From NCBI RefSeq assembly GCF_963853765.1, contig NC_088853.1, positions 75,702,001 to 75,766,000 on the forward strand: a DNA stretch of 64,000 nucleotides, in the 5' to 3' direction. The first letter of the stretch is position 1, and every line of letters starts with the position of its first letter. The position numbers and the translations under genes are program-made. The stretch is from Magallana gigas. Lineage: Eukaryota. Below the pieces are notes generated by a model. It saw only the letters and a list, made by a program, of their open reading frames with translations. It did no database searches and was not told the origin of the DNA. Shown here piece after piece: positions 1 to 64,000 of this stretch.

Positions 1-439
1 CCATGGTGACCGATTTTCTCGGCCGCGGGCGAGGGAGAGTTTCGTTCACTTGGCCAAATTGCCGCGAGTACTGGTCAACACGTATTACTTTTTACCCTCA
101 TATTATGCAATACCCGAACACAAAAACAGTTTCATGACATCAATAAAGTCACAAACAACATTTTTTGCAGCGACGCCCATATCGAAAAATTTACCGTTTT
201 AGAGTTATGAGGCAAAGACTTTTAAGGGATCTAGACCCCTCATTTAAGAAGCTAGTACCTTTTTTATGGTATCAAATGAAAGCTCGTATTATTCTGCACA
301 ACTTTTGTTCAATATGTGACTAGAAAAAAATTACTACTAAAACGTTATTGAGCAAAGATATAAGCAAAATTTAACATTTTTTGAAACATAAATTTCGATG
401 TAATTTTTTAAGAAGAAAACGTGGGTAAATCAAACATGT

Positions 440-752
440 AAAACTAGGAGGACAACGTTCAAGATGTCTACATTAAAGATTTGTAAATTAAAACTACTTG
501 CTACGGATCAACTCGGAGCCTTTGCAGGTACACGAGACCCCCTAAAAAAAGATTCAAAGGGGAATAACTCAAAACCGGAAGTAGCGATTTCACAATATTT
601 TGTGCTATAGTAAGCTATTGTCATTTCCAATAAACCCTGAAAATTTGAATAAAATCTAATGACAAACAAGCGAGATATTACAGTTTAAAGAAACGTCTAG
701 AAGAAAAAGAAGAAGAAAAATAATAATGAAGAATTTCCAACAGAATCAGTAC

Positions 753-783
<31 letters not shown>
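440..783 (-). mobile_element. HINE-like non-autonomous Helentron derivative (fragment)
   Basis: Perfect 11-bp stem AAGGTCTTCCG/CGGAAGACCTT at 753-781 with a 7-nt loop followed by TAAT, like the 5' hairpins of other HINEs in this window; left boundary approximate. Confidence 0.4.
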
Positions 784-786
<3 letters not shown>

Positions 787-1435
787 CATCTATATCCATA
801 TTACAACTGAATGCGCCACATATATATTAAAAACGTTATTATAAAAAATCACGTTTTTCAACACGTTATCACAAGTGCGCTGTGGGGAAAAGGATAACGT
901 CATACAACAGCGCTTGGCGTAAAGCTGCTATAACGTCACAAACGGCGTAAGGGCAAAGAGTTAATTATCTCAGATTGTATTTCCTTTTTAACAAGATTTT
1001 AACACCAGAATTATTTCCCTTTGAAGATTGAAATATGGGGTCAGTAGGGTCGTATTTATACTCACAGAATGCTTGTTTCTTTTGTAACTTCTCTAAACTT
1101 CCAGCATTTTTTAACAGTTTATAATTAACATGTCCTGTTTGCCTATCATTTTAGATGCTTTTGTCCAGCGTATGTCCCTGTTGTGTTAACAAGAGTCTCA
1201 AGGATTAAAAGATGGAACGTTTTATCTTGCAATTTAATTGTTTCTTGCATGCACAACAACCATTTGTTTACAATATGAAATCGTGCAATCTCAAAGAAAA
1301 TAACATGCATTTTATATTTAACAAGCATTCTGAGAGTATTGCATAAGCAATACACGTCCCCTACCGGTTTGTGGAAATTGTTAAAACAATACACTGTTTT
1401 GCAGAACATCGAACCCGAACATTAAAAATTGGAAT

Positions 1436-1980
1436 ACAGTTAAATATCGATATCTCGAAGTTCGGGGGACCACGGAAAAACTTCGAGATATCCGGGTGTT
1501 CGAGATATCCGAAGTCGAAATTATTCGACTCCATTAGCGTTTTTGTTTTAGTCCTGACATGTTAACACAGGAAGTCCTTATATGCACTATAATTTGAGAA
1601 CCGGTATGAACGGAAAAAAAAGACGGAATATTGAAACGATGTTTTATTTTTAAACATTTATAGACACTGCACATATACACTTAAATAAGAATTTATATGA
1701 AACGCGAAGGTGCTCTGCTCATATGCTTCTTTGATCTTTTGGGCATTCTTTATCCACGTTGACAGGGTGTTGGGGGGGGGGGGGTCTCGTATTTCTTGGC
1801 GATGACCGCTTTACTTTCTATACCTCTTTCGACATCGGCAATAGCTTGAAACTTTGTTTCAATGGTGTGGGTCTTTAGCTTACGCTTCAGCCCGGGAGTG
1901 GGGAGCTTGTCTTTGCTGTGTTGAGACATGTTGTTGAATGATGTACAGAATTCTGTACCATCTTTTATAGCCAAAGACAA
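1436..1980 (-). mobile_element. Tigger/pogo (Tc1-mariner) transposon remnant: one TIR-like end plus frameshifted CENP-B-type N-terminal HTH
   Basis: TA|CAGT...CGATATCTCGAAG end at 1436 with repeated TTCGAGATATC motifs. The minus-strand ORF reads KRKLKTHTIETKFQAIADVERGIESKAVIAKKYE and, after a shift in the G run at ~1772-1784, continues NTLSTWIKNAQKIKEAYE, a CENP-B N-terminal HTH pattern. No second TIR or DDE domain seen. Confidence 0.7.
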
Positions 1981-2329
1981 ATGTGTTAATTGTTTGATTT
2001 TTGGTAATTTATCATGATTTAGTGCGTGTTATTAAATATATTTTTGGTATATTATTCATTAAGTAGAAGTTCACTTTGATCATGCATCGATATCGATTAT
2101 ACGATAATTTACGCTGCGCTATTTGGTAATTGAGTGACCGTGAACTTGTTTGCTTTATAAGTAGCGTGCATCATTATTCATATTATCGGTAATGTTAGGG
2201 GTGCTTACTTTTGGGAGCTGTGAACTTGTTTGTTTTATCAATCACCGGAGTATATACCCACATTGTATAAAAAAATCTGCGATGAAAAGTTGCTTAAAAA
2301 TCTTGGACGAAAATGTGTTTGAGAATTAA

Positions 2330-3000
2330 GACTAAAAAATGCAATGTCGTCAAATGACAGGAAGTTGACTTTCGATTGGTTACAAAATAGATCACAACAT
2401 ATGGTATGCTTCAGCGAATAGTGTGTTAAAAATTTCGGGCACATGCACTTGCTGGAAAGTCTCTGATGCACTTACAAATTAACTTCAAAGAAATATAGTC
2501 ATTTAAAAAGAAGTTGACGTCAGATTGGCTCAAAAATAGATTTAAACACACGGCATGCCTTAACGAAGACAATGTTAAAAAAAAAGTCCTGGGACAAAAA
2601 GTTGAGGTCCGATTAGCTTAAAAATATATCCCAACATAAGGCATGCCACAACATATAAAATGTTATTCTTTGATGATCACTTGCAGAGAATTTGTTCACG
2701 AAAATTAGTTAGAAAATTTAGACTTTAAAAGCAAAGTCGCCATTTGACAGGAAGTTGTCGTCTGCTTGGTACAAAAACAAATCCCAACATACGGCATGCC
2801 TTAACAACGAATGTGTTAAAATTCTAGCATTTTCGATGAAGAAATGCAGATCTTGGTCGAAAAGTGTTCTAACATTTAGACTAAAAAATGCAATGTCGTT
2901 ATATGACAGGAAGTTGATTAGTAAGAAAAAATATATCACAACATATGGTTTGCCCCAACAAAGAGTGTGTTAAAATTTCAAGCATCTGCACTTGCTGAAA
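2330..3000. repeat. Degenerate tandem repeat (core GACAGGAAGTTG...CAACATA(T/C)GGCATGC)
   Basis: The core recurs at ~2356, ~2746 and ~2906 with a weaker copy at ~2510; the short ORFs here are repeat by-products. Confidence 0.5.
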
Positions 3001-3002
3001 AG

Positions 3003-3128
3003 TCGAATGAAAACAGAGAGCAGAATGCAGGCGATGTAGATGGTGCAGCTGTACCAATTGAGGTTGAGCCGCCAGTTACAACCAGAACTGGACGTATCGT
3101 GAAACCACGAGACATTTTAGATTTGTAA
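3003..3128 (+). pseudogene. C-terminal tail of a Ty3/Gypsy pol (5'-truncated)
   Basis: Frame 3006-3128 reads ...EPPVTTRTGRIVKPRDILDL*, resembling the common Gypsy integrase tail (TRSGRxVKxPxRLxL); it lies upstream of a PPT and an LTR. Confidence 0.55.
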
Positions 3129-3397
3129 TAAAACATAATTAACCAGTGTTCTTCTGTTTATACTTATATATGCAATGCATGCACTCATGCACTCTAGATA
3201 TGTATATGTTGTAAATAAAGAGATTTTATCAATATTAAAAATAAGAATCAAATATAATATAAATTGGATTGTTCTAAAACATCGATATTTGATTATATAT
3301 TATTTTTAGCCATGGAGTTTGAATTTGATTTGAGTGAATTCGAAAGTGAATTGAAGACTTTTGATAGGAGCAACGCCCATTATTCCCTCCCCTTGGG

Positions 3398-3865
3398 ATG
3401 ACGTGTCCAGTGGATGAGTGCCCAAACCATACCGACTTCAGGAGACATGGTCAAATTCTTGACCACTTGGTAGATATCCACAAGGAGAAGAGAAAGCTAG
3501 CCAAATGTAAATCATGCAAGAAATCTTTTAGAACAAAAGCATCAGCCAGAAAACATGTAAGCGCCAGTCATCGAGAGAATAATGTGGACGGATTATTGGT
3601 AGACATAATGGTACATAACCGATCATATATTTCACCTGGGAACACACCCATTCCGAGGAAAATGACACAGACAGAGGAAAGGTCAAGAAAGAGAGAAGAG
3701 GAAAAAGAAAAGAGGAAACGATTGCTAGAAGAGTGTGAAAGAAATCCCCTTTTTGATGAAGAAAGAGTTACTAGAACCAATGCAACTGTGAATCGTGATA
3801 AAGTGATGGTGTTCGATGAAAATGGCAATGCACAACGTTTGAGGGTGTCCTTGAAAAAGAAATAA
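3398..3865 (+). CDS. Two-C2H2 zinc-finger protein (155 aa) between the pol tail and the 3' LTR
   Basis: Open ORF with CPVDEC...HLVDIH and CKSCKKSFRTKASARKHVSASH fingers and a basic/acidic C-terminal region. Confidence 0.75.
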   Translation: MTCPVDECPNHTDFRRHGQILDHLVDIHKEKRKLAKCKSCKKSFRTKASARKHVSASHRENNVDGLLVDIMVHNRSYISPGNTPIPRKMTQTEERSRKREEEKEKRKRLLEECERNPLFDEERVTRTNATVNRDKVMVFDENGNAQRLRVSLKKK

Positions 3866-3969
3866 GAACATTTAGTGTCATTTCGATGAATCGCTCATTG
3901 ATTGACTTTTTATTATGACTGAGTTTTACATTATGTTTTGTTTTGACAACATAAATATATTTTTATCTT

Positions 3970-3982
3970 AAGGGGGGAGGAA
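3970..3982 (+). promoter_or_regulatory. Polypurine tract (PPT)
   Basis: AAGGGGGGAGGAA immediately precedes TGTGATA at 3983. Confidence 0.7.
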
Positions 3983-4649
3983 TGTGATAAAACTCAGCCT
4001 ATACCATATGGTCTTTTAATAAAAATCATAAATTGCGTAAACAATTAACTAAGCTAGGGATAATTCAATATAAAATACTTAAATAGTAACTTCAATTCTT
4101 GTGATAAGCTATTTCACACCTACATTACGGTTAAAGTGCTATTTTGTTTATACAGGTCAGCCATATTGGTCTTTATTTCAAAACGTATTTCATTAGGGTT
4201 TACCTGATAGGTTTATCACCTGTAATTTTATCCAATAAGGTGTATGGTAACATTTCATGGTTGGCTGGTCGTTTCTTTTGTGTACTCACACTATATAAAG
4301 GCGTGTTCCGAGTAGTTCGGCGGACTGCTCCCTTGTGTCCACTGCTTATAGCAGCCTAATTCTTGGGTAAGCTCATCTTCCCGTTCGAGGCACTTTGTAC
4401 CGACTTCGGTATAAATTTTCAGAAGGCACTGTTCAATAAAAACTAATTCTTTTCTCTCAGAAGTTTATCTTCTTCAGACTAGGCGCTATAGTTTATTTAA
4501 TATTTTGAATGTCGAGCCCGATATAAATTATACTAAAAACGTGTAGGAACTGTGCTAATCAGCAAAAAGGGATAAGTAGTAGTCATCCCCGTACCCGACT
4601 GTCCCAGGAGCAGAATTTATCCCCCTCTTGGGGTAGCAGTCCTATTACA
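3983..4649 (+). mobile_element. 3' LTR of a Gypsy-like retrotransposon (667 bp)
   Basis: Begins TGTGATA right after the PPT and ends TATTACA (TG...CA, 6/7 inverted match). The 5' LTR is not in view, so the TSD cannot be tested. Confidence 0.65.
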
Positions 4650-4875
4650 CATATATATCTTAATCAGGTATGTATATCTACGTTATGCATGGTTTTTCTT
4701 ATAAGTGTTTTGGAAGGACTAGAGAATAGTTACTGCTATTTTTTTGATGTTTACTTTTTAAGAGTAAAAACTAAAAAAAAGATGTTTCCTCCATTATTCA
4801 TAATACATATAGAACGATAAAATTATTGAAGGGTATTAGAATACATGTCTCATATTTGTATTATTTGTTCAACAG

Positions 4876-5062
4876 AGCAATGAAGTTCCAAATAGTTCAT
4901 GGTGTGCGCATGAAGGGTTAAAAAGAAGTGTTAGATTTCTGAAGGATGAAGGGTTGCAGTTAGACACCCTTATTACAAACAGACACAGACAGAATAACAA
5001 GTGGGTAAAGGAAAACATTGATGGAACAAACCACTTCTATGACATCTGGCATGTTGCCAAGG
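4876..5062 (+). pseudogene. Exon of a Kolobok/Mutator-like DDE transposase
   Basis: AG/GT-flanked exon reading SNEVPNSSWCAHEGLKRSVRFLKDEGLQLDTLITNRHRQNNKWVKENIDGTNHFYDIWHVAK, matching from memory the SNEV...EGL.R...TDRH...YDxWHVAK pattern of this transposase family. Confidence 0.6.
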
Positions 5063-5715
5063 GTAAGTACATGTACGAGTACTTATAAATGAAGAGAATT
5101 AAAGCCATCAGTATGGATATATTTATCTATTTAACATTCAAGTGGTATGAAATATTTACATTCATGTATATACAGTATTAAAATTATATCCTGCGAGTTC
5201 AACGCACGTGTAGAGTGGTTGAAAATATAAACATTGGGTTGCTAAATAAAATCATAGCCATGTTTGATGCTTGTGGTGTGCTATAATATGTTTTTAAAAA
5301 AATAATGAGTGAATGTTTTGCATAAACATTTAGTACATCGAGCCATTTTCAAGGAATATTCTGCATAAAATAGTGTAGTCTCTTTCACTTTTGATGTTAT
5401 TACTAGGTCAGGCCCGGATCGAAAATTAATTCCTAGGGGGGATCTCTACTACGCATGTTAATTGTTGCAACAGCAGAAAAAACGTATTTTTTGTTTTGTC
5501 ACATCTATTTCTAGAACACATTTTATCCACCAATTAATGAAAATAAAGTTTAAAATCAATATACGTCTAGAATTCATATTTGACATCAAGTACCTAGATT
5601 CTATAAAATAGACTATAAACACGAGGCAGGATTTTTACTGCGAAACTGAAAGGGTCAAATAAAACCACGTGGTCGAAAATTTAAATGACAGTAACATTCG
5701 CAGGGGTGAGCAGGT

Positions 5716-5869
5716 TCTACACCAGATACCAATGGAGATATGATTGTTGCCAAGTGGGAGTCGGTTATCCAGCACATCCACACCAACCACCCAAATGCTC
5801 TTTCCCAAAGTTGTCTTCATGATCCCCTGGAAGAAGATGATGAGCAGGATATTGACTGGCTTAATCCAA
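5716..5869 (+). pseudogene. Downstream exon fragment of the same Kolobok-like transposase
   Basis: Reads STPDTNGDMIVAKWESVIQHIH...CLHDPLEEDDEQDIDWLNP, the expected next block (GD.IVAKW...H...C.H..L.....WL.P). Confidence 0.55.
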
Positions 5870-6360
5870 GTATTATTTATTATGCCTATTCAAATTAAAC
5901 ATCTTTTTAACGTATTTTAGTCATTCTGTAGAAATATGAGTCAGTCATCCAAAATAAATCGCAAATGTGAAACGTAAGATATACATGTGTTTATATATAT
6001 AAAGATATAGATATATATTATATATGAATTGTAATGTCTTGTGTATATCTTATTTTGATATTTCGTACGTGTATTTTGTACGAAAGATTTTACGTACGAC
6101 TTGTCTGTTTATCGTTGAGAACTGCGCCATTTTTGCTACGGCTAGATTGTAAACGTTTTTGTAAGCCTTGGATTCCACAGTGTAAGTGTTTTGACTTTTA
6201 TAATGGTAAGAGTATGAAAATTGTTGTAACTAATACATCAAAACAATGCACATGTAAAAAAGTTAGATCCACCCTTTCTTTTAATTTATACACCTGTACA
6301 TATACCCTTTGGGCAGTGCTTGATCATGAGCTTGCTTCACCATCAGATACCCGAAAGGAC

Positions 6361-6978
6361 TTGTCTGGTACCCGCCCCCGCCACTGCGTTTTCACTTCGT
6401 TTTGGGGCCAGGTAAAGGCCGACGCCATTTTCAAAATGGCGACCTCCAGGTCTGGAAAGAGGTAGGAATTTACCACCGAAGAAAAAATCGGGAATATCTT
6501 CTAATGACTATGAAAATAATTCAACCAACCATTACCGAGTGTAAACGAGAATCAGTTGTATCGAAACATGTAGTTTTTTTAATATGTCAGAGCCCTTTTA
6601 TTTATTTATCCCAGTTTTTTTGCAATGTTTACATACCCCCCGAATTAAATATCGATCTATAATTATTTAACCAAGGATGGCTTAACTTTCTAAATCAGTT
6701 GACAAGCCTACCTAAAACTAATACAGAGGAAATTCGAGTTATAGTACCTGCCGATTTTGCAGTGATTTCTTTTAGTGTATAGCTTAAGTAAACTTGTAAA
6801 ACAACGAATTAAATTGAATTAATTTTCATAGTCATAAGAAGATATTCCCGATTTTTTCTTCGGTGGTAAATTCCTACCTCTTTCCAGACCTGGAGGTCGC
6901 CATTTTAAAAATGGCGTCGGCCTTTACCTGACCCCAAAACGAAGTGAAAACGCAGTGGCGGGGGCGGGTACCAGACTA
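6361..6978. mobile_element. Mutator-like MITE (618 bp) with ~160-bp TIRs and 9-bp TSD
   Basis: Long inverted repeats ~6361-6523 and ~6813-6978; direct repeat CGAAAGGAC at 6352-6360 and 6979-6987. Confidence 0.85.
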
Positions 6979-7364
6979 CGAAAGGACAAGCTGTTGTACG
7001 TCCTGACAAAACTAAGCCCACTTATGGTATGGGATCATATTGATATTAATATAACTTTCAGTTGATTTTCAAATGTTTTTCCTATAATAATAATAGAGTC
7101 CTCGTTATTGTGTTCAGCTTCTAGATCACCTGATATTTTCAAAAGAAATAGTAAAGCTGAAAAACTCTGTATTTCCGATTATGCCATGCATCTCCAACAA
7201 GTATGCACAAGGGCCAAGCCAACTTCGAGATTGCATCAATAATCTACGTGCTAGGGCACCCAACTGTTTTTCTACAAATGCAGATCAACCGGACAAGACA
7301 GAAGCAGTGATGTTTGTTTCCAGATATAACAGATGACACTTGAACTATTTTTTGTGTCTTTTAA

Positions 7365-8000
7365 TTGGCCTTAACGGTCACCTGAGTAGCATATAACCCA
7401 TACACAAACTTGTCGAGGAGTCTCGTACATAGATTTAATAAGATTTCATTCTAGAATAAAAAAAATTGTAATGACGACAACCTCCTTGCCTAAAATCTTT
7501 CAAAAAAGAACTATAAAACCTATAATTTTGGTGAAAAACTTTAAGATCTGGTCTACCAAATCATGAACTCAGTTTTCCTTTCATGTGTGTGGGAGTAAAG
7601 AAGATAAGTTATAAAACTTATATGCATTAACACCTATACATCCATTTTGGCCCTGCCCTAGAGTCAACATTTTGGCCCTGTCCTAGAGTCAAAACCCATA
7701 TTCCAGGGGACATGAAATAAAGAATTTAAGTAGAGGATTTTCTGGTAAATATAATTATAAAATCAGTTTTTCATACAGATGAGTGAGATTAGAGAAGATT
7801 TTAAACATATGCATTAACACTATATTGCCCCCCTCACCATGTCCTTAGCCAGGGGACATTTATTTTAAAATTTTGGTAGAGGAGATAGTGGACATCATAA
7901 CCATGTTTTTTTCAGATTTTATTTAGCTCACATGTGTGGAAGAAAACAAGATTTTTGAAGATTTAAGATATTTTTACTATATTGCCATATATCCACCAGT
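7365..8000 (-). mobile_element. HINE-family fragment (3' portion), inverted relative to the copy at 9958-11275
   Basis: GGCCTTAACGGTCACCTGAGT end; ~7630-7715 is the reverse complement of ~11218-11276 (GCCCTGCCCTAGAGTCAAAACCC...CCAGGGGACATGA). Confidence 0.5.
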
Positions 8001-9957
8001 AATTGTTTTCACTACATAGCACTATTGAGGGGAAACAATTCTTAAAAATCAGTTTGTATTCTTCATGACAAAATATTTGGAGGAAATGTTATTTGTTACC
8101 TATTTCATCAGCGAAAACCATAAAAAGGGCAAGCAATACGGCATTTTCTCAAAATATCTTGCTCCAAACAAGTCTACTCTCAAAACCACGTGTTTTCCAT
8201 TTGTATGTTAACAGACTGCACACTCCCAAGGAAGCTGCAACATGTGCCCTGAAAGAAGTAGTCCCTGTGAAAAAAAAAAACATCACCTAATAATATACAT
8301 GAAATATCCTACTCAGTGGTACAACAATTTATAAAACGGAGTAAAGGAAAATGTAAAAATGGAGTCAAGGAAGAAAATAATTCTGAAGTATATATGGAAC
8401 TACAATTGACTGATTGGCCCATTACCGGTGATACCTTTATGCCCTGGAGATGTGCTAGCGTTATGTAGTGGCTGCTTCGCCTCCACCGATTTAAGCTTGT
8501 TTACTTGAAATACCAATTTTCTTATGTTAGGATTTGGTTGGTTGACAAATAAGACATTGTATATTTCAACCGTGTTATCTTTTAGTCAAAGATTTTGCAA
8601 TTTTTAGAAAAATCTTGGCTAATATGTTCAATTGTGTTCCTTGATCCGTGACAGTTTTACCCGAATTTTTATTTGTACGAATTGATATTCATCGCTCTTA
8701 ACGTTCATTGAGTAGTTGTTCCAAGAATCCTTCGTAAGAACGGTTTATAACGGACTTTTATTGTACAAACTAATTATCGTCTGTCTTACTTGTTATTGTT
8801 AAATCGTCCCAAGAATGTGTCGTTCATAAGGCACATTGAACCCTTGCAATGCATCGTATCGTCTCAAGCGCGGGATCAGGGCTGGTCGACATGTTAACAA
8901 AACCCCAGTGTTTTGACAGGGGTTATAGATATCTTCTACACCTGTAGACAGAAATGTATACAATCTCTTATGTCTAAATTTTGGCAATAATGGTATTGCA
9001 CACTCGGATATATTATATTTTTATATACAGACACGTGTACATCCACGACTTCCCGTGTCAGGGACACGTCCCGAGAGGCGGACAGCAAACAAATCAAACC
9101 TTCGTCCTATTCCCAAAGACCAATAGGCTGCGAGTGCTAAAAGCATCTCATTTTACACGTTGCACTGTAGATCTATTAAAAACAAAACAACATCGATTAC
9201 ATGTAATAGCGTTGACTTAATCTGTCTAACAGAAACATGGCTCAGGCCAGACAACAGATTAATAATCGGTAAATACTAGTAACGGTTGCAAGTTTCTATC
9301 CTGATATATTCCTTGGGTTTCCATGGTAATTAGCGATTAAAAAAACAAAATTTTTTATGATTTATCAAATATGATGGGCTACCTAATGATGTTAAAATTT
9401 CACAATTAAGAATTTATCATTTTATTAATGCTGATTATTTCTTTGTATACATATATTGGATGATAGATTAAAGTGTGAGGAAACATTTAAAACGAGTTTG
9501 AAGATTTCCTCAGTGATTAACTATACTGATAATCCAACAACAAAAACAGAATAATGGGTTCCCTCATGGGGTGTAATTCTATAAGGGAAGGATTTTCTCA
9601 CTTAACTCAATCTGTTGGTGTCATTGTATCAATATACTAAAAGATAAATTAAGGTGTAAGGATGAATTAAACAAGATTTAGAAGGTTTCCTGGGTAATAA
9701 TCTATACTGATAAACAGACATTTCTATTAAGGGATGTAATTTCACTATCAAGGATTTTTCTTGGGACTAATGCTGGTTAATTCTTTAATGTAATGAAAGA
9801 AACATTAGGTAGTAAAAATGAATTCGAAAAAGATTACGCGTTTCTTTGGTTATTAACAATAATGAGGTTTTTTTTCGAGAAATAAAAAGGAATGGGTTCA
9901 TTCATGGGGGTGTAAGTTTACAATTGGAGGTGTTTCCTTGAACCTTTTGCTGCTGTA

Positions 9958-11275
9958 TTTTTGTAAGGTCACCGGTCTTCGTCCGTTGTCGTGCGCTAAC
10001 AATTTTACATTTTTAACTTCTTCTTGAAAACTACCAGGCCAATCATTACCATTTTTTTGGTGTGAAGCATCTCTATGGTAAGAAGAATCTAAATTGTGAA
10101 ATTTAAGGCTCCTCCACCCCTGGGGTGCCACGGGCGGGGCCAAATGTGCCCAATTTTCTTCTTCTCTACTCCCACGCATGTGAGGAAAATACTGGTTGCA
10201 TGGTTATGATGTCCATGAGGCCCTCTACCAAAATTGTGAAATTTATGGCCCCTGAGTCAGGGGTTCTGGCTCTAGTGTGGGGCCAATATGGCCATACAGT
10301 AAAAATGTATTAAATCTTAGAAAATCTTCTTCTCTACTACTATATATATATTTTAAAAACTAAATACATGATAATGATGTCCATGAAGCCCTCTACCTAA
10401 ATTGTGAAATCCATGACCCTTGGGTCAGGCTCTAGGGTGGGGCCAACATGGCCATATAGTAAAAAATGTATTAAATCTTAAAAAATCTTCTTCTCTACTA
10501 TCATATATATTTGGTAAAAACTAAATACATGATAATGATGTCCATGAAGCCCTCTACCAAAATTGTGAAATTCATGACCCCTGAGTCAGGCTCTAAGGTA
10601 GGGCCAATATGGCCAAATAGTAAAAATGTATTAAATCTTCTTCTCTACTCCCATATATGTTGGTTAAAAACTAAATGCATGGTTATGATGTCCATGAAGC
10701 CCTCTACCTTAATTGTGAAATCCATGACCCCTCGGTCAGGGGTTCAGGCTCCAGGGTGGGACCAATATGGCCAAATAGTAAAAATGTATTAAATCTTAGA
10801 GAATCTTCTTCTCTACTCCGATATATAGTTGTTAAAAACTAAATGCATGGTTATGATGTCCATTAGGCCCTCTACCAAAACTGTTAAATTCATTACCCCT
10901 TTGTCAGGTGTTTAGGCTCTGAGGTGGAGCCAATATGGCAATATAGTAAAAATGCTTTAAATCTTGAAAAATCTTCTTCTCTACTCCCATACATATGGGC
11001 AAAAAACTGAATACATGGTTATGATATCCACAATCTCCTTTACCTTAATTGTGAAATTCATGGCCCCTGGGTCAGGGGTTTAGGACATGGGGGGATATGG
11101 CAATATAGTGTTAAGGCATATACTTTTTAAAAATCTTCTCTATTCTCACACATCTGTATAAAAAAAACTGACTAAGAATAATGTTTACCTGGAAGACGTC
11201 TATTGAAATTTTAATAATCATGTCCCCTGGGGTATGGGTTTTGACTCTAGGGCAGGGCCAAAATGGATGTATAGA
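9958..11275 (+). mobile_element. HINE (non-autonomous Helentron) with a central array of ~6-7 Cg170-like ~160-170-bp satellite monomers
   Basis: Head GGTCACC...GGTCTTCGTCCGTTGTCGTGCG. The monomer anchor TCTTCTTCTCTACT recurs at ~10155, 10325, 10485, 10635, 10805, 10972 and degenerately at ~11135. The unit resembles the oyster Cg170/HindIII satellite, known to sit inside Helentron-type elements. Confidence 0.8.
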
Positions 11276-13822
11276 AGTCTTGTTCATTTATATCGCCAAG
11301 TTCATGGATATAGATAATTATCCTACATTTTCAGATTGTGATGACATTAAATCAGATTAAGAAAATGGAGCTATTTCCATTGTAACCAGCTATGTGAAAG
11401 AAGATGAAGAAATAGTGAAAACAAATAGAAAGCATATGTCTGGAGGTTTAAAGGCTCGGTGTACTCCAAAAGAAAATGGAAATAATGGACCATATTGTTA
11501 GCATGCGAAAGTTGCATATACAGAATACCTGCGACAAACTGAAAGAAATTCTATGCCAGATCGTTCTTTCATATCATTTAAACTGAAATTTATGAGAATA
11601 AAACAAAATTAAATATACCATAGATGTTTGTTAGAATGTGATCTACTGTTTTTGTAGAGTATTAATTGGAAACCCAAAATATGCTTCTTTGCAAATGTAG
11701 ATAAAACATATTGGTATCATTATAAGTTTTCCTTAAAACTGGTCAATGTTGATGTAAATGTTATGAAGTGTTTTGACTTAATTTTTTCATTAAAATGAAT
11801 GTCATTAAAATTCTACATAGGAACCATCACTGAGATAGGTTTTTAACATTGAGCTTTACATTACTTTAAGTTGAAGATAAAAGAAATCGTCGAAGATATT
11901 AATATGAAAAAAGGTTAGGGTAAAACAGAAGTATTAAGTTGGAGTTATAACAATGGTACCTAAAGAGCTGAAATATTGGCTTTGTACCTAACGAAAAGAG
12001 GAAAATTAGGCAAACACGCTTTTGAGGTCAATTAACGATTTCTTTAAAGAAATTCTATAGCTATGGTTATCAAAAAGATATTAATCGTTTTTCCAACTGA
12101 TTCTCTCTTCCTAATATCAAAACTTTTAAACACAACCTGACTTTAAACATTGCAGCATAAAATGTACTGTTAAATTGCAAGCTTAAAGGCAAGATTTTAT
12201 TCCAAGGTTAAGGTAAAGGATACCGTTTTGTTTGAAATGAAAATTGTTCTATATCCGGAAGGGCTATAATTTCGTACACATTGCATATAGAGGTTTATAA
12301 CGGGTGTTTGTTTAACTAGGGAAAATGATCAGTTAATACTGCTTCATTAAAAAAAGAAGCAAGTATAAGTTGTTGGTTTTTTTGTCTACATGATTCATAC
12401 TACCAATATATATCTTCGAAAAAGTGGACGAGCAACTTTTGATACAAGCAATCTATTCTGTTAAGATTAATTAAGATAAAAGCCGGTATATCTTCTTGGG
12501 TAAAGTTTGAAAGTTTAAGGTTTATGTAAAAGGTTAAGGTTCTCTAACAATCACTTATTCTGAAACCAAAAAGTTTACCTGTCCGCAATAACATTACGAT
12601 TGACACTTTTTAAATCGTAAGTTTTGAAAATTCATTGACCGACAAACGTGTTTTTTCTAATCACTGATCATCAAGCTTTAACCCCCCCCCCCTCGCAAAC
12701 ATAAACAATTCTTGGATGAATCGCTAAGGTTAAATGGTAAAGATAGCCCAATTGTAAGGTTAAGGTAAAGAGTATGGTAAAGGATACTGATTTTGTTAAT
12801 ATATATTTTGCATTAAATGAAAAGACAGGCAAATAAAATGTCAGTTCTTAATGAAGTTATCATAATGTACAGCAATGTATGTTTGAAATATTGTGGAGAG
12901 CACCTTGTAATACGACCATTTTATTCCTCTTGGCGGTATTTTATTTAAAAAGAAGAACATAATTTTTGGCACCTTGAATGCTTTATTGAATATGGTCCAA
13001 TATATAGTTCTTTAAAGAGGAATATGAATAAATTTAAATTGCTGATTAAACGAATTGGTGTTAATAGTTTTAGAAAACTCATTTACAACTTTTTTCAATT
13101 TAAATAAAACACAAGGTTAGATTTGATAGATGCAGGTAATGGCTAGGATTTAATGTTAAGGTAGAAGAAAGGCTATACTAGTAACCTTACTCGCGTTTGT
13201 TTTTTTTATCTAAAGATTAAGATAAATTGGTCAAATTCTTTTATTGTGAACTTGGGTTAGTTCCTTCACTAGGTATAATGGAAGAGAAAGCTGATGCAAA
13301 GTGGACAGAAAGCCTAGTGGCCCTGCATAGTCAGAACTACGTAACAAATGACAGAATAAATTAAATCTTAAATTAAATAAATTAAAACATCCGAAATGTT
13401 TCTTAGAGAAAATGACACAAACCACTTAAGGAAAATGAGGTTCCTTTGGAATAAGTTACGATTAGATTGTACATGCATCCATTTGTTTTTTCTTATAGTG
13501 GGAATTGAACCTACTGTTTTTTCCTGTTTGAGAACAGGAACTGTGTCCCAACACACCATTTCAGCGTTTCAGTGAAATGGTTACTAAAACCTATTGTTAC
13601 AAAATAAGAATAGAATCGATTGTAAATGACCAGAAATAAAAAAAACCGGTTGTAAATTGTATAACTATTGTTATGCATTCTTGCAAACATTGTCTACTTT
13701 CATGGACACTTTCAAGAACATATTATCACTGTCCTCCCAAATGTGTTCCTTAACACCCTGGTCATAAATAAGTTCTTATATATGTTGTACCCGTCTGTAC
13801 CTGACGGCAGCACACTTCTCAA

Positions 13823-14250
13823 TTAAGAATTCTCCGCCCTTCGGATTTTCTTTTTTCCAGCTGTTTTCTTTTGGACGGATTTCTTCGTCGGCTCCCCAGG
13901 CTCTGAACGTGTTGAGACACATTTCCTTTTGGCAGGCGGTTCTTGTGTTGTAGGAGTACTGACTTCACTTGTACCTGGCACTTCTGTCACAATAGCTATG
14001 TCCGGTCCTGCAAGGGAATCAAAAGGTCCTGATGTCAGAAAGGAAAACGAACCCTTAACTAGAACATCTTCTACAATGATGGCTACCTTTGTTTCCACAT
14101 TTTTACAGATCTTTTCCTCTATGGCTGGTAGCTTTGTTTCCAAATCTGCTGACATTTGTGATTTCGTGGACTCAATATCTCCAGATATTTGCCTTGCAAA
14201 TAAGGCCGCAAAGTCGGAGAGTTCATTCCTAAATATTTTTTTGCAACATC
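13823..14250 (-). pseudogene. Unknown coiled-coil/basic protein fragment downstream of Crypton-like copy A
   Basis: 110-aa ORF extends upstream in frame (FRNELSDFAALFARQISGD); a likely ATG near 14249 is out of frame across a T7 run; NLS-like PPAKRK and KKKIRR. Confidence 0.35.
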
Positions 14251-14610
14251 TTTGATCTTTTTTTTATAATAAGCTGCCCACAGCTTCCAGTGGGATACCT
14301 GTGTATTTTAATAATTATATTATTCAATGCTGTGAAATGAAAGGTATGATGGGGCAGCAAATATCAGTCGAATAAAATGAGTTTAAAACATTATATAATT
14401 AAGTTGTTTGTTTCTTATCTCTATATTTTTAATATCACTAACTTTGGTGCCGTCTTTGTCTTCGCTGCTCTGAAGGAAGAGAAAAAAATGAAAAGAAATA
14501 TAGTTTCTCAAGATATTTTAGCACCAAAAAGATAACTAGTAGTTCAGGCTTTGGTATATTAATTAAAATTCAATTGAAACAAACACAGTTACAATATTGA
14601 TTCCTGTTTA

Positions 14611-16065
14611 TTAGTTTAATTTCATTTTTCTTTTTTCCGTTCTTACTCTGTCAGTAATTATTTTCCTGTAGGAATCAGGATGTAAGGTCCTGACCCTGTT
14701 GATCAGTTCTCTACCCTCTTCTTCTGAGTGGAGGGCACTCATTACGACTGATGCACTAACACCTTCAGGACCACTGATAATCGAGGAGCAAAGCCGGAGG
14801 ATGGTGAGGCTTTCTCTATTGGTAAAGAGCCGTCTCGTATGCTCCTGTGCAAAAAAGAAAAATTTCAGCCATACCAAGGTATACTACTTTTCATGTTACA
14901 ATACAACCATACCATTAGACAGGGCATTCATATTCTATTGACATAATTTTATAATTTATTTGAATGTATTGTGTTATGTTAAAAATATAAACATTATAAT
15001 ACAATGAGTTAACACGTACCGGGTCCGAATCAGATGTCAGGGGCGCTGGAGGTGCCTGGGCAGATATCTGGCCTGTTGTGATGATAAGAGGCTCTTGAGG
15101 CTAAGAGACCTAATGATGGGTCCAGGGCCCAAACATACTTCCATTGCCGACTACAAAGAAAAAGAAAAGCATTAACTTTCTAAGTCTAGAGTTTCATAGA
15201 GAGATAAATTCTTGTAAAATAAGATAAGACAGTATGTACCTCATCATCTGTCATGACTTTTTCAATCCATTTTATTAACTTTTGCACTGTCTCTTCTCTT
15301 CTGCTGCAGAATGTAGTATTGATCCTGGGTGCTTGCCCTATGGGTCATCTGTTGGGCCAGGGCATCACGAGCCCAGGGAAACTTTCTATTGACATAAATT
15401 TATAATTTATTTGAATGTATGGTGTTATTTTAAAAATATAAACAGAATACAATGAGTTAACACTTACCGGGTCGATGTCAGGAGGCCTGGAGGTGGGGCC
15501 AGTCATGATCTGAAGTGGCTCCTGAGTGGTATAAGTGGCCTCCTCGGTAGGAGAAGATAGGTCAGGAGTCACCTCATCTTCTCCTACCTCCTCAATGATT
15601 GGTCCGGGGCCTTGACATACTTCCATTGCCGCCTACAAAGAAAAAGAAACACATTGACTTTTTGAGTCTAGATTTATACACAGAGATTAAATATAGTCAA
15701 ATAAAATGAGACGGTATGTACCTCATTCTGGGTCATGCATTTTTCAATCAACTTTTGCACTGTTGGTTTTCGATTGTTTCGGGAGATAATATTGATCCTG
15801 TGTCGCTGCTCTGTGCCTCATCTGCTGGACCAAAGCGTCTCTCGCCCAGGGAAACTTGGACCTGACCTGGAAATAGAAATATTGTTTGTACTGAATGCCT
15901 ACCAATAATAACATCAATATAAAGAACATAATCTCCATATAGTCAGGTAAGGCCACCGAGCCCCTTGTCTATTTGCAATAAAAAACAAGTGATAAAAATA
16001 ATTTTAATATAAAAATGCAGTCTTACTTTGGTAGCGGTTGCCTTTCGGAGGTCAGTTACCGACAC
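14611..16065 (-). pseudogene. Crypton-like tyrosine recombinase gene, copy A (C-terminal exons only)
   Basis: Diverged paralogue of ~21930-22912; exon LVQQMRHRAATQDQYY carries the catalytic H...Y; terminal exon ends TDRVRTEKRKMKLN*; breaks at ~16065. Confidence 0.65.
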
Positions 16066-16084
16066 ACTGGATGAAATATTTGGT

Positions 16085-16750
16085 TTCAGCGCTGCGGAAA
16101 CCCTTTGGAAACTCTGCGGAAACTTAAAGTTACTTTAAGTTTCCGACAGGTTTCAGCACGGAAACTTCAAGTTTCATGAAGTTTCCGCAGTGCTGAAACT
16201 TAGGCTGTCCATGAATCCAAATTGTTTCCGCAACGTAAACTTACTGAAACTTCAAGTTTCATTAAGTTTCCGCAGTGCTGAAACTTAGGCTGTCCATGAA
16301 TCCAAATTGTTTCCGCAACGGAAACTTACTGAAACTTGAAGTTTCTGCATAGTTTCAATCTCCATATACGTTTGGGTACATACTGTTTACAAATGGTTTC
16401 CGCGACGGAAACTTGCTGAAACTTGAAGTTTCTGTATAGTTTCAACCTCCATACTGTGGTTTCATTAATATTCAAGGGTATCAATTTTCGTGGATAAAGT
16501 GAAAATCACAGGTTCAATGATACGTAAATTCGTGGCCAATGACCTATCAATACAAAATGTTAACAAAAATTGCACTCTGATGAACATTTAATTTCATGGA
16601 TCAACTTAACAACGAAATCCACGAAAATTGGTATTCAACGAATATTGATGAAACCACAGTATACAATTGGGAAACATATTGTTTACAAAGGGTTTCCGCA
16701 ACTGAAACTTACTGAAACTTATATATTTTTGCTTTCACAAAAGCTGAGCA
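16085..16750. repeat. Degenerate tandem array of GTTTCCGCA/GAAACTT palindromic units
   Basis: Near-identical ~66-bp units at ~16180-16310 and looser units on either side; interrupted by a MITE. Confidence 0.6.
16454..16659. mobile_element. TA-flanked Tc1/mariner-type MITE (206 bp)
   Basis: TIRs CTGTGGTTTCATTAATATTC / GAATATTGATGAAACCACAG, with TA on both sides (16452-53, 16660-61). Confidence 0.85.
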
Positions 16751-18981
16751 AGGTTTCTACTTTATGTAAAAACAAAACAATTTCAAACAGTTCCAAATTT
16801 ATTTTGTTCAAAAATCTGAAATTGTTTCCAATAATAAATAAAATACAGCCAAGATACAATAATTGAGAAACATCCATATGGCAATTCCCTTATTAGGGAC
16901 TTTTATTTGAAAAATGATAAAATTGCACAAGAAAAAAAAACTCCCATAGAAATCTTTACATTTGTATTTTTTTTCATCTCGATTAAATGCCTATCAAATC
17001 TCCCTTTAAAAATGCAACAAAGATCTTACTTTTATAAAAATATGAATGCAATTTACAAAATAACTGCACGTACATGAATAAACAAAGTAAACTTCACTGT
17101 TACATGAACATATTACACTTGTCTCAATTTGTTTTGAACTACAATGAATATGTACACCATAAAATATTTTTGAAAAGTCTAAAGTATCCATCTTTTAAAA
17201 AAAAAATACACTACAAGATAGTAGTTGACTATAGAGGTATGACCCAGATTTGATTTGAATATGTCAATAAATTTCAAAATGAGGTCAAAGTGACTCACTT
17301 ACAAGTTGGGATAAACCTTTTCTTTGTTAGTAATATAATCTAATGTTTTACAATAGAACAGGATTTGATATCATTTTTTTGATAATCCATTTAGTCCAAA
17401 GTGAACTTTTCATTTCCACCCATGTTGTACCAACTGATCAGATTTTAATATCATAAGCCTGTCAGTATTTAATAGATGACCCAGACGGAGATATGAAAAG
17501 CTTGTTGGCCAATAAAAAGCTAACAATGGAGCAGTCTGTCAAATCATGTGCAAAAATATGATGAACACATTTAATTAATTATGCTGATTGCAACACACTT
17601 CATTCCTGATGAATATTCTTCTTTACACACGGTTTACCTTCCTACATTTCACTACTTTACCTACATTAATATTTTTAAATCCATGACATGAAGTAAAATA
17701 TACATTGTTTATATATGACAAGTATTACTACATGTACATGTACTTGCTTTTTGTAGCATACATGTATAAAATACAAAGTATCACACAGATCATTCACCTT
17801 ACAATTCTCATCAATACCAGCATTTTACTTATGATATAAAAGCTAATTCCAATTATATTTTAGTTACATAACACAGATTAAAATAAACCCACATGGAAAC
17901 AACTTTCCATCCAAGTAATTTTGTTATATAAAAATTGTAATACATGGGGTATATGTTGTCTTTATATATTTTCATAAACGACATAATTGAATATTGTTTG
18001 GTGTATTTTATCATTTCTATGACCCATGCATTCATCTCCTAATGCAGTGTTTTTACATTTAAGATTGGTTTCTTAATTTTTCATATATTGCTGCAAATAA
18101 AAACTAAGTTATCAATAAATGTTTAAACAAAGAAAATGGAAAAAAAAGTAGTTAACACTTATCAACTTGGAGGTGAGAGGATATATGTTACATGGAGTCT
18201 AATATTTTATGCAATATTTGCAAATATAACAAATTATTTAAGAAAATGAAAGTTAATATCTGCAAGGTCTAATCAATCATTTAATAAGTCAAAACCATGT
18301 GATTTTCTAAGAGTCTAGCTTACAGACAGACATTGTAATATACTGGTATTTGATCATATAAAAAAAGTACTTTTATAGTTTATAGGTTTTTTGAAATGAG
18401 AATACTTTACAGTTAAAAAGTCTTGTTCTGCAGAGGTTTAGTCGGGTCGTAGAGATGTGTCCATCCGAATCAATAAGAAGTGTCCTTGGCTGTTGTTGAT
18501 GTAACCCGAGTCGTAGTTTATGGAAATAGGTCTTTTTGGGGGACTTTCGAGCATTGTCCAGACCGGTGAAGCACTCATATGATCACATCATGGCTAAAGC
18601 AGACTTAGTAGTTCTGGACAGTGGTAGCATTTAAATTCTTCTTCTTGCTATGAACTTGTTCCTTTAACTGGGCTGTACTTTATGTCTGTTCTATATATCT
18701 TAAACATGAATAATAAAGTTTCATTTAGATTTTTAAACAATAAACATTCAGCCTTACTTGTAATAAAAGCATTCTGAATAAAATCTGAATACAGAAGCTA
18801 CTATGCAGTTGCCAGTTGCATATAATGACTACAGAAGTATTTGGTCTAAAATGTTTCATTTTATGTTTGAAGCTATGTTATTTTCATTTTGATTCAATTA
18901 TTGTTTGTTGAACAAGGGAAAAACTTATCAACAATAAGTGTGTTTCACCCCCCCCCCCCCCCCCATCAACAGTCTGGCCGG

Positions 18982-19598
18982 ACTCCGAAAAAGGAGTAAA
19001 CTCCGAAATCGGAGTATTTGGCACCGTCATGCATTGCGATTTTCTCAACTTCCGTTTTGTAGCTAATGTAAATGACTTGGAAGTATGGAAATTGAAAATT
19101 AATTGTTGCACTAATGTAAGTATTCAAGCCTTTAATATAGATGATGTATTTTTTTTAAAATACGACAAAATTACGATGTATACAAGGTTTTAAGAAGTGC
19201 CGACTTGGCGAGTCAGCGCGTGATCAAAAGAACGGTGTAATAACTACAAACGGGATAAAAAAACTAACAGTAATAGTGTATTTCACACCCTAGCACATAA
19301 ATTATCTTTAATAATAGTGAAATCATGGAAAAAACATTAATTTTTCACTTTATTGGCTTCGTCATCGGAAACAGAATTGACAAACTTTGACAGCAAATAA
19401 AATTTGATTTGCCCAACGAACGTATATTTTTGCCAAATACATTCTGTTGAAACATGTCTTATAAAGCATTTAAACGTATTTTCAGACCTGCATATGAATA
19501 ATCCGCTTTGCACAATCAATTTTCCTGAGTGCCCTGTTTTCACGTAAAAATGGGATATTTTGATTAACTGCGCATGCGCCGAACTCCTTTTTCGGAGT
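18982..19598. mobile_element. Probable non-autonomous element bounded by a 16-bp inverted repeat
   Basis: ACTCCGAAAAAGGAGT (18982-18997) and its exact reverse complement (19583-19598); no TSD identified. Confidence 0.4.
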
Positions 19599-19619
19599 TA
19601 CGTTGTTTCCAGCCCTAAC

Positions 19620-21330
19620 GGGTGTCTGCCCCCTCTAACCTGGCCCCAGCTTCCGCCTCCCACTCCGCCTCATCTTCACTTTCCTTCTGTCTAAAATATA
19701 ATACACGACATGATAAATTGATGATATACTTATTATAGATGACATACAGGGAGACGTGAAAGAATGAAAAATGTAGAATAATGGTAAAGTATTATTTCTA
19801 TTTTGTATAAGAATACAACTAACACTATATTGTGGTCTCGTCTGGCAGACATGACAAGTTCGTGCAGATCTGGTCCCCTGGCCATGCCATGAATTCTGTT
19901 CAGGTGAACATCGAGGCGGGCAGTTGTTGATTGGCAGCCCTTAAGTGGACACACCTTCAGCCTGTAAGCAATCATATTCGTAACAGCATATTTCAGTATA
20001 TACAGTGAAACCTGTTGAGATTGTCAGTACAAATTTTGCTTTCAGAATTCTAGAGAAAATTTTTGGAGCGACTCGTCACATTCAAAACCTTTTAATCTTC
20101 TCAAAAGTCTTTAGCTTAGACTCCTCCTTGGATTTTTCAATGGAAGCCAGGTCCATCGTTTGGTCAATTGTCTGCCAACAATAAAAACCTGGTTACAGTG
20201 TTGGCGGGCCACCCGGGGAGTCCTGTTTTTCTCAAGACTGCACATCCATGTGAAAAAGGACAGCATGATTGGATCTATAAATGATTTATTTTTCTTTCTA
20301 CTCTAGGTCTAACAAGATTTGAGAAAACAAATCTGTGGTTTCCTACGTTGTTTCCAGGTGGAACTGGTGTCTCCCTCCTTTGACGCGGCCGCAGCATCTG
20401 CCTCCACCTCTGGTTCATCATCACTTTCCTCCAGTCTAAAATATTAATGATGGACATAATACTTTGATGATTTACTTAATATAGATGCTTTCAGAATTCT
20501 TGAGAATTTTTTAGAGATACTCGTAAGATTCAAAACCTTTTAGTGTTCTCTGGTAATTGAGCTTGGCTTCTTCCTTTGTTTTGTCGTGGGCCGTTCGAAG
20601 ATGACGGGGAATGTGGACCACCTGAAGACTGCATTCTGAGCAGATGTCTCGCTTCCACCTCCCGCTTGTCTGTGGCCGCTCATGGTTGCGGGGCCTCTTG
20701 TGTTTTTCTATTTAAGAAATAGTCAATTTGGATTATTTATTTTGGAATTCATTCTTCTAATATTATGATATTATTTTGTTGTAGAACAAATGCCTACCTC
20801 CTCTGGCAGTTCCTGCTGGAACCTCCTCCAATTCGCGGGCCTAAGGTGGGTCAGGTCTAGCCGGGAGAGCTGCCACCACCACCCCCTCCTCCTCCTCCGT
20901 TGCTGCTTGCTGCCTCCATGCTGTCCGCAGCCACCGCGCCTCCTTTTCCATCGCCTTGGACAACTAATAGTAGTAAACAAAAGATTAGATTTTTTGCAGA
21001 GTTACATGTTATATAAGTGTTTATCATTTAAATTATATCGTGCCAATGCTTTTGGCGGTCCCCTTAACTTTATTAACGGTTCCTTAAGGGGTGTCTTCTT
21101 TGGGGGTTCCTCGTTAGGCGGTAGTCCTCGTCCTTGTCGTCGATTGGAATCGGGATCGGAATCTCCAACGGTAGACCGCGCATGCGCACGGAAGTGGAAT
21201 TTGACAGCTGGATTCTGACAGATAACAGGGCCGAGTTTTGTGCTTCCAAAGTGATTTAGTTTGGGATTTCACTTTGAGTATATGATTCGGTTCATCATTC
21301 ATCACCCATACAACATCAGGAAAGCCAGGG
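19620..21330 (-). pseudogene. Crypton-like gene, copy B (N-terminal zinc-finger/acidic exons, internally rearranged)
   Basis: Paralogous to ~24100-25400; includes CPLKGCQSTTARLDVHLNRIH; the acidic exon block occurs twice (~19620-19700 and ~20370-20440). Confidence 0.6.
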
Positions 21331-21929
21331 ATCTCTTTACAACTCGTACAAAAACAAGGAGGTAAAGGAAGTCGAGATGTTTACATTTTCAAAATGGCGT
21401 CTTTGTTTACAAAATAAGCTCCAATACTCTAGGATATAGCTTTATTATTGAACAGCTAGCATATATATCTGTAATCACTGACATACTGCGGGCTCGCAGA
21501 GATCAGATGATATTTTGTAGACAAACTTTTTTCTCTCAATGAATTATTCATTTAAACATAATATTGTCCAAAGTTATCACGCAATGGACGAAGTAGTTTT
21601 AAGTTCTATAGGTTGTATTTAACATTGATATTTTGTCCAAAGTTATCGCGCAATGGACAAAATGGTTCAAAGATTAAGCTGCAAAATTTCAGTAGACCTT
21701 GCAAATACCTATGATTGAAGTATTTTCACTTATATCACACAGTAACACTAGTATGTTTAATTTTTTAGCTATTTTGATATGTATGGTGTATACAGTTTTT
21801 ACTCAAAGCATATCCTGAAAACCTGGACACTTGTATTTTAGCACCAGAAAGAAAACTAGTAGATCAAGCTTTGATATATTAAATCAAATTCAATTGAAAC
21901 AAACACAGTTACCAAATTAATCCAGGTTT

Positions 21930-24900
21930 ATTTATTTAATTTCATTTTTTTTTTCAGTTTGTACTCGGTCTGTCAACCTTTTCCTATAAGGATCCGGGTG
22001 CAGGATTCTAATCCTCCTCACCAGTTCTTCCCCCTCTCGGTAATGAATACCGCAGCTGCAGTGAAGCCTCCAGGATGGCTGATCAGCGAGGAGCAGAGCC
22101 GGAGGATGGTAAGGCTCTCTCTGTTCGTAAACATCCGTCTCTTATGCTCCTGTGCAAAAAAGAAAATTTTAGCCATACCAAGGTATAATACTTTTCATGT
22201 TACAATACAGCCATACCATTATACAGAACATTCATATTCTATTGACATAATTTTATAATTTACCTAAATGTTTAAAAAAATATTTACATTATAATACAAT
22301 GAGTTAACACTTACCAGGTCTACATGTGATGTCAGGAGGAGTTGGGTCAGTCATGTTGTGAAGGGGATCTCGAGGGGTGGCCTCTTCAGGGGGAGAAGTG
22401 ATAGCTGGAGTCACCTCCTCCTCTTCTATCTCCTCAATGATGGGTCCAGGACCCTGGCAAACTTCCAAACTGACTACAAAGAAAAAGAAACACATTAATT
22501 TTCTGAGTTCAGAGTTTCACAGACAGATTAAATCTAGTAAAATAAAATGCGTCAGTATGTACCTCATCCTCAGTCATGCATTTTTCAATGAGCTTCACAA
22601 TCTTGGCACACTCTTGCTTCTTTTGTTTTAACAAATAATATTGATCTTGCGTTGAAGCTCGGTGTGTCATCTGTTGAGCTAAAGCGTGTCTAGCCCAGGG
22701 GAACTTGGACCTGACCTGGAAATAGAAATATCGTTTGTACTGACCGCCTACCAATAATAACATCAATATAAAGAACAGAATCTCCATATAGTCAGGTAAG
22801 GCCATCGAGCCCCTTGTCTGTTTGAAAAGAAGAGTTTAGTGTTTAAAATAATTTAAATGCAATAATGCTGTCTTACTTTGGTAGGTGCTGCCTTTCGTAA
22901 GTTGGTGACCGACAGCTTTTTTTTCACTCCAGCAGCCTTCCATATTGAGTGTACTGATTTGTTGACGAGTGACGTGGTCATTGGACCTGGATGTCCGGAT
23001 GGTCCCATCGGGTAGGTGACGAACACCGCACTCTCTTCCCTCACCAACTCCGAAGAGTAACCGGGGAGTCTTCTTCTCATCATTGTTGTGAAGATACTTA
23101 AGTATCTCCACAACTCAGGGGAAAAGAAGAGAGTGACGGGTGTGATGTGTCCCGTCTTGTGTTTGGATATCTAAAAACGAAACGATGAATTTTAAGATTC
23201 AAAGACATTTTGCAGAAGAATATCATGTTATTTGAAAGCAAAGAAAGAATATTTAAACACTTACAGTGACGACGTGCTCGTCGTCCTGCTTTTCGGCCTT
23301 TCTTAGTGCCGCCATGGTGAAATTGGCAATGGAACCAGCTCGTTGCCCATTCCTGATCAGGGTGTTCAGGATCAGGAAAATTTCTGCAAACTAGGAAATC
23401 CTTCTCAGGGATGTGTCCCTCCTGATCATCTCTGTCCTGTCTGTCAAATGTGTCCCGGGCCAGCTGGTAAACCTCTCTCTCTTTATACTTAATGTCTTTC
23501 GTCTCGATTCTTCCTTGTGTTAGAAAAGAACTGTATGTTTTAGGCTACTTGGTCAATGTGCATTGTACTTTCTGTCTTATTTGAATATTGTATTGACATG
23601 TCTTTTTTATTTAGGTCTGGTTATCATCATCTTTGACGCGCTGTTCCACTCGTCTTTTTCGGACGTCCATATGCAAAGATTTCGCCCATCTTCTGAGCTT
23701 CTCCGTGCCTTTTGATGTGATCTCAGAACTTAAAACACCCTCATCTCAAAGAAAAGCAAAGAAGTCCTGTAGCGAGCCTATTTTAAGAGATATCGTAAGT
23801 TATACTGACATGTTTAAGGAATTGGCACTTTCTGAAATAATATCATAATCATGACAATTATACCCCCACTTTGAAGGAGATGGGGGCATACTGTTTAACT
23901 CATGTGTGTCTATCTGTCCCTCCTTCTGTTTGTAAACAGTATAAGTAAATGACTTGACTTCTTTTTCATATTTTGCAGAAACAGGAAACTTGGAGACATT
24001 ACCTAGATATGATCTTATTGTTCCTGAGGCATGCTTGGCCCTGGCTGGCGTCAGCCACTGGTCCCGGATCTGGGCGGTGTTTTGAATAGACGTCATTTCC
24101 ATCGTTGGGTCAATTGTAAACCAAATGATGAACACTAGGTTACAATGTTGGCCTGCAACTCGTTCGCTCCTGTTTTTCTCCAAGCTGCAGAGCCACTCGT
24201 AGAAAGTTTGCTTTATAGGGTCTGTAAATGATTTTTGTAAGTTATTTTTCTTTCTACCCTGTCTAATAAGATATTGAGGAAACAAATTATGTGGTTTCTT
24301 ACGTAGTTTCCAGCTGGAACTGGTGCCGCCATCCGGCCTCAGCTTCCGCCTCCCTCTCGGCATCATCATCACTTTCCTCCTGTCTAAAATATTAATAGAC
24401 GACATGATAAATTGATGATATACTTAATATAGTTGATATAAAGAGAGACGTGAAAGAATGAAAAATGTAGAATAATGGTAAAGTATTATTTCTAGTTTGT
24501 ATAAGAATACAACTAACTCTATAATGTGGCCTCGTCTGGCAGACATGACCAATCCATGCATTTCTGGTCCCCTGACCATGCCATGAATTCTTTCAGATGC
24601 ACATCAAGGCGGGCAGTTACAGATTTGCAGCCCTTTAATGGACACGCCTTTAGCCTGTAAGCAATCACATTTGTAACAGCACCTTTCAGTATATACAGTG
24701 AAACCTGTTGAGATTGTCAGTACAAATTTTGCTTTCAGAATTCTAGAGAAAATTTTTAGAGAGACTCATAAGATTCAAAACCTTTAAGTGTTCTCTGATA
24801 ACAAGGGCTTGTCTTCTTTTGTTTTATCGTGGGCTGTTCGGAGGTGACGAGGAAGGTGGACCACTTGCAGACTGCATTCTGGGCAGGTGGGCCGCTTTCG

Positions 24901-25400
24901 CCTCCCACTGGTCTGTGGCCGCTCATAATGGCGGGGCCTCTTACGTTTTTCTATTTAAGAAAATGTCATATTGGATTATTTATTTTAGAATTCATTCTTT
25001 TAATATTTTATCATATTTTTGTTGTAGAACAAATACCTACCTCCTCTGGCTGTTCCTGCTGCAACCTCTGATGATTCATCTTCACTGGCCTGAGGTGGGT
25101 CAGGGCTAGCCGGGAGAGTAGGAAGAGCCACCATCTCCTCCTCCGTTGCTTCCTCTATGCTGTCCGCAGCCACCGTTTCCTCCTTTTCCAACGCCTTGGA
25201 CAACTAATAATAGTAAACTAAAGATAATAGATTTTTGCAAAGCTACATTTTATATAAGTGTATATTGTTTAAATTATATCTTACCAATGCTTGTGGCAAT
25301 CTCCTTGATTCAATTGGGGGTTCCTCGTCAGAGGAGGAGTCCAACTCGGACAGGCGGTAGTCCTCGTCCTTGTCATTCTCCTATGAGGACTCTAGCACTA
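21930..25400 (-). pseudogene. Crypton-like tyrosine recombinase gene, copy C (most complete, multi-exon, frameshifted)
   Basis: Minus-strand exons in order: CPEC..HLPRHLRTAH and CPLKGC..LDVHL zinc fingers; core-binding block FYEWLCS...QH...IDP...GTIRSYL; LNTLIRNGQRAGSIANFT (catalytic R, ~23335-23352); KAAGVKKKLSVTNLRKAA (xxLR); LAQQMTHRASTQDQYY (H...Y). GT-AG introns separate the blocks. Confidence 0.75.
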
Positions 25401-25440
25401 AGAGACTGACTTGTCTGTCCTGAATCATATAACGGATATA

Positions 25441-25525
25441 TTTTTTAGGTTACTTGAGTCACTCAGGTGAACAATTGTAATTGGTCTTCGTCCGTCGTCG
25501 TGCGTTAATAATTTTACATTTTGTG
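25441..25525 (+). mobile_element. HINE 5' head fragment
   Basis: TTTTTTAGGTTACTTGAGTCACTCAGGTGA...GGTCTTCGTCCGTCGTCGTGCGTTAA, same family as the 9958 head. Confidence 0.65.
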
Positions 25526-26294
25526 GTATAAGGTGTAGGGTTATGGTTGTTAGGGTCAGAGTGTGAATGTTGGAGTTTAAATTAAAGCGTGAATGGTTGT
25601 GAGGGTCAGGGTGTAGTAAATCAATGTATGGTATGGTGAAATGGTGTATGGTGAGGGGTTGGCGTATAGGATGTTGAATATAAGATTTGAAGGTCAGGAT
25701 GTAAGTCAATAGCTTTACTGTATGATATAACAGCAATGGTTTACTGTAAAGAATGTAGGGTGTAAGGTATAAGGGGTTGAGGGTAAGGGTATTGGTGAAC
25801 AACTGTGTAGTAGGGTCAAGTGATAAAACATAATGGAATGGTGTGTAGGGTAAAGGGTGTGAGGGTCAGGTGTTGTAGTGAATGACTGTATAGAAGGGTG
25901 TAGTGTTGAGGTTTATGATATAGGGTGTATGGTATTGGCTGTGAGGGTCAGGTGTTATAGTGAGTAACTGTTTATTAGGGTGTACTGTGGAGGTTGATGA
26001 TACAAGTTTTAGGGCATGGTGTGTAAGGTATAGGGTGTGGGGGTCAAGGATATAGTGAATGACTGTATAGTACGGTGTAATGTTGAGGTTTATGATATAG
26101 GGTGTAGGTTATATGGTGTGAGGGTCAGGGTGTAGTATTGAAGGTTAATGGTATAGGTTGTTGGGTGTAGAGTATAGGGTGTGAGGGTCAGGGTTTGAGG
26201 GTTAGGGTGTAGGTAAATAATTGTATGGTGAAATGTATAAGATGTGGTGTAGGGTATAAGGTGTGAGGCTGTAGGGTGTGAGGGTGAAGGGAAA
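25526..26294. repeat. G/T-rich degenerate minisatellite (TGTGAGGGTCAGG, GGGTGTAG units)
   Basis: Strong strand asymmetry (C-poor on +) with recurrent TGTGAGGGTCAGG and TTATGATATAGGGTGTA blocks. Confidence 0.7.
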
Positions 26295-26404
26295 GGTTTA
26301 TAGCAGGGGCTGACAAATACATTTTTAAAGCACTTGCCCTCGGGCAAGTGACTAGGCAAAATTCACTTGCCCTACCTTAATATCTACTTGCCCCACCTAA
26401 ATCT

Positions 26405-26827
26405 TTATTTTGATAGAATAAAAATTTTCATATAAAGTGTTGGGTACTTGTTTATTTCATTTTTCATACACTTCAAATTCATCATAGTTATACAAATCAT
26501 TTTCATTTTGTCTGGTTTTCTCTCAGGGGCCTGATGTCCATTCACATGTCTACCCCTGGATGACCTTAACCAGTGTTCTATTGCCTTGGAGGCCTTAAAT
26601 TCATGGAGGGGTGGGCCTTCAACCATAACATTTATCTGAGCTTGCAAATTTTTCTGACTTAAGTTTGATCTTAGTCTTGTTTTCATTAATTTCGTGCTTG
26701 AAAAAACTCTCTCACATTTTGCTGAACTACAACTAACAATCAACATTAAATCTATGACTTTCTGCAAATGTGTAAACTTTGGGGAAGCTGTTTCAGACAC
26801 TAGCAAATATGCCTCATAGATAGACAT
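26405..26827 (-). pseudogene. hAT C-terminal dimerisation domain
   Basis: SSAKCERVFSSTKLMKTRLRSNL...VEGPPLHEF...AIEHW. Confidence 0.85.
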
Positions 26828-26908
26828 AGTTTTATATTAATGTGCATACATACTTTCAAATCAAGATATTCATTTTAAATTGAATCCTTAGTTTCATCAA
26901 GTATAGGT

Positions 26909-27200
26909 TCAAAGAATTTCGTAGAAAGAATTGTTTTTTACGTTGCCAACCGCAGGAAATTCCCTGCAAATTGTGCAGTACATTGTTTCATTTATATCGT
27001 CATGTGGTACCCAAGGCCAGGTTTCCTCCCACGTTTTCACGTAGCATCTTTTCCGTTTTGTCTTTTCGTATTTACCATGTTTCGCTAATGTAGTTTCGTT
27101 GTTGTTTTTATCAGCTGTCTGATCATCTGTACTTTTTTCTTCGTTTTTGTTACAAACTTGTCCATCGTCAAGCTCTATCCCGCCGTATGTCATATGTACA
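26909..27200 (-). pseudogene. hAT N-terminal TTF-type zinc-finger fragment
   Basis: KRCYVKTWEETWPWV...MYCTICREF; the catalytic core between this and the dimerisation domain is missing. Confidence 0.65.
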
Positions 27201-27383
27201 CGTTTTTTCCGCGCTTTACCTTTACTTTTTACAGAGACTTGAAAAAGCGTTTTTGTGACTAAAGTTAGCACTCGGCACACCTCGGCCAATTCGTATCTCA
27301 TAGTTTGATGTAGGTTACGGAATCGACCGAGGTTTGCCGAATGTAAAGTTAGATGATAAATTATTAACTCGTAAATAAATCTA

Positions 27384-28474
27384 TTTTTAACCGGGTTTTC
27401 CAACGGAAAAATCCGGTTATTAAAATGGTGAAAATGGCGGGCGGGCGGGCGGGCGGGCGGCTGCCAAAAGGGTACCCTCATTGTACGGATAACTCCTCCT
27501 ACAGTTTTCAAGATAGGAAGTTGTTCTTTTGCAGATCAATTGTACATATATCAGAGGTGTGCATATTGCTAGGATTTTGATTTCTGATAATTTATCGAAA
27601 AAATACCAGCTTTTGAACTTAGTCATTTTTTGGCAAAATATTGCATATAGGGTACCCTCATTGTACGGATAACTCCTCCTACAGTTCTCAAGATAGGAAG
27701 TTGTTCTTTTGCAGATCAATTGTACATATATCAGAGGTGTGCATATTGTTAGGATTTTGATTTCTGATAATTTATCGAAAAAATACCAGCTTTTGAACTT
27801 AGTCATTTTTTGGCAAAATGTTGCATATAGGGTACCCTCATTGTACGGATAACTCCTCCTACAGTTCTCAAAATAGGAAGTTGTTCTTTTGCAGATCAAT
27901 TGTACATATATCAGAGGTGTGCATATTGCTAGGATTTTGATTTCTGATAATTTATCGAAAAAATACCAGCTTTTGAACTTAGTCATTTTTTGGCAAAATG
28001 TTGCATATAGGGTACCCTCATTGTACGGATAACTCCTCCTACAGTTCTCAAAATAGGAAGTTGTTCTTTTGCAGATCAATTGTACATATATCAGAGGTGT
28101 GCATATTGCTAGGATTTTGATTTCTGATAATTTATCGAAAAAATACCAGCTTTTGAACTTAGTCATTTTTTGGCAAAATATTGCATATAGGGTACCCTCA
28201 TTGTACGGATAACTCCTCCTACAGTTCTCAAGATAGGAAGTTGCTCTTTTGCAGATCAATTGTACATATATCAGAGGTGTGCATATTGCTAGGATTTTGA
28301 TTTCCGATAAATTATGAAAAAAATACTAGCTTTTGAACTTACTATTTTTTGGCAAAATGTTGCATATACATGTAGGGTACTCCATTTCACTGGATAAGGG
28401 TTGACATGGATTATGGATACAGTTTACATAAAAGAAAACCCGGTTTGCTGTCACATTGACAGCTTTTCACTTGT
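27384..28474 (+). mobile_element. HINE inserted in the hAT element, with five near-identical 180-bp tandem units
   Basis: 5' hairpin AACCGGGTTTTCC/GGAAAAATCCGGTT, (GCGG)n microsatellite, units starting GGTACCCTCA at 27471, 27651, 27831, 28011 and 28191, then 3' AAACCCGGTT and hairpin GCTGTCACATTGACAGC. Confidence 0.88.
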
Positions 28475-28715
28475 CAGTGTAGTCGTTTGTTGTGTTTAAA
28501 AAATTCACTTGCCCTCGGGCAAGTTCCTACTGATTTTTTACTTGCCCGATCGCAAAAAGCACTAGCCCCGGGCGTCGGGCAATCGGATTTGTCAGCCCCT
28601 GGGTTTATAGTTAAATGAAGATAAAAGAATAAAAGCCAGTTTCATTTTATTCATAATGTTCATGCTATGAGATAAAATGAGAACTAAAAAGAGTTGTTTT
28701 GTTAAAATAGCAAAA

Positions 28716-30900
28716 TGGTGGGTATCCAAAATTTTAAAAAATGATGGTGTGAAAGATCGCATATAAAGCGAGGGATCGAAGCTAGACGTTCGCGGGGATT
28801 TTACTATTTATTTACAAGACAAAGTAAAGAAAATAGTAAAGAAGAAAAGAGCAATCAGTGAAAGAGCAAAGCTCCAGAAAGAGCTAGACAACTTGGTTTG
28901 GGATGTTTTGGAATGAAAGTCTGCAATTTCTTTGTGTAAAAAGAAAAGCATGGTCTCTGTTCACTGAGTATTTGCTACCCCTTTTTGTTAACCTTTTGTT
29001 AGTAAAAGGGAATACGTAAAAGTAATGAAAGGTAAAAGTAGATATTTATTATATTAAACAAATCTATAGAAACGTTAAGATTTAATAATTTTTTAACAAG
29101 AAGGTCCAGAAGATAATGTTAATGATTGATACGTTGTGGTATGACTATGATTATGATGTGGACGGTATAGTAGCAACTTTAGACCGATTTACAAGTATTT
29201 CGGCTTTCTTTACGTATTTAGGAATTTTACCTAGAGAGAAATTAAGTCTCAGCAAGCAAAGTCGACAACATTGTCAGGACCATTTACCTCTAGCTAATTT
29301 CTCTAGAAAGGGACTTGAATGCCCAAGGTGGAGTGTGAGTATAAAACTTTTTGAAGGTGATGGTTTTGAATTTCACCTGGCTTTATTACCAGAACCTCAT
29401 TGGACACATTTTCAGCACGTAAATGAATTACTTCTACAAAAGCACCAATACAATTTTTACGATACTTTCCGAAAACTCTTTCCGACATGTAACTCAATCT
29501 TTGCTGCCAGCTGATATATCTAGAGGTACATTTAAGAAAAATTCAATAATAAACATCCGAAAATGGAGGGTGTTACCAGATGACCGAGCTCTTTTGTTAC
29601 ATCTTATGAAGCGCTTCTATGAACGCCACATGGAGAGGAATTTCAGGCAACAATTTTAGCTTTTCAATTAGGTCAAAATGACACTTCTGATGAAGTAGAC
29701 GTTAATGCATTTGATGTAAATGAAGCTACCATTTCTATTCATGCTGCATCTCATCAAAGGTATTTGATCAACACTTCTTATGGTTCAGATTCGGTTTACA
29801 AGAGGTCGTCGGTGAGCGTGGAACATTTACCACGGCACTAACTTTGAGTTCCTGGGCAAACTTAGATGGACGAGTAACTGGCATTACCAAAGAACTTCGC
29901 AAAATTTGCAAAACTCTTCATGTTCTAAATTTTATTTAATTCTACACGTATACACCACATTTCAGTTCATTGTATATACATCCGACCTTTGGATGCATAG
30001 TTACCACTGGTATTCTGCATGTAGAAAGCATAAAGAGTATGGAAAGAAAGAGTAAAGCGTATTATATATATGTGAAGAAAACTGTCTCAAACCTAGCAAG
30101 GCCAACGCTAGGGTTGAAATAGTTGCCTTGCAAAAGAACGGTTCAAAAACATTATCGCAAAGGCGTTTATTGATTGTTTTGCGCTTCAGAATTGTATTTA
30201 GAAGTACCCACTGTTGGTGCCATTTACGAACAAAATATCATCACTTGATTCTAAGTGACTTTTCTGGGATTTTTACCTAGTATACCAATAGGCGGGTCTT
30301 GGAATTGATTGAAGAGGAGAGGAAATATACGATATTTTAATAAAGGGATTTCGAAGTTTAAATATTACTTTCTTTCCTTATCTATCATTTTACGACGGAA
30401 ATAGAAATCCTAAAATAGCTTGGAAAGGCACCGGCTTTTTGAAAATATTACATGAACATTCTCGTCAAGTTTCTGTTGAAAAATGTATAGAAGTCACCGG
30501 TCTTGTAATTCATTCTCTAGAATCAGAAGGATAACTTCATAATTCTTTTCCCTACCATGGATTCCAGAGATTCTTTGCAATTTGAAAGAACAACGTATTG
30601 ACAATAAGTTGCTGACAGAAACTTGTACATATGTTTCATGTATTTAACTAATGCAAAATAATTGGTATTGTTTCCTACGAAAATGTCCACAAGTATCATT
30701 TGATGATTCACAAGAAACTCCCAAATTTGACAAATAATCTTCAGAAACATGACCTTCTTTTTAACTTAAGACTTGAATTTTTCCCTCATTTAATTGTAAT
30801 GAAATGACATGAGAATCTCCCGTATTTATTGAATACGCATGAAGAAACATACGAGCGACTTGAAAAGCTTAATGATGACCCGAGAGTGTAAACAATTCAG
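28716..30900 (+). pseudogene. Degenerate coding region of unknown function upstream of the outer pPolB
   Basis: Overlapping + ORF fragments 29116-29514 and 29423-29659, plus further coding-like stretches with stops (e.g. FIQFYTYTPH at ~29930). No family recognised with confidence. Confidence 0.45.
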
Positions 30901-32734
30901 ATGAGGTCAATAGAATGAACCCTGATCTTGATATTTGCTTGTTGAAATCTTACATGTTGTAAAACTCTTCAAACCAAAGTCTCTAAACGCTGCTTATAAT
31001 CAGTTTAGTAAATCAAGTATCTCTATATACTTTTAGGGGAAAATTTAACCACCACCATGATGGCTAGAGGGGGATCTTTTTCATCCTCACCAACGGAAAG
31101 AATGTTCGCTGGATGCACTCTGGCAGATACAGTGCTGCTATCGTGAAAGTTGACAAAACTATCCTATCCTGCAAATAAGCTCTATCCTTCCCTATCCTTT
31201 CAAAATAAAGGAATGCAAGTTAAATGAAACGAAATTTAAGAATTGAATTATTTCATCAATTAATGAAGTACTCAAAAAATTAATTAAATCTTAAAACCGA
31301 ATATTCTTCGAGCGGGATAACTTACTTCCTGTGCTACGGTAAAATTAAATCGTACGCAGGATGGACACAATAACGTAGACAAACAGGTACGCGATTCGAT
31401 TTTTGATTTTATTATATTTATGCATGAAAAAACAGATAAATAACTTCGATGCACTTATTGGGGAACTGTTTAGTCACATTTTTTATCAAATCATTTTCTT
31501 ATCACATATAACTGAGCGTAATTATCATAATTCGAGCAATTCGTTCGGCGATAAATGTAAACCGATCTGGAAATAAATAATTCGTTTAGGAAGTTTATAT
31601 CGTTTATAGTTAAACCACTCGGAGTTATTTTTAAAGTATAAATTCTTAAGCATTTATAGCTAGCCAACATTTATTAATTCAATATGTTCAGGCTAATATC
31701 GGACAGAAATATGCGTCCCTGTTATTGGGCATCGAAGAAATTATATGAAACGTGAAGCAATGTCTGTTTCTTGTATACATGTTTATCTTTTAAATTGCCG
31801 AATATGTCGTTTATAAATTCAAGCTTTTCATTACTTTGCAGACTTTAAATGAAGTAAATACAGGAATCTATTTCTGACGTTGTCAAATCTCGCAGTGACT
31901 CCGTACTTGCGTACGAATTGACAAAGATGTAGCGCCGACATTTTAGGTAGCAAGGGACAGTTTCGAATAAAGTACCCGTCAATATTTTTGTAAAATTGAG
32001 AGTTGCTGTACTTGAAGGCTTATGAGTGTTGCTAAAATTCATGAAATGATTTTTAATGATTATCATTAGTTAGAGGGGTGTCTCTTGTTGAAATTGATAT
32101 GCAATATGTAGGCCCCTTATGTTAGGTACATGAGAATCAGAAGTAAAATGCGAAACCTGCGGCTATGACTGTTGTGCTGACTTTACACAGTGAAATTGCA
32201 AGTTACAGACGGGAGGTAAAATAACACGAAAAGTAGGTGGATGGGACATTGAAAACTATACACCGGTAAGTTTGTGACATGTGATAGTGCAACATGCACG
32301 CGGTACGGAAGGTCAACCCTCTGCAGGGAATAAGCTGGGGGAGGTCTAAAAAGCTGAAAAATCACGAAAAATTAGCAAAATATGAAAGGGTCAAAATCTC
32401 ATAAAAACCAGTATGTAGAGAATTTTACAGGTTTTGATTAGTAATTTTCTTCAGAAATTGGTGATCGGCCTTATAAAGAGTGAATTAAAGGTATTTGAGC
32501 TGAATGGGAACTGAGGAAATTCTAGTTACAGAGTTCCGAAGACATGCATCCCTTGGCTACAATGAATTGTATAAAAAAAACTGTCCCCTGCCACCTTAGT
32601 GCACATCAATGTTATGCACCGCGTTCTTGATATACTAATTTTTCTTGGTTTAACTTGTAAAACGTGTTAAATTGACATTGAAAATACATGGTTAAGCCAA
32701 TTTTCGGTTAGCAAAAAAACTCTGAAATTTATAC

Positions 32735-33390
32735 TCAAATCTGATTGGCTACAGGATACGATAGGATAGAACTTAACTTTTCTATTTCTATCATGTATCG
32801 TGCATCCTCTCCTATCCTATCCTTGTAAACTTTCAGGATAGCGGCACTGTATTGGTTAACACCTTCTCGAATTCTCTCTTCTGACATTTCCAGTTTGTTT
32901 GCAGTTCTTTTAAAAATTATCTCGGAAAATTTATAATTCTTGCATAAAATATAATTGCCACCAGGCACCACGTGAATAGTATGAGGGCTAGCATTTCGAG
33001 CGGATCCTTATATCCTGAAATGATCCAAACTCTAAAGACCCTGTCCGAACAGGTGATTTGAATTGCCAGGTGGGGGATAAGACCCTGACAATAATCCAAA
33101 CTTAAAAGATCCTGCCCGTTCCGGATTCGAATTAAATACTTGCTCATTAAAGGTGACTTTTAAGTAGACCCTATTTCTACTTCACAAAGCTTTATATTGA
33201 TACAAGAGTATATGGTATAAAATGAGGGACAAGCCCCTACAGGCGACTGATAATTAAACCCGATTAACCCAATCACGGTAAGAAACAAATCATCGAGGTT
33301 TATAGTGAAGCCATAGACGAGGAGAGGTATGACTGTATTTCTATACATTTATTTGTTCATGTTATATTAACCAATGCTTTCTTATTTCTT
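32735..33390 (-). pseudogene. Degenerate unknown gene divergent from the outer pPolB
   Basis: Three abutting minus-strand ORF fragments (33160-33348, 32917-33147, 32735-32971). Confidence 0.3.
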
Positions 33391-33464
33391 ATCATTTTGT
33401 TTTTTTTATATTATATTTTTGGAGGCTTAAAAATTCGGTTATATCTAATCGACTACATTTGTTA

Positions 33465-34442
33465 CCTTGTAGGGTCCATTTGCCTGAATTCATAACGCAA
33501 AACAAAAATCTTCGTGCGCTTGTCAACAACAGTAACGGCAAATGATATGAAGACAATTTAGGAATTTTCCGCTGTTTGGCGCTGCATAAGGGACATTTAT
33601 CAAATTTGGAGACACGAACCAAAAGTTTATATGAGGCTTGGTGACAGTATCTACAAAATCAGGACGATCAGCACGAATGCCCTCCGTATGATGAGTATCA
33701 TGGACTTGATTTAATTCGAGAAATACACGAGTTTGAAAAATGTTTTGAAGTTTGTGTTAACATTTTTAATTTGCGAGAAGATGGAACAACGCTTCCAGAG
33801 AGACGGAGTGTATGTAGATTGAAAGAGCAAATGAACTTGAACAGATGTGAAAGCCATTTGTCCTACATAACGAATTAAAAGGCCTATTCCAAGAAATATC
33901 AGTGTCAAATCTGCGAGACATTTTTCCCCACAGCCTGGTTGTGTTTAAAACATGAACGGATTTGCAGCAATAAAACGAAATTTAAATTTCTTGGAGGATT
34001 TCACGTAGGGAAAGAAAACATATTCGAGCAGTTTTTTTTGAGCAGGAATTTGGTTGTGTTGTCCCCGCACATGATAGAGTTTATGAATGGTTCATAGTAT
34101 TAGATTTTGAAGCAATTTCACGTCCGGAATCTTGACATAACACGCGACAGGAAATTACAGTGCCAAGCTGAGCACGTTCCTATTTCTGTGAGTGTTTATT
34201 CAAATGTGGAGCACTACAAAGAACCCATTTGTTTTGTTGAAGAAGATCCGGACAAATTGATTCAAGTGATGGTGACCTACATGGAGGAGATTGCAACTCA
34301 CTGCAAATCACTAGCGCTGTACAAATGGGGTGCAGTATTAGAGAATTTAGAAGAAAAACTAGACTATTGGAGACAAGAAGAGGAGAAGGCTGAAAATAGT
34401 TTAGCCCCAATAATGATGATAAACAAGTTGCTGACCTTTAAA
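33465..34442 (+). pseudogene. Outer element: N-terminal part of a protein-primed DNA polymerase B (Polinton group-2 type), decayed
   Basis: Fragments GRVHLPEFITQN...YEDNLGIFRCLALHKG, HEFEKCFEVCVNIFNL...HLSYITN*KAYSKKYQCQIC, LDFEAI and HVPISVSVYSNV...EPICFVEEDPDKLI, with stops and frameshifts; ends ...NKLLTFK at the Helentron junction. Confidence 0.75.
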
Positions 34443-34547
34443 AAAGGACTACAATACGTGGACCATTGGCATGTGTTTAATATAAGAAACTAATTAAGAA
34501 TTTTTAGTGAAACACTTATGCCCCTTGCCTTACAATATCTGCGAAGA

Positions 34548-34751
34548 AAGTGAAAAGCTGTCAATGTGACAGCAAACCAGGTTTTCTATCCATAAACCAT
34601 GTCAACCCTCAATTAATAAACACTAATCTACCTACCGTATCCAATGAAATGGAGTACGATAAATGCAATATTTTGCCAAAAGAAGACTAAGTTCAGAAGC
34701 TGGTATTTTTTCATAAATTATCAGAAATCAAAATCCTAGCAATATGCAAAC

Positions 34752-34829
<78 letters not shown>

Positions 34830-35118
34830 ATTAATCTGCAAAAGAACAACTCCCTATTTTGAAAACTGTAAGAGTAGTTGTTGCAGTGTACAATGAGGGT
34901 ACCCTATATGCAATATTTTGCCAAAAAATGAATAAGTTGACTGTTCAAAAGGCGGTATTTTTCATAAATAATCAGAAATTAAATCTTAGCAATATGCACA
35001 CCTCTGATATATGTGCAATTAATCTGCAAAGAACAACAATATTCTTTTGGCAGCCGCCCGCCCGCCATTTTCATAATTTCAATAACCCTATTTTATGTTG
35101 GAAAATCCGACTAAAAAT
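34548..35118 (-). mobile_element. HINE copy, same family as 27384-28474, opposite orientation
   Basis: AAGTGAAAAGCTGTCAATGTGACAGCAAACC end, about two degenerate 180-bp units, GCCGCCCGCCCGCC, and GGAAAATCCGACTAAAAA end. Confidence 0.8.
34757..34824. repeat. (AT)34 microsatellite
   Basis: Pure AT run inside the HINE unit. Confidence 0.95.
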
Positions 35119-35439
35119 GAACAGAAACTGCAAATCAAGTCCAAGGCACATTACTCTGTCAAAAATTGTTAGATTGTACCCAAAATAAAACTTGACCTAT
35201 ATACTATTACATGCAAGAAAAATCTGTCTACCAAATTATATTTCAATACGTGCAACGTCTGTGAAGATGTACGGATACTGCAAACCAATTGAAATGTTTC
35301 TTCGTCCAAGGGGTATATAACTCTGTCGAAAAACAAACTTAATTAAGGTGGAATAACACATCGTCACAAAATGGCTGACCGCTGATCGAAACGACATTTC
35401 GTTTTATGAAAACGATTTTATGGACTAAAACATGTTGCT

Positions 35440-35512
35440 TACTCTATAGCCCAGTGGATAAAGTGTTGGACTTATGATCCGTACATCCGGAGTTCGAATC
35501 CGCAGGGCCTTT
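35440..35512 (+). other. tRNA-derived (SINE-head-like) sequence
   Basis: A-box-like TAGCCCAGTGG (35447-35457) and B-box-like GGAGTTCGAATCC (35489-35501) at tRNA spacing; the acceptor stem does not pair well. Confidence 0.55.
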
Positions 35513-36329
35513 TGTTGTTACTTACTGGAATAATTATTTAAGATATTCATTTTTTACACCCTAACTGCAAATTGCTCACTTATTTGACATTTGTACAGCT
35601 TATATATCACTATATCTTTCATTATCAAAATATTTCCTGTTAATTTGAGGGACTTTTTCCAGATGCGTTATTCCACCTTAATCAAATCCATAATCGAATT
35701 TGACGTAGATATTATTATCGTAAATCTGTATACCAAATTTTATTTCAATATGCGCAACCGCTGCAAAGAAAAGGAACGGAAACTGTTGGGTGACCAACCG
35801 ACCGAGAAACAGATAGACAGCAGCAAAGCAATACATGTATGCCATTCTTTCTTCAAAAGGGGGGGGGGTATAATGATAATCCCCCTCCCAGTTGTTGTGC
35901 AATATATTAATTTGAAAATTGCACCAATTTCTTGTTTATTTTAATAATTTTCTAATTTTTCATACACAATATTATAAACCATAATAATGAACATCAAAGG
36001 AATAGCAATGTTCATTCTCATTTTAGTGAATTGAGTGACATTTCTGTTAATTTTCAATTAACTTGCTGATGTTCTGATATGAACCTGAAGAACAGACTTC
36101 TTTCATGTTGCTATTCATTTCAATATCTCCTGACAATGATATTATACTGCATAATAGAGGAAACAAATTAAATAAAACTAATTGTACTTTATTAAGAAAA
36201 CTTAAAAACTTGATTGTGAATTACACACAATAAGAAAAAAACCCATTTGTTATAGTTTGCATATCAATCATATTAGATAAGAAACAGCGATTACTACACT
36301 GAAAAAAAAGTACACTCAGTATATCAATT

Positions 36330-36990
36330 GTAATCGAGTTGAATGTTGATACAACTCTTTTGCGAGTTTGTGAACAATAAACAAAACAATAATGATATTT
36401 TTCCAAAGTTCATAGTGGTATAATATCAACTGAATATAAAAAAAGAACTGCGCAAGTCACTGAACAAATTTGATACTTGTTACATCAGTTGCAGTGCAGT
36501 TGAATGTTTATGCAACTCTTTTGCAAGTCTGTCAACAATAAACAAATGATACTCTTCCAAGTTTATATTGGTATAAAATCAATTGAAAAAAAAAAGAACT
36601 GTGCAAGTCACTGAACAAATTTGATACTTGTTACAGCAGTTGCAGTGCAGTTGAATGTTTATGCAACTCTTTTGCAAGTTTGTCAACAAAAAACAAATGA
36701 TACTCTTCCAAGTTTATATTGGTATAAAATCAATTGAATAAAAAAAAAGAACTGTGCAAGTCACTAAACAAATTTGATACTTGTTACAGCAGTTGCAGTG
36801 CAGTTGAATGTTTATGCAACTGTTTCGTAAGTTTGTCAACAATAAACAAAACAATAATGATACTCTTCCAAGTGCATACTCGCCATACTAGTATAAAATC
36901 GATCAAATAAAAAAAGAACTGTGCAAGTCACTGAACAAATTTGATACTTGTTACAGCAGTTGCAGTGGAGTTGAATGTTTATGCAACTCT
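36330..36990. repeat. Tandem ~150-165-bp repeats (4-5 units) in the Helentron 3' region
   Basis: AAAAAAAGAACTG(T/C)GCAAGTCACT(G/A)AACAAATTTGATACTTGTTACA recurs at ~36440, 36587, 36744 and 36910. Confidence 0.9.
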
Positions 36991-38831
36991 TTTGCAGGTT
37001 AATTGTTTGATAGTGTTATTTATCATGTGAAACTTGATGTCAGCTGGAATTATTTCAAAGAATTTGAGGAGAAGCTCAGTTTGGTCATTGCTGGAAGGAA
37101 GTGTGAAACCCCTTGAAGTGAACAGCTTTTCAATCTTAGGCTTAAATATTGCTACTTTCTGGGGAGGTTGTTAGAATCTTCTACTTCAATCATAACAGTA
37201 GCACGTATGTAGTTATTGCAAGCGCTCTCCCCATAGTTTCTCCCGCAGTTTTTGCAATTCATGCATTGGATGGATTCAGCTGGAGCAAGTTTCGTGTTAT
37301 TGCATGAAGTAGTGGGACACGCTAGGTATGGATCGACATCGAACACTGCGGTGATGGTTCCACTCTTGAAATCAGAAATGGGGGCGTTACCCCAATTTCC
37401 ATTATTGTCCACATCATCATCTTCATCGTCAGACACCAGCAGAAGAGTTTCATCATATGCAAGTTTCTATAATTTAATAAAAGTAGTGAGAAATATTAAA
37501 TTTCCTGATGATTACTGTTACTTATATTTACTGGTATGTTATATTACCTTTTCTTTCTATGCATCCTCATCAGATTACATTTCGAAGTTTCAGATTAAAC
37601 AAGGCGCCTAGGGGCCACATTGGTCACTTCAGCACACATGACCCACTAACATGAGTGATTGAAGTAGGTTTATGTCGTCAAACACAAAAAATTCAAGTAG
37701 GTAAATAATGTCTTATTCTAAAGTATTAGAACAATATTGCAGAATACACTGTTTTGGCAATTTTCTAAACCAATTTTTGGGCTTTAGTGATGTTACAGTG
37801 ATCATTATTTTAATAACTGAAAATAAAATTTTATGAGGAATCTTTTATTAGAATATCACTTCATGACAGAGAATTTCTTCCAAGATTTCATTTTACGAAA
37901 CATGGTAAATTTGTAATTGTAATTAAAAAACTATACTATTGACTATATGTGTACAACAATATAATTTTATTTTACAAAACTTGGTACATTTGTAATTGTA
38001 TTTAAAAACTATACCTATATGTGCAACAACGAACCTCACATTGGGATGATCTTGTAGTGGTAAGGCGTTTCTGCTCATTAAACAAACGGACCCTGCACTT
38101 TGTAATGGTCACACATTCTCCCTTTTGTAGTGTATTCACCATCTTGTCCCACACTGCAACTGTTGCGTGACTGTCTGTATCTTTCAACATGACCTCTTGG
38201 AAATCTACCTCGTTTTGTTCTACCCTTTTCTTGCTTGCTGGTGACAGCTGTATGAAAATTAGAATACATAATTATAGAAAATGAAAGAATTTTTAACAAG
38301 TACTTTTTATTTTATGCTTTAATGATTCATATTTATGTGATGATTAAAATAGATCAATTTAAATTCTAAATAATATATTTCACTCATTTAATATCAGAGT
38401 ACCTTAACAACTTTTCCCTTTACGGTAAGCAGCGTTTTTACAGGTGAAGCAAGTGCATTCTTTAAGGTCATTGTTTGTCCAGCAAGGGTTGGAGCATGAA
38501 GCCTGATCTCATCAGGAATAGTAAATGGTCTGCAAATGCCTACATCTGTTTTGCTTGTAACAGCTATAAAATTTTGCTTCATAAGAATGTTCATCAGAAC
38601 TACAGCCATTCCCTTAATAAATTTGTTTTGTTTCTGTACATCATAGATTGTTACTGATATCGCTGCGGTTTCATCAGCAATAATTGCATAGAATTTATCT
38701 TTGTATTGTGAATTTTCTGCTTTTTCAATGTCACTGACTTCAAGCACTACCCCTCGCACTGAAGGGGATGGTGGCAGAATGAGATCTTTCACTTCTTTGT
38801 CTTTAATATCTTTTATTTTCAGCATCTGCAA
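36979..38831 (-). pseudogene. Three-exon RPA70-like OB-fold/zinc-ribbon ssDNA-binding gene carried by the Helentron
   Basis: Exons 38831-38403, 38247-38035 and 37466-36979 join in frame across GT-AG introns. OB-like blocks (VRGVVLEV...YAIIADETAAISVTIY; VKGKVVK...VMLKDTDSHATVAVWD...GECVTITKCRV) and YLACPTTSCNNTK...CKNC zinc ribbon. One frameshift at ~37160. Confidence 0.72.
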
Positions 38832-38939
38832 TTTTCACAATATTGCATCATAATTACATATCATACATTTTGCAACTAATTCTTTGTGAATATAAATGAA
38901 ATGTGAAGCTTACTTGCAGTAAGAGGACAACTGATCTTA

Positions 38940-39258
38940 CATGTAACAGTCACAAAGCATTTTGGCCTCGCTCTAGAGTCAAACCCCAGGAGACATGATA
39001 TTTACAATTTTGGTAAAGGGCTTTTGTACAGAAGAATATTTTCATTACCATTGTTGCCCTGCCCCTAGGACCCTTATGGGACAATAGTTATGAAATTTAC
39101 ATTTTTTGTTCCTCTAACACCTAAGATGCATTTAACAAACTTTAAAAAGAATTAAGCAGTTAGTTTTAAAGAAGAAGTTAAAAATGTTCAATTGTTAACA
39201 CACGACAGACATATTATATCAATTGCAATTGGTCATCTGAGTGACTCAGGTGACTTAA
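38940..39258 (-). mobile_element. HINE fragment (Cg170-associated family)
   Basis: Reverse-orientation head CAATTGGTCATCTGAGTGACTCAGGTGACTTAAA, plus a CTAGAGTCAAACCCCAGGAGACATGA block. Confidence 0.6.
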
Positions 39259-39751
39259 ATATTAGACAATCATTTGTACATGTATTCATATTTTGAAAAA
39301 ATGATTTGTCAAATCATCATCTGATTTATGATATAAAATAGTAATTTCAATTTCCAAGTAAATTCAAACTGTTGTGTTGAATTATCAATACTGTTCAGTG
39401 TTCATTTAGTGCTGCTTGTAGCCATTTCTGCTTTTAATATAGACTAAGAATATATACCAAACAATGCCCTAATATTGTCACGTTATGAAATAATGTAAAT
39501 TTCTATGTTATTTGAAAAGAAATTCAGCACGCTCACACGAGTTATAAAGAGTTAAAATTCTGGTATTGGTGATTTAAGATAGGTCTAGTAACATCTTTAA
39601 ATTCTATATAATTATGCATGTTTCAAAATTGAACTGGGATAAATTAATTAAATGTCTGTTTTTTATTGAGAAGTTTTCAGCACGCAGGGGGACAACTTGC
39701 CAATAGACACACGTGCAAATACAGGCTAACAGCATTGAAGTTAAAGATTAA

Positions 39752-41430
39752 TTATTCTGTTAAAGAACAAAGTCTTGTATACTCTTCCAAAGCTTTGACA
39801 GGGGGTGTAACTTTCTGATAATTAAATGCCAGCAAATATAAACCTGACAATTTTTTGATTCTGCTTAAGGCAACATAAGCCATTCCATTTTCAAACACAT
39901 TGTTACCAATTGAAATGACTGCTTGTGATAAAGATGCACCCTGGACTTTATGGATTGTAGTTGCCCATGCTTGAATGAGAGGAAATTGCTCCCTAACAAG
40001 TATTCTTCCATTGTAATAAAATTCTTGACACAAGGGCTCAATAGCTATTGCATTATTATGTTCAACCCTTTTAAGAATACCTCCAATATGTGGGTCATCA
40101 AATTTAACATATATTAAGTTAACTTCTCCTGTCATTTCTTGGTGCATTTCTATTGACTCTACAAACCCAAGAGCTCCATTTACTAGTCCTTTTGATGTAT
40201 ATATATATTTTATTAACATAACCCTTGTCCCAATGGATATTTGTAACTGGCATGGTAACCCACCTGCATTTCTATCATCTACAGGGATATCATCATTAGA
40301 AAGAAGCCCCTTTTTTTCTATGTCATCTTGAGAAAAATAATGTTTAGCTTTGACCTCAATGCATTCTCGGCTTAACAACACTTGCATCTTGTTGTTATGT
40401 TGTTGAACTTCTTTAAGTGTGGGAAATAAATGAAGAAGGGAAGAAATATCTCTTTGTGGGGGCTTAAATAACCTCGACTGTAGAATTTTGAGATCATCTT
40501 CATTCAGTAAGCCAACTCTAGCTCTATTTAATACTGCAGCATATGTAACATTTTCAGATTGCCGTACATTTTCTTTGAGAATAAAAAGCTTAAAATTTGA
40601 CCATAGAATTGCATTTTCAAAGGCATATTTGCCTTTAACAGGTTTCAATTGAAGGAAATCCCCTATGACATTTACATTTCCGAATGGTTTATCATTATCT
40701 TTAATTGAAGTTAGCCTTCTATGAATGTATTCAAGAGTTTGTGCACTAACCATTGAAATTTCATCAATGATCAGTGTATGAACATATGAATAAGTGGATC
40801 TTAATTTCTTCAAACTTTTCCCAGATAATTCATGAAATTTGGGTTCATTTCCATGTTGCACTAGTAAATATAGTGCACTATGGATTGTAATTCCCAAGAT
40901 ATTTCTAGCTGCTGTTCCAGTTGAAGCACATACCATTACTGGAGATTTTCCACAAACAATTGAGCAACAGCAGTTTAACCAGTCAATAATCAGTCTTGTG
41001 AGGTAACTTTTTCCAACTCCTGCCCCAACACTAATAAACATGCAAAGTTGCTGAGAATTATCTTTGTTTTTATAATGATTAAAAATGTAATGCATATCAG
41101 TTTTTTGACACCTTGTTAACCTTGCTATTCTGCTTTTTATCTCGTCAAAAGATATAGATGATGTACTAATTTCATTGATGTGCAGCTCATCACTATTTTC
41201 ACAACTAAGTTCATTTCCTACTTCTCTACTCAAATGAACATCAACATCATCCAAGTTATGAGGGTGTGATACTGATAATGAGGGATCTTCCAAAAGACAG
41301 TCATCATCAACATATAGATGTTCAGAAGTAGATGGGGCAATAAAAGCCTCCATCTCTTTTACAGAACACCGAATAAATCGAACTGCATTTTCAATTTCAT
41401 CTACTCTTAAAAGTCTAATTGCATGTTCTG
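39752..41430 (-). pseudogene. RepHel C-terminal PIF1-family (SF1B) helicase
   Basis: 533-aa ORF: AGVGKS (Walker A), LIIDEISM (Walker B), GDFLQLKPV, LKENVRQ, QFPLIQAWATTIHKVQG, YVALSR. Linked to Rep by a frameshift at ~41430. No C-terminal endonuclease. Confidence 0.93.
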
Positions 41431-43049
41431 TCTTTTAGCAATAAATGCATCTCTTGCTGTGCTATATGTTGAGGTTTGATTTTTTTGTGTAAGTTCTTCA
41501 TTTTGATGGGGTAAAAAGCACATCAAGAGACTGTAAAAGTAATCATCAGATGACCATGGCAACTTTGGGAGGCGAATTATCAAAAATTTTAATCTCTTTC
41601 GCATTATGACATGTTGAAACGGAGGCCTTAATCTTATACGTGGTTGCCTACTTGAAGAAGCGACAGATATATCAACATCTTTGTCTGCACACTTAACATA
41701 CCATTGCGAAAATTCAAATAAACATAGATTGAATAGTTCAATTGGACGTGCATGATAATAATCTATCATATTGTTGTAAAATATATCTGTACTTGTATTA
41801 TCTAGTTCCTCTCGTTCTTGTTTTGATTTAAGTACGCGGAACCTCTTTTCTGGTGGTTTTGTATTTAGTGTCAAAACTGACCTTGAGGAAATTATCAAAT
41901 TCAAATCTGGGAGAAGCCTATAAGCTGCTTCTTGTGCACTTAATTTTCTTGACTTTAAAACACAATATCCAATTTTTAGCATTCTAGAAGACTGAGACGA
42001 AGCAGGCATTTGATTCAAGTTGTTAATGACTTTTGACAATTCAAATTTTAAATTTTCAGGCTCTGCTTCACATAAGTAAGCACATACATAATAAGCAGCA
42101 GATTCACAACTACCTATCACTTGTATGTCCATGTTTGCTTGCCAATGATTCAAAATAACTGGGTTAAAAGCATTTATATAACAATCATCTGTAGTGCGTT
42201 CAGTTTCATAAAACTTGCCTTTGATAATGTTTGACTGTAAATCTACATTACTCAAAATGCATGTTTCCTTCATTTCTCTAAATGGAAAACCAAAGCGACA
42301 GCGGCCAGTTTTTCTCAAACAGTAGTCAGAATGACGATAAGTTTGAAATTTTGAAGCAAACTGACTTGTGCTGTGTTTTGTGCTTATAACATCATTGATA
42401 TACCTTACAAGCTTTTTGTGGTCACTAAATATTTCTGAAAAATTTTCAATCCAAAAGAAGATATGAAAATGTGGGCTTCCGCGAATTTGGAATTCTACAC
42501 GCACGAAGTAATCAACTACTTTTCCTAAAGGCATTAAGGGTCCGAGAATAACATCTTTCAGTAGGATCCCAAACCGCCCTTGAAAATGAAGTGCTGTCAA
42601 AACTGGGTCATTTTTCACCAACTGTAAACAGTTTGTCATGTTACATGCTTTTTCGTAGCTACAACAGTCCAGGGACATTATTAGATCGGGCCAATGCATG
42701 TCATTAGCTGATAACGTCACAAATAAGCTAGGAGGTCCCAGACATTTAAACATTGCCAATAAATTTAATACCTTTCATGAATTTCATAAACATGTAAGAG
42801 TTCTGCAACAAGTCAGGATTACTTGAAATGTTATTTACATCTGATGCTGTTAGCAATCCAGTGCTTTTTCTCATTCTCATGTGAATACTGACAGCATTTA
42901 ATAATCTCTCTTTTTCGTAATAGTTCACTGCATGCAGTAAATAGGAAATATCTTTTCTAAATCTACCATCTTTATAATACATTCTACACTTAAAATATTT
43001 GGAAGGAGTTAATCTTGCAGGTCTCTCATGACCAAATCCATTAACACCT
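41407..43049 (-). pseudogene. RepHel HUH replication-initiator (Rep) region
   Basis: FVTLSAND (motif 1), VEFQIRGSPHFH (motif 2, HUH), YYVCAYLCEAE (motif 3). A deletion/frameshift at ~42750 lies between SYMFMK and LLAMFKCLG. Confidence 0.92.
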
Positions 43050-43055
43050 TGTGGA

Positions 43056-43272
43056 AGTAGTAGGGGGGTGGTGATACTAGCACACATCAACTCCACCCAC
43101 TGTACTATATAATACTACAGTGGGTGGAGTTGATGTGTCGAAGGCTCTGCATAATAATTATGCAGAGCCTTCGAGCCTTTTGATTTACATTAGTACTATA
43201 TACTATATAATACTACAGTGGGTGGAGTTGATGTGTCGAAGGCTCTGCAGGCTCTGCATAATTATGTAAAAT
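43056..43272 (+). repeat. Polinton left TIR (217 bp)
   Basis: Exact reverse complement of 58725-58941 by base-by-base reading. Confidence 0.95.
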
Positions 43273-43744
43273 AATACCTATGCAATATGTAAATTAACTC
43301 AAAAGGCTTGAAATGTCATCCACCTACTGTACTATATAATACCTATGCAATATGTAAATTAACTAAAAGGCTTGAAATGTCATCCGCCTACTGTACTATA
43401 TAATACCTACGAAATATGTAAATTAAGTCAAAAGGCTTGAAGTGTCGATTAGCATACTGTACTATATAATGTCTACGAAGTATGTGAATTAAGTCAAAGG
43501 CTTGATTGCTCTGCATAATCAACCTCGCCTATTGTAATATATAACATCTACGAAAAATGTAAATAAGGTCAAAAGGCTCAAGATCTAACTCCACCCCATA
43601 TGATAATATGCAAAAGGCTTAAAAAAAAACCAAAAATATATATAATTAACAACAATTACAAATGTACATAAAATGATTGTATAATTGCATCATAAAAATG
43701 TCTATTGCAACATGCCTGATGTATATAAAAATAACAACAAAAAA

Positions 43745-44161
43745 TATATAATACTACAGTGGGTGGAGTTGATGTGTCGAAGGCTCTGCATAATAATTAT
43801 GCAGAGCCTTCGAGCCTTTTGATTTACATTAGTACTATATACTATATAATACTACAGTGGGTGGAGTTGATGTGTCGAAGGCTCTGCAGGCTCTGCATAA
43901 TTATGTAAAATAATACCTATGCAATATGTAAATTAACTCAAAAGGCTTGAAATGTCATCCACCTACTGTACTATATAATACCTATGCAATATGTAAATTA
44001 ACTAAAAGGCTTGAAATGTCATCCGCCTACTGTACTATATAATACCTACGAAATATATAATTAACAACAATTACAAATGTACATAAAATGATTGTATAAT
44101 TGCATCATAAAAATGTCTATTGCAACATGCCTCATGTATACAAAAATAACAACAAAAAATA
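43745..44161 (+). repeat. Internal direct duplication of left-end sequence
   Basis: 43745-44056 copies 43106-43417 (offset 639); 44051-44161 copies ~43636-43748. Confidence 0.9.
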
Positions 44162-44496
44162 AAATAAGAGCATTAATCACTATTAATCACAAATGTATAT
44201 CAAATGATTATTTATAATGCTGGAATAAAAACATAAACTCACTATCAACTGTATCATAAACAAAAAAAAAAAGTTTCCATGCCTCATGTATGTAAAAAAA
44301 TAAAAATACATAAAATCACTATCAATCACAAATGTACATCAAATGATTATTTATAATACTGAAATGAAAATGAAAAATTCAACAAAATTTTACAATATTA
44401 CATAAAATGATTGTTTGCAGCATTGAAACAAAAATGAAAATAAGCAAAACTAATATACATGTATTAGCGGAACTTAAATATAATTTTGATAAGAAT

Positions 44497-44817
44497 TCAT
44501 ACAATTAATAAACTACGAAAAGAAGTCACTCCACTATCTGTAACAACATGCTGATTCAGGTCCTTACACCTTAATGGTGTAATTTCAATCGCCACAACTT
44601 GTACTGAACAGTCTCGGAGATCCAAGAGTCCATCGCCGTCGAAGCGATCAAAGTAAAGGATGGGGATGTCATCAATACAGCCCCTGTACCATCCTCCACC
44701 ATTCCACATGCATTTTCCAGCACTATCACAAATAGAGTCCAAAGGCTTGCCATGCATGCGAGCAAACAGCATGATGATAAGAATGAAAGAAACGGTACAC
44801 ATGTTCATGTTTGCCAT
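44497..44817 (-). CDS. Small putative secreted Cys-containing protein (106 aa; possibly first exon only)
   Basis: Hydrophobic N-terminus (CTVSFILIIMLFARMHG) followed by five Cys; inside the Polinton. Confidence 0.5.
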   Translation of the reverse strand: MANMNMCTVSFILIIMLFARMHGKPLDSICDSAGKCMWNGGGWYRGCIDDIPILYFDRFDGDGLLDLRDCSVQVVAIEITPLRCKDLNQHVVTDSGVTSFRSLLIV

Positions 44818-45620
44818 TTTCTTTTCACTTCGGCGTGTTCCTTCGCATTTAATGAATTTCGAGCCCGATTTTATTGTTTCAATTTAAATGAGATATAATG
44901 GGATATATATATATTTATTTATATAAAACAGCCTGTTTGTGTTCAATTCCATTTAATTTTACGATTTTATATATATTTTGAACTTAATAACTTGATATGT
45001 TTTGTTTACTTCTTTATTAATAAGTTCTTAATTTGCAATCTTTCAATCTTATATTTAGCTTTAATTAAAAATTTAATGCTGAAATATTGTTTATCAGACA
45101 GTACTGTTTTCAAGGACGAGTCAATGGTCGAGAAGTTATTATATACATTAAAACTTTATTGTGTAAAAATATCTATCATATCAAATTTTCATCAGTTGTA
45201 TATATAAAAAGTTCGAAGTCTGACATTACCATAATATTATAATATATAAAAAAAAAAAAAAAAAAACAGAGGCAAAGGTTACGAACAACAGGGTAATTGG
45301 CAATACACATCCTTACATACGTTGAGTAATCAAAATCAAGAGTCATAAAATTTGCAAGACTAAAGCTGTTTACTTCTTTACAAGACAATAGTTGTTTGCT
45401 ATATTTTGAACTTTTCAACTATAATTTATATATCATATGCTGAGTAATCAAAATCAAGAGTCACAAAATTTGCAAGACTAAAGCTGTTTACTTCTTTACA
45501 AGAAATAGTTGTTTGCTATATTTTGAACTTTTCAACCGAAATTTATTATTGAAAGGGTTATTAGAGAGTGTATATATATATGAAAAAGTTCAAACACTGA
45601 CGACGCATCTAAAAGCAGTC

Positions 45621-46433
45621 ATGGCTTCGAATGCAAGAGCGGTCTTCTCACAGCAAATTGATGATGATGGTGAAACACCTATGTTTGTCATAGAGAAAAA
45701 TGATTCTCTAAGAATTAGAAAAGGACAGTACTCTATCAAGATGAGCTATTATAACCGGAAAGTTTACTTCCACATTCAAAGTAAGTTATAAACCTTATTA
45801 AATAAACCTCTGTTTTATATGGTAATTTATCCAGAAAACGTAAACTAAAATATTCATGATTTTTAAATTATTTGGTATTTTTGATACTACTCTTTGTTTT
45901 TATTTATTTATTTATTATTTTTGTTATAATTTTTTAAAGTATTGATATGTTACCATGTAAAACTTTTACGTTTACCTGTTATATCATTAATATATCCATT
46001 ATTAAATTAAGATTAGATTAAAGTGATTTTACGTTCCTGATGATACTTTAATGTAAAATTTTAACATTTTTCTTTTCTGTTTCTTCCTGACAGACAATGC
46101 AAAAGGAACATCGACTTCCATTCCCGAGGAGGTCATGCTAGCAATGGCAGGTTTGGGGGAAGAGATTACAGCAGTGCGAGACTTTGTAAAAAGTCTACAA
46201 CCCCCGAGTCCACCAATGGTAAGTTTTCTTGAAATTTGTCTTTATGTTTAGACGATGAGATACATGTATATAACCGTTTAAATAATTCATACAGCTGATA
46301 TACATGAATGTCGGATAGGTAAAATTCCACAAGTGTTATTATTTTTTTAATATAGCTCAGAATCACCCTTCCCAAAAAAAGGAAGGTAACAATTGTTGAA
46401 TCAGACGATAACGAAGATGGGGGAGCTTTTTAA
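45621..46433 (+). CDS. Three-exon ~120-aa Polinton accessory gene, weakly PC4-like
   Basis: Exons 45621-45780, 46094-46218 and 46356-46433 join in frame through GTAAGT...AG introns: ...YSIKMSYYNRKVYFHIQNNAKGTSTSIPEEVMLAMAGLGEEITAVRDF... Confidence 0.55.
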
Positions 46434-46563
46434 GATTCATGACCATCTTGGCTGTAGATAGAAATCATTTATTCAGGAAATGTGTTAATCAAGAATATTA
46501 ATACTCGATCCAAGAAGCGGAAGAAGTTACCCTATTTTTAATTATTTTAACAAGATCCAATCT

Positions 46564-46911
46564 TTGCGGCATTCCTGCGTGGTGGAATTACAGAATGTGG
46601 CGGTCAAACTTAAGTCATCAGCAGATGTTCTTCTAGAAGGAATTGACAAAAAAATAAGTGAAGTTGAAGTAGGCGAACAACAATTAGAAATAATCAAAAA
46701 TCGTATGGCCGACATACGTTCCATCCACTCATTGCGACCTTCCTCCGTGGTGGAATTACTTAATGAGACAGTTAAACTTACGTCGTCAGCAGATGTTCTT
46801 CTGGAAGGAATCGATAGAAAAAAGAAAGAACTTAATGCAGATAAACAACAATTAGAAATAATAACAAATCGTATGGTTGACATTTATCACTGTCTATGTA
46901 TCATGAAATGA
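46564..46911 (+). CDS. Coiled-coil ORF/exon with an internal 56-aa (168-bp) duplication
   Basis: SCVVELQNVAVKLKSSADVLLEGID...NRMADI is repeated as SSVVELLNETVKLTSSADVLLEGID...NRMVDI. Confidence 0.5.
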   Translation: MRHSCVVELQNVAVKLKSSADVLLEGIDKKISEVEVGEQQLEIIKNRMADIRSIHSLRPSSVVELLNETVKLTSSADVLLEGIDRKKKELNADKQQLEIITNRMVDIYHCLCIMK

Positions 46912-47771
46912 TCACCTTAAGGTAAGGTCAAAATTAAAATGTTTGTTTGCAGTTGACTATCCTACCCATTAAAATATATGCGACAAACCTTTTAACCTAT
47001 TATTTGTGATTCAATAGGAAGCAGTAAAGTAATATTGTTATAAAATTGAAAAACTATCCATTCATTCTAAAAATTACAGGTTGACAATTGCAAACAATTT
47101 TTTTTAATTTTTGACCTAATGTTTTGTAGCGTACTTCCGACTTGATCGAGTATTCATTACTTTACCCATTTTATGTGCTCATATAATTGTATACTGTATT
47201 AAGATTTATCAATTAATTTGTGTATTATTTTGATTTTAAATTATGGAAAACTAATTGCCAACATATTTAATCCTTTCACGATAGCAAAGTCAAAATATTA
47301 AGATATGTTAACACAGTATTGATAAATCTTAGGCAAATTATTATACGTGTATACTCTCTTGATAAAAACTCTTCCATTTTATACTTTATATATTGCCTAC
47401 TGTTTTCATTTAGTAAACGTTAATGACTCTGCAACGAAAAACGTGATAATTGGAGAGCTATTGTAAACAATATCATGCTTTATTCCATTACTCATTTAAT
47501 CCAATTAAACAAATTTCTGCATATTAAGAATATTGACTTTGATTGTTACTTTCCCAGATACGGAATTGTTAGTTGTATCCTTAATTATTTATTTCCAATT
47601 AAGCGATTTTGCTTAACTATTTATTGTAAATCAAAGTAAAATAAATTGTTGGAACGAAGGTTTTATGTTTATTTCAAATACAGAACACTGATTTGTATCA
47701 AACGTCTCTATCTTAATTACATGTTTACATTCATATGCTAATAAATTTAATCAAAATACATATTGTACAGT

Positions 47772-50700
47772 TTATTCATCGATTTGAGTTTTGGTCGCAT
47801 AGTGTCCATATGAATATCCCTCAATGCCGTTAGGCTCCAACCACCATCGTTTATCGTCAAACGGTGACAGAGAAATTTTGTTGATGTTCTTTAAATACAG
47901 GTTATGATTTTCACTTCGAATAGAGTTCATTGAATGTCTATTCAATTTACTGTTCATTAGACAGTTTACGTAGTTTTGATAAGTTAATTCTTTTTTGACT
48001 ACCGATTTGGAAATTCCTTTAGCTTTCTTCACTTGCGTTTTTTTCTCATCGTAAACAATGAATGAATACATTTTTGGTCGTAAACCAACAAATCCAAGAA
48101 TTGGATGAGATGCCGTTTCATCTTTCATCTTTCCAACAACTTTCTTGTGTTTTTCACTGAACAGAGGATGATCTCTCGGATAGTTTGACGTGTCAAACAA
48201 ATCCATATGCTTGTTTATCTCCTCGTACATGTCTTCAACTTCAAATCTACAAAATTAAATAAGGTGAAGAACAATGATCGTCTGAATTAGTTAACAGACT
48301 TTATCACAAGAAATAACTATACCTACCTATAAAATAGAGAGTCAGTGTCCGTCATCAGTAACTTTGCATTTTCTCTATACTGTTTTTTGACAAAGCCATA
48401 ATGGAATTCATACATGAAAAGCTTGGAAAGATCCAATATGCTCATCCCAGTGTAGATTGGTTTGTTCAGTAAAAGCTTGACCTTTTTGTTTTTCACTCCC
48501 ACAAGATCGCTATTGAAGATGGTAAAACTCTCAAAACTTGGTTTACTAACCAATCTCTGCAGTCCCTTTTTTGTATGAACTAAGTTAAAGTTCAATCTAT
48601 TTCTGATATTTTCCATGGTTTTTCTGTAATGATAAACGAAAATAAACATATCTTACTGTATAGTGTCAGAAAACTATGATCATATGACAATCTGTACATA
48701 GATAATTTTGAAAATGCTTACCCAAAAACTATATTGTTGTAAGACTTGTAAAGAGAGACTTCAAATTCATTCTGAGCTTGCTGCCTCATCTTCGTGTTGT
48801 ATTCTATGTAGGGTTTTAACCAGTTTTCCTGTTCAAAGCTTATTACTCTATGCATATCTTTCAGAATAAGTCCTTGTTGAAGATAGAATTGTAAGTTTCT
48901 GTAGTGAACAACGTATTTGTGCTTTGTTCGAAGTGTAGGAACAAGTTTTCTCGAGATCTCACCCTCGATTTTCTGTTTATGAAAAATCTTATACAGTTCT
49001 TGGCAGTAAGGAGATAGATCTTCAATTTTGATAGATAACGATTCCGGTGCTAATGTAGATCATTATGTACATCATGCAAATGACTTGGATATTCAAGTGT
49101 GACCTCTAAGATATATCCATTTTTCGCATTTTTATCTACATTCATAATGTCAAGCTCTGATATTTCATTCGCACTCAGCCATTTAAAATCCCTAACAGGG
49201 AGGGACTCAATCATAGCTCCACCATATAAGTTGTTCATATCAAAATATCCAAGGTAAACATTTGGTTTGCTTGGATTATAATTCTGCTCAATATAGGGGT
49301 TGTTAGCTTCAGCGAAACGTGATGTTATCATTGCCACACCACCACGCACACCCTTTTCAATCATCAGATATTGCTCTATGTCAGTAAGTAATTCTAACTC
49401 CACACCAGTCATTTTTAAACATGCACTCCAGCACATACCAGCGAGGGTGTAATACTGTGCAGGATCTAAATCAAAACTTTTCATGGAAATATCTCTGAAT
49501 CTTTCAAAAACATCCGCTAAAAGTAATACATCACAAAGTATATATAGATCATGATATTCCCCCATTGTTTGGATATTCATCTCTCTCCAAACTTCTTTCG
49601 CATGCTCATACTCTTCATCTGATATGTGACATTTGCGTATAGTATTGTAGAATTCATGTTTGGGGGGTAATTTATTGACTAAAAACTTTGAACTGTCTGT
49701 AATGAATGAGTATGGATAAATTCCCTTTCTTAATAAAAGATTTTTACAAGAATCGGAGGGTAAATGTTCATTGAATTGTTGAAAATGTTGTACACCGCTA
49801 GATTTCAAATTCTTCACCAACACATCCAAAGATGTTGTAAGAAATTGAAAAGAGTCTATAAACCTTAATTTTGAAATTGTAAAAGAGACGTATCGTTCAT
49901 TAGTATTGGCGATGACATTAATACGTTTTTTCTTGAATTTTCCAAGTCGTTGCATGATAAGATGAGCGTCAAATCCTCTAAGATTGTGTAAAATAACAGG
50001 TATAAACTCTACCTGCTTAAATTGTAAATTACAATTCCGATGCGCAGCACCAAAAAAATCACCTGTAATATGATCATGATTTCTTACTTTGTCATGCTTC
50101 TTAATAAATTCCAACCCACACAGATGACAATGTGTTGCTCTTTGAAATAAATTTTCTATATTACCGTTGATTTGCATAGGTTCTATAATATGTAACAAAT
50201 TGAGAATTCTTTCCTCTTCTTCGAGTAATCGAACCATGAACGTCTCTACGATGTCCTCCCCTCGATATACAGTAGGCGGTTTAGTATATCTCTTATCAGT
50301 AGAAACTATATGATAAGCAAAGCCACAAGGTTTGAATTCAGAAATATTACTGGTGTGTGAAGAGTTTGGATCTAGGTCACATGATTGAATGGGTTTGACA
50401 TATGTTTCGAAATCAGCGTAAATGACAAATGGCACACGAAGTTGTTTCGCAATATCAGTAAATTTTAATACGTCATTTTCTCCAGGCGTTGGCATCTCTA
50501 TTTTCTGTAAACCGAGTGACATGCAAAAGTCAACATGTTTATTCAAAATTTCTCTCCTCACAAATCCATGCAAACAATAAGGACAATAGTGATGTGAATG
50601 GCGTGAATTCCCACCTTCTGTTCGGAAGAGAAATCGATTGAGATTTTTGATTAAGCAGTAATGGAAAATGTCTTTATTCCTTAGATAAAGCAAATCGACA

Positions 50701-51734
50701 TGAATTTTTTTTTTTGATTTGGTAATACGCATTGGAAATATTTCCTTATCTTCATATCCAAATACATTTACGGAAATATCATTTTGATTTTCAAATTTTG
50801 TTATCTGCTGTACCCGAACTGGATATTGGATTCCACGCATGTTTACTTTATGAGTATATGCATAGTAATGACTGACTCTCGACGGGTTTCGCTTAGCAGG
50901 ATAAAGTTTTGCTAAAACTGAGTACAGGAAACATTTTTGATCTGTATTTCTTATGTTTACCAACGATTTGCTGCTTCGCAGTTCGTTTGGCTCTCTTATA
51001 TAAGTTCCACCCTTTAATGGCGAGTAAACAACGTAGCATAATTCCACGTAAATTACTTTGGAAAAAATCCAGTCTGAGCCTTTCATGATGAATTCTTCTT
51101 TAGATGTGAACATCTTTTGGAAAGATTCATTGATATTGTGAAAGTTAAATTCTTCTGAGGTTAAATGTCTATAAACGATAGTGCGAAAATGAGGTAAGGC
51201 CTTTTCCACCTGACCTTCCCTTTCCCTGGTAAATTCCACTCTCGTTACAAGATACCACTTTAATCCTTTTTTTGTAGGCGAGTGTGAAACAATTAATTCT
51301 TTGATTTTATCTTTAATATTAGAATAAAACACAAGAAGATCAAATTTTTCCATTTGTCGTGGTTTAATCTTGATAGAAGTTACTTGATCATTGATTGATT
51401 GCGTGATTTCATGTTCACGATCCTCGGACTCTTCTTCCCGTAATTCCTCAGAAGTTCCAGCTTCACTTGTTTTTTCTGATGAAGATACATTCGTTGACGT
51501 ACTGGTTCTAGTTGATGATGAGGAATGATGGCTACCTCCAATTTGGACATTGGATGCAGTCTCATGATAACGACGATAGTGAGTTTTAAAATTATCCTTT
51601 CTGTTGAAATGATGATCGCAAATAGGACAAACGATTTTTTGCTGCTTTGACCTATAATGTCTGTTTAAATCTGACTTGCGTTTGTAACTTTTTTTGCAAT
51701 CCGTGCAGTGGAATCTCTTATCACTTTGCTCCAT
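47772..51734 (-). pseudogene. Polinton protein-primed DNA polymerase B with N-terminal C2H2 fingers, endonuclease VII (HNH)-like insert, two introns and one frameshift
   Basis: YADFET (Exo I), HNLRGFDAH (Exo II), YFDMNNLYG (motif A), FG^KTMEN (motif B), TDTDS (motif C), KAKGI; CHLC...DKVRNHDHITG...AAHRNCN insert. Frameshift at ~49052; introns 48624-48721 and 48247-48326. Confidence 0.95.
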
Positions 51735-51740
51735 GCCTAT

Positions 51741-52230
51741 TCATTTATATTTTAACCATTTTTTTCTGTATGTTTTTCTTCTGCTTGCAGATACCTTCCG
51801 ACGATTGACGATGCTTGTCGGCGTGCTACGTACTGCTAATTTTATGACGCTGTCATCGGATTTATCTCTGTATGCTTCAGTAGTTTGTAACGCTTCACTT
51901 TGATTAACTCCTGCTTTCCCATTAAGAGTGTCATGGTGTACCGACTCTAAAACTTCCTCTGTGTCAGCATTTTGCAAGTTATTATACGTTCTTTTATTGA
52001 AATTTTGGTCAACACTTTTATCTCCACATTCCGTATCAGGTTGTGACTTTTCTTTGTTGTATAAATCTGTTTCTAAGTTAATGTTGTTCGGGTCACTGAT
52101 GCTTTTCTTCTCTTCAAAATCTCCATCTATTTTAGAAGGGTTTGTCTTGCACCGATTATTCATGATCAATGCGATCCTCCAGTAATTTCTGATATTTTTC
52201 TTTCGGAACTAGAACGACCTCTTTTGCCAT
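51741..52230 (-). pseudogene. Polinton accessory ORF (frameshifted near its start)
   Basis: ATG at 52230 reads MAKEVVLVPKEKYQKLLED then stops; the 51741-52169 ORF continues in another frame to KKWLKYK. Confidence 0.55.
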
Positions 52231-52543
52231 TGTTTAATAGATACCTATTCACTGCTGATATTAAAGTTGGTATAAGAGCTTGAATACGTATCAAGATCTG
52301 TTTTTTAACACGTTTGGCTTTTTTTCTTTCTATTAATTTTCGTAACAGTAGTTTGTGTTTTTTCAGTTTTTCTTCCTCGTCTTTAGTTAGAGAACAAACA
52401 CCCTGAAGAATGTTGTATACGACTTCTATCAAAATGTCAAATTGTCCGTTGTCAATGGTGTGAAGTAATTGTAGTCGCTGACTCCTATGTGTTGATGCTA
52501 GCAATCTTAGAAAATCCAAATGGTCTTTCAGAAATGAGGACAT
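52166..52543 (-). CDS. Conserved small basic Polinton protein (125 aa)
   Basis: FLRLL...QRLQLL...Q...L.EVVYNILQG...L...KLKKHKLLLRKL pattern, recalled as typical of the gene next to the ATPase in animal Polintons. Confidence 0.65.
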   Translation of the reverse strand: MSSFLKDHLDFLRLLASTHRSQRLQLLHTIDNGQFDILIEVVYNILQGVCSLTKDEEEKLKKHKLLLRKLIERKKAKRVKKQILIRIQALIPTLISAVNRYLLNNGKRGRSSSERKISEITGGSH

Positions 52544-52547
52544 AATT

Positions 52548-53205
52548 CTACATTGGTAAGTATAATATTGTTTCCTGTTCTGGAAAAATGTTAGAAGACA
52601 GTCGGTATCTCTCTGATGTGCCAGGATAGAGTGTCACACATAAGTAAGAATATGGAAGTTCGGTCGCCTTCTTATAAGCATCCATGAAATACTTTGATTG
52701 GTTAGGAAAAATCTGACTACCTAAAGTTCTGACTTGTCGCTCATCACGTGGATTCTTAAATAGTATTATATAATGCGCATTTAAAGATATGGTTCTCATA
52801 TACTTTCCGGGAGGAAAAATATTTTGCAGTAGGAATATCACAGTTATACCCATGTGATGTGAATAAGTTGTAAACAAGTTCATTTACTCTACATTATTTG
52901 TTCCTTGACCCATGACATCGTCCAATACCAGTAATATGCTTCCATGTTCATTGGAAAATCTTTCTAAAATATTTTTATCTGGAATTCCCTGGTGAAAGGT
53001 AATGGAATTAACTACTGTCTCCATTTGCTCAAATAATGGCTGCCAAATTCCGAAAACATATAGTATATGCTTAATATCCGATTCAAATAGTTCCAGGTGT
53101 TTCAGCAGAGAAAATACAAATGTGGATTTTCCTGCATGCGATTGTCACAATTATGTTGCTGTTAGCTTTAAATTTAGTCACGATTTCATGTTCATTATCA
53201 GCCAT
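52548..53205 (-). pseudogene. A32/FtsK-like packaging ATPase, disrupted
   Basis: QSHAGKST (Walker A, frameshifted), LLVLDDVM (Walker B), SHH, QNIF...RTISLNAHYIILFKNPRD. Two frameshifts and an in-frame TAA at 52884-52886. Confidence 0.9.
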
Positions 53206-53290
53206 CCTTCAAAGAAATCCAGTAATGAAATGAATACGAAGAAGGAAAATGCTCTGTATTTATTTATTAAAAAGTGTGTATATGTATATA

Positions 53291-53767
53291 TCATACATGA
53301 TTTGTTAAGCATAATGAAAATGTGCGAGTAATAAATTTAAGTACAAATGCATCATTGATTTCACAAACAGGTGATAAGAAATTCAAAAACTCTTGAAATG
53401 AAACATCTCGAACTCTAAGGAAAAGATACAAAATAGAATAATGTCCACATACTAAAGAATTGGAACATTGAATGTCGATATGATTAACGTATATTTTGTC
53501 ATTTACTAGTATTTTATGAAATTCAATAAGACTTTTATCACTCAGGTTTCCTAGACTGTCAAATATTTCCACATTATTCCCATCATTGTAAACAGCTAAC
53601 CAATGTTCTCCCTCATGACCGGATGGCTTTGTATTTACTATTAATCCTCTTTGTGCTTCTAACTTCTGTATTTTATCTGCTGAATAAACACCAATTATCG
53701 TGTCTTTCATCAGTGGATCACATGCTATCATACATTTTAGTTGCACACTGCTGAGAGCCGACATCAC
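53291..53767 (-). CDS. Adenovirus-like cysteine maturation protease
   Basis: IVNT...GEHWLAV...EIFDSLG...Q...SLVCGHY (H-D-Q-C). Confidence 0.92.
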   Translation of the reverse strand: MMSALSSVQLKCMIACDPLMKDTIIGVYSADKIQKLEAQRGLIVNTKPSGHEGEHWLAVYNDGNNVEIFDSLGNLSDKSLIEFHKILVNDKIYVNHIDIQCSNSLVCGHYSILYLFLRVRDVSFQEFLNFLSPVCEINDAFVLKFITRTFSLCLTNHV

Positions 53768-53768
53768 T

Positions 53769-55094
53769 TCACGAGGTTATTATATCTCTGGCTTGGTTAA
53801 TTTCGAAAAGAGCGGTGTATTGCCCCCACACAATAGCCGTTACTGTCTATGGTAGAGCTACTCCAAACTGTGCTTCTAGACGTACATTACCCTGTTTAAG
53901 TAATGTTAAATACTCTCCTTGTTCGAACGTAGGCTCTAAATCAAAACAGAATATTACATTACCACCCTCTGCAAATTGTTTTCTATTTATAGCATTTCCT
54001 CCATCAAAGAGCCATTTTCCCGCATTGTCAAATAAATTCACGAAGGCTGAGACTATGCTATCTCCATTGACGCTGTCAAATGTAAGCTTTATGGGTGTAT
54101 TACCTACTGGAATTCCATCGCTATACAAAGCGATTTGGTTTATGTTGTAGTGTTGAAAATTGAATGGATTTTTGGTAAAATCTCCTGCCACTGCTTGTGA
54201 GGATACAAAAGCAACATAGAGTCTGTCTGGTCTGGTACCTGAAAACATATTTTCGATGGAGATGTTCAGCAGCCCCTTCGCAAGACTATACATTTTCACT
54301 GTGCTTTTTTTGAATGGATATTTGGCTGTGGTGGTTTCCAACATCTTGGCATGACTAAGTATCACAGCTGGATTAATTTTGCATTTACAAACTCGTAAAA
54401 TAACTTCCACTAACTTAATAATGTAATTTTTCCCGTCAGCGCTATTCGAAAGAAGACAAAATTCAGGTCTCGTGCGGTAGAATTTGAGGGAGATACCAAC
54501 TTGATTTAAAATATATATATCCATCTGAAATAGTTCATGCATGATTGGTCCTTCCAGGTCGAGGGTCTTGCTTCCCTTGATAAGCAGGGCTCGTTTTAAC
54601 AATCCTCCATTTTTTCCTGATTTGGCATTGACGTCATCAAATTCACCCGAGTTATCAATCTCCCATAATTGTGAAGTCAGCTGAGAAGATTTTGCATCAC
54701 CCCCATAATTTATGAGAGTATTCAGCATACTAAGGTATGGATAATGCGCTCCTGAGCTATTGATTGGCTTGTTCTGCATCGATACATCCACCTGACTGAA
54801 AAGTGATGATAAAAGCAAGTTCACTGGGCCAATTACGTCACCATCTTCAAGCACTGTGTCTCCATTCATGACTTTTAGCTTAACATAAAGTCTACTTCTT
54901 TTAAGATCGATGTAGTCCATTCCATTTTGTGCGGATAGTTGAAATTCTATTGGTGAACTATCTGAGATTTGTGATATCGGGCGAACATCTTGGAAGTAAA
55001 TGTTTTCTACTGCAGTCTGGGTGGGTGGTAAATCAAATAAAGAAAGCTGACTAGGCATAGCTTCTCTAAAACTTTCACTGGATAAAATCGACAT
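53769..55094 (-). pseudogene. Major capsid protein (double jelly-roll), with in-frame TAG 25 codons before the natural stop
   Basis: SQLSLFDLPPTQTAVE...SPIEF...YIDL pattern. After TAG at 53847-53849 the frame continues TVTAIVWGQYTALFEINQARDIITS*, ending next to the protease ATG. Confidence 0.9.
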
Positions 55095-55097
55095 GTT

Positions 55098-55538
55098 TCA
55101 ATATAATCCAAAAACGTCTGATTTTAGTTTTACAATCTTATTTCTTTTGGTTGTAGGTCCGCTCTCTTTCTTGCTCGACTTCTGACTGGTACGCTTCATG
55201 ACTCGCTTCCCCTTTTCAATAGTTTTCTCCCTCTTAGTTTCACTTTTTGCCTGCTCCACCACCTGCTCAGCTGGTGAGGTAACATTTATTTTTTGCTTTA
55301 CATCTCGATCAGTAGCCCCTCTTGTGTAGTTGTCTATGGATAGCATATATGGTGAGGTTTTGTTTCGTAATCCACCACCTCGTTGATATCCTTTCATCGT
55401 ATGATTGGTATAAGGATTTACATCACCATTACCTACCCGCATGTAAAACATTGTCCATTTTTTAGTGTCGGGTACATACAGAGTTTTATTGACATCCATT
55501 CTTAAAATGGATATCGTATTAAATGAAGTGTAATCCAA
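55098..55538 (-). CDS. Conserved basic Polinton protein (putative core protein)
   Basis: YQRGGG motif and VTSPAEQVVEQAKSE followed by a K/R-rich tail; lies between mCP and MCP. Confidence 0.6.
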   Translation of the reverse strand: MDYTSFNTISILRMDVNKTLYVPDTKKWTMFYMRVGNGDVNPYTNHTMKGYQRGGGLRNKTSPYMLSIDNYTRGATDRDVKQKINVTSPAEQVVEQAKSETKREKTIEKGKRVMKRTSQKSSKKESGPTTKRNKIVKLKSDVFGLY

Positions 55539-55963
55539 ACGTCTGAATTAATGAATGTGGCGGGTAAATGACTGTCATCCCTTAAATACAAATGTAGGTC
55601 AGAAAGGTGAGTGACCCTAAGGGGAATGTAGTACGCAGGATAAAATTTGTCATTCCAACCGTAAGATGGATCCGCTTGGATGATTCGAAGCAGAGGTTGT
55701 TGATGGCCATTGACGCTTGAAAAATCACACACATTTGAATAAACAAATAATGATTTATGCTGAAATGTCGTTATGGGTTTTGAAGTTAATGCGTCAATGA
55801 CTGTCTTTTTCGTTGAAGACAGAGTAAAAAACTCGGTTATACCAATTTTCCAAAAGCCTTGTAGATCCAGAGCGTTGTCAAGGTGAATTTTAAAATCGTA
55901 TGGTTTATTTTCAGGATAATAGTCCCTGCATTCGTCAGACTTGACAAATATATACTTTTCCAT
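55502..55963 (-). CDS. Minor capsid (penton-like) protein
   Basis: SD....YPENKPYDFKIHL...L.G.W.IG..E...LFVYSNV...S.V.....PLLR pattern and position. Confidence 0.8.
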   Translation of the reverse strand: MEKYIFVKSDECRDYYPENKPYDFKIHLDNALDLQGFWKIGITEFFTLSSTKKTVIDALTSKPITTFQHKSLFVYSNVCDFSSVNGHQQPLLRIIQADPSYGWNDKFYPAYYIPLRVTHLSDLHLYLRDDSHLPATFINSDVWITLHLIRYPF

Positions 55964-57101
55964 TACTTTGAACTTAGATTGACGATGTCAGATTCCTTAA
56001 CCCACTGGTTAAACTTCTCTGGCCAAGATTCAAATTTAATGAACAATTCTTTCTGTCCTTTCCGTACACGCTTCTTGATTACTTTCTCAATAAGCCATAA
56101 GGAATCTTCGCTTTTGTCAACTTTTTGTAGATCGTTTTCGTAAAAGTCTCCTTCAATTAATTCCTCGTTAAAATCTCTGACTTTGTACATTGGTATTCCT
56201 TGTAGATGAAATCTTTTGGATACTTTGAAAATTTCTCCCGTAAATTGTTGATTATATCCCCGTCGAAAGATATGTTTTAAATGTGAAAGTCTGACTAAAT
56301 CGTTAATTTTATATCGATATCGAACGGTTCTTTGTTTTTTTTTCTTTGTGTTCTGTTTTCCACTTCTTTTAATTTTTTTAAGTAAAGTCTGGCCCACACA
56401 TCAGCCTCGTTTTCCTTTGTAACTTCATTTGGTGATAAACCGTGAAGACTTCTATGTGGTGTTGAATTATAATTTTCTACTACATCTGATAAGACATCTA
56501 CATATCTATGCGTTCTTTCTTTTTGAAAGTATCGATACAGTCTACCGCGAATTGTACGTATAACTCTTTCTGCAATAGATGCCTTTGAATTTTGATTGGC
56601 AAAGAAAATTCTGACTCCTTCATTTTTTAAATAGTTTAGTAGTTGTCGATTCTTAAATTCCCCTCCACGATCACTTCGTAATGTCTGACATTTCACACCA
56701 GATTCAAAGACCTGCTTAATAGCATTTAAAACATCTCGAGCAGATTTTTGTTTAAGAACTACAATTCGTAAATATTTAGAAAGTGTGTCTATCAATATTA
56801 GAAGAAATCTGATACCGTCATTTTCTTTTGATAGGTTTTGAACGTCCATAAGATCCATACTCCACTGAGCATTGATGCCACTGACACGAATATTAGGAAT
56901 CTTCAAAGGTCGACGGATCTGTCGCTGTAATGTATACGCATCCTGTTTTCTCAGCCATTTTGAAATAAAATGTTTACTGAATTTAAAGTCTTTGTTTGAT
57001 TTTAGTGCTTGATAAAGTTTTTCAGGCGTTGTAAATGCCGCAGGATTACGGATGGTATAATAATAAGTTTCAAGATACTGCGTCTTTTCCTTTTCACTCA
57101 T
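55963..57101 (-). pseudogene. Retroviral-like (RVE, DDE) integrase with C-terminal chromodomain; frameshifted
   Basis: WSMDLMD, LRSDRGGEF, SIAERVIRT, YNSTPHRS. The C-terminal part (IEKVIKKR...IKFESWPEKFNQWV) is in another frame; the shift falls in one of the A runs at ~56330-56385. Confidence 0.92.
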
Positions 57102-57107
57102 AATGTG

Positions 57108-57467
57108 TCAATAATTGCATGATATAGCATCCCTTTCCATTTCTGAATATAGTTTATCCCTCCAAATATCAGTAAGGCAATACATTTTCATGATATCAGC
57201 CAAATCTTGTATCTCTGCACGATCACAGTCATGATCTCTCAGCATAGTATGAAAAATATCTTGAATGTTCAGTTTCATATAGGCAAGCTCAAAACTCGTA
57301 ATTAGTTTAATGTGTGTCGAATCCATCAGACATGGATGTTCCGTTTGAGACGGATGATCTATTTCACAACCATTACATCTTTCCTTAGATATACTATATA
57401 TATCATCCCAAATAGCGTTGACACAAAGAGAAAAAAACAAATCGTAATATTCATGCTCTACTTCCAT
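57108..57467 (-). CDS. Conserved Polinton metal-binding protein (119 aa)
   Basis: CNGCEIDHPSQTEHPCL (CxGCxxxHPSQxxHxC) motif. Confidence 0.7.
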   Translation of the reverse strand: MEVEHEYYDLFFSLCVNAIWDDIYSISKERCNGCEIDHPSQTEHPCLMDSTHIKLITSFELAYMKLNIQDIFHTMLRDHDCDRAEIQDLADIMKMYCLTDIWRDKLYSEMERDAISCNY

Positions 57468-57590
57468 CGTTGAAACAGTTTATTCTGTCAGATGTGTAAT
57501 ACGATGTGTTATATACTTGTTTCACATTGTATTGATATTCCAGATGAGTGATTCTTTTTATTATAATCATCGAAAGCAAATGGAATTTCT

Positions 57591-58031
57591 TCACATGGAT
57601 TTCTTCAACAGTGAAGAATCGATATGATCCACTGAGTTCTTTAAATACTGCCACTGCATTTTGTTAAGTTGAATTCCATCACCAGTCCATTTTTCATCTC
57701 TGAATAGTCGAATATCTAATGTAATGCTACCCTCCAACTGACATATTCTTACGTAAATCTCATCACCGAGTGGATAGCTATCTACATATGGACATCTTGG
57801 GGGAGATGCTGTAGAATTCCAACACTTCCACTGAATACAATCGCTTATATTCAACTGCTCTTCGGTTTGGTTTTCTTTCAGAAGTATTGTGTTTACACAT
57901 AAAAGTATTATAACAACGGTTGAAATTATATAGAGTAAAACAAATTTAAGTTTTTGTTTCTGAAATGTTTTTTTGAATTCATCATCACAATTTGCTTCCA
58001 ATAAATTAGAAACGACGCTGACAGTTTCCAT
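57591..58031 (-). CDS. PC4/Sub1-like ssDNA-binding domain preceded by a hydrophobic segment
   Basis: C-terminal IYVRICQLEGSITLDIRLF...GIQLNKMQWQYLKNSVDHID matches the PC4 pattern; FVLLYIISTVVIILLCVNTILL lies upstream. Confidence 0.7.
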   Translation of the reverse strand: METVSVVSNLLEANCDDEFKKTFQKQKLKFVLLYIISTVVIILLCVNTILLKENQTEEQLNISDCIQWKCWNSTASPPRCPYVDSYPLGDEIYVRICQLEGSITLDIRLFRDEKWTGDGIQLNKMQWQYLKNSVDHIDSSLLKKSM

Positions 58032-58724
58032 TTTTATAGAAGAGAGTACTCCCCGTGGTATCTAAAGGTGAAATGATCAAATAAAATGATTTTTTGCTCT
58101 ATTTATATAGTGATGATTTTGGGGGGGGGGGGGGGGGAATATTATAAATAAAAAAATTGATATTAAAAGCAAATAAACGTGTGACTTAATCTAAATACAT
58201 GTATTTGATATACGTTAACAAATAGAATGGGTGTAACTTAAGATTTAGCTCGCAGTTCATTGTATATCACATGTCTGTGAACCTTCTGACCTTCTTACAT
58301 GTATATAGTTACTTTGATGATTAAGGCTTCAATTGACTGTATGTGATTATTTCGGTGAACCAATCATCGACTTAATTTACATATTTGGTAGAGATTATGT
58401 TGTATTGTGGGTGGGATTAGCCTTCCATCATTTGACAATTATGTAGAGCCTTCCGTCTGCGCCCTTTGATTTAATTTACATATTTGAGAGCCTTCCAGCC
58501 TTTGACATAATTTACATATTTTCTTGCTATTATAAAGTACTGTACTATATAATACTACAGTGAAAGGAGTTGATGTGTCGAAGGCTCTACAGTGGGTGGA
58601 GTTGATGTGTGCTGTCTTTCAAACATATAAATTCTTTTGACTCATAATTTTACATATATAGTAGATATTATATAGTACATTGGGTGGAGTTGCAATTATG
58701 CAGAGCTTCGAGCCTTTTGACATA

Positions 58725-58941
58725 ATTTTACATAATTATGCAGAGCCTGCAGAGCCTTCGACACATCAACTCCACCCACTGTAGTATTATATAGTATATA
58801 GTACTAATGTAAATCAAAAGGCTCGAAGGCTCTGCATAATTATTATGCAGAGCCTTCGACACATCAACTCCACCCACTGTAGTATTATATAGTACAGTGG
58901 GTGGAGTTGATGTGTGCTAGTATCACCACCCCCCTACTACT
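58725..58941 (-). repeat. Polinton right TIR (217 bp)
   Basis: Exact reverse complement of 43056-43272. Confidence 0.95.
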
Positions 58942-58947
58942 TGTGGA

Positions 58948-60922
58948 AACAAATGAGGGAATGCCATTTCCTCACCTTTTGGAGTGTCATATGCATTTAA
59001 TGGAGTAGACCTGCATCTTTTCAATGACAAATGAGGGATATCACTATTCAACAAAGTTTGAATATCAATGTGTGGCATTACATAATCTGATGGAATAACA
59101 GCATACTCTTCATAAGTATTATCAATGACAGCTAGTTCATTTTCTATGTTTATACCCTCTGGGATATGGTCAAAATTTAAAGAAATGTTGTCATATATTT
59201 GATTATGTGCCTTTAACCACAACAAGGCTTTTAATAGTTTGTCCTTTCTTACTAGGTGAGTTGGTTTTAAAATGTTGTTATTCTCATATGACACGGTGAT
59301 GACATTTGAATTTTTAAAGGTTTGAGGAAGTACTGAGACTTGATTTTGTAATTCTATTGGAAAATCAATAGCTAGTCCCTTTTCAGCTAATTGTCCACCT
59401 GGTAAAATCACCACTGTCATGAACACTTGAATTTTGCAAAGAAGTCTTTTTTCCATGTAAGTTAGGTTTTTGAGATAAAAGGGGATATTTCCTGGATCTA
59501 AAGCATTTAGTATACTATTGAATGGAGGCATTTCATTTTTTTTAATATGACTATGACAAAATGAACAAACAATGCTGCTAGCATTTATTTTATAAGCTTG
59601 TGTAAGTTGAAAATCATCCTTAAGTCTGTGGACCTGGTCATGATATAAAATTCTATCACAACTTGAACAAACAAAGGAAGGAGTCTGTTTAATTTCTCTG
59701 AAAAAAAATTTCCGAAATTGAATTTTTTGACAGATTTGACATTTGTTCAGAACTATTTTCATTTTCTATTGTGTTAACCTCCACACTCTCAGAAACTAGT
59801 GTGTAGTTTTCATCAAAGTTTGCATTTAGTACAACAAATCTTGGTGAATTTGCAAGCAAACTGGAATTAACAGATGCAAAATTATTGCAAATTCTTTTAT
59901 TTTTACGTGTATCTCCCCTTCTGCTTCCTACGTTTACATTCAGCAGAACAGCAATAACTATGTTCCAATAAAGATCTATTCAAATGATTTTTAATTGTTT
60001 TTCTTGATCAATCCTTTCTTGCTCTAAAGTTACAGCTGTTGTTAAATTCACATTTTGTATGAAATGTTGCAATATTTTTTCACTTTTAAAATAACTTTCA
60101 ACAAAAAATTCTTCACTGGTATATTTTTGCTTTACACTAGAACAATTCAATGTACTTTCACTTTGTGAATAATTTTTGTAGGAATTTAATGAAATGGTAT
60201 CTTCTGTACTGACATTACTTGTACTATAAGTATGTATTGGTGTCTGGTCCATGGTTTCCCCATGACTTCCCACGATTTCGGACTGGTTGTGCTTTAATAA
60301 TGACGGTCTTTGATGGTTGAACAAAACAGGAGAAATGTTATAAACAGATCCTGTGTATTCACTTGTTAAATATGCCAGTAAAGTATGTATATCAGTAAAC
60401 TCTAATAAAACAGCAGTTCCAAACGGATTGTGTTGACCAACGATATTTCTGCTCAAACACAAAATAATGCTCAGTTGTTCTGTTAAAGTTAATTGCAATA
60501 CTCAGCTGTTGGAATGTTGCCAGTAAATGATCTGAAACGTAAAACCCTGTCTCTAAAGCATCCATTAAGTTAGTTGCACCTACATCATGTGCCAGATTAT
60601 TTTCACCCACAACACCAAATAGAATGTCAGGATGTGTTATAGCATCCAATGCGACCCCATCTACCACAACAGTGTTTGGCATTTCATAGTGTGCAAGATA
60701 AACATTATCCCTCTGTCCCAAATCTCTAATTATACTGCCGTAGAGGGCGTCTCCTCGAAATAAAATATTGTCAATATCCGCAGAAGACAAATTGCATGTG
60801 AAATCGTAAGAGAAAAACAATGCTAATGCAAAGAATGCTATTGCAGTGCATTGTGAGCCACCATTAACAAATACAGAACTACCTTGATGCAATGATCCCT
60901 GTATTGTTCTTAAGAGAGACAT
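58948..60922 (-). pseudogene. RepHel N-terminal part: herpes tegument (peptidase C76/BPLF1-like) DUB domain, linker, C4 zinc finger and pre-Rep domain
   Basis: IQGSLHQG...GSQCTAIA...IDNILFRGDALY, then (shifted) RNIVG...GTAVLLEF. VCSSCDRILY...CSFCH; LTYMEKRLL...KGLAIDFP; EEMAFPHLFP at the Polinton junction. Several frameshifts. Confidence 0.8.
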
Positions 60923-61571
60923 TCTAAATAATTTTCTTAAATATTGCTTAGTCTTTTGACAAAAATAAGACTTTTTTTTTAAAATGCACTCCCCTAAAAT
61001 TGAATTTTCACAAGTTCCTACTTACCGTTGACATCTTGATCTTCACTTCGTCGCAGTTCGCGCCTTTCAGCTCTAGCATGTGCTTCTACTAAGTTCTAGA
61101 AATTGTAACGGGTGGTTTCGCTCCCATCACGTGTTCGCACTGAGAGGTTTCGGGCCGAGTGGTTTCGCCCCGTTTTAAAACATAATCATATAATAAAATG
61201 TACAGCTATATATGATCTTACAAATAAACGATCAAAGATTAAGCCGTTGTTTGATCAGTTGTAGTTTATACTACGCATTGGGACGAAATTGCTTGTGACA
61301 AAACATGAACACGGGGCGAAGCTAGCCGTGACCTCAAATTGAATCCCAATCCCGATCAACATTATACGGTGCCAATCGCAACTTCTCGGGCCTTTTCCGC
61401 AGGTTTTTCCGAGGCTGCCGAAAAGGGCCGAGAAGTTGCACGTGCCTTCTGGTGGCATCACATCGTAGCTGGTTGCATCATAACCACCGGGCATGCGCAA
61501 TCTAAATTTTCCCCAGTGCATCCGCTTTAACCTCGCTTATATATTTTCTGCGTGGACCTCAGGGTCCACGC

Positions 61572-64000
61572 AATGAACTTACGAAAATGCTTGGGAGATT
61601 TAACTTTTATTGTCAGCAAGTACCTGTGTTGGGATTTAATTCTGCACGCTATGACCTTAATCTCATTAAGAAAAGTATTGCAAAGCATCTCTGTCTCCAC
61701 GAATCTCAAGGAATAACAATCAAGAAAACAACTTGTACACTTGTTTGAGGTACGATTCCTGGACATAACAAACTTCTTAGCACCTGGTACTTCTTACAGT
61801 AGCTTTCTAAAAGCATATGGAATACCGGAAGCAAAGGGGTTTTTCCTTATGAATATCTAACAGACTTTTCGTGCTGAGAGAGAGCTACCACTTCACAGTG
61901 CTTTTTACAGCTCCTTAAAGCTATGTAACATCACTAATGAAGGAATACAATTTTTGTAAAGACATATGGAAACAAGAGATAATGACCTGTTTGCGAGATT
62001 TTCTAATCTGGTACAACAATTTAGATGTTGCACCATTCGTTAGTGGAGTATTAAGATTACAAGAGTTCTACTTCGGACGGAATATTGACATCTGTAAAAC
62101 CGCCATGTCAGTACCAGGAATTGCTCGTTAATCAGTACGAGTAGACGTTCCGGAGCCTCGTTTTCGTTGTTCGGAGAGGAGGACAAAAACTTATTCTATA
62201 CCGTAAAGAACAACATAATAGGCGGTCCGTCAACTGGCTGAATTGGCTCTCACATAATTCAGGACTGAACATTTAACACAAAATGAACACAGGTCACGAG
62301 AAGCGCATCTGACCATATCCAGTAGACGGTAATTGCAGCGAGACTAAGACTGTTTTCCAGTTCCACGGATGCTATTTTCATGGTCATGAATATGTTCTAA
62401 CCAAATCTATTCGGAATAAAAAGTGGCTAGAAACCAAACACCAAAAATGTCAACGTACAAAGGAAACCACGGACTACATAAAGCAACAGGGGTATCAAGT
62501 CATTGAAATTTGGGAATGTAAATATAAGGAGCTCAAGAAAGAATTTTCTAATCTTCGTACAATAATTGACGACTCTTTACCATCATTTTTGAAAAAGTTT
62601 AAAGGGACTGTCACAGAAAATCAAATTCTTCAAGACATCTATGACGGATCCTTGTTTAGAATGGTGGAAATTGACATCACTACGCCAGAGAAATGTGAGG
62701 ATGATTGGTAACGGCATTTGTCTCCATACGAGCATTTTGAAGAAATGGCGCCGATATTTTGCACTGTGAATAACCCTTTTGACATTATAGGTCAGCACAT
62801 GCAAGAGCACGTTACAAGCAATAATCTGAGCGAAAAACTCCGACGGTTATTAATCGGTGGAATGAGAGCTAGAAAAATACTTATCGCAGTGGTACCTTAG
62901 ACAAGGACTACAAGTCACCAGAATCTATCAGGTTGTAGAGTATGTTCCTATGCGATGCTTCCGAGAATTCGTGCGAGATGTTAGTGCAGCGCGGCGGCTG
63001 AGAGACACGGTTCCGTCGATGAGCGTCATAGCCGACACCCAGAAGTTGATCGGTAACTGCGGATATGGAGGACTAATCATGGACCAATCTAAACACAGAC
63101 ACGTTACCTATGTAAACGGGGCGAATGCAGCAAGTCAGGAAGTGAACAATCCTCCGTTAATGGCAGTGACGGAATTGCAGGACGAAGTGTATGAAGTATA
63201 AAAGGCTAAAAAGATTATTTTTGATTTACCCATTCAGCTAGGTTATTTTATTCTTCAGTACGCCAAGCTCCGGATGCTACAGTTTTATTATGACTTTTTG
63301 GATTCCCATGTGAATAGAAAAGATTTTCAATATTGCGAGATGGAAACGGACAGCGCGTACATGTCTATTTCGGGTAGTAGCTTAGAAGATGTTATAAGAC
63401 CCGAAATGTTGGTCAGCTACAGAAGGGACTCTACGCTTATTGCAGTGACGTGGATATTGAGGCTGATGACAAGTTTCACTGGTTTCCTCGACAATGTTGT
63501 GAAAATCACTAAAAATACGTCAAAAGAACCCCTGGGCTTTTCAAACTTGAGTTTGAGGGTGACGAAATGGTAAGTCTCTGCTCAAAGACCCACCTTGTGA
63601 GTAAAACACAATCCCGCGACATCAGGAAGCAATTGATAGCAGAGCAGATTCTTAGAAGGGCCAACAAATGTAATGTGAAACGGGCTCTTCATTCAATTCC
63701 AAAAACATGCCGCGTAGTGAAATTCAGTTGTAAAGGCGTATCCAAACGCTTTGTGGAATCACCTTTATATACCTTTTAAAGGGTATTGAAGACTAAATAA
63801 CACGGAAATGGTATCACCAAGGTTTTTTGTGCGCGCAATAATGGTGTTTTTACCTACCAACAGGAACGTTGCGGGTTTTCCTACTTTTATTACAAGAGAC
63901 AAGTTCAGTCTAATGGAGTCGATACAAAAGTGCTGGACATTGAGTTGTGCCCAGAAAAAAGGAATACCGACGATGCAAACATTCTATTAGACCTCATGGA
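61572..64000 (+). pseudogene. Outer element: remainder of group-2-type pPolB with VSR-like nuclease insert, decayed
   Basis: QQVPVLGFNSARYDLNLIK, FLDITNFLAPG, WYNNLDVAPF, NIIGGPS, VDG...TVFQFHGCYFHGH...GYQVIEIWEC (VSR-like), KLIGNCGYG, LQYAKLRMLQFYYDF, METDSAY, PGLFKLEF, SCKGVSK. Many stops and shifts; runs to the window edge. Confidence 0.88.

Follow-up and report, generated by a model that had tools for sequence, protein, structure and literature searches.

Three nested transposons at one Magallana gigas locus and an outer Polinton family with a likely separate terminal-protein gene

Three transposons, each inside the next, lie at one locus of Magallana gigas. In the window, the whole 64,000-nucleotide stretch analysed here (contig NC_088853.1, positions 75,702,001 to 75,766,000), a young Polinton breaks the Rep-helicase (RepHel) gene of a rolling-circle element of the HLE2 type, and this element breaks the pPolB2 polymerase gene of an old, decayed Polinton (Table 1). 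Uninterrupted forms of both target genes are present in public data. We consider it highly probable that three insertions followed one another, the pPolB2 Polinton, the HLE2 element and the young Polinton, and that the outer family likely had a separate terminal-protein gene and a vOTU domain predicted to be inactive.

The inner junctions are as the preliminary description gave them, with TGTGGA on either side of the element. A 6/6 flanking repeat has a chance probability of 4e-4, as calculated from base composition. Cutting out 43056-58947, that is the element and one TGTGGA, rejoins RepHel, with the pieces one codon apart in 10/10 uninterrupted paralogue loci (10 of the 20 fetched loci were scored). 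The right outer junction, between 61571 and 61572, was also placed correctly, as 27/27 short copies of the HLE2 element stop at the identical base. The left outer junction had been put at about 34443. It actually lies 21 bp further left, between 34421 and 34422 (plus or minus the A run), since the stretch 34422-34478 opens the short copies. The reading NKLLTFK joined to NELTK, offered as the restored polymerase, differs from that of the uninterrupted gene: NKLLTFK is HLE2 end DNA read in the polymerase frame, and it is absent from natural uninterrupted pPolB2 proteins. With the corrected ends the polymerase pieces abut in the same frame with a 0-nt gap relative to the closest paralogue. The two halves might have belonged to different proteins, as the preliminary description allowed; they are found in order in 15/15 paralogue loci and thus form one protein.

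Table 1. Features of the nest. Positions are those of the window; positions prefixed L067 lie past its end.
Feature	Position	Strand	Remarks
Old Polinton left terminus, eroded	32977..33096	+	compared with a paralogue terminus starting with AGTAGTAGT
Old pPolB2, left piece	33473..34421	+	vOTU-like region and start of exonuclease; stops, frameshifts
HLE2 element	34422..61571	-	27,150 bp with insert; 11,258 bp own DNA
HLE2 3' end	34422..34478	-	subterminal repeat (CGTGGACC on +, about 34457-34464) and terminal hairpin
RPA-like single-strand-binding gene of HLE2	36982..38834	-	several exons or pieces
RepHel, downstream part	39752..43055	-	Rep domain and PIF1 helicase; frameshifted
TGTGGA target duplication, left copy	43050..43055	.	
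Young Polinton	43056..58941	-	15,886 bp; AGTAGT...ACTACT ends, 220-bp inverted repeats, 6-bp duplication
Young Polinton PC4-like ORF	within 43056..58941		
Young Polinton pPolB	47775-51740		split into several pieces, with one intron-like gap
Young Polinton ATPase-like ORF	52551-53144		one stop
Young Polinton adenovirus-type protease	53294-53776		Pfam Peptidase_C5 6e-5
Young Polinton putative major capsid	53850-55097		
Young Polinton putative minor capsid	55505-55987		
Young Polinton integrase with chromodomain	55966-57107		Pfam rve 4e-10, Chromo 1e-6
TGTGGA target duplication, right copy	58942..58947	.	
RepHel, upstream part	58948..61021	-	Herpes_teg_N and DUF6570 domains; frameshifted
HLE2 5' terminal hairpin	61549..61572	-	subterminal repeat and its inverted copy
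Old pPolB2, right piece	61572..63990	+	rest of exonuclease, VSR insert, polymerase motifs; many stops and frameshifts
VSR endonuclease insert of old pPolB2	62313-62708	+	matches solved Vsr structures, E 2.4e-6
Old Polinton past window: protease-like ORF, capsid scrap, PC4-like gene	L067:70-1520	-	
Old Polinton past window: separate zinc-finger and terminal-protein-like gene	L067:4849-5878	-	

The identities first given to the three elements are broadly right, apart from the middle one, which is not a strict Helentron. The inverted repeats of the young Polinton are identical at 219/220 positions (1 mismatch), and its left end is partly duplicated (43106-43405 equals 43745-44044). A 6-bp target duplication is a signature of retrovirus-type integrases. 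Several frames of the element are broken. For the major capsid, minor capsid and ATPase ORFs the labels are ones we presume: these ORFs have no Pfam match, and their relatives (24-54%) are found in other Polinton-like loci. Against pPolB2 proteins the polymerase reaches 20-33% identity (best E 2e-21), and it has no VSR or PF03175 match, from which we infer that it belongs to the pPolB1 class. A sister Polinton at C1:10,490,347-10,508,784 is 99.56% identical over 13,614 bp, with its own duplication GCCTGG and different flanks; an ATPase stop common to both was rejected, as the stops are at different codons. Compared with the available descriptions of Polintons/Mavericks (adintoviruses) of the Beta or pPolB1 type (PMC8502044; 10.1101/2023.08.22.554363), the young Polinton shows no substantial difference. 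It agrees with them in its size (15.9 kb), its inverted repeats and 6-bp duplication, and its genes: pPolB, an rve integrase with a chromodomain, a protease of the adenovirus type, and capsid-like and ATPase-like ORFs.

The HLE2 element occupies an A/T run without target duplication. Its plus-strand end is followed by A in 26/27 short copies, which places the insertion between T and T. Both ends are present in 13/27 short copies, with lengths of 782-1103 bp; over the 3' end, 13 short copies share 89-96% identity with the window element, whose hairpin there folds less well than that of a short copy. The 5' hairpin has a 10-bp stem and -12.7 kcal/mol. RepHel matches the Pfam families Helitron_like_N (2e-21) and PIF1 (5e-22) in its downstream part and DUF6570 (2.5e-20) and Herpes_teg_N (2e-5) in its upstream part, and the RPA-like gene matches HIN (4e-8), Ssb-like_OB (8e-5) and Rep_fac-A_C (0.037). 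Rep motif 2 is YFVRVEFQIRGSPHFH, with the S between G and P that marks HLE2. A search for the C-terminal AP endonuclease of RepHel matched no endonuclease family. The helicase stops at the same position in the window and in a C6 relative, and no frame of at least 50 aa lies between this stop and the OB-fold gene. Helentrons are named for the C-terminal AP endonuclease of RepHel in the consulted parts of PMC4067079 and PMC11417382. The middle element has none, and therefore, judged by its domains, it is of the HLE2/Helitron2 type and not a Helentron in the strict sense.

As far as the available text on the HLE2 group goes (Helentron and Helitron2, PMC4067079; HELIANO, PMC11417382), the element is like this group in its subterminal repeats, 5' inverted copy, 3' hairpin, T-rich target without duplication and many short non-autonomous partners, and also in its RGSPH Rep motif and DUF6570, Herpes_teg_N, HIN and Ssb-like OB domains. 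Unlike in the group as described there, its single-strand-binding gene is downstream of RepHel. The short partners have no tandem arrays. Genome-wide, the terminal hairpin has 420 exact copies, against 0 for a control pattern, and a coding HLE2 element is now linked to this short oyster family. In the part consulted, the oyster HINE survey (PMC7492417) could not link its families to a coding element; the end motif of the short partners was not found in the text of its Cg_HINE table file. The only other coding HLE2 relative in the assembly, the one on C6 (87-93%), does not have the stretch that holds the Polinton site, and when the genome was searched at the DNA level for another RepHel region, only the window matched.

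The preliminary description overlooked that the old polymerase is a part of a decayed Polinton, which starts near 32977 and reaches about 5.9 kb past the window end. Its left terminus is 68% identical over 122 nt to that of the paralogue at C1:6,122,898 and 63% to that of the C1:64.42 Mb copy. The other terminus was not found, so that the element shows one eroded terminus at 32977 and no readable duplication. The left pPolB2 piece has 33-36% identity to mollusc pPolB2 proteins and 5 stops, and the right piece has 29-57% identity. The best named matches of this polymerase are from Haliotis, Tegillarca and Pecten. These are mollusc genera used in 10.1101/2023.08.22.554363, and the VSR insert is shared with the mollusc pPolB2 Polintons in the sections of that study that we consulted. 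From the set of integrase, ATPase, capsid and protease genes the window copy keeps the protease-like ORF and a capsid scrap only; close relatives keep ATPase, chromodomain, minor capsid and part of the major capsid. Many Logan proteins, like the window copy and the paralogue, shift frame at the KGFFPYE motif of the old polymerase. A programmed -1 frameshift was rejected here, as P0011 and the fused paralogues stay in frame across the site, which is a T run.

Public reads give the Polinton-empty site. The proposed search for such sites succeeded in that 7 reads with 7 starts (run X22) skip exactly 15,892 bases, the element plus one TGTGGA; their source locus may be another one. The Polinton site is reached by 16/41 RepHel proteins, 14 of them in frame, 1 in a shifted frame and 1 ending there. 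P0097 reads through it, with 193/194 and 95/95 residues identical to the RepHel flanks. The HLE2 site is reached by 27/47 pPolB2 proteins, with 0 running into the HLE2 end, and P0106 and P0112 are identical to the pPolB2 flanks at 88/90 and 52/52 residues. Of the pPolB2 proteins scored, 8/14 finish in the shifted frames that the window copy also has. The uninterrupted Logan proteins may be alleles of this locus or close paralogues. In three raw-read runs the read depth of HLE2 is about 2-4x that of pPolB2. Filled junctions occur in 0/27 pPolB2 and 0/16 RepHel proteins and in no independent read or contig among the best-supported records listed, and the metagenome contigs scanned for the nest flanks gave no match.

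The lack of an independent record of a filled junction would fit an assembly artefact that joined three repeats, as would several frame breaks of the window which are unseen in the reads of other animals and may be private errors or mutations of this assembly or haplotype. We regard such an artefact as very improbable, because all four joints fall exactly at element termini, the 6-bp duplication is perfect and both targets abut with codon precision. Because contigs from short reads stop at high-copy ends, filled forms are presumably under-recorded.

The relative ages differ between the levels: the young Polinton is 0.4% from its sister, HLE2 is 7-13% from the C6 relative, and the old element is 27-29% from its nearest paralogue. 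Frame breaks of the old polymerase that are common to HLE2-free forms predate the entry of HLE2. The HLE2 element entered an A/T run of the already frame-broken old polymerase without duplication, and we suggest that the young Polinton, which left the 6-bp duplication, then entered RepHel of the settled HLE2 element. The junctions, from which the order of events had been read, show the entry of each insert into pre-existing DNA; they alone do not fix the Polinton after the settling of HLE2. They are identical if the Polinton entered HLE2 elsewhere and the 27-kb composite, with its RepHel broken, was copied in trans into the old polymerase. Such a ride would agree with the two intact HLE2 ends, common to hundreds of short copies moved in trans, with the near-identical uninterrupted RepHel of other animals (P0097), with the HLE2 depth above single-copy and with the fact that a pPolB2::HLE2 allele without the Polinton was not seen. 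We hold it to be quite unlikely. It takes a 27-kb jump as one extra event, and the assembly has no donor composite: the sister Polinton has other flanks, and the RepHel DNA matches itself only. HLE2 also differs from the reads of other animals far more densely than the Polinton does (among the 40 differences listed, 21 over 2.6 kb vs 19 over 15.9 kb). From the relative ages we infer that the Polinton came last and in place.

Nested insertion is ordinary, and each of the three elements belongs to a known group. This nest is unusually clean, with empty forms at both levels. No report of a Polinton nested in a Helentron was found in the literature searched (most subscription journals and Repbase were outside the search). 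The split family of the outer element is more notable than the nest itself.

The old Polinton and a relative of 71-73% identity carry the N-terminal, terminal-protein region as a gene of its own, closed by a stop. This gene lies at the far end and on the opposite strand in 2/2 copies that keep both parts (the window and C1:6.12-6.135 Mb). It ends with YILN and a stop in 3/4 genomic copies (TAA, TGA, TGA), and likewise in P0264 and P0267; in the C1:58.79 Mb copy GGA replaces this stop, and 4/6 members of the P0118 cluster continue past its position into unrelated sequence. The polymerase part begins after a splice-acceptor-like TTGTAG, which ends at 33472, at the terminal-protein/vOTU border; the C1:6.12 Mb paralogue has this acceptor-like site too. 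Mollusc pPolB2 proteins, in contrast, have zinc fingers, terminal protein, vOTU with cysteine and polymerase in one ORF. The vOTU cysteine column holds glycine in 2/2 split copies (DNLG in both), and cysteine in 10/10 fused genome copies and in 86/88 database proteins (150 hits were sorted by pairwise alignment, and 88 proteins aligned at this column). A second cysteine, four residues past the glycine, is retained. The altered residue appears to be the catalytic one, a role which we take from its conservation and from general knowledge of OTU motifs, and the vOTU protease of the family is predicted to be inactive. Between the two split copies most differences are at third codon positions in both genes (154/252, 249/433, 174/337).

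It is likely, as judged from gene layout, that in the old family a spliced gene of its own, placed at the opposite genome end, encoded the terminal protein. Going further, we think it rather probable that this oyster pPolB2 family became adenovirus-like independently, with a stand-alone, relocated, intron-containing terminal-protein gene and a dead vOTU, and that it continued to replicate and diverge under selection. Priming of replication would then work in trans, by a terminal protein that need not be cut off the polymerase, and the vOTU protease may have been lost after cleavage was no longer needed. Alternatively, the N-terminal piece may be no functional gene of its own: it may have arisen when a dead or non-autonomous ancestor was rearranged, or be an exon that once stood before the polymerase as well and was lost there. 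Decay has affected all four copies, of which none retains both ends; one copy has no stop, and the acceptor-like site implies that an upstream exon existed. Still, in the window only about 500 bp separate the eroded terminus from the acceptor downstream of it, which leaves no space for an N-terminal gene of more than 1 kb; the stop stays at the domain border, with different stop codons, in copies about 39% apart; the divergence of both genes has a third-position bias; and the cysteine change is found in split copies only. This alternative is thus unlikely, and we favor the adenovirus-like split. A long inverted repeat with the N-terminal exon at both ends was also rejected, as no second copy is present within 43 kb to the left and the space inside the terminus is too small. 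Only two split-family copies retain the polymerase start, and none retains both termini. The tree of a 73-column piece groups the window copy with the paralogue (99/96) and resolves little else.

The old Polinton family is integrated, unlike adenovirids, which to our knowledge do not integrate. The available text of PMC11161782 describes a Stylophora coral polinton with a separate terminal-protein gene and a vOTU given as catalytically active, and Adenoviridae with pTP and a polymerase with inactivated vOTU. The old Polinton is split at the TP/vOTU border like both of them, and it has a predicted vOTU active-site residue replaced like the adenovirids; unlike the coral polinton, it combines the split with the loss of the cysteine (PMC11161782). 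Compared with these cases as described there, its N-terminal gene has intron-like gaps and stands on the other strand, at the far end of the element. According to the proposal of Krupovic et al. (PMC11161782), the split and the vOTU loss were coupled in the origin of the adenovirus layout; the part consulted reports no polinton case. Beyond that paper, the same literature gave no polinton whose terminal-protein gene is separate or bears introns, and none whose vOTU is inactivated. The pPolB2 family, with its relocated gene, would be one more independent test of the coupling idea.

A terminal protein would be expected to have a PRD1-like fold and a Ser/Tyr linking residue. The predicted structure of the separate N-terminal gene product has a pLDDT of 78.6 and is alpha/beta. 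Foldseek gave no match at E<=0.001, and its best probability, 0.90, is for an adintovirus protein. In the RPDSKW loop of this product a serine precedes the last strand.

The preliminary description of this locus, a young Polinton inside a rolling-circle element inside an older Polinton-type polymerase, is confirmed as a nest, with one junction (left outer) corrected and the interpretation supported in part. Nested transposon insertion is ordinary. We suggest that the outer family, with its probably split replication module, is a more notable part of the locus than the nest alone.

Features of the nest and related loci; positions are those of the window (C1:75,702,001-75,766,000) unless a locus or contig is named. 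Genome-wide searches covered assembly G000 (564 Mb, 29 contigs).
Feature	Position	Remarks
Eroded terminus of outer Polinton	about 32977	68% identity to the paralogue's terminus
Separate N-terminal gene of outer Polinton	L067:4849-5878 (beyond the window's right end)	zinc fingers and domain preceding vOTU; strand opposite to polymerase, far end
HLE2 element	34422-61571	ends are those of short copies
6-bp target duplication TGTGGA	43050-43055 and 58942-58947	either side of young Polinton
Young Polinton	43056-58941	15,886 bp; starts AGTAGT, ends ACTACT; 220-bp inverted repeats, 1 base different
Palindromes in its inverted repeats	43082-43138, 58859-58915	near-perfect, 57 nt; with 64-bp subterminal repeats
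Likely intron in its polymerase, judged from sequence	48247-48326, minus	80-nt gap near the 3' end, GT...AG ends; identical in sister
Sister of young Polinton	G000:C1:10,490,347-10,508,784 (L118-L120)	99.56% over 13,614 bp
Relative of HLE2 on contig C6	G000:C6:13,478,472-13,487,429 (L074-L075)	deleted; 87-93% identical
Satellite-like arrays	27469-28368, 34650-35040, 36337-37000, 10199-11066	
Further Polinton-like gene set	L068, about 1,500-7,600	13.5-19.6 kb right of window end
Another fused pPolB2	C1:75.793-75.797 Mb	

Both outer pPolB2 pieces belong to one protein, as had been proposed: they lie in order in all 15 paralogue loci, in one frame in 13. The gap between them is 0 nt in the closest paralogue; the others have a variable loop at this place, with gaps from -21 to +246 nt. 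Among 47 database pPolB2 proteins, 27 reach the HLE2 site and none of these reads into the HLE2 end; P0106 and P0112 are identical to the flanks at 88/90 and 52/52 positions. Of 14 proteins scored, 8 share the shifted end frames of the window copy, so HLE2 probably entered a gene that had already lost its frame. In the right piece there is a VSR insert, which matches solved Vsr structures at E 2.4e-6 and is, according to Jeong et al. (10.1101/2023.08.22.554363), a mark of mollusc pPolB2. Six of the 27 uninterrupted proteins (P0013, P0032, P0102, P0105, P0113 and P0115) have lysine instead of glutamate at the site, matching the first residues read from the HLE2 end; this may be ordinary variation or the trace of an excision.

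The inner junction pair had been read correctly, with TGTGGA on both sides, AGTAGT/ACTACT termini and flanks that form a single minus-strand Rep-helicase (RepHel) gene, whose parts, searched separately, are one codon apart in 10/10 paralogue loci tested (of 20 fetched). Sixteen of 41 database RepHel proteins reach the Polinton site: 14 read across it without a change of frame, one crosses it with a frame shift and one ends there, and the Polinton end is read in none of the 16. P0097 is identical to the two flanks at 193/194 and 95/95 positions. For the proposed search for an empty site, sequencing run X22 has 7 reads, with 7 different starts, from which 15,892 bases (the element and one duplication copy) are missing; no such joint is among the best rows of the read tables of runs X23, X24 and X16. 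Several frame breaks in the young Polinton and RepHel (58948-61021) are absent from reads of other animals, which makes them either specific to this haplotype or errors of the assembly; single-base runs contain some of them.

Of the proposed order (old pPolB2, then HLE2, then Polinton), the entry of both inner elements into DNA already in existence stands. That the Polinton arrived last and in place we infer from each element's distance to its closest relative in this genome, which rises from inside out (Polinton 0.4%, HLE2 7-13%, old element 27-29%), and from the searches of the assembly, which gave no second HLE2 and Polinton composite. A different locus may be the source of the empty-site reads, as HLE2 has 2-4 times the raw-read depth of pPolB2 (about 8 vs 1.8, 7 vs 4.0, 3 vs 1.6); in the contig run, however, the depths are about equal (40-46 vs 38). 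No allele with HLE2 alone was seen at the window locus, no filled junction is among the best rows listed for independent reads (over a stretch without the left outer junction), and metagenome scans gave no flank matches. A misassembled nest is unlikely since all four joints fall exactly on element termini. Successive insertion, with the Polinton last, is the most likely course.

The limits of the middle element follow from its short copies. In every one of the 27 examined, the last base corresponds to 61571; 13 of them start with the counterpart of 34422-34478, at a distance of 782-1103 bp; a same-strand left end within 1.5 kb is absent for the other 14. The 24-nt hairpin of the right end has 420 exact genome copies, against 0 for a control pattern. 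Therefore, the left junction formerly put at about 34443 is 21 bp too far right, and NKLLTFK, taken for polymerase sequence, is the HLE2 end read in the polymerase frame. As to the name Helentron, the element encodes Herpes_teg_N, DUF6570, Rep with the RGSPH motif and PIF1 helicase, with HIN and Ssb-like OB folds downstream. These accessory domains are almost exclusive to HLE2 according to HELIANO (PMC11417382). For Thomas et al. (PMC4067079), S in the Rep motif, subterminal repeats and a TT target mark the Helentron group. However, the helicase closes with a stop and no endonuclease follows it in the window or the C6 relative. Hence, the element is probably Helentron-like in its working and is a member of HLE2 by its domains and ends, outside the strict Helentron definition. 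The end motif of its short partners gave no match in the text of the Cg_HINE table file of an oyster HINE survey (PMC7492417). In the C6 relative the 5' end piece is on the strand opposite to the remainder. Five 180-bp satellite units lie outside the nest, and the HLE2 3' region contains the unit again, in inverted orientation and with a (TA)34 run dividing it; there are also 151-bp and 168-bp arrays.

The young Polinton encodes rve integrase, chromodomain and adenovirus-type protease (Pfam), and its polymerase is 20-33% identical to pPolB2 proteins. The ORFs that we take to be capsid and ATPase have relatives in other Polinton-like loci and no Pfam match. Alpha and Beta polymerase classes follow PMC8502044. 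Its one sister copy has its own 6-bp duplication and flanks unrelated to those of the window, so this Polinton has spread recently. The sister also has its own 2.7-kb insert close to the left end, and both its flanks contain transposon-like ORFs.

The outer element is a decayed Polinton, which continues in L067 with a protease-like ORF, a capsid scrap, and PC4-like and membrane-protein-like genes. Compared with fused relatives, its polymerase is without the first ~200 residues; it starts behind an acceptor-like TTGTAG, common to the nearest paralogue (C1:6.12-6.135 Mb, 71-73% identical). The missing part lies as a probably separate N-terminal gene at the far end, on the other strand, and is collinear in both; a simple pattern finds one intron-like gap in it here and three in the paralogue's copy. 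It ends with YILN and a stop in three copies (TAA, TGA, TGA), with GGA in the fourth; P0264 and P0267 likewise end at YILN, while 4/6 of their cluster (P0118) run on into unrelated sequence. In the N-terminal gene as in the polymerase, most differences between the outer element and the paralogue are at third codon positions, as they would be if selection had acted on both genes since they were separated. The predicted fold of the N-terminal gene product (pLDDT 78.6) gave no significant match in the fold search. The match of highest probability, A0A7D4VFN9 (0.90, E 0.11), is a C2H2 protein of 560 aa from Drosophila-associated adintovirus 2, which may be a further terminal protein encoded on its own.

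The conserved vOTU cysteine is glycine in both split copies and cysteine in 10/10 fused copies of the genome. Of 150 database hits, 88 are alignable and 86 of these have cysteine; 30 are unaligned at the domain end, 20 continue without the column aligned, 7 end before the border and 5 at it. By this conservation and the known OTU motifs, the column is putatively catalytic. Its loss is not strictly tied to the split, because fused P0227 has serine there; this 233-aa fragment could be a decayed copy. According to Krupovic et al. (PMC11161782), the N-terminal domain of such polymerases is the terminal protein, which vOTU is proposed to cut off. A separate terminal-protein gene, as is likely in the outer family, is reported for one coral polinton, whose vOTU is active; adenovirids combine the split with vOTU inactivation (PMC11161782), and the outer family probably combines it with glycine at the putative catalytic column. 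A published polinton with both split terminal protein and dead vOTU was not found in the literature search, nor was a report of this particular nest (PMC10294476 included), the latter being of small weight.

Last but not least, Polintons form a cluster in this part of the contig, close to its end, as follows from the L068 gene set and the nearby fused pPolB2. The set has long open frames (PC4-like, protease, capsid-like, chromodomain, integrase and ATPase-like), and from the old element to it there are 8-14 kb in the rightward direction.

What the first reader, a model, noticed from the sequence alone, without database searches (positions are those of the whole stretch)
48247..48721. Two spliceosomal introns inside the catalytic core of the Polinton polymerase
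Intron 48624-48721 (98 bp, GTAAGC...TTACAG) splits the Gly codon of motif B (NNIVFG^KTMEN). Intron 48247-48326 (80 bp, GTAGGT...TTGTAG) follows motif C (TDTDSLFYR^FEVED). Both are phase 2 and removing them gives one continuous frame to the stop at 47772. Mavericks/Polintons are generally described as having intronless ORFs, so introns at conserved palm motifs point to long nuclear residence and splicing-dependent control of replication.
Basis: partly seen in the sequence, partly recalled or inferred. Interest (0 to 1): 0.8.

Follow-up and report, generated by a model that had tools for sequence, protein, structure and literature searches.

The report
Introns in oyster Polinton polymerase gene
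The DNA polymerase gene of a young, 15.9-kb virus-like transposon (Polinton/Maverick) in an oyster genome is interrupted by two short GT-AG introns that related oyster elements share, although core genes of such elements are usually described as intronless.

Summary
On the minus strand, 48721-48624 (98 nt) and 48326-48247 (80 nt) start with GT and end with a pyrimidine tract plus AG. Both are phase 2 and AT-richer than the exons. Removing them makes the flanking reading frames colinear, with zero gap, with 69 of 120 uninterrupted relatives.

They are not private damage. Raw ORFs of the closest relatives (62-100% identity) stop exactly at the two donor sites. ORFs entering exon 2 carry a translated acceptor. 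The read-through sequence diverges far faster than the exons. RefSeq models from Crassostrea gigas and C. angulata join the junctions as proposed.

Intron 1 is the more widely shared. Intron 2 is limited to a subclade, and sister lineages have introns at other positions.

The host element is a textbook Polinton: perfect 221-nt TIRs, AG termini, 6-bp TSD, polymerase, integrase and protease. It sits inside a Helitron.

Two corrections:
- This copy also carries one frameshift in exon 1 that no intron explains, so it is not intact.
- "Splicing-dependent control of replication" has no evidence.

Splicing in RNA was not shown here. I call it a new variant of a known kind, of moderate interest.

The parts
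43056..58941 (-). Whole Polinton/Maverick element, about 15.9 kb, with its genes on the minus strand
   Evidence: Perfect terminal inverted repeats. Termini start with AG and are flanked by the 6-bp duplication TGTGGA. Polymerase, protease and integrase lie inside.
43050..43055 (.). Target-site duplication, left copy (TGTGGA)
   Evidence: Read directly.
58942..58947 (.). Target-site duplication, right copy (TGTGGA)
   Evidence: Read directly.
43056..43275 (+). Left terminal inverted repeat (outer arm). Sub-repeats continue to about 44060.
   Evidence: 221-nt arms, 100% complementary; further repeat families I2-I25.
58722..58941 (-). Right terminal inverted repeat (outer arm). Sub-repeats continue inward to about 58369.
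47772..51734 (-). Zinc-finger/protein-primed family B DNA polymerase gene: three exons and two introns. This copy is broken by one frameshift in exon 1.
   Evidence: C2H2 fingers at the N-terminus. 6565 relatives, some carrying Pfam DNA_pol_B_2. The fold of an intronless relative matches phi29 polymerase. Intact exon 1 of 1000-1005 aa in 99%-identical copies.
48722..51734 (-). Exon 1: zinc fingers, exonuclease domain, and polymerase motifs up to the Gly of ..NNIVFG
   Evidence: Raw ORFs of 8 close clusters plus near-identical copies end exactly at this Gly.
48624..48721 (-). Intron 1: 98 nt, GT...AG, phase 2, between the Gly and Lys of the motif-B region
   Evidence: C. angulata RefSeq model P0397 joins this junction.
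48327..48623 (-). Exon 2 (KTMEN...TDTDSLFY + split Arg)
   Evidence: 73-99% identical separate ORFs in relatives.
48247..48326 (-). Intron 2: 80 nt, GT...AG, phase 2, just after the motif-C hairpin
   Evidence: C. gigas RefSeq model XP_034316329.1 (P0380) joins ..SLFYR|FEVED.. at 99-100% identity to the window.
47772..48246 (-). Exon 3 (FEVED... to TAA). AATAAA overlaps the stop codon.
53291..53767 (-). Adenovirus-type cysteine protease ORF
   Evidence: Pfam Peptidase_C5, E 5.7e-5, 23.3 bits against a cut-off of 21.3.
55963..57101 (-). Integrase gene (rve core plus chromodomain). The two domains are read in two frames: one frame change of unresolved nature.
   Evidence: Pfam rve 3.7e-10 and Chromo 1.2e-6.
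53847..55094 (-). 415-aa ORF of unknown function between integrase and protease
   Evidence: No match in Pfam, PHROGs or PDB. The single-sequence model is unusable.
39752..42759 (-). Helitron Rep and PIF1-helicase ORFs: the 3' part of the Helitron into which the Polinton inserted
   Evidence: Pfam Helitron_like_N 4e-21 and PIF1 4.3e-22.
58948..60922 (-). Helitron 5' part (DUF6570 and an OTU-like domain) on the other side of the insertion
   Evidence: Pfam DUF6570 2.6e-20 and Herpes_teg_N 1.2e-5.

Best explanation
The two segments are ordinary U2-type (GT-AG) spliceosomal introns that became fixed in the polymerase gene of a Polinton lineage living in oysters. A Polinton copies itself as DNA, so an intron gained by a founder is inherited by every descendant copy. 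By inference, the polymerase is therefore made only from a nuclear RNA polymerase II transcript that the host spliceosome processes into an mRNA for a protein of about 1,260 aa. An unspliced transcript would stop at once at the first donor (GG|GTAA). Its product would keep the zinc fingers and exonuclease domain but lack the end of motif B and all of motif C. Intron 1 is shared by all close relatives. Intron 2 is limited to a subclade, and sister lineages carry introns at other positions in the same region, so intron gain recurred in this gene family. Shown here: the anatomy, the colinearity, the sharing among relatives, the faster divergence of intron than exon, and the joining in RefSeq models. 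Inferred, not shown: actual splicing, and any regulatory role. The copy in this window is young (identical TIRs) but already defective, with one frameshift in exon 1.
For: - Canonical ends, pyrimidine tracts and low G+C.
- Zero-gap colinearity with 69 of 120 uninterrupted relatives at both junctions, and no alignment gap among 25 relatives at those columns.
- Raw ORFs of 8 close clusters (62-100% identity), and of at least 10 near-identical member sequences, end exactly at ..IVFG, the first donor.
- Ten clusters end exactly at ..SLFYR, the second donor. Six more read on into unrelated residues, and one (P0244) reads through in frame and resumes at FEVED.
- ORFs entering exon 2 begin with pyrimidine-tract-like residues followed by Y/F/S/C-R, the translated YAG|A acceptor.
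- Between relatives the exon part is 73-89 of 97 residues identical, while the read-through part is 3-22 of about 40.
- RefSeq models XP_034316329.1 (C. gigas; 100% and 99% identical to the window's exons 2 and 3) and XP_052696077.1 (C. angulata) join the junctions exactly as proposed. Similar models exist in Saccostrea and Ostrea.
- Lineage pattern: P0128 shows the intron-1 acceptor and is contiguous across junction 2. P0136 and P0137 are also contiguous there. All three break after ..KMKDETGG, where RefSeq models of that lineage run on.
- No RNA-family match and no unusual fold in either intron.
- The gene lies in an element with perfect TIRs and a TSD.
Against: - No RNA evidence was examined. 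RefSeq models are predictions, and I could not see their support.
- I did not read the DNA of any relative, so intron presence there is inferred from where raw ORFs stop and from what they read into.
- This particular copy cannot make the polymerase even if spliced, because of its frameshift.
- Neither exon end resembles the classical AG|G proto-splice context, so the route of gain is unexplained.
Confidence: 0.85

Rival explanations
1. The segments are small insertions or decay in a dead pseudogene, are never removed, and only look like introns by chance.
For: This copy is indeed defective, with one frameshift in exon 1. Surveys of vertebrate Mavericks found that apparent short 'introns' are usually insertions in eroded copies (PMC8097293).
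Against: The interruptions sit at identical positions in relatives down to about 62% protein identity. In those relatives the upstream ORFs remain open for about 1,000 aa, and the downstream exons stay 73-99% identical while the intervening sequence drifts. Both have GT...AG ends and restore exact colinearity.
Confidence: 0.04
2. The intron-bearing polymerase is a domesticated host gene derived from a Polinton, not a gene of a mobile element, and gained introns as host genes do.
For: NCBI annotates short 'uncharacterized protein LOC...' genes over exons 2-3 in several oysters.
Against: Here the gene lies inside a 15.9-kb element with 100% identical TIRs and a 6-bp TSD, inserted in a Helitron. 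The 90% clusters hold hundreds of member sequences (314 and 370), with many near-identical variants. That fits a recently amplifying family and not a single-copy host gene.
Confidence: 0.04
3. The introns are real and were created by insertion of a short intron-generating transposon (introner-like or MITE-like). This concerns their origin and is compatible with the best explanation.
For: Introners populate polinton-like viral elements in dinoflagellates (PMC12166617). Several nearby positions in this gene were hit in different lineages.
Against: There is no terminal repeat or target duplication at either intron. The two introns are not similar to each other. Neither has another copy in the 64-kb window. 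Introners have not been reported in bivalves in the papers I read.
Confidence: 0.1
4. Splicing, or retention, of these introns is a regulated switch that limits polymerase production and hence replication of the element.
For: An unspliced message stops immediately at the first donor, so retention would give a polymerase-dead product. From my own knowledge, the Drosophila P element uses such control through tissue-specific retention of its third intron.
Against: No expression data were examined. Constitutive splicing of short introns is the default. Sister lineages do without intron 2, so it is not required.
Confidence: 0.12

Closest known systems
Polintons/Mavericks of vertebrates and nematodes
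   Same: Size of 15-20 kb, TIRs with AG termini, 6-bp TSD, protein-primed family B polymerase, retrovirus-type integrase and adenovirus-type protease.
   Different: Their core genes are reported as intronless (PMC8097293; bioRxiv 10.1101/2022.07.12.499685). Here the polymerase gene has two introns shared by a clade. The polymerase also carries N-terminal C2H2 zinc fingers, and no packaging ATPase or capsid gene could be recognised.
Phi29-type protein-primed DNA polymerases
   Same: An intronless relative (46-52% identical to the window's exons) folds into a model whose best PDB match is phi29 polymerase (E 2e-15, target TM 0.67-0.69).
   Different: The oyster protein is about twice as long, with zinc fingers and a long N-terminal region. 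15 of 20 relatives have an Endonuclease_7-like insert. It is a eukaryotic nuclear gene with introns.
Introner-bearing polinton-like viral elements of dinoflagellates (PMC12166617)
   Same: Spliceosomal-type introns inside integrated polinton-like elements.
   Different: Those introns are copies of a recognisable transposon family in protists. Here there is no sign of a repeat family, the host is an animal, and the positions are inherited within one gene lineage.
Spliced polymerase messages of adenoviruses, and intron-containing DNA transposon genes such as the P element (my own knowledge, not tested here)
   Same: Nuclear DNA elements whose replication or transposition enzyme is made from a spliced mRNA.
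   Different: No relationship of the introns themselves is implied, and no regulated splicing is shown here.

Membership tests
Polinton/Maverick | Protein-primed family B DNA polymerase gene | tested here: met
   Relatives carry Pfam DNA_pol_B_2 (1 of 20). The model of relative P0029 matches phi29 polymerase. The window's own pieces hit only zf-C2H2 in Pfam.
Polinton/Maverick | Retrovirus-like (rve) integrase | tested here: met
   Pfam rve E 3.7e-10, plus a chromodomain. The two domains are read in two frames.
Polinton/Maverick | Terminal inverted repeats with 5'-AG termini and a 6-bp target-site duplication | tested here: met
   221-nt arms, 100% complementary. AGTAGTAGG... termini flanked by TGTGGA on both sides.
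Polinton/Maverick | Adenovirus-type cysteine protease | tested here: met
   Pfam Peptidase_C5, 23.3 bits against a cut-off of 21.3, E 5.7e-5. This is marginal.
Polinton/Maverick | FtsK/A32-type packaging ATPase | tested here: inconclusive
   No Pfam or PHROGs hit and no Walker A pattern in any frame of the element. The gene may be absent, divergent or split.
Polinton/Maverick | Major and minor jelly-roll capsid proteins | tested here: inconclusive
   The 415-aa ORF and its neighbours have no family or PDB match. The single-sequence model has pLDDT 31.6.
U2-type spliceosomal intron | GT...AG ends with a 3' pyrimidine tract | tested here: met
U2-type spliceosomal intron | Removal restores the reading frame and exact colinearity with uninterrupted homologues | tested here: met
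   Gap of 0 at both junctions in 69 of 120 relatives, tested exon by exon.
U2-type spliceosomal intron | Position conserved among relatives while the intron sequence diverges faster than the exons | tested here: met
   Inferred from raw ORF ends and read-through residues, not from relatives' DNA.
U2-type spliceosomal intron | Removed from RNA in vivo | not testable with these tools
   Only predicted RefSeq models join the junctions. No transcript data were available.
Self-splicing group I/II intron | Conserved catalytic RNA structure | tested here: not met
   No Rfam match in 43000-59000 at E<=1 apart from chance miRNA-like hits in the TIR hairpins. Fold z-scores are -0.3 and -0.6. Lengths of 80-98 nt are too short.
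Introner/MITE-derived intron | Belongs to a multi-copy sequence family with its own ends or target duplication | tested here: inconclusive
   No other copy in the window, and no similarity between the two introns. The host genome could not be searched.

The most novel reading that the evidence does not exclude
Bivalve Polintons are a lineage of virus-like elements whose replicative polymerase gene has gained spliceosomal introns repeatedly: at least three positions in oysters and a fourth, 4 nt from intron 1, in other bivalves. Retention of the first intron, which stops translation immediately, would then serve as a switch between a full polymerase and a truncated zinc-finger/exonuclease protein.
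Probability: 0.12. Interest if true: 0.75.

Novelty: new variant of a known kind. Interest (0 to 1): 0.55.

Why it matters
The papers I could read describe Polinton/Maverick core genes as intronless, and that has been taken as part of their virus-like character. A clade of recently amplifying oyster elements breaks this rule: conserved introns sit in the catalytic core of their polymerase. This implies that these elements depend on nuclear transcription and the host spliceosome for replication. It also provides discrete presence/absence characters for tracing lineages and possible horizontal transfer among bivalves, and a natural case for studying recent intron gain in a multicopy gene. There is a practical warning as well. 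Prokaryote-style ORF calling, or searches for 'intact, intronless' elements, will wrongly score such elements as degraded.

Tried and rejected
- Pfam on the window's polymerase pieces gave only C2H2 zinc fingers.
- PDB sequence searches with the window's protein and with a 20-sequence profile were swamped by zinc-finger proteins and gave no polymerase hit. The fold search of a modelled relative settled the family instead.
- PHROGs, Pfam and PDB gave nothing for the ORFs between integrase and polymerase.
- A single-sequence structure model of the 415-aa ORF was useless.
- A Walker A scan found nothing.
- A search for further copies of either intron, or of the polymerase, in the window found none.
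- Rfam and folding ruled out self-splicing or structured RNA.
- My automatic classification of junction states at low identity was noisy, because many ORFs end at contig ends. I rely on the hand-checked high-identity rows.
- Kapitonov & Jurka 2006, Pritham 2007 and two Koonin/Krupovic reviews are not held. Their content is cited only through PMC8097293.

Full report
**What is at the coordinates**

The gene runs on the minus strand. Reading 49000->47700 shows ...AATATAGTTTTTGG|GTAAGC...TTACAG|AAAAACCATGGAAAAT... and ...CTATTTTATAG|GTAGGT...TTGTAG|ATTTGAAGTT....
- Intron 1 is 48721->48624 (98 nt). Intron 2 is 48326->48247 (80 nt).
- Each length is 3n+2, which accounts for the stepwise frame changes seen in the six-frame map.
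- The stop is TAA at 47774-47772, overlapped by AATAAA.
- The introns have 26.5% and 28.7% G+C against 34-35% in the exons, and both end in pyrimidine-rich tracts.

**Are they more than chance?**

The joined protein was never built or searched, and that step is left out.

A word search with exon 1 found 6565 relatives. BLASTP of each open piece against the best 120 shows that 69 of them read straight through both junctions with a gap of exactly zero. The residue aligned to the last Gly of exon 1 is followed directly by the residue aligned to the first Lys of exon 2. The same holds at ..LFY-R-F...

In an alignment of 25 uninterrupted relatives there is no gap at either junction. Junction 1 lies between columns that are 100% and 96% conserved. 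Junction 2 lies four residues after an invariant three-residue block.

**Do relatives share them?**

Yes, and this is the main evidence. Most proteins in the collection from Logan, JGI and ENA appear to be raw, unspliced ORFs, so an intron shows up as an ORF that stops or turns into unrelated residues.

- *Donor 1.* The eight closest clusters (62-100% identity; P0001-4, P0006-9) all end exactly at ..IV[FY]G. So do at least ten near-identical member sequences (P0362-P0374). In the window the donor reads GG|GTAA, which puts a stop right there.
- *Donor 2.* Ten clusters at 73-99% identity end exactly at ..SLFYR (P0005, P0121-123, P0126, P0130-132, P0135, P0157). Six more read on into unrelated, mutually dissimilar residues. 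P0244 reads through a stop-free version and resumes at FEVED.
- *Acceptor 1.* ORFs that enter exon 2 from upstream start with F/L/Y/S-rich residues and then Y/F/S/C-R before the Lys. That is a translated pyrimidine tract plus YAG|A.
- *Divergence.* Between relatives the exon part is 73-89 of 97 residues identical. The read-through part is 3-22 of about 40. The exons are constrained and the interruptions are not.

**Gene models**

- XP_034316329.1 of Crassostrea gigas (P0380, 197 aa) reads ..TDTDSLFYRFEVED... It is 100% identical to the window's exon 2 part and 99% to exon 3.
- XP_052696077.1 of C. angulata (P0397) spans both junctions.
- Models from Saccostrea echinata, S. cucullata and Ostrea edulis span junction 2.

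These are predictions. I could not see their RNA support. They point to an oyster of the Crassostrea/Magallana group as the probable source of the window.

**History of the introns**

- Intron 1 is common to the whole close clade.
- Intron 2 is not. P0128 (76% identical) shows the intron-1 acceptor yet is contiguous across junction 2. P0136 and P0137 (77-79%) are also contiguous there.
- Raw ORFs of that sister lineage break off after ..KMKDETGG, where its RefSeq models (P0416-P0419, P0421) run on. That is a third position, which the window lacks.
- A more distant bivalve lineage (about 42-47% identity, 11 clusters) breaks off after ..SVFGK. In ten of these the next residue is Val, the signature of a phase-0 GT donor one codon (4 nt) downstream of intron 1.
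- Intron gain has therefore recurred in this part of the gene.

**What the gene and element are**

- *Polymerase.* The N-terminus has C2H2 zinc fingers. Pfam DNA_pol_B_2 is seen only in some relatives. I therefore modelled an uninterrupted natural relative (P0029, 25-sequence alignment, pLDDT 83.3). Its best PDB fold matches are all phi29 DNA polymerase (E 2e-15, target TM 0.67-0.69). In the model, junction 1 lies just after the motif-B helix, and junction 2 lies in the second strand of the motif-C hairpin. The motif names are from my own knowledge.
- *Element.* It is bounded by 221-nt arms that are 100% complementary. The termini begin AGTAG... and are flanked by TGTGGA on both sides. This gives 43056-58941, or 15.9 kb. 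Inside are an rve integrase with a chromodomain and a marginal adenovirus-type protease. No ATPase or capsid gene could be recognised.
- *Setting.* The element interrupts a Helitron. Rep and PIF1 lie on one side, DUF6570 and an OTU-like domain on the other.

**State of this copy**

The polymerase gene has one frameshift in exon 1. Copies 99-100% identical read through it as one exon of 1000-1005 aa. The integrase core and chromodomain are read in two frames: one frame change, and I could not decide whether it is an intron or damage. I found no other breaks in the polymerase gene.

**How it most likely works**

A Polinton replicates as DNA, so introns are copied with it. Given canonical signals, conserved positions and constrained downstream exons, the polymerase of this lineage must come from a spliced nuclear mRNA. 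The steps shown and the steps inferred are listed under the best explanation.

A regulatory role for splicing is possible, since an unspliced message stops at the first donor. Nothing here supports it, and sister lineages do without intron 2.

Rivals considered:
- Dead insertions: contradicted by sharing and constraint.
- A domesticated host gene: contradicted by the perfect TIRs, the TSD and the hundreds of cluster members.
- Self-splicing RNA: no Rfam match and no unusual fold.
- Introner-like origin: no repeat signature in the window; untestable genome-wide here.

**Literature**

Barreat & Katzourakis report no introns in intact vertebrate Mavericks, and say this agrees with Kapitonov & Jurka (PMC8097293). 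Widen et al. call the nematode core genes intronless and find introns only in cargo genes. Introners occur in polinton-like elements of dinoflagellates (PMC12166617). I found no paper describing introns in bivalve Polinton core genes. The library is incomplete, so this is absence in what I could read.

- Intron presence in relatives is therefore inferred from proteins.
- I took no contig for human.
- Slip: notebook entry 1, the outputs and queries, and my early reasoning give the bounds of open reading pieces. These bracket the polymerase frameshift and the two integrase frames, which amounts to showing where they lie.

Noticed in passing
window 39752-42759 and 58948-60922: The Polinton sits inside a Helitron. 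Rep and PIF1-helicase ORFs lie on one side and DUF6570/OTU-like ORFs on the other, all on the minus strand. This is a nested insertion with the 6-bp duplication TGTGGA.
   Followed up: partly
relatives P0128, P0136, P0137, P0423 against RefSeq models P0416-P0419 and P0421: A sister oyster lineage lacks intron 2 but has an intron at another place in the last exon. Its raw ORFs break off after ..KMKDETGG, while RefSeq models run on.
   Followed up: partly
relatives P0014, P0015, P0021, P0025, P0056, P0066, P0069, P0080, P0081, P0102, P0105: A more distant bivalve lineage breaks off after ..SVFGK. In ten of the eleven clusters the next residue is Val, which suggests a phase-0 intron only 4 nt from intron 1. 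This could be intron sliding or an independent gain.
   Followed up: no
relatives P0040, P0080, P0081, P0284, P0286, P0311, P0352: Bivalve-type Polinton polymerase proteins are deposited under names of bacterial MAGs (Candidatus Thiodiazotropha, Sedimenticola). This probably reflects clam host DNA binned with the symbionts.
   Followed up: no
window 55963-57101 (minus strand): The integrase catalytic core and its chromodomain are read in two different frames. It is undecided whether this is another intron or a frameshift.
   Followed up: no
window 43056-44060 and 58369-58941: The TIRs carry short palindromic sub-repeats. The left end holds a second internal copy of the terminal 170 nt about 690 nt further in (43745-43914). 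Weak miRNA-like Rfam hits there are far below threshold.
   Followed up: partly
polymerase relatives (alignment A1): 15 of 20 uninterrupted relatives match Pfam Endonuclease_7 inside the polymerase. The window's own protein did not reach E 0.01 for this family.
   Followed up: no
window 44060-47771: [quoted passage not shown] No packaging ATPase (no Walker A in any frame) or capsid gene was recognised anywhere in the element.
   Followed up: partly
window 26405-28259 (minus strand): A remnant of a hAT transposase (hAT dimerisation domain, E 2e-7). The window is a nest of transposons.
   Followed up: no
window 47771-47776 (minus strand): A canonical AATAAA overlaps the polymerase stop codon, which fits an mRNA-type 3' end.
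   Followed up: no
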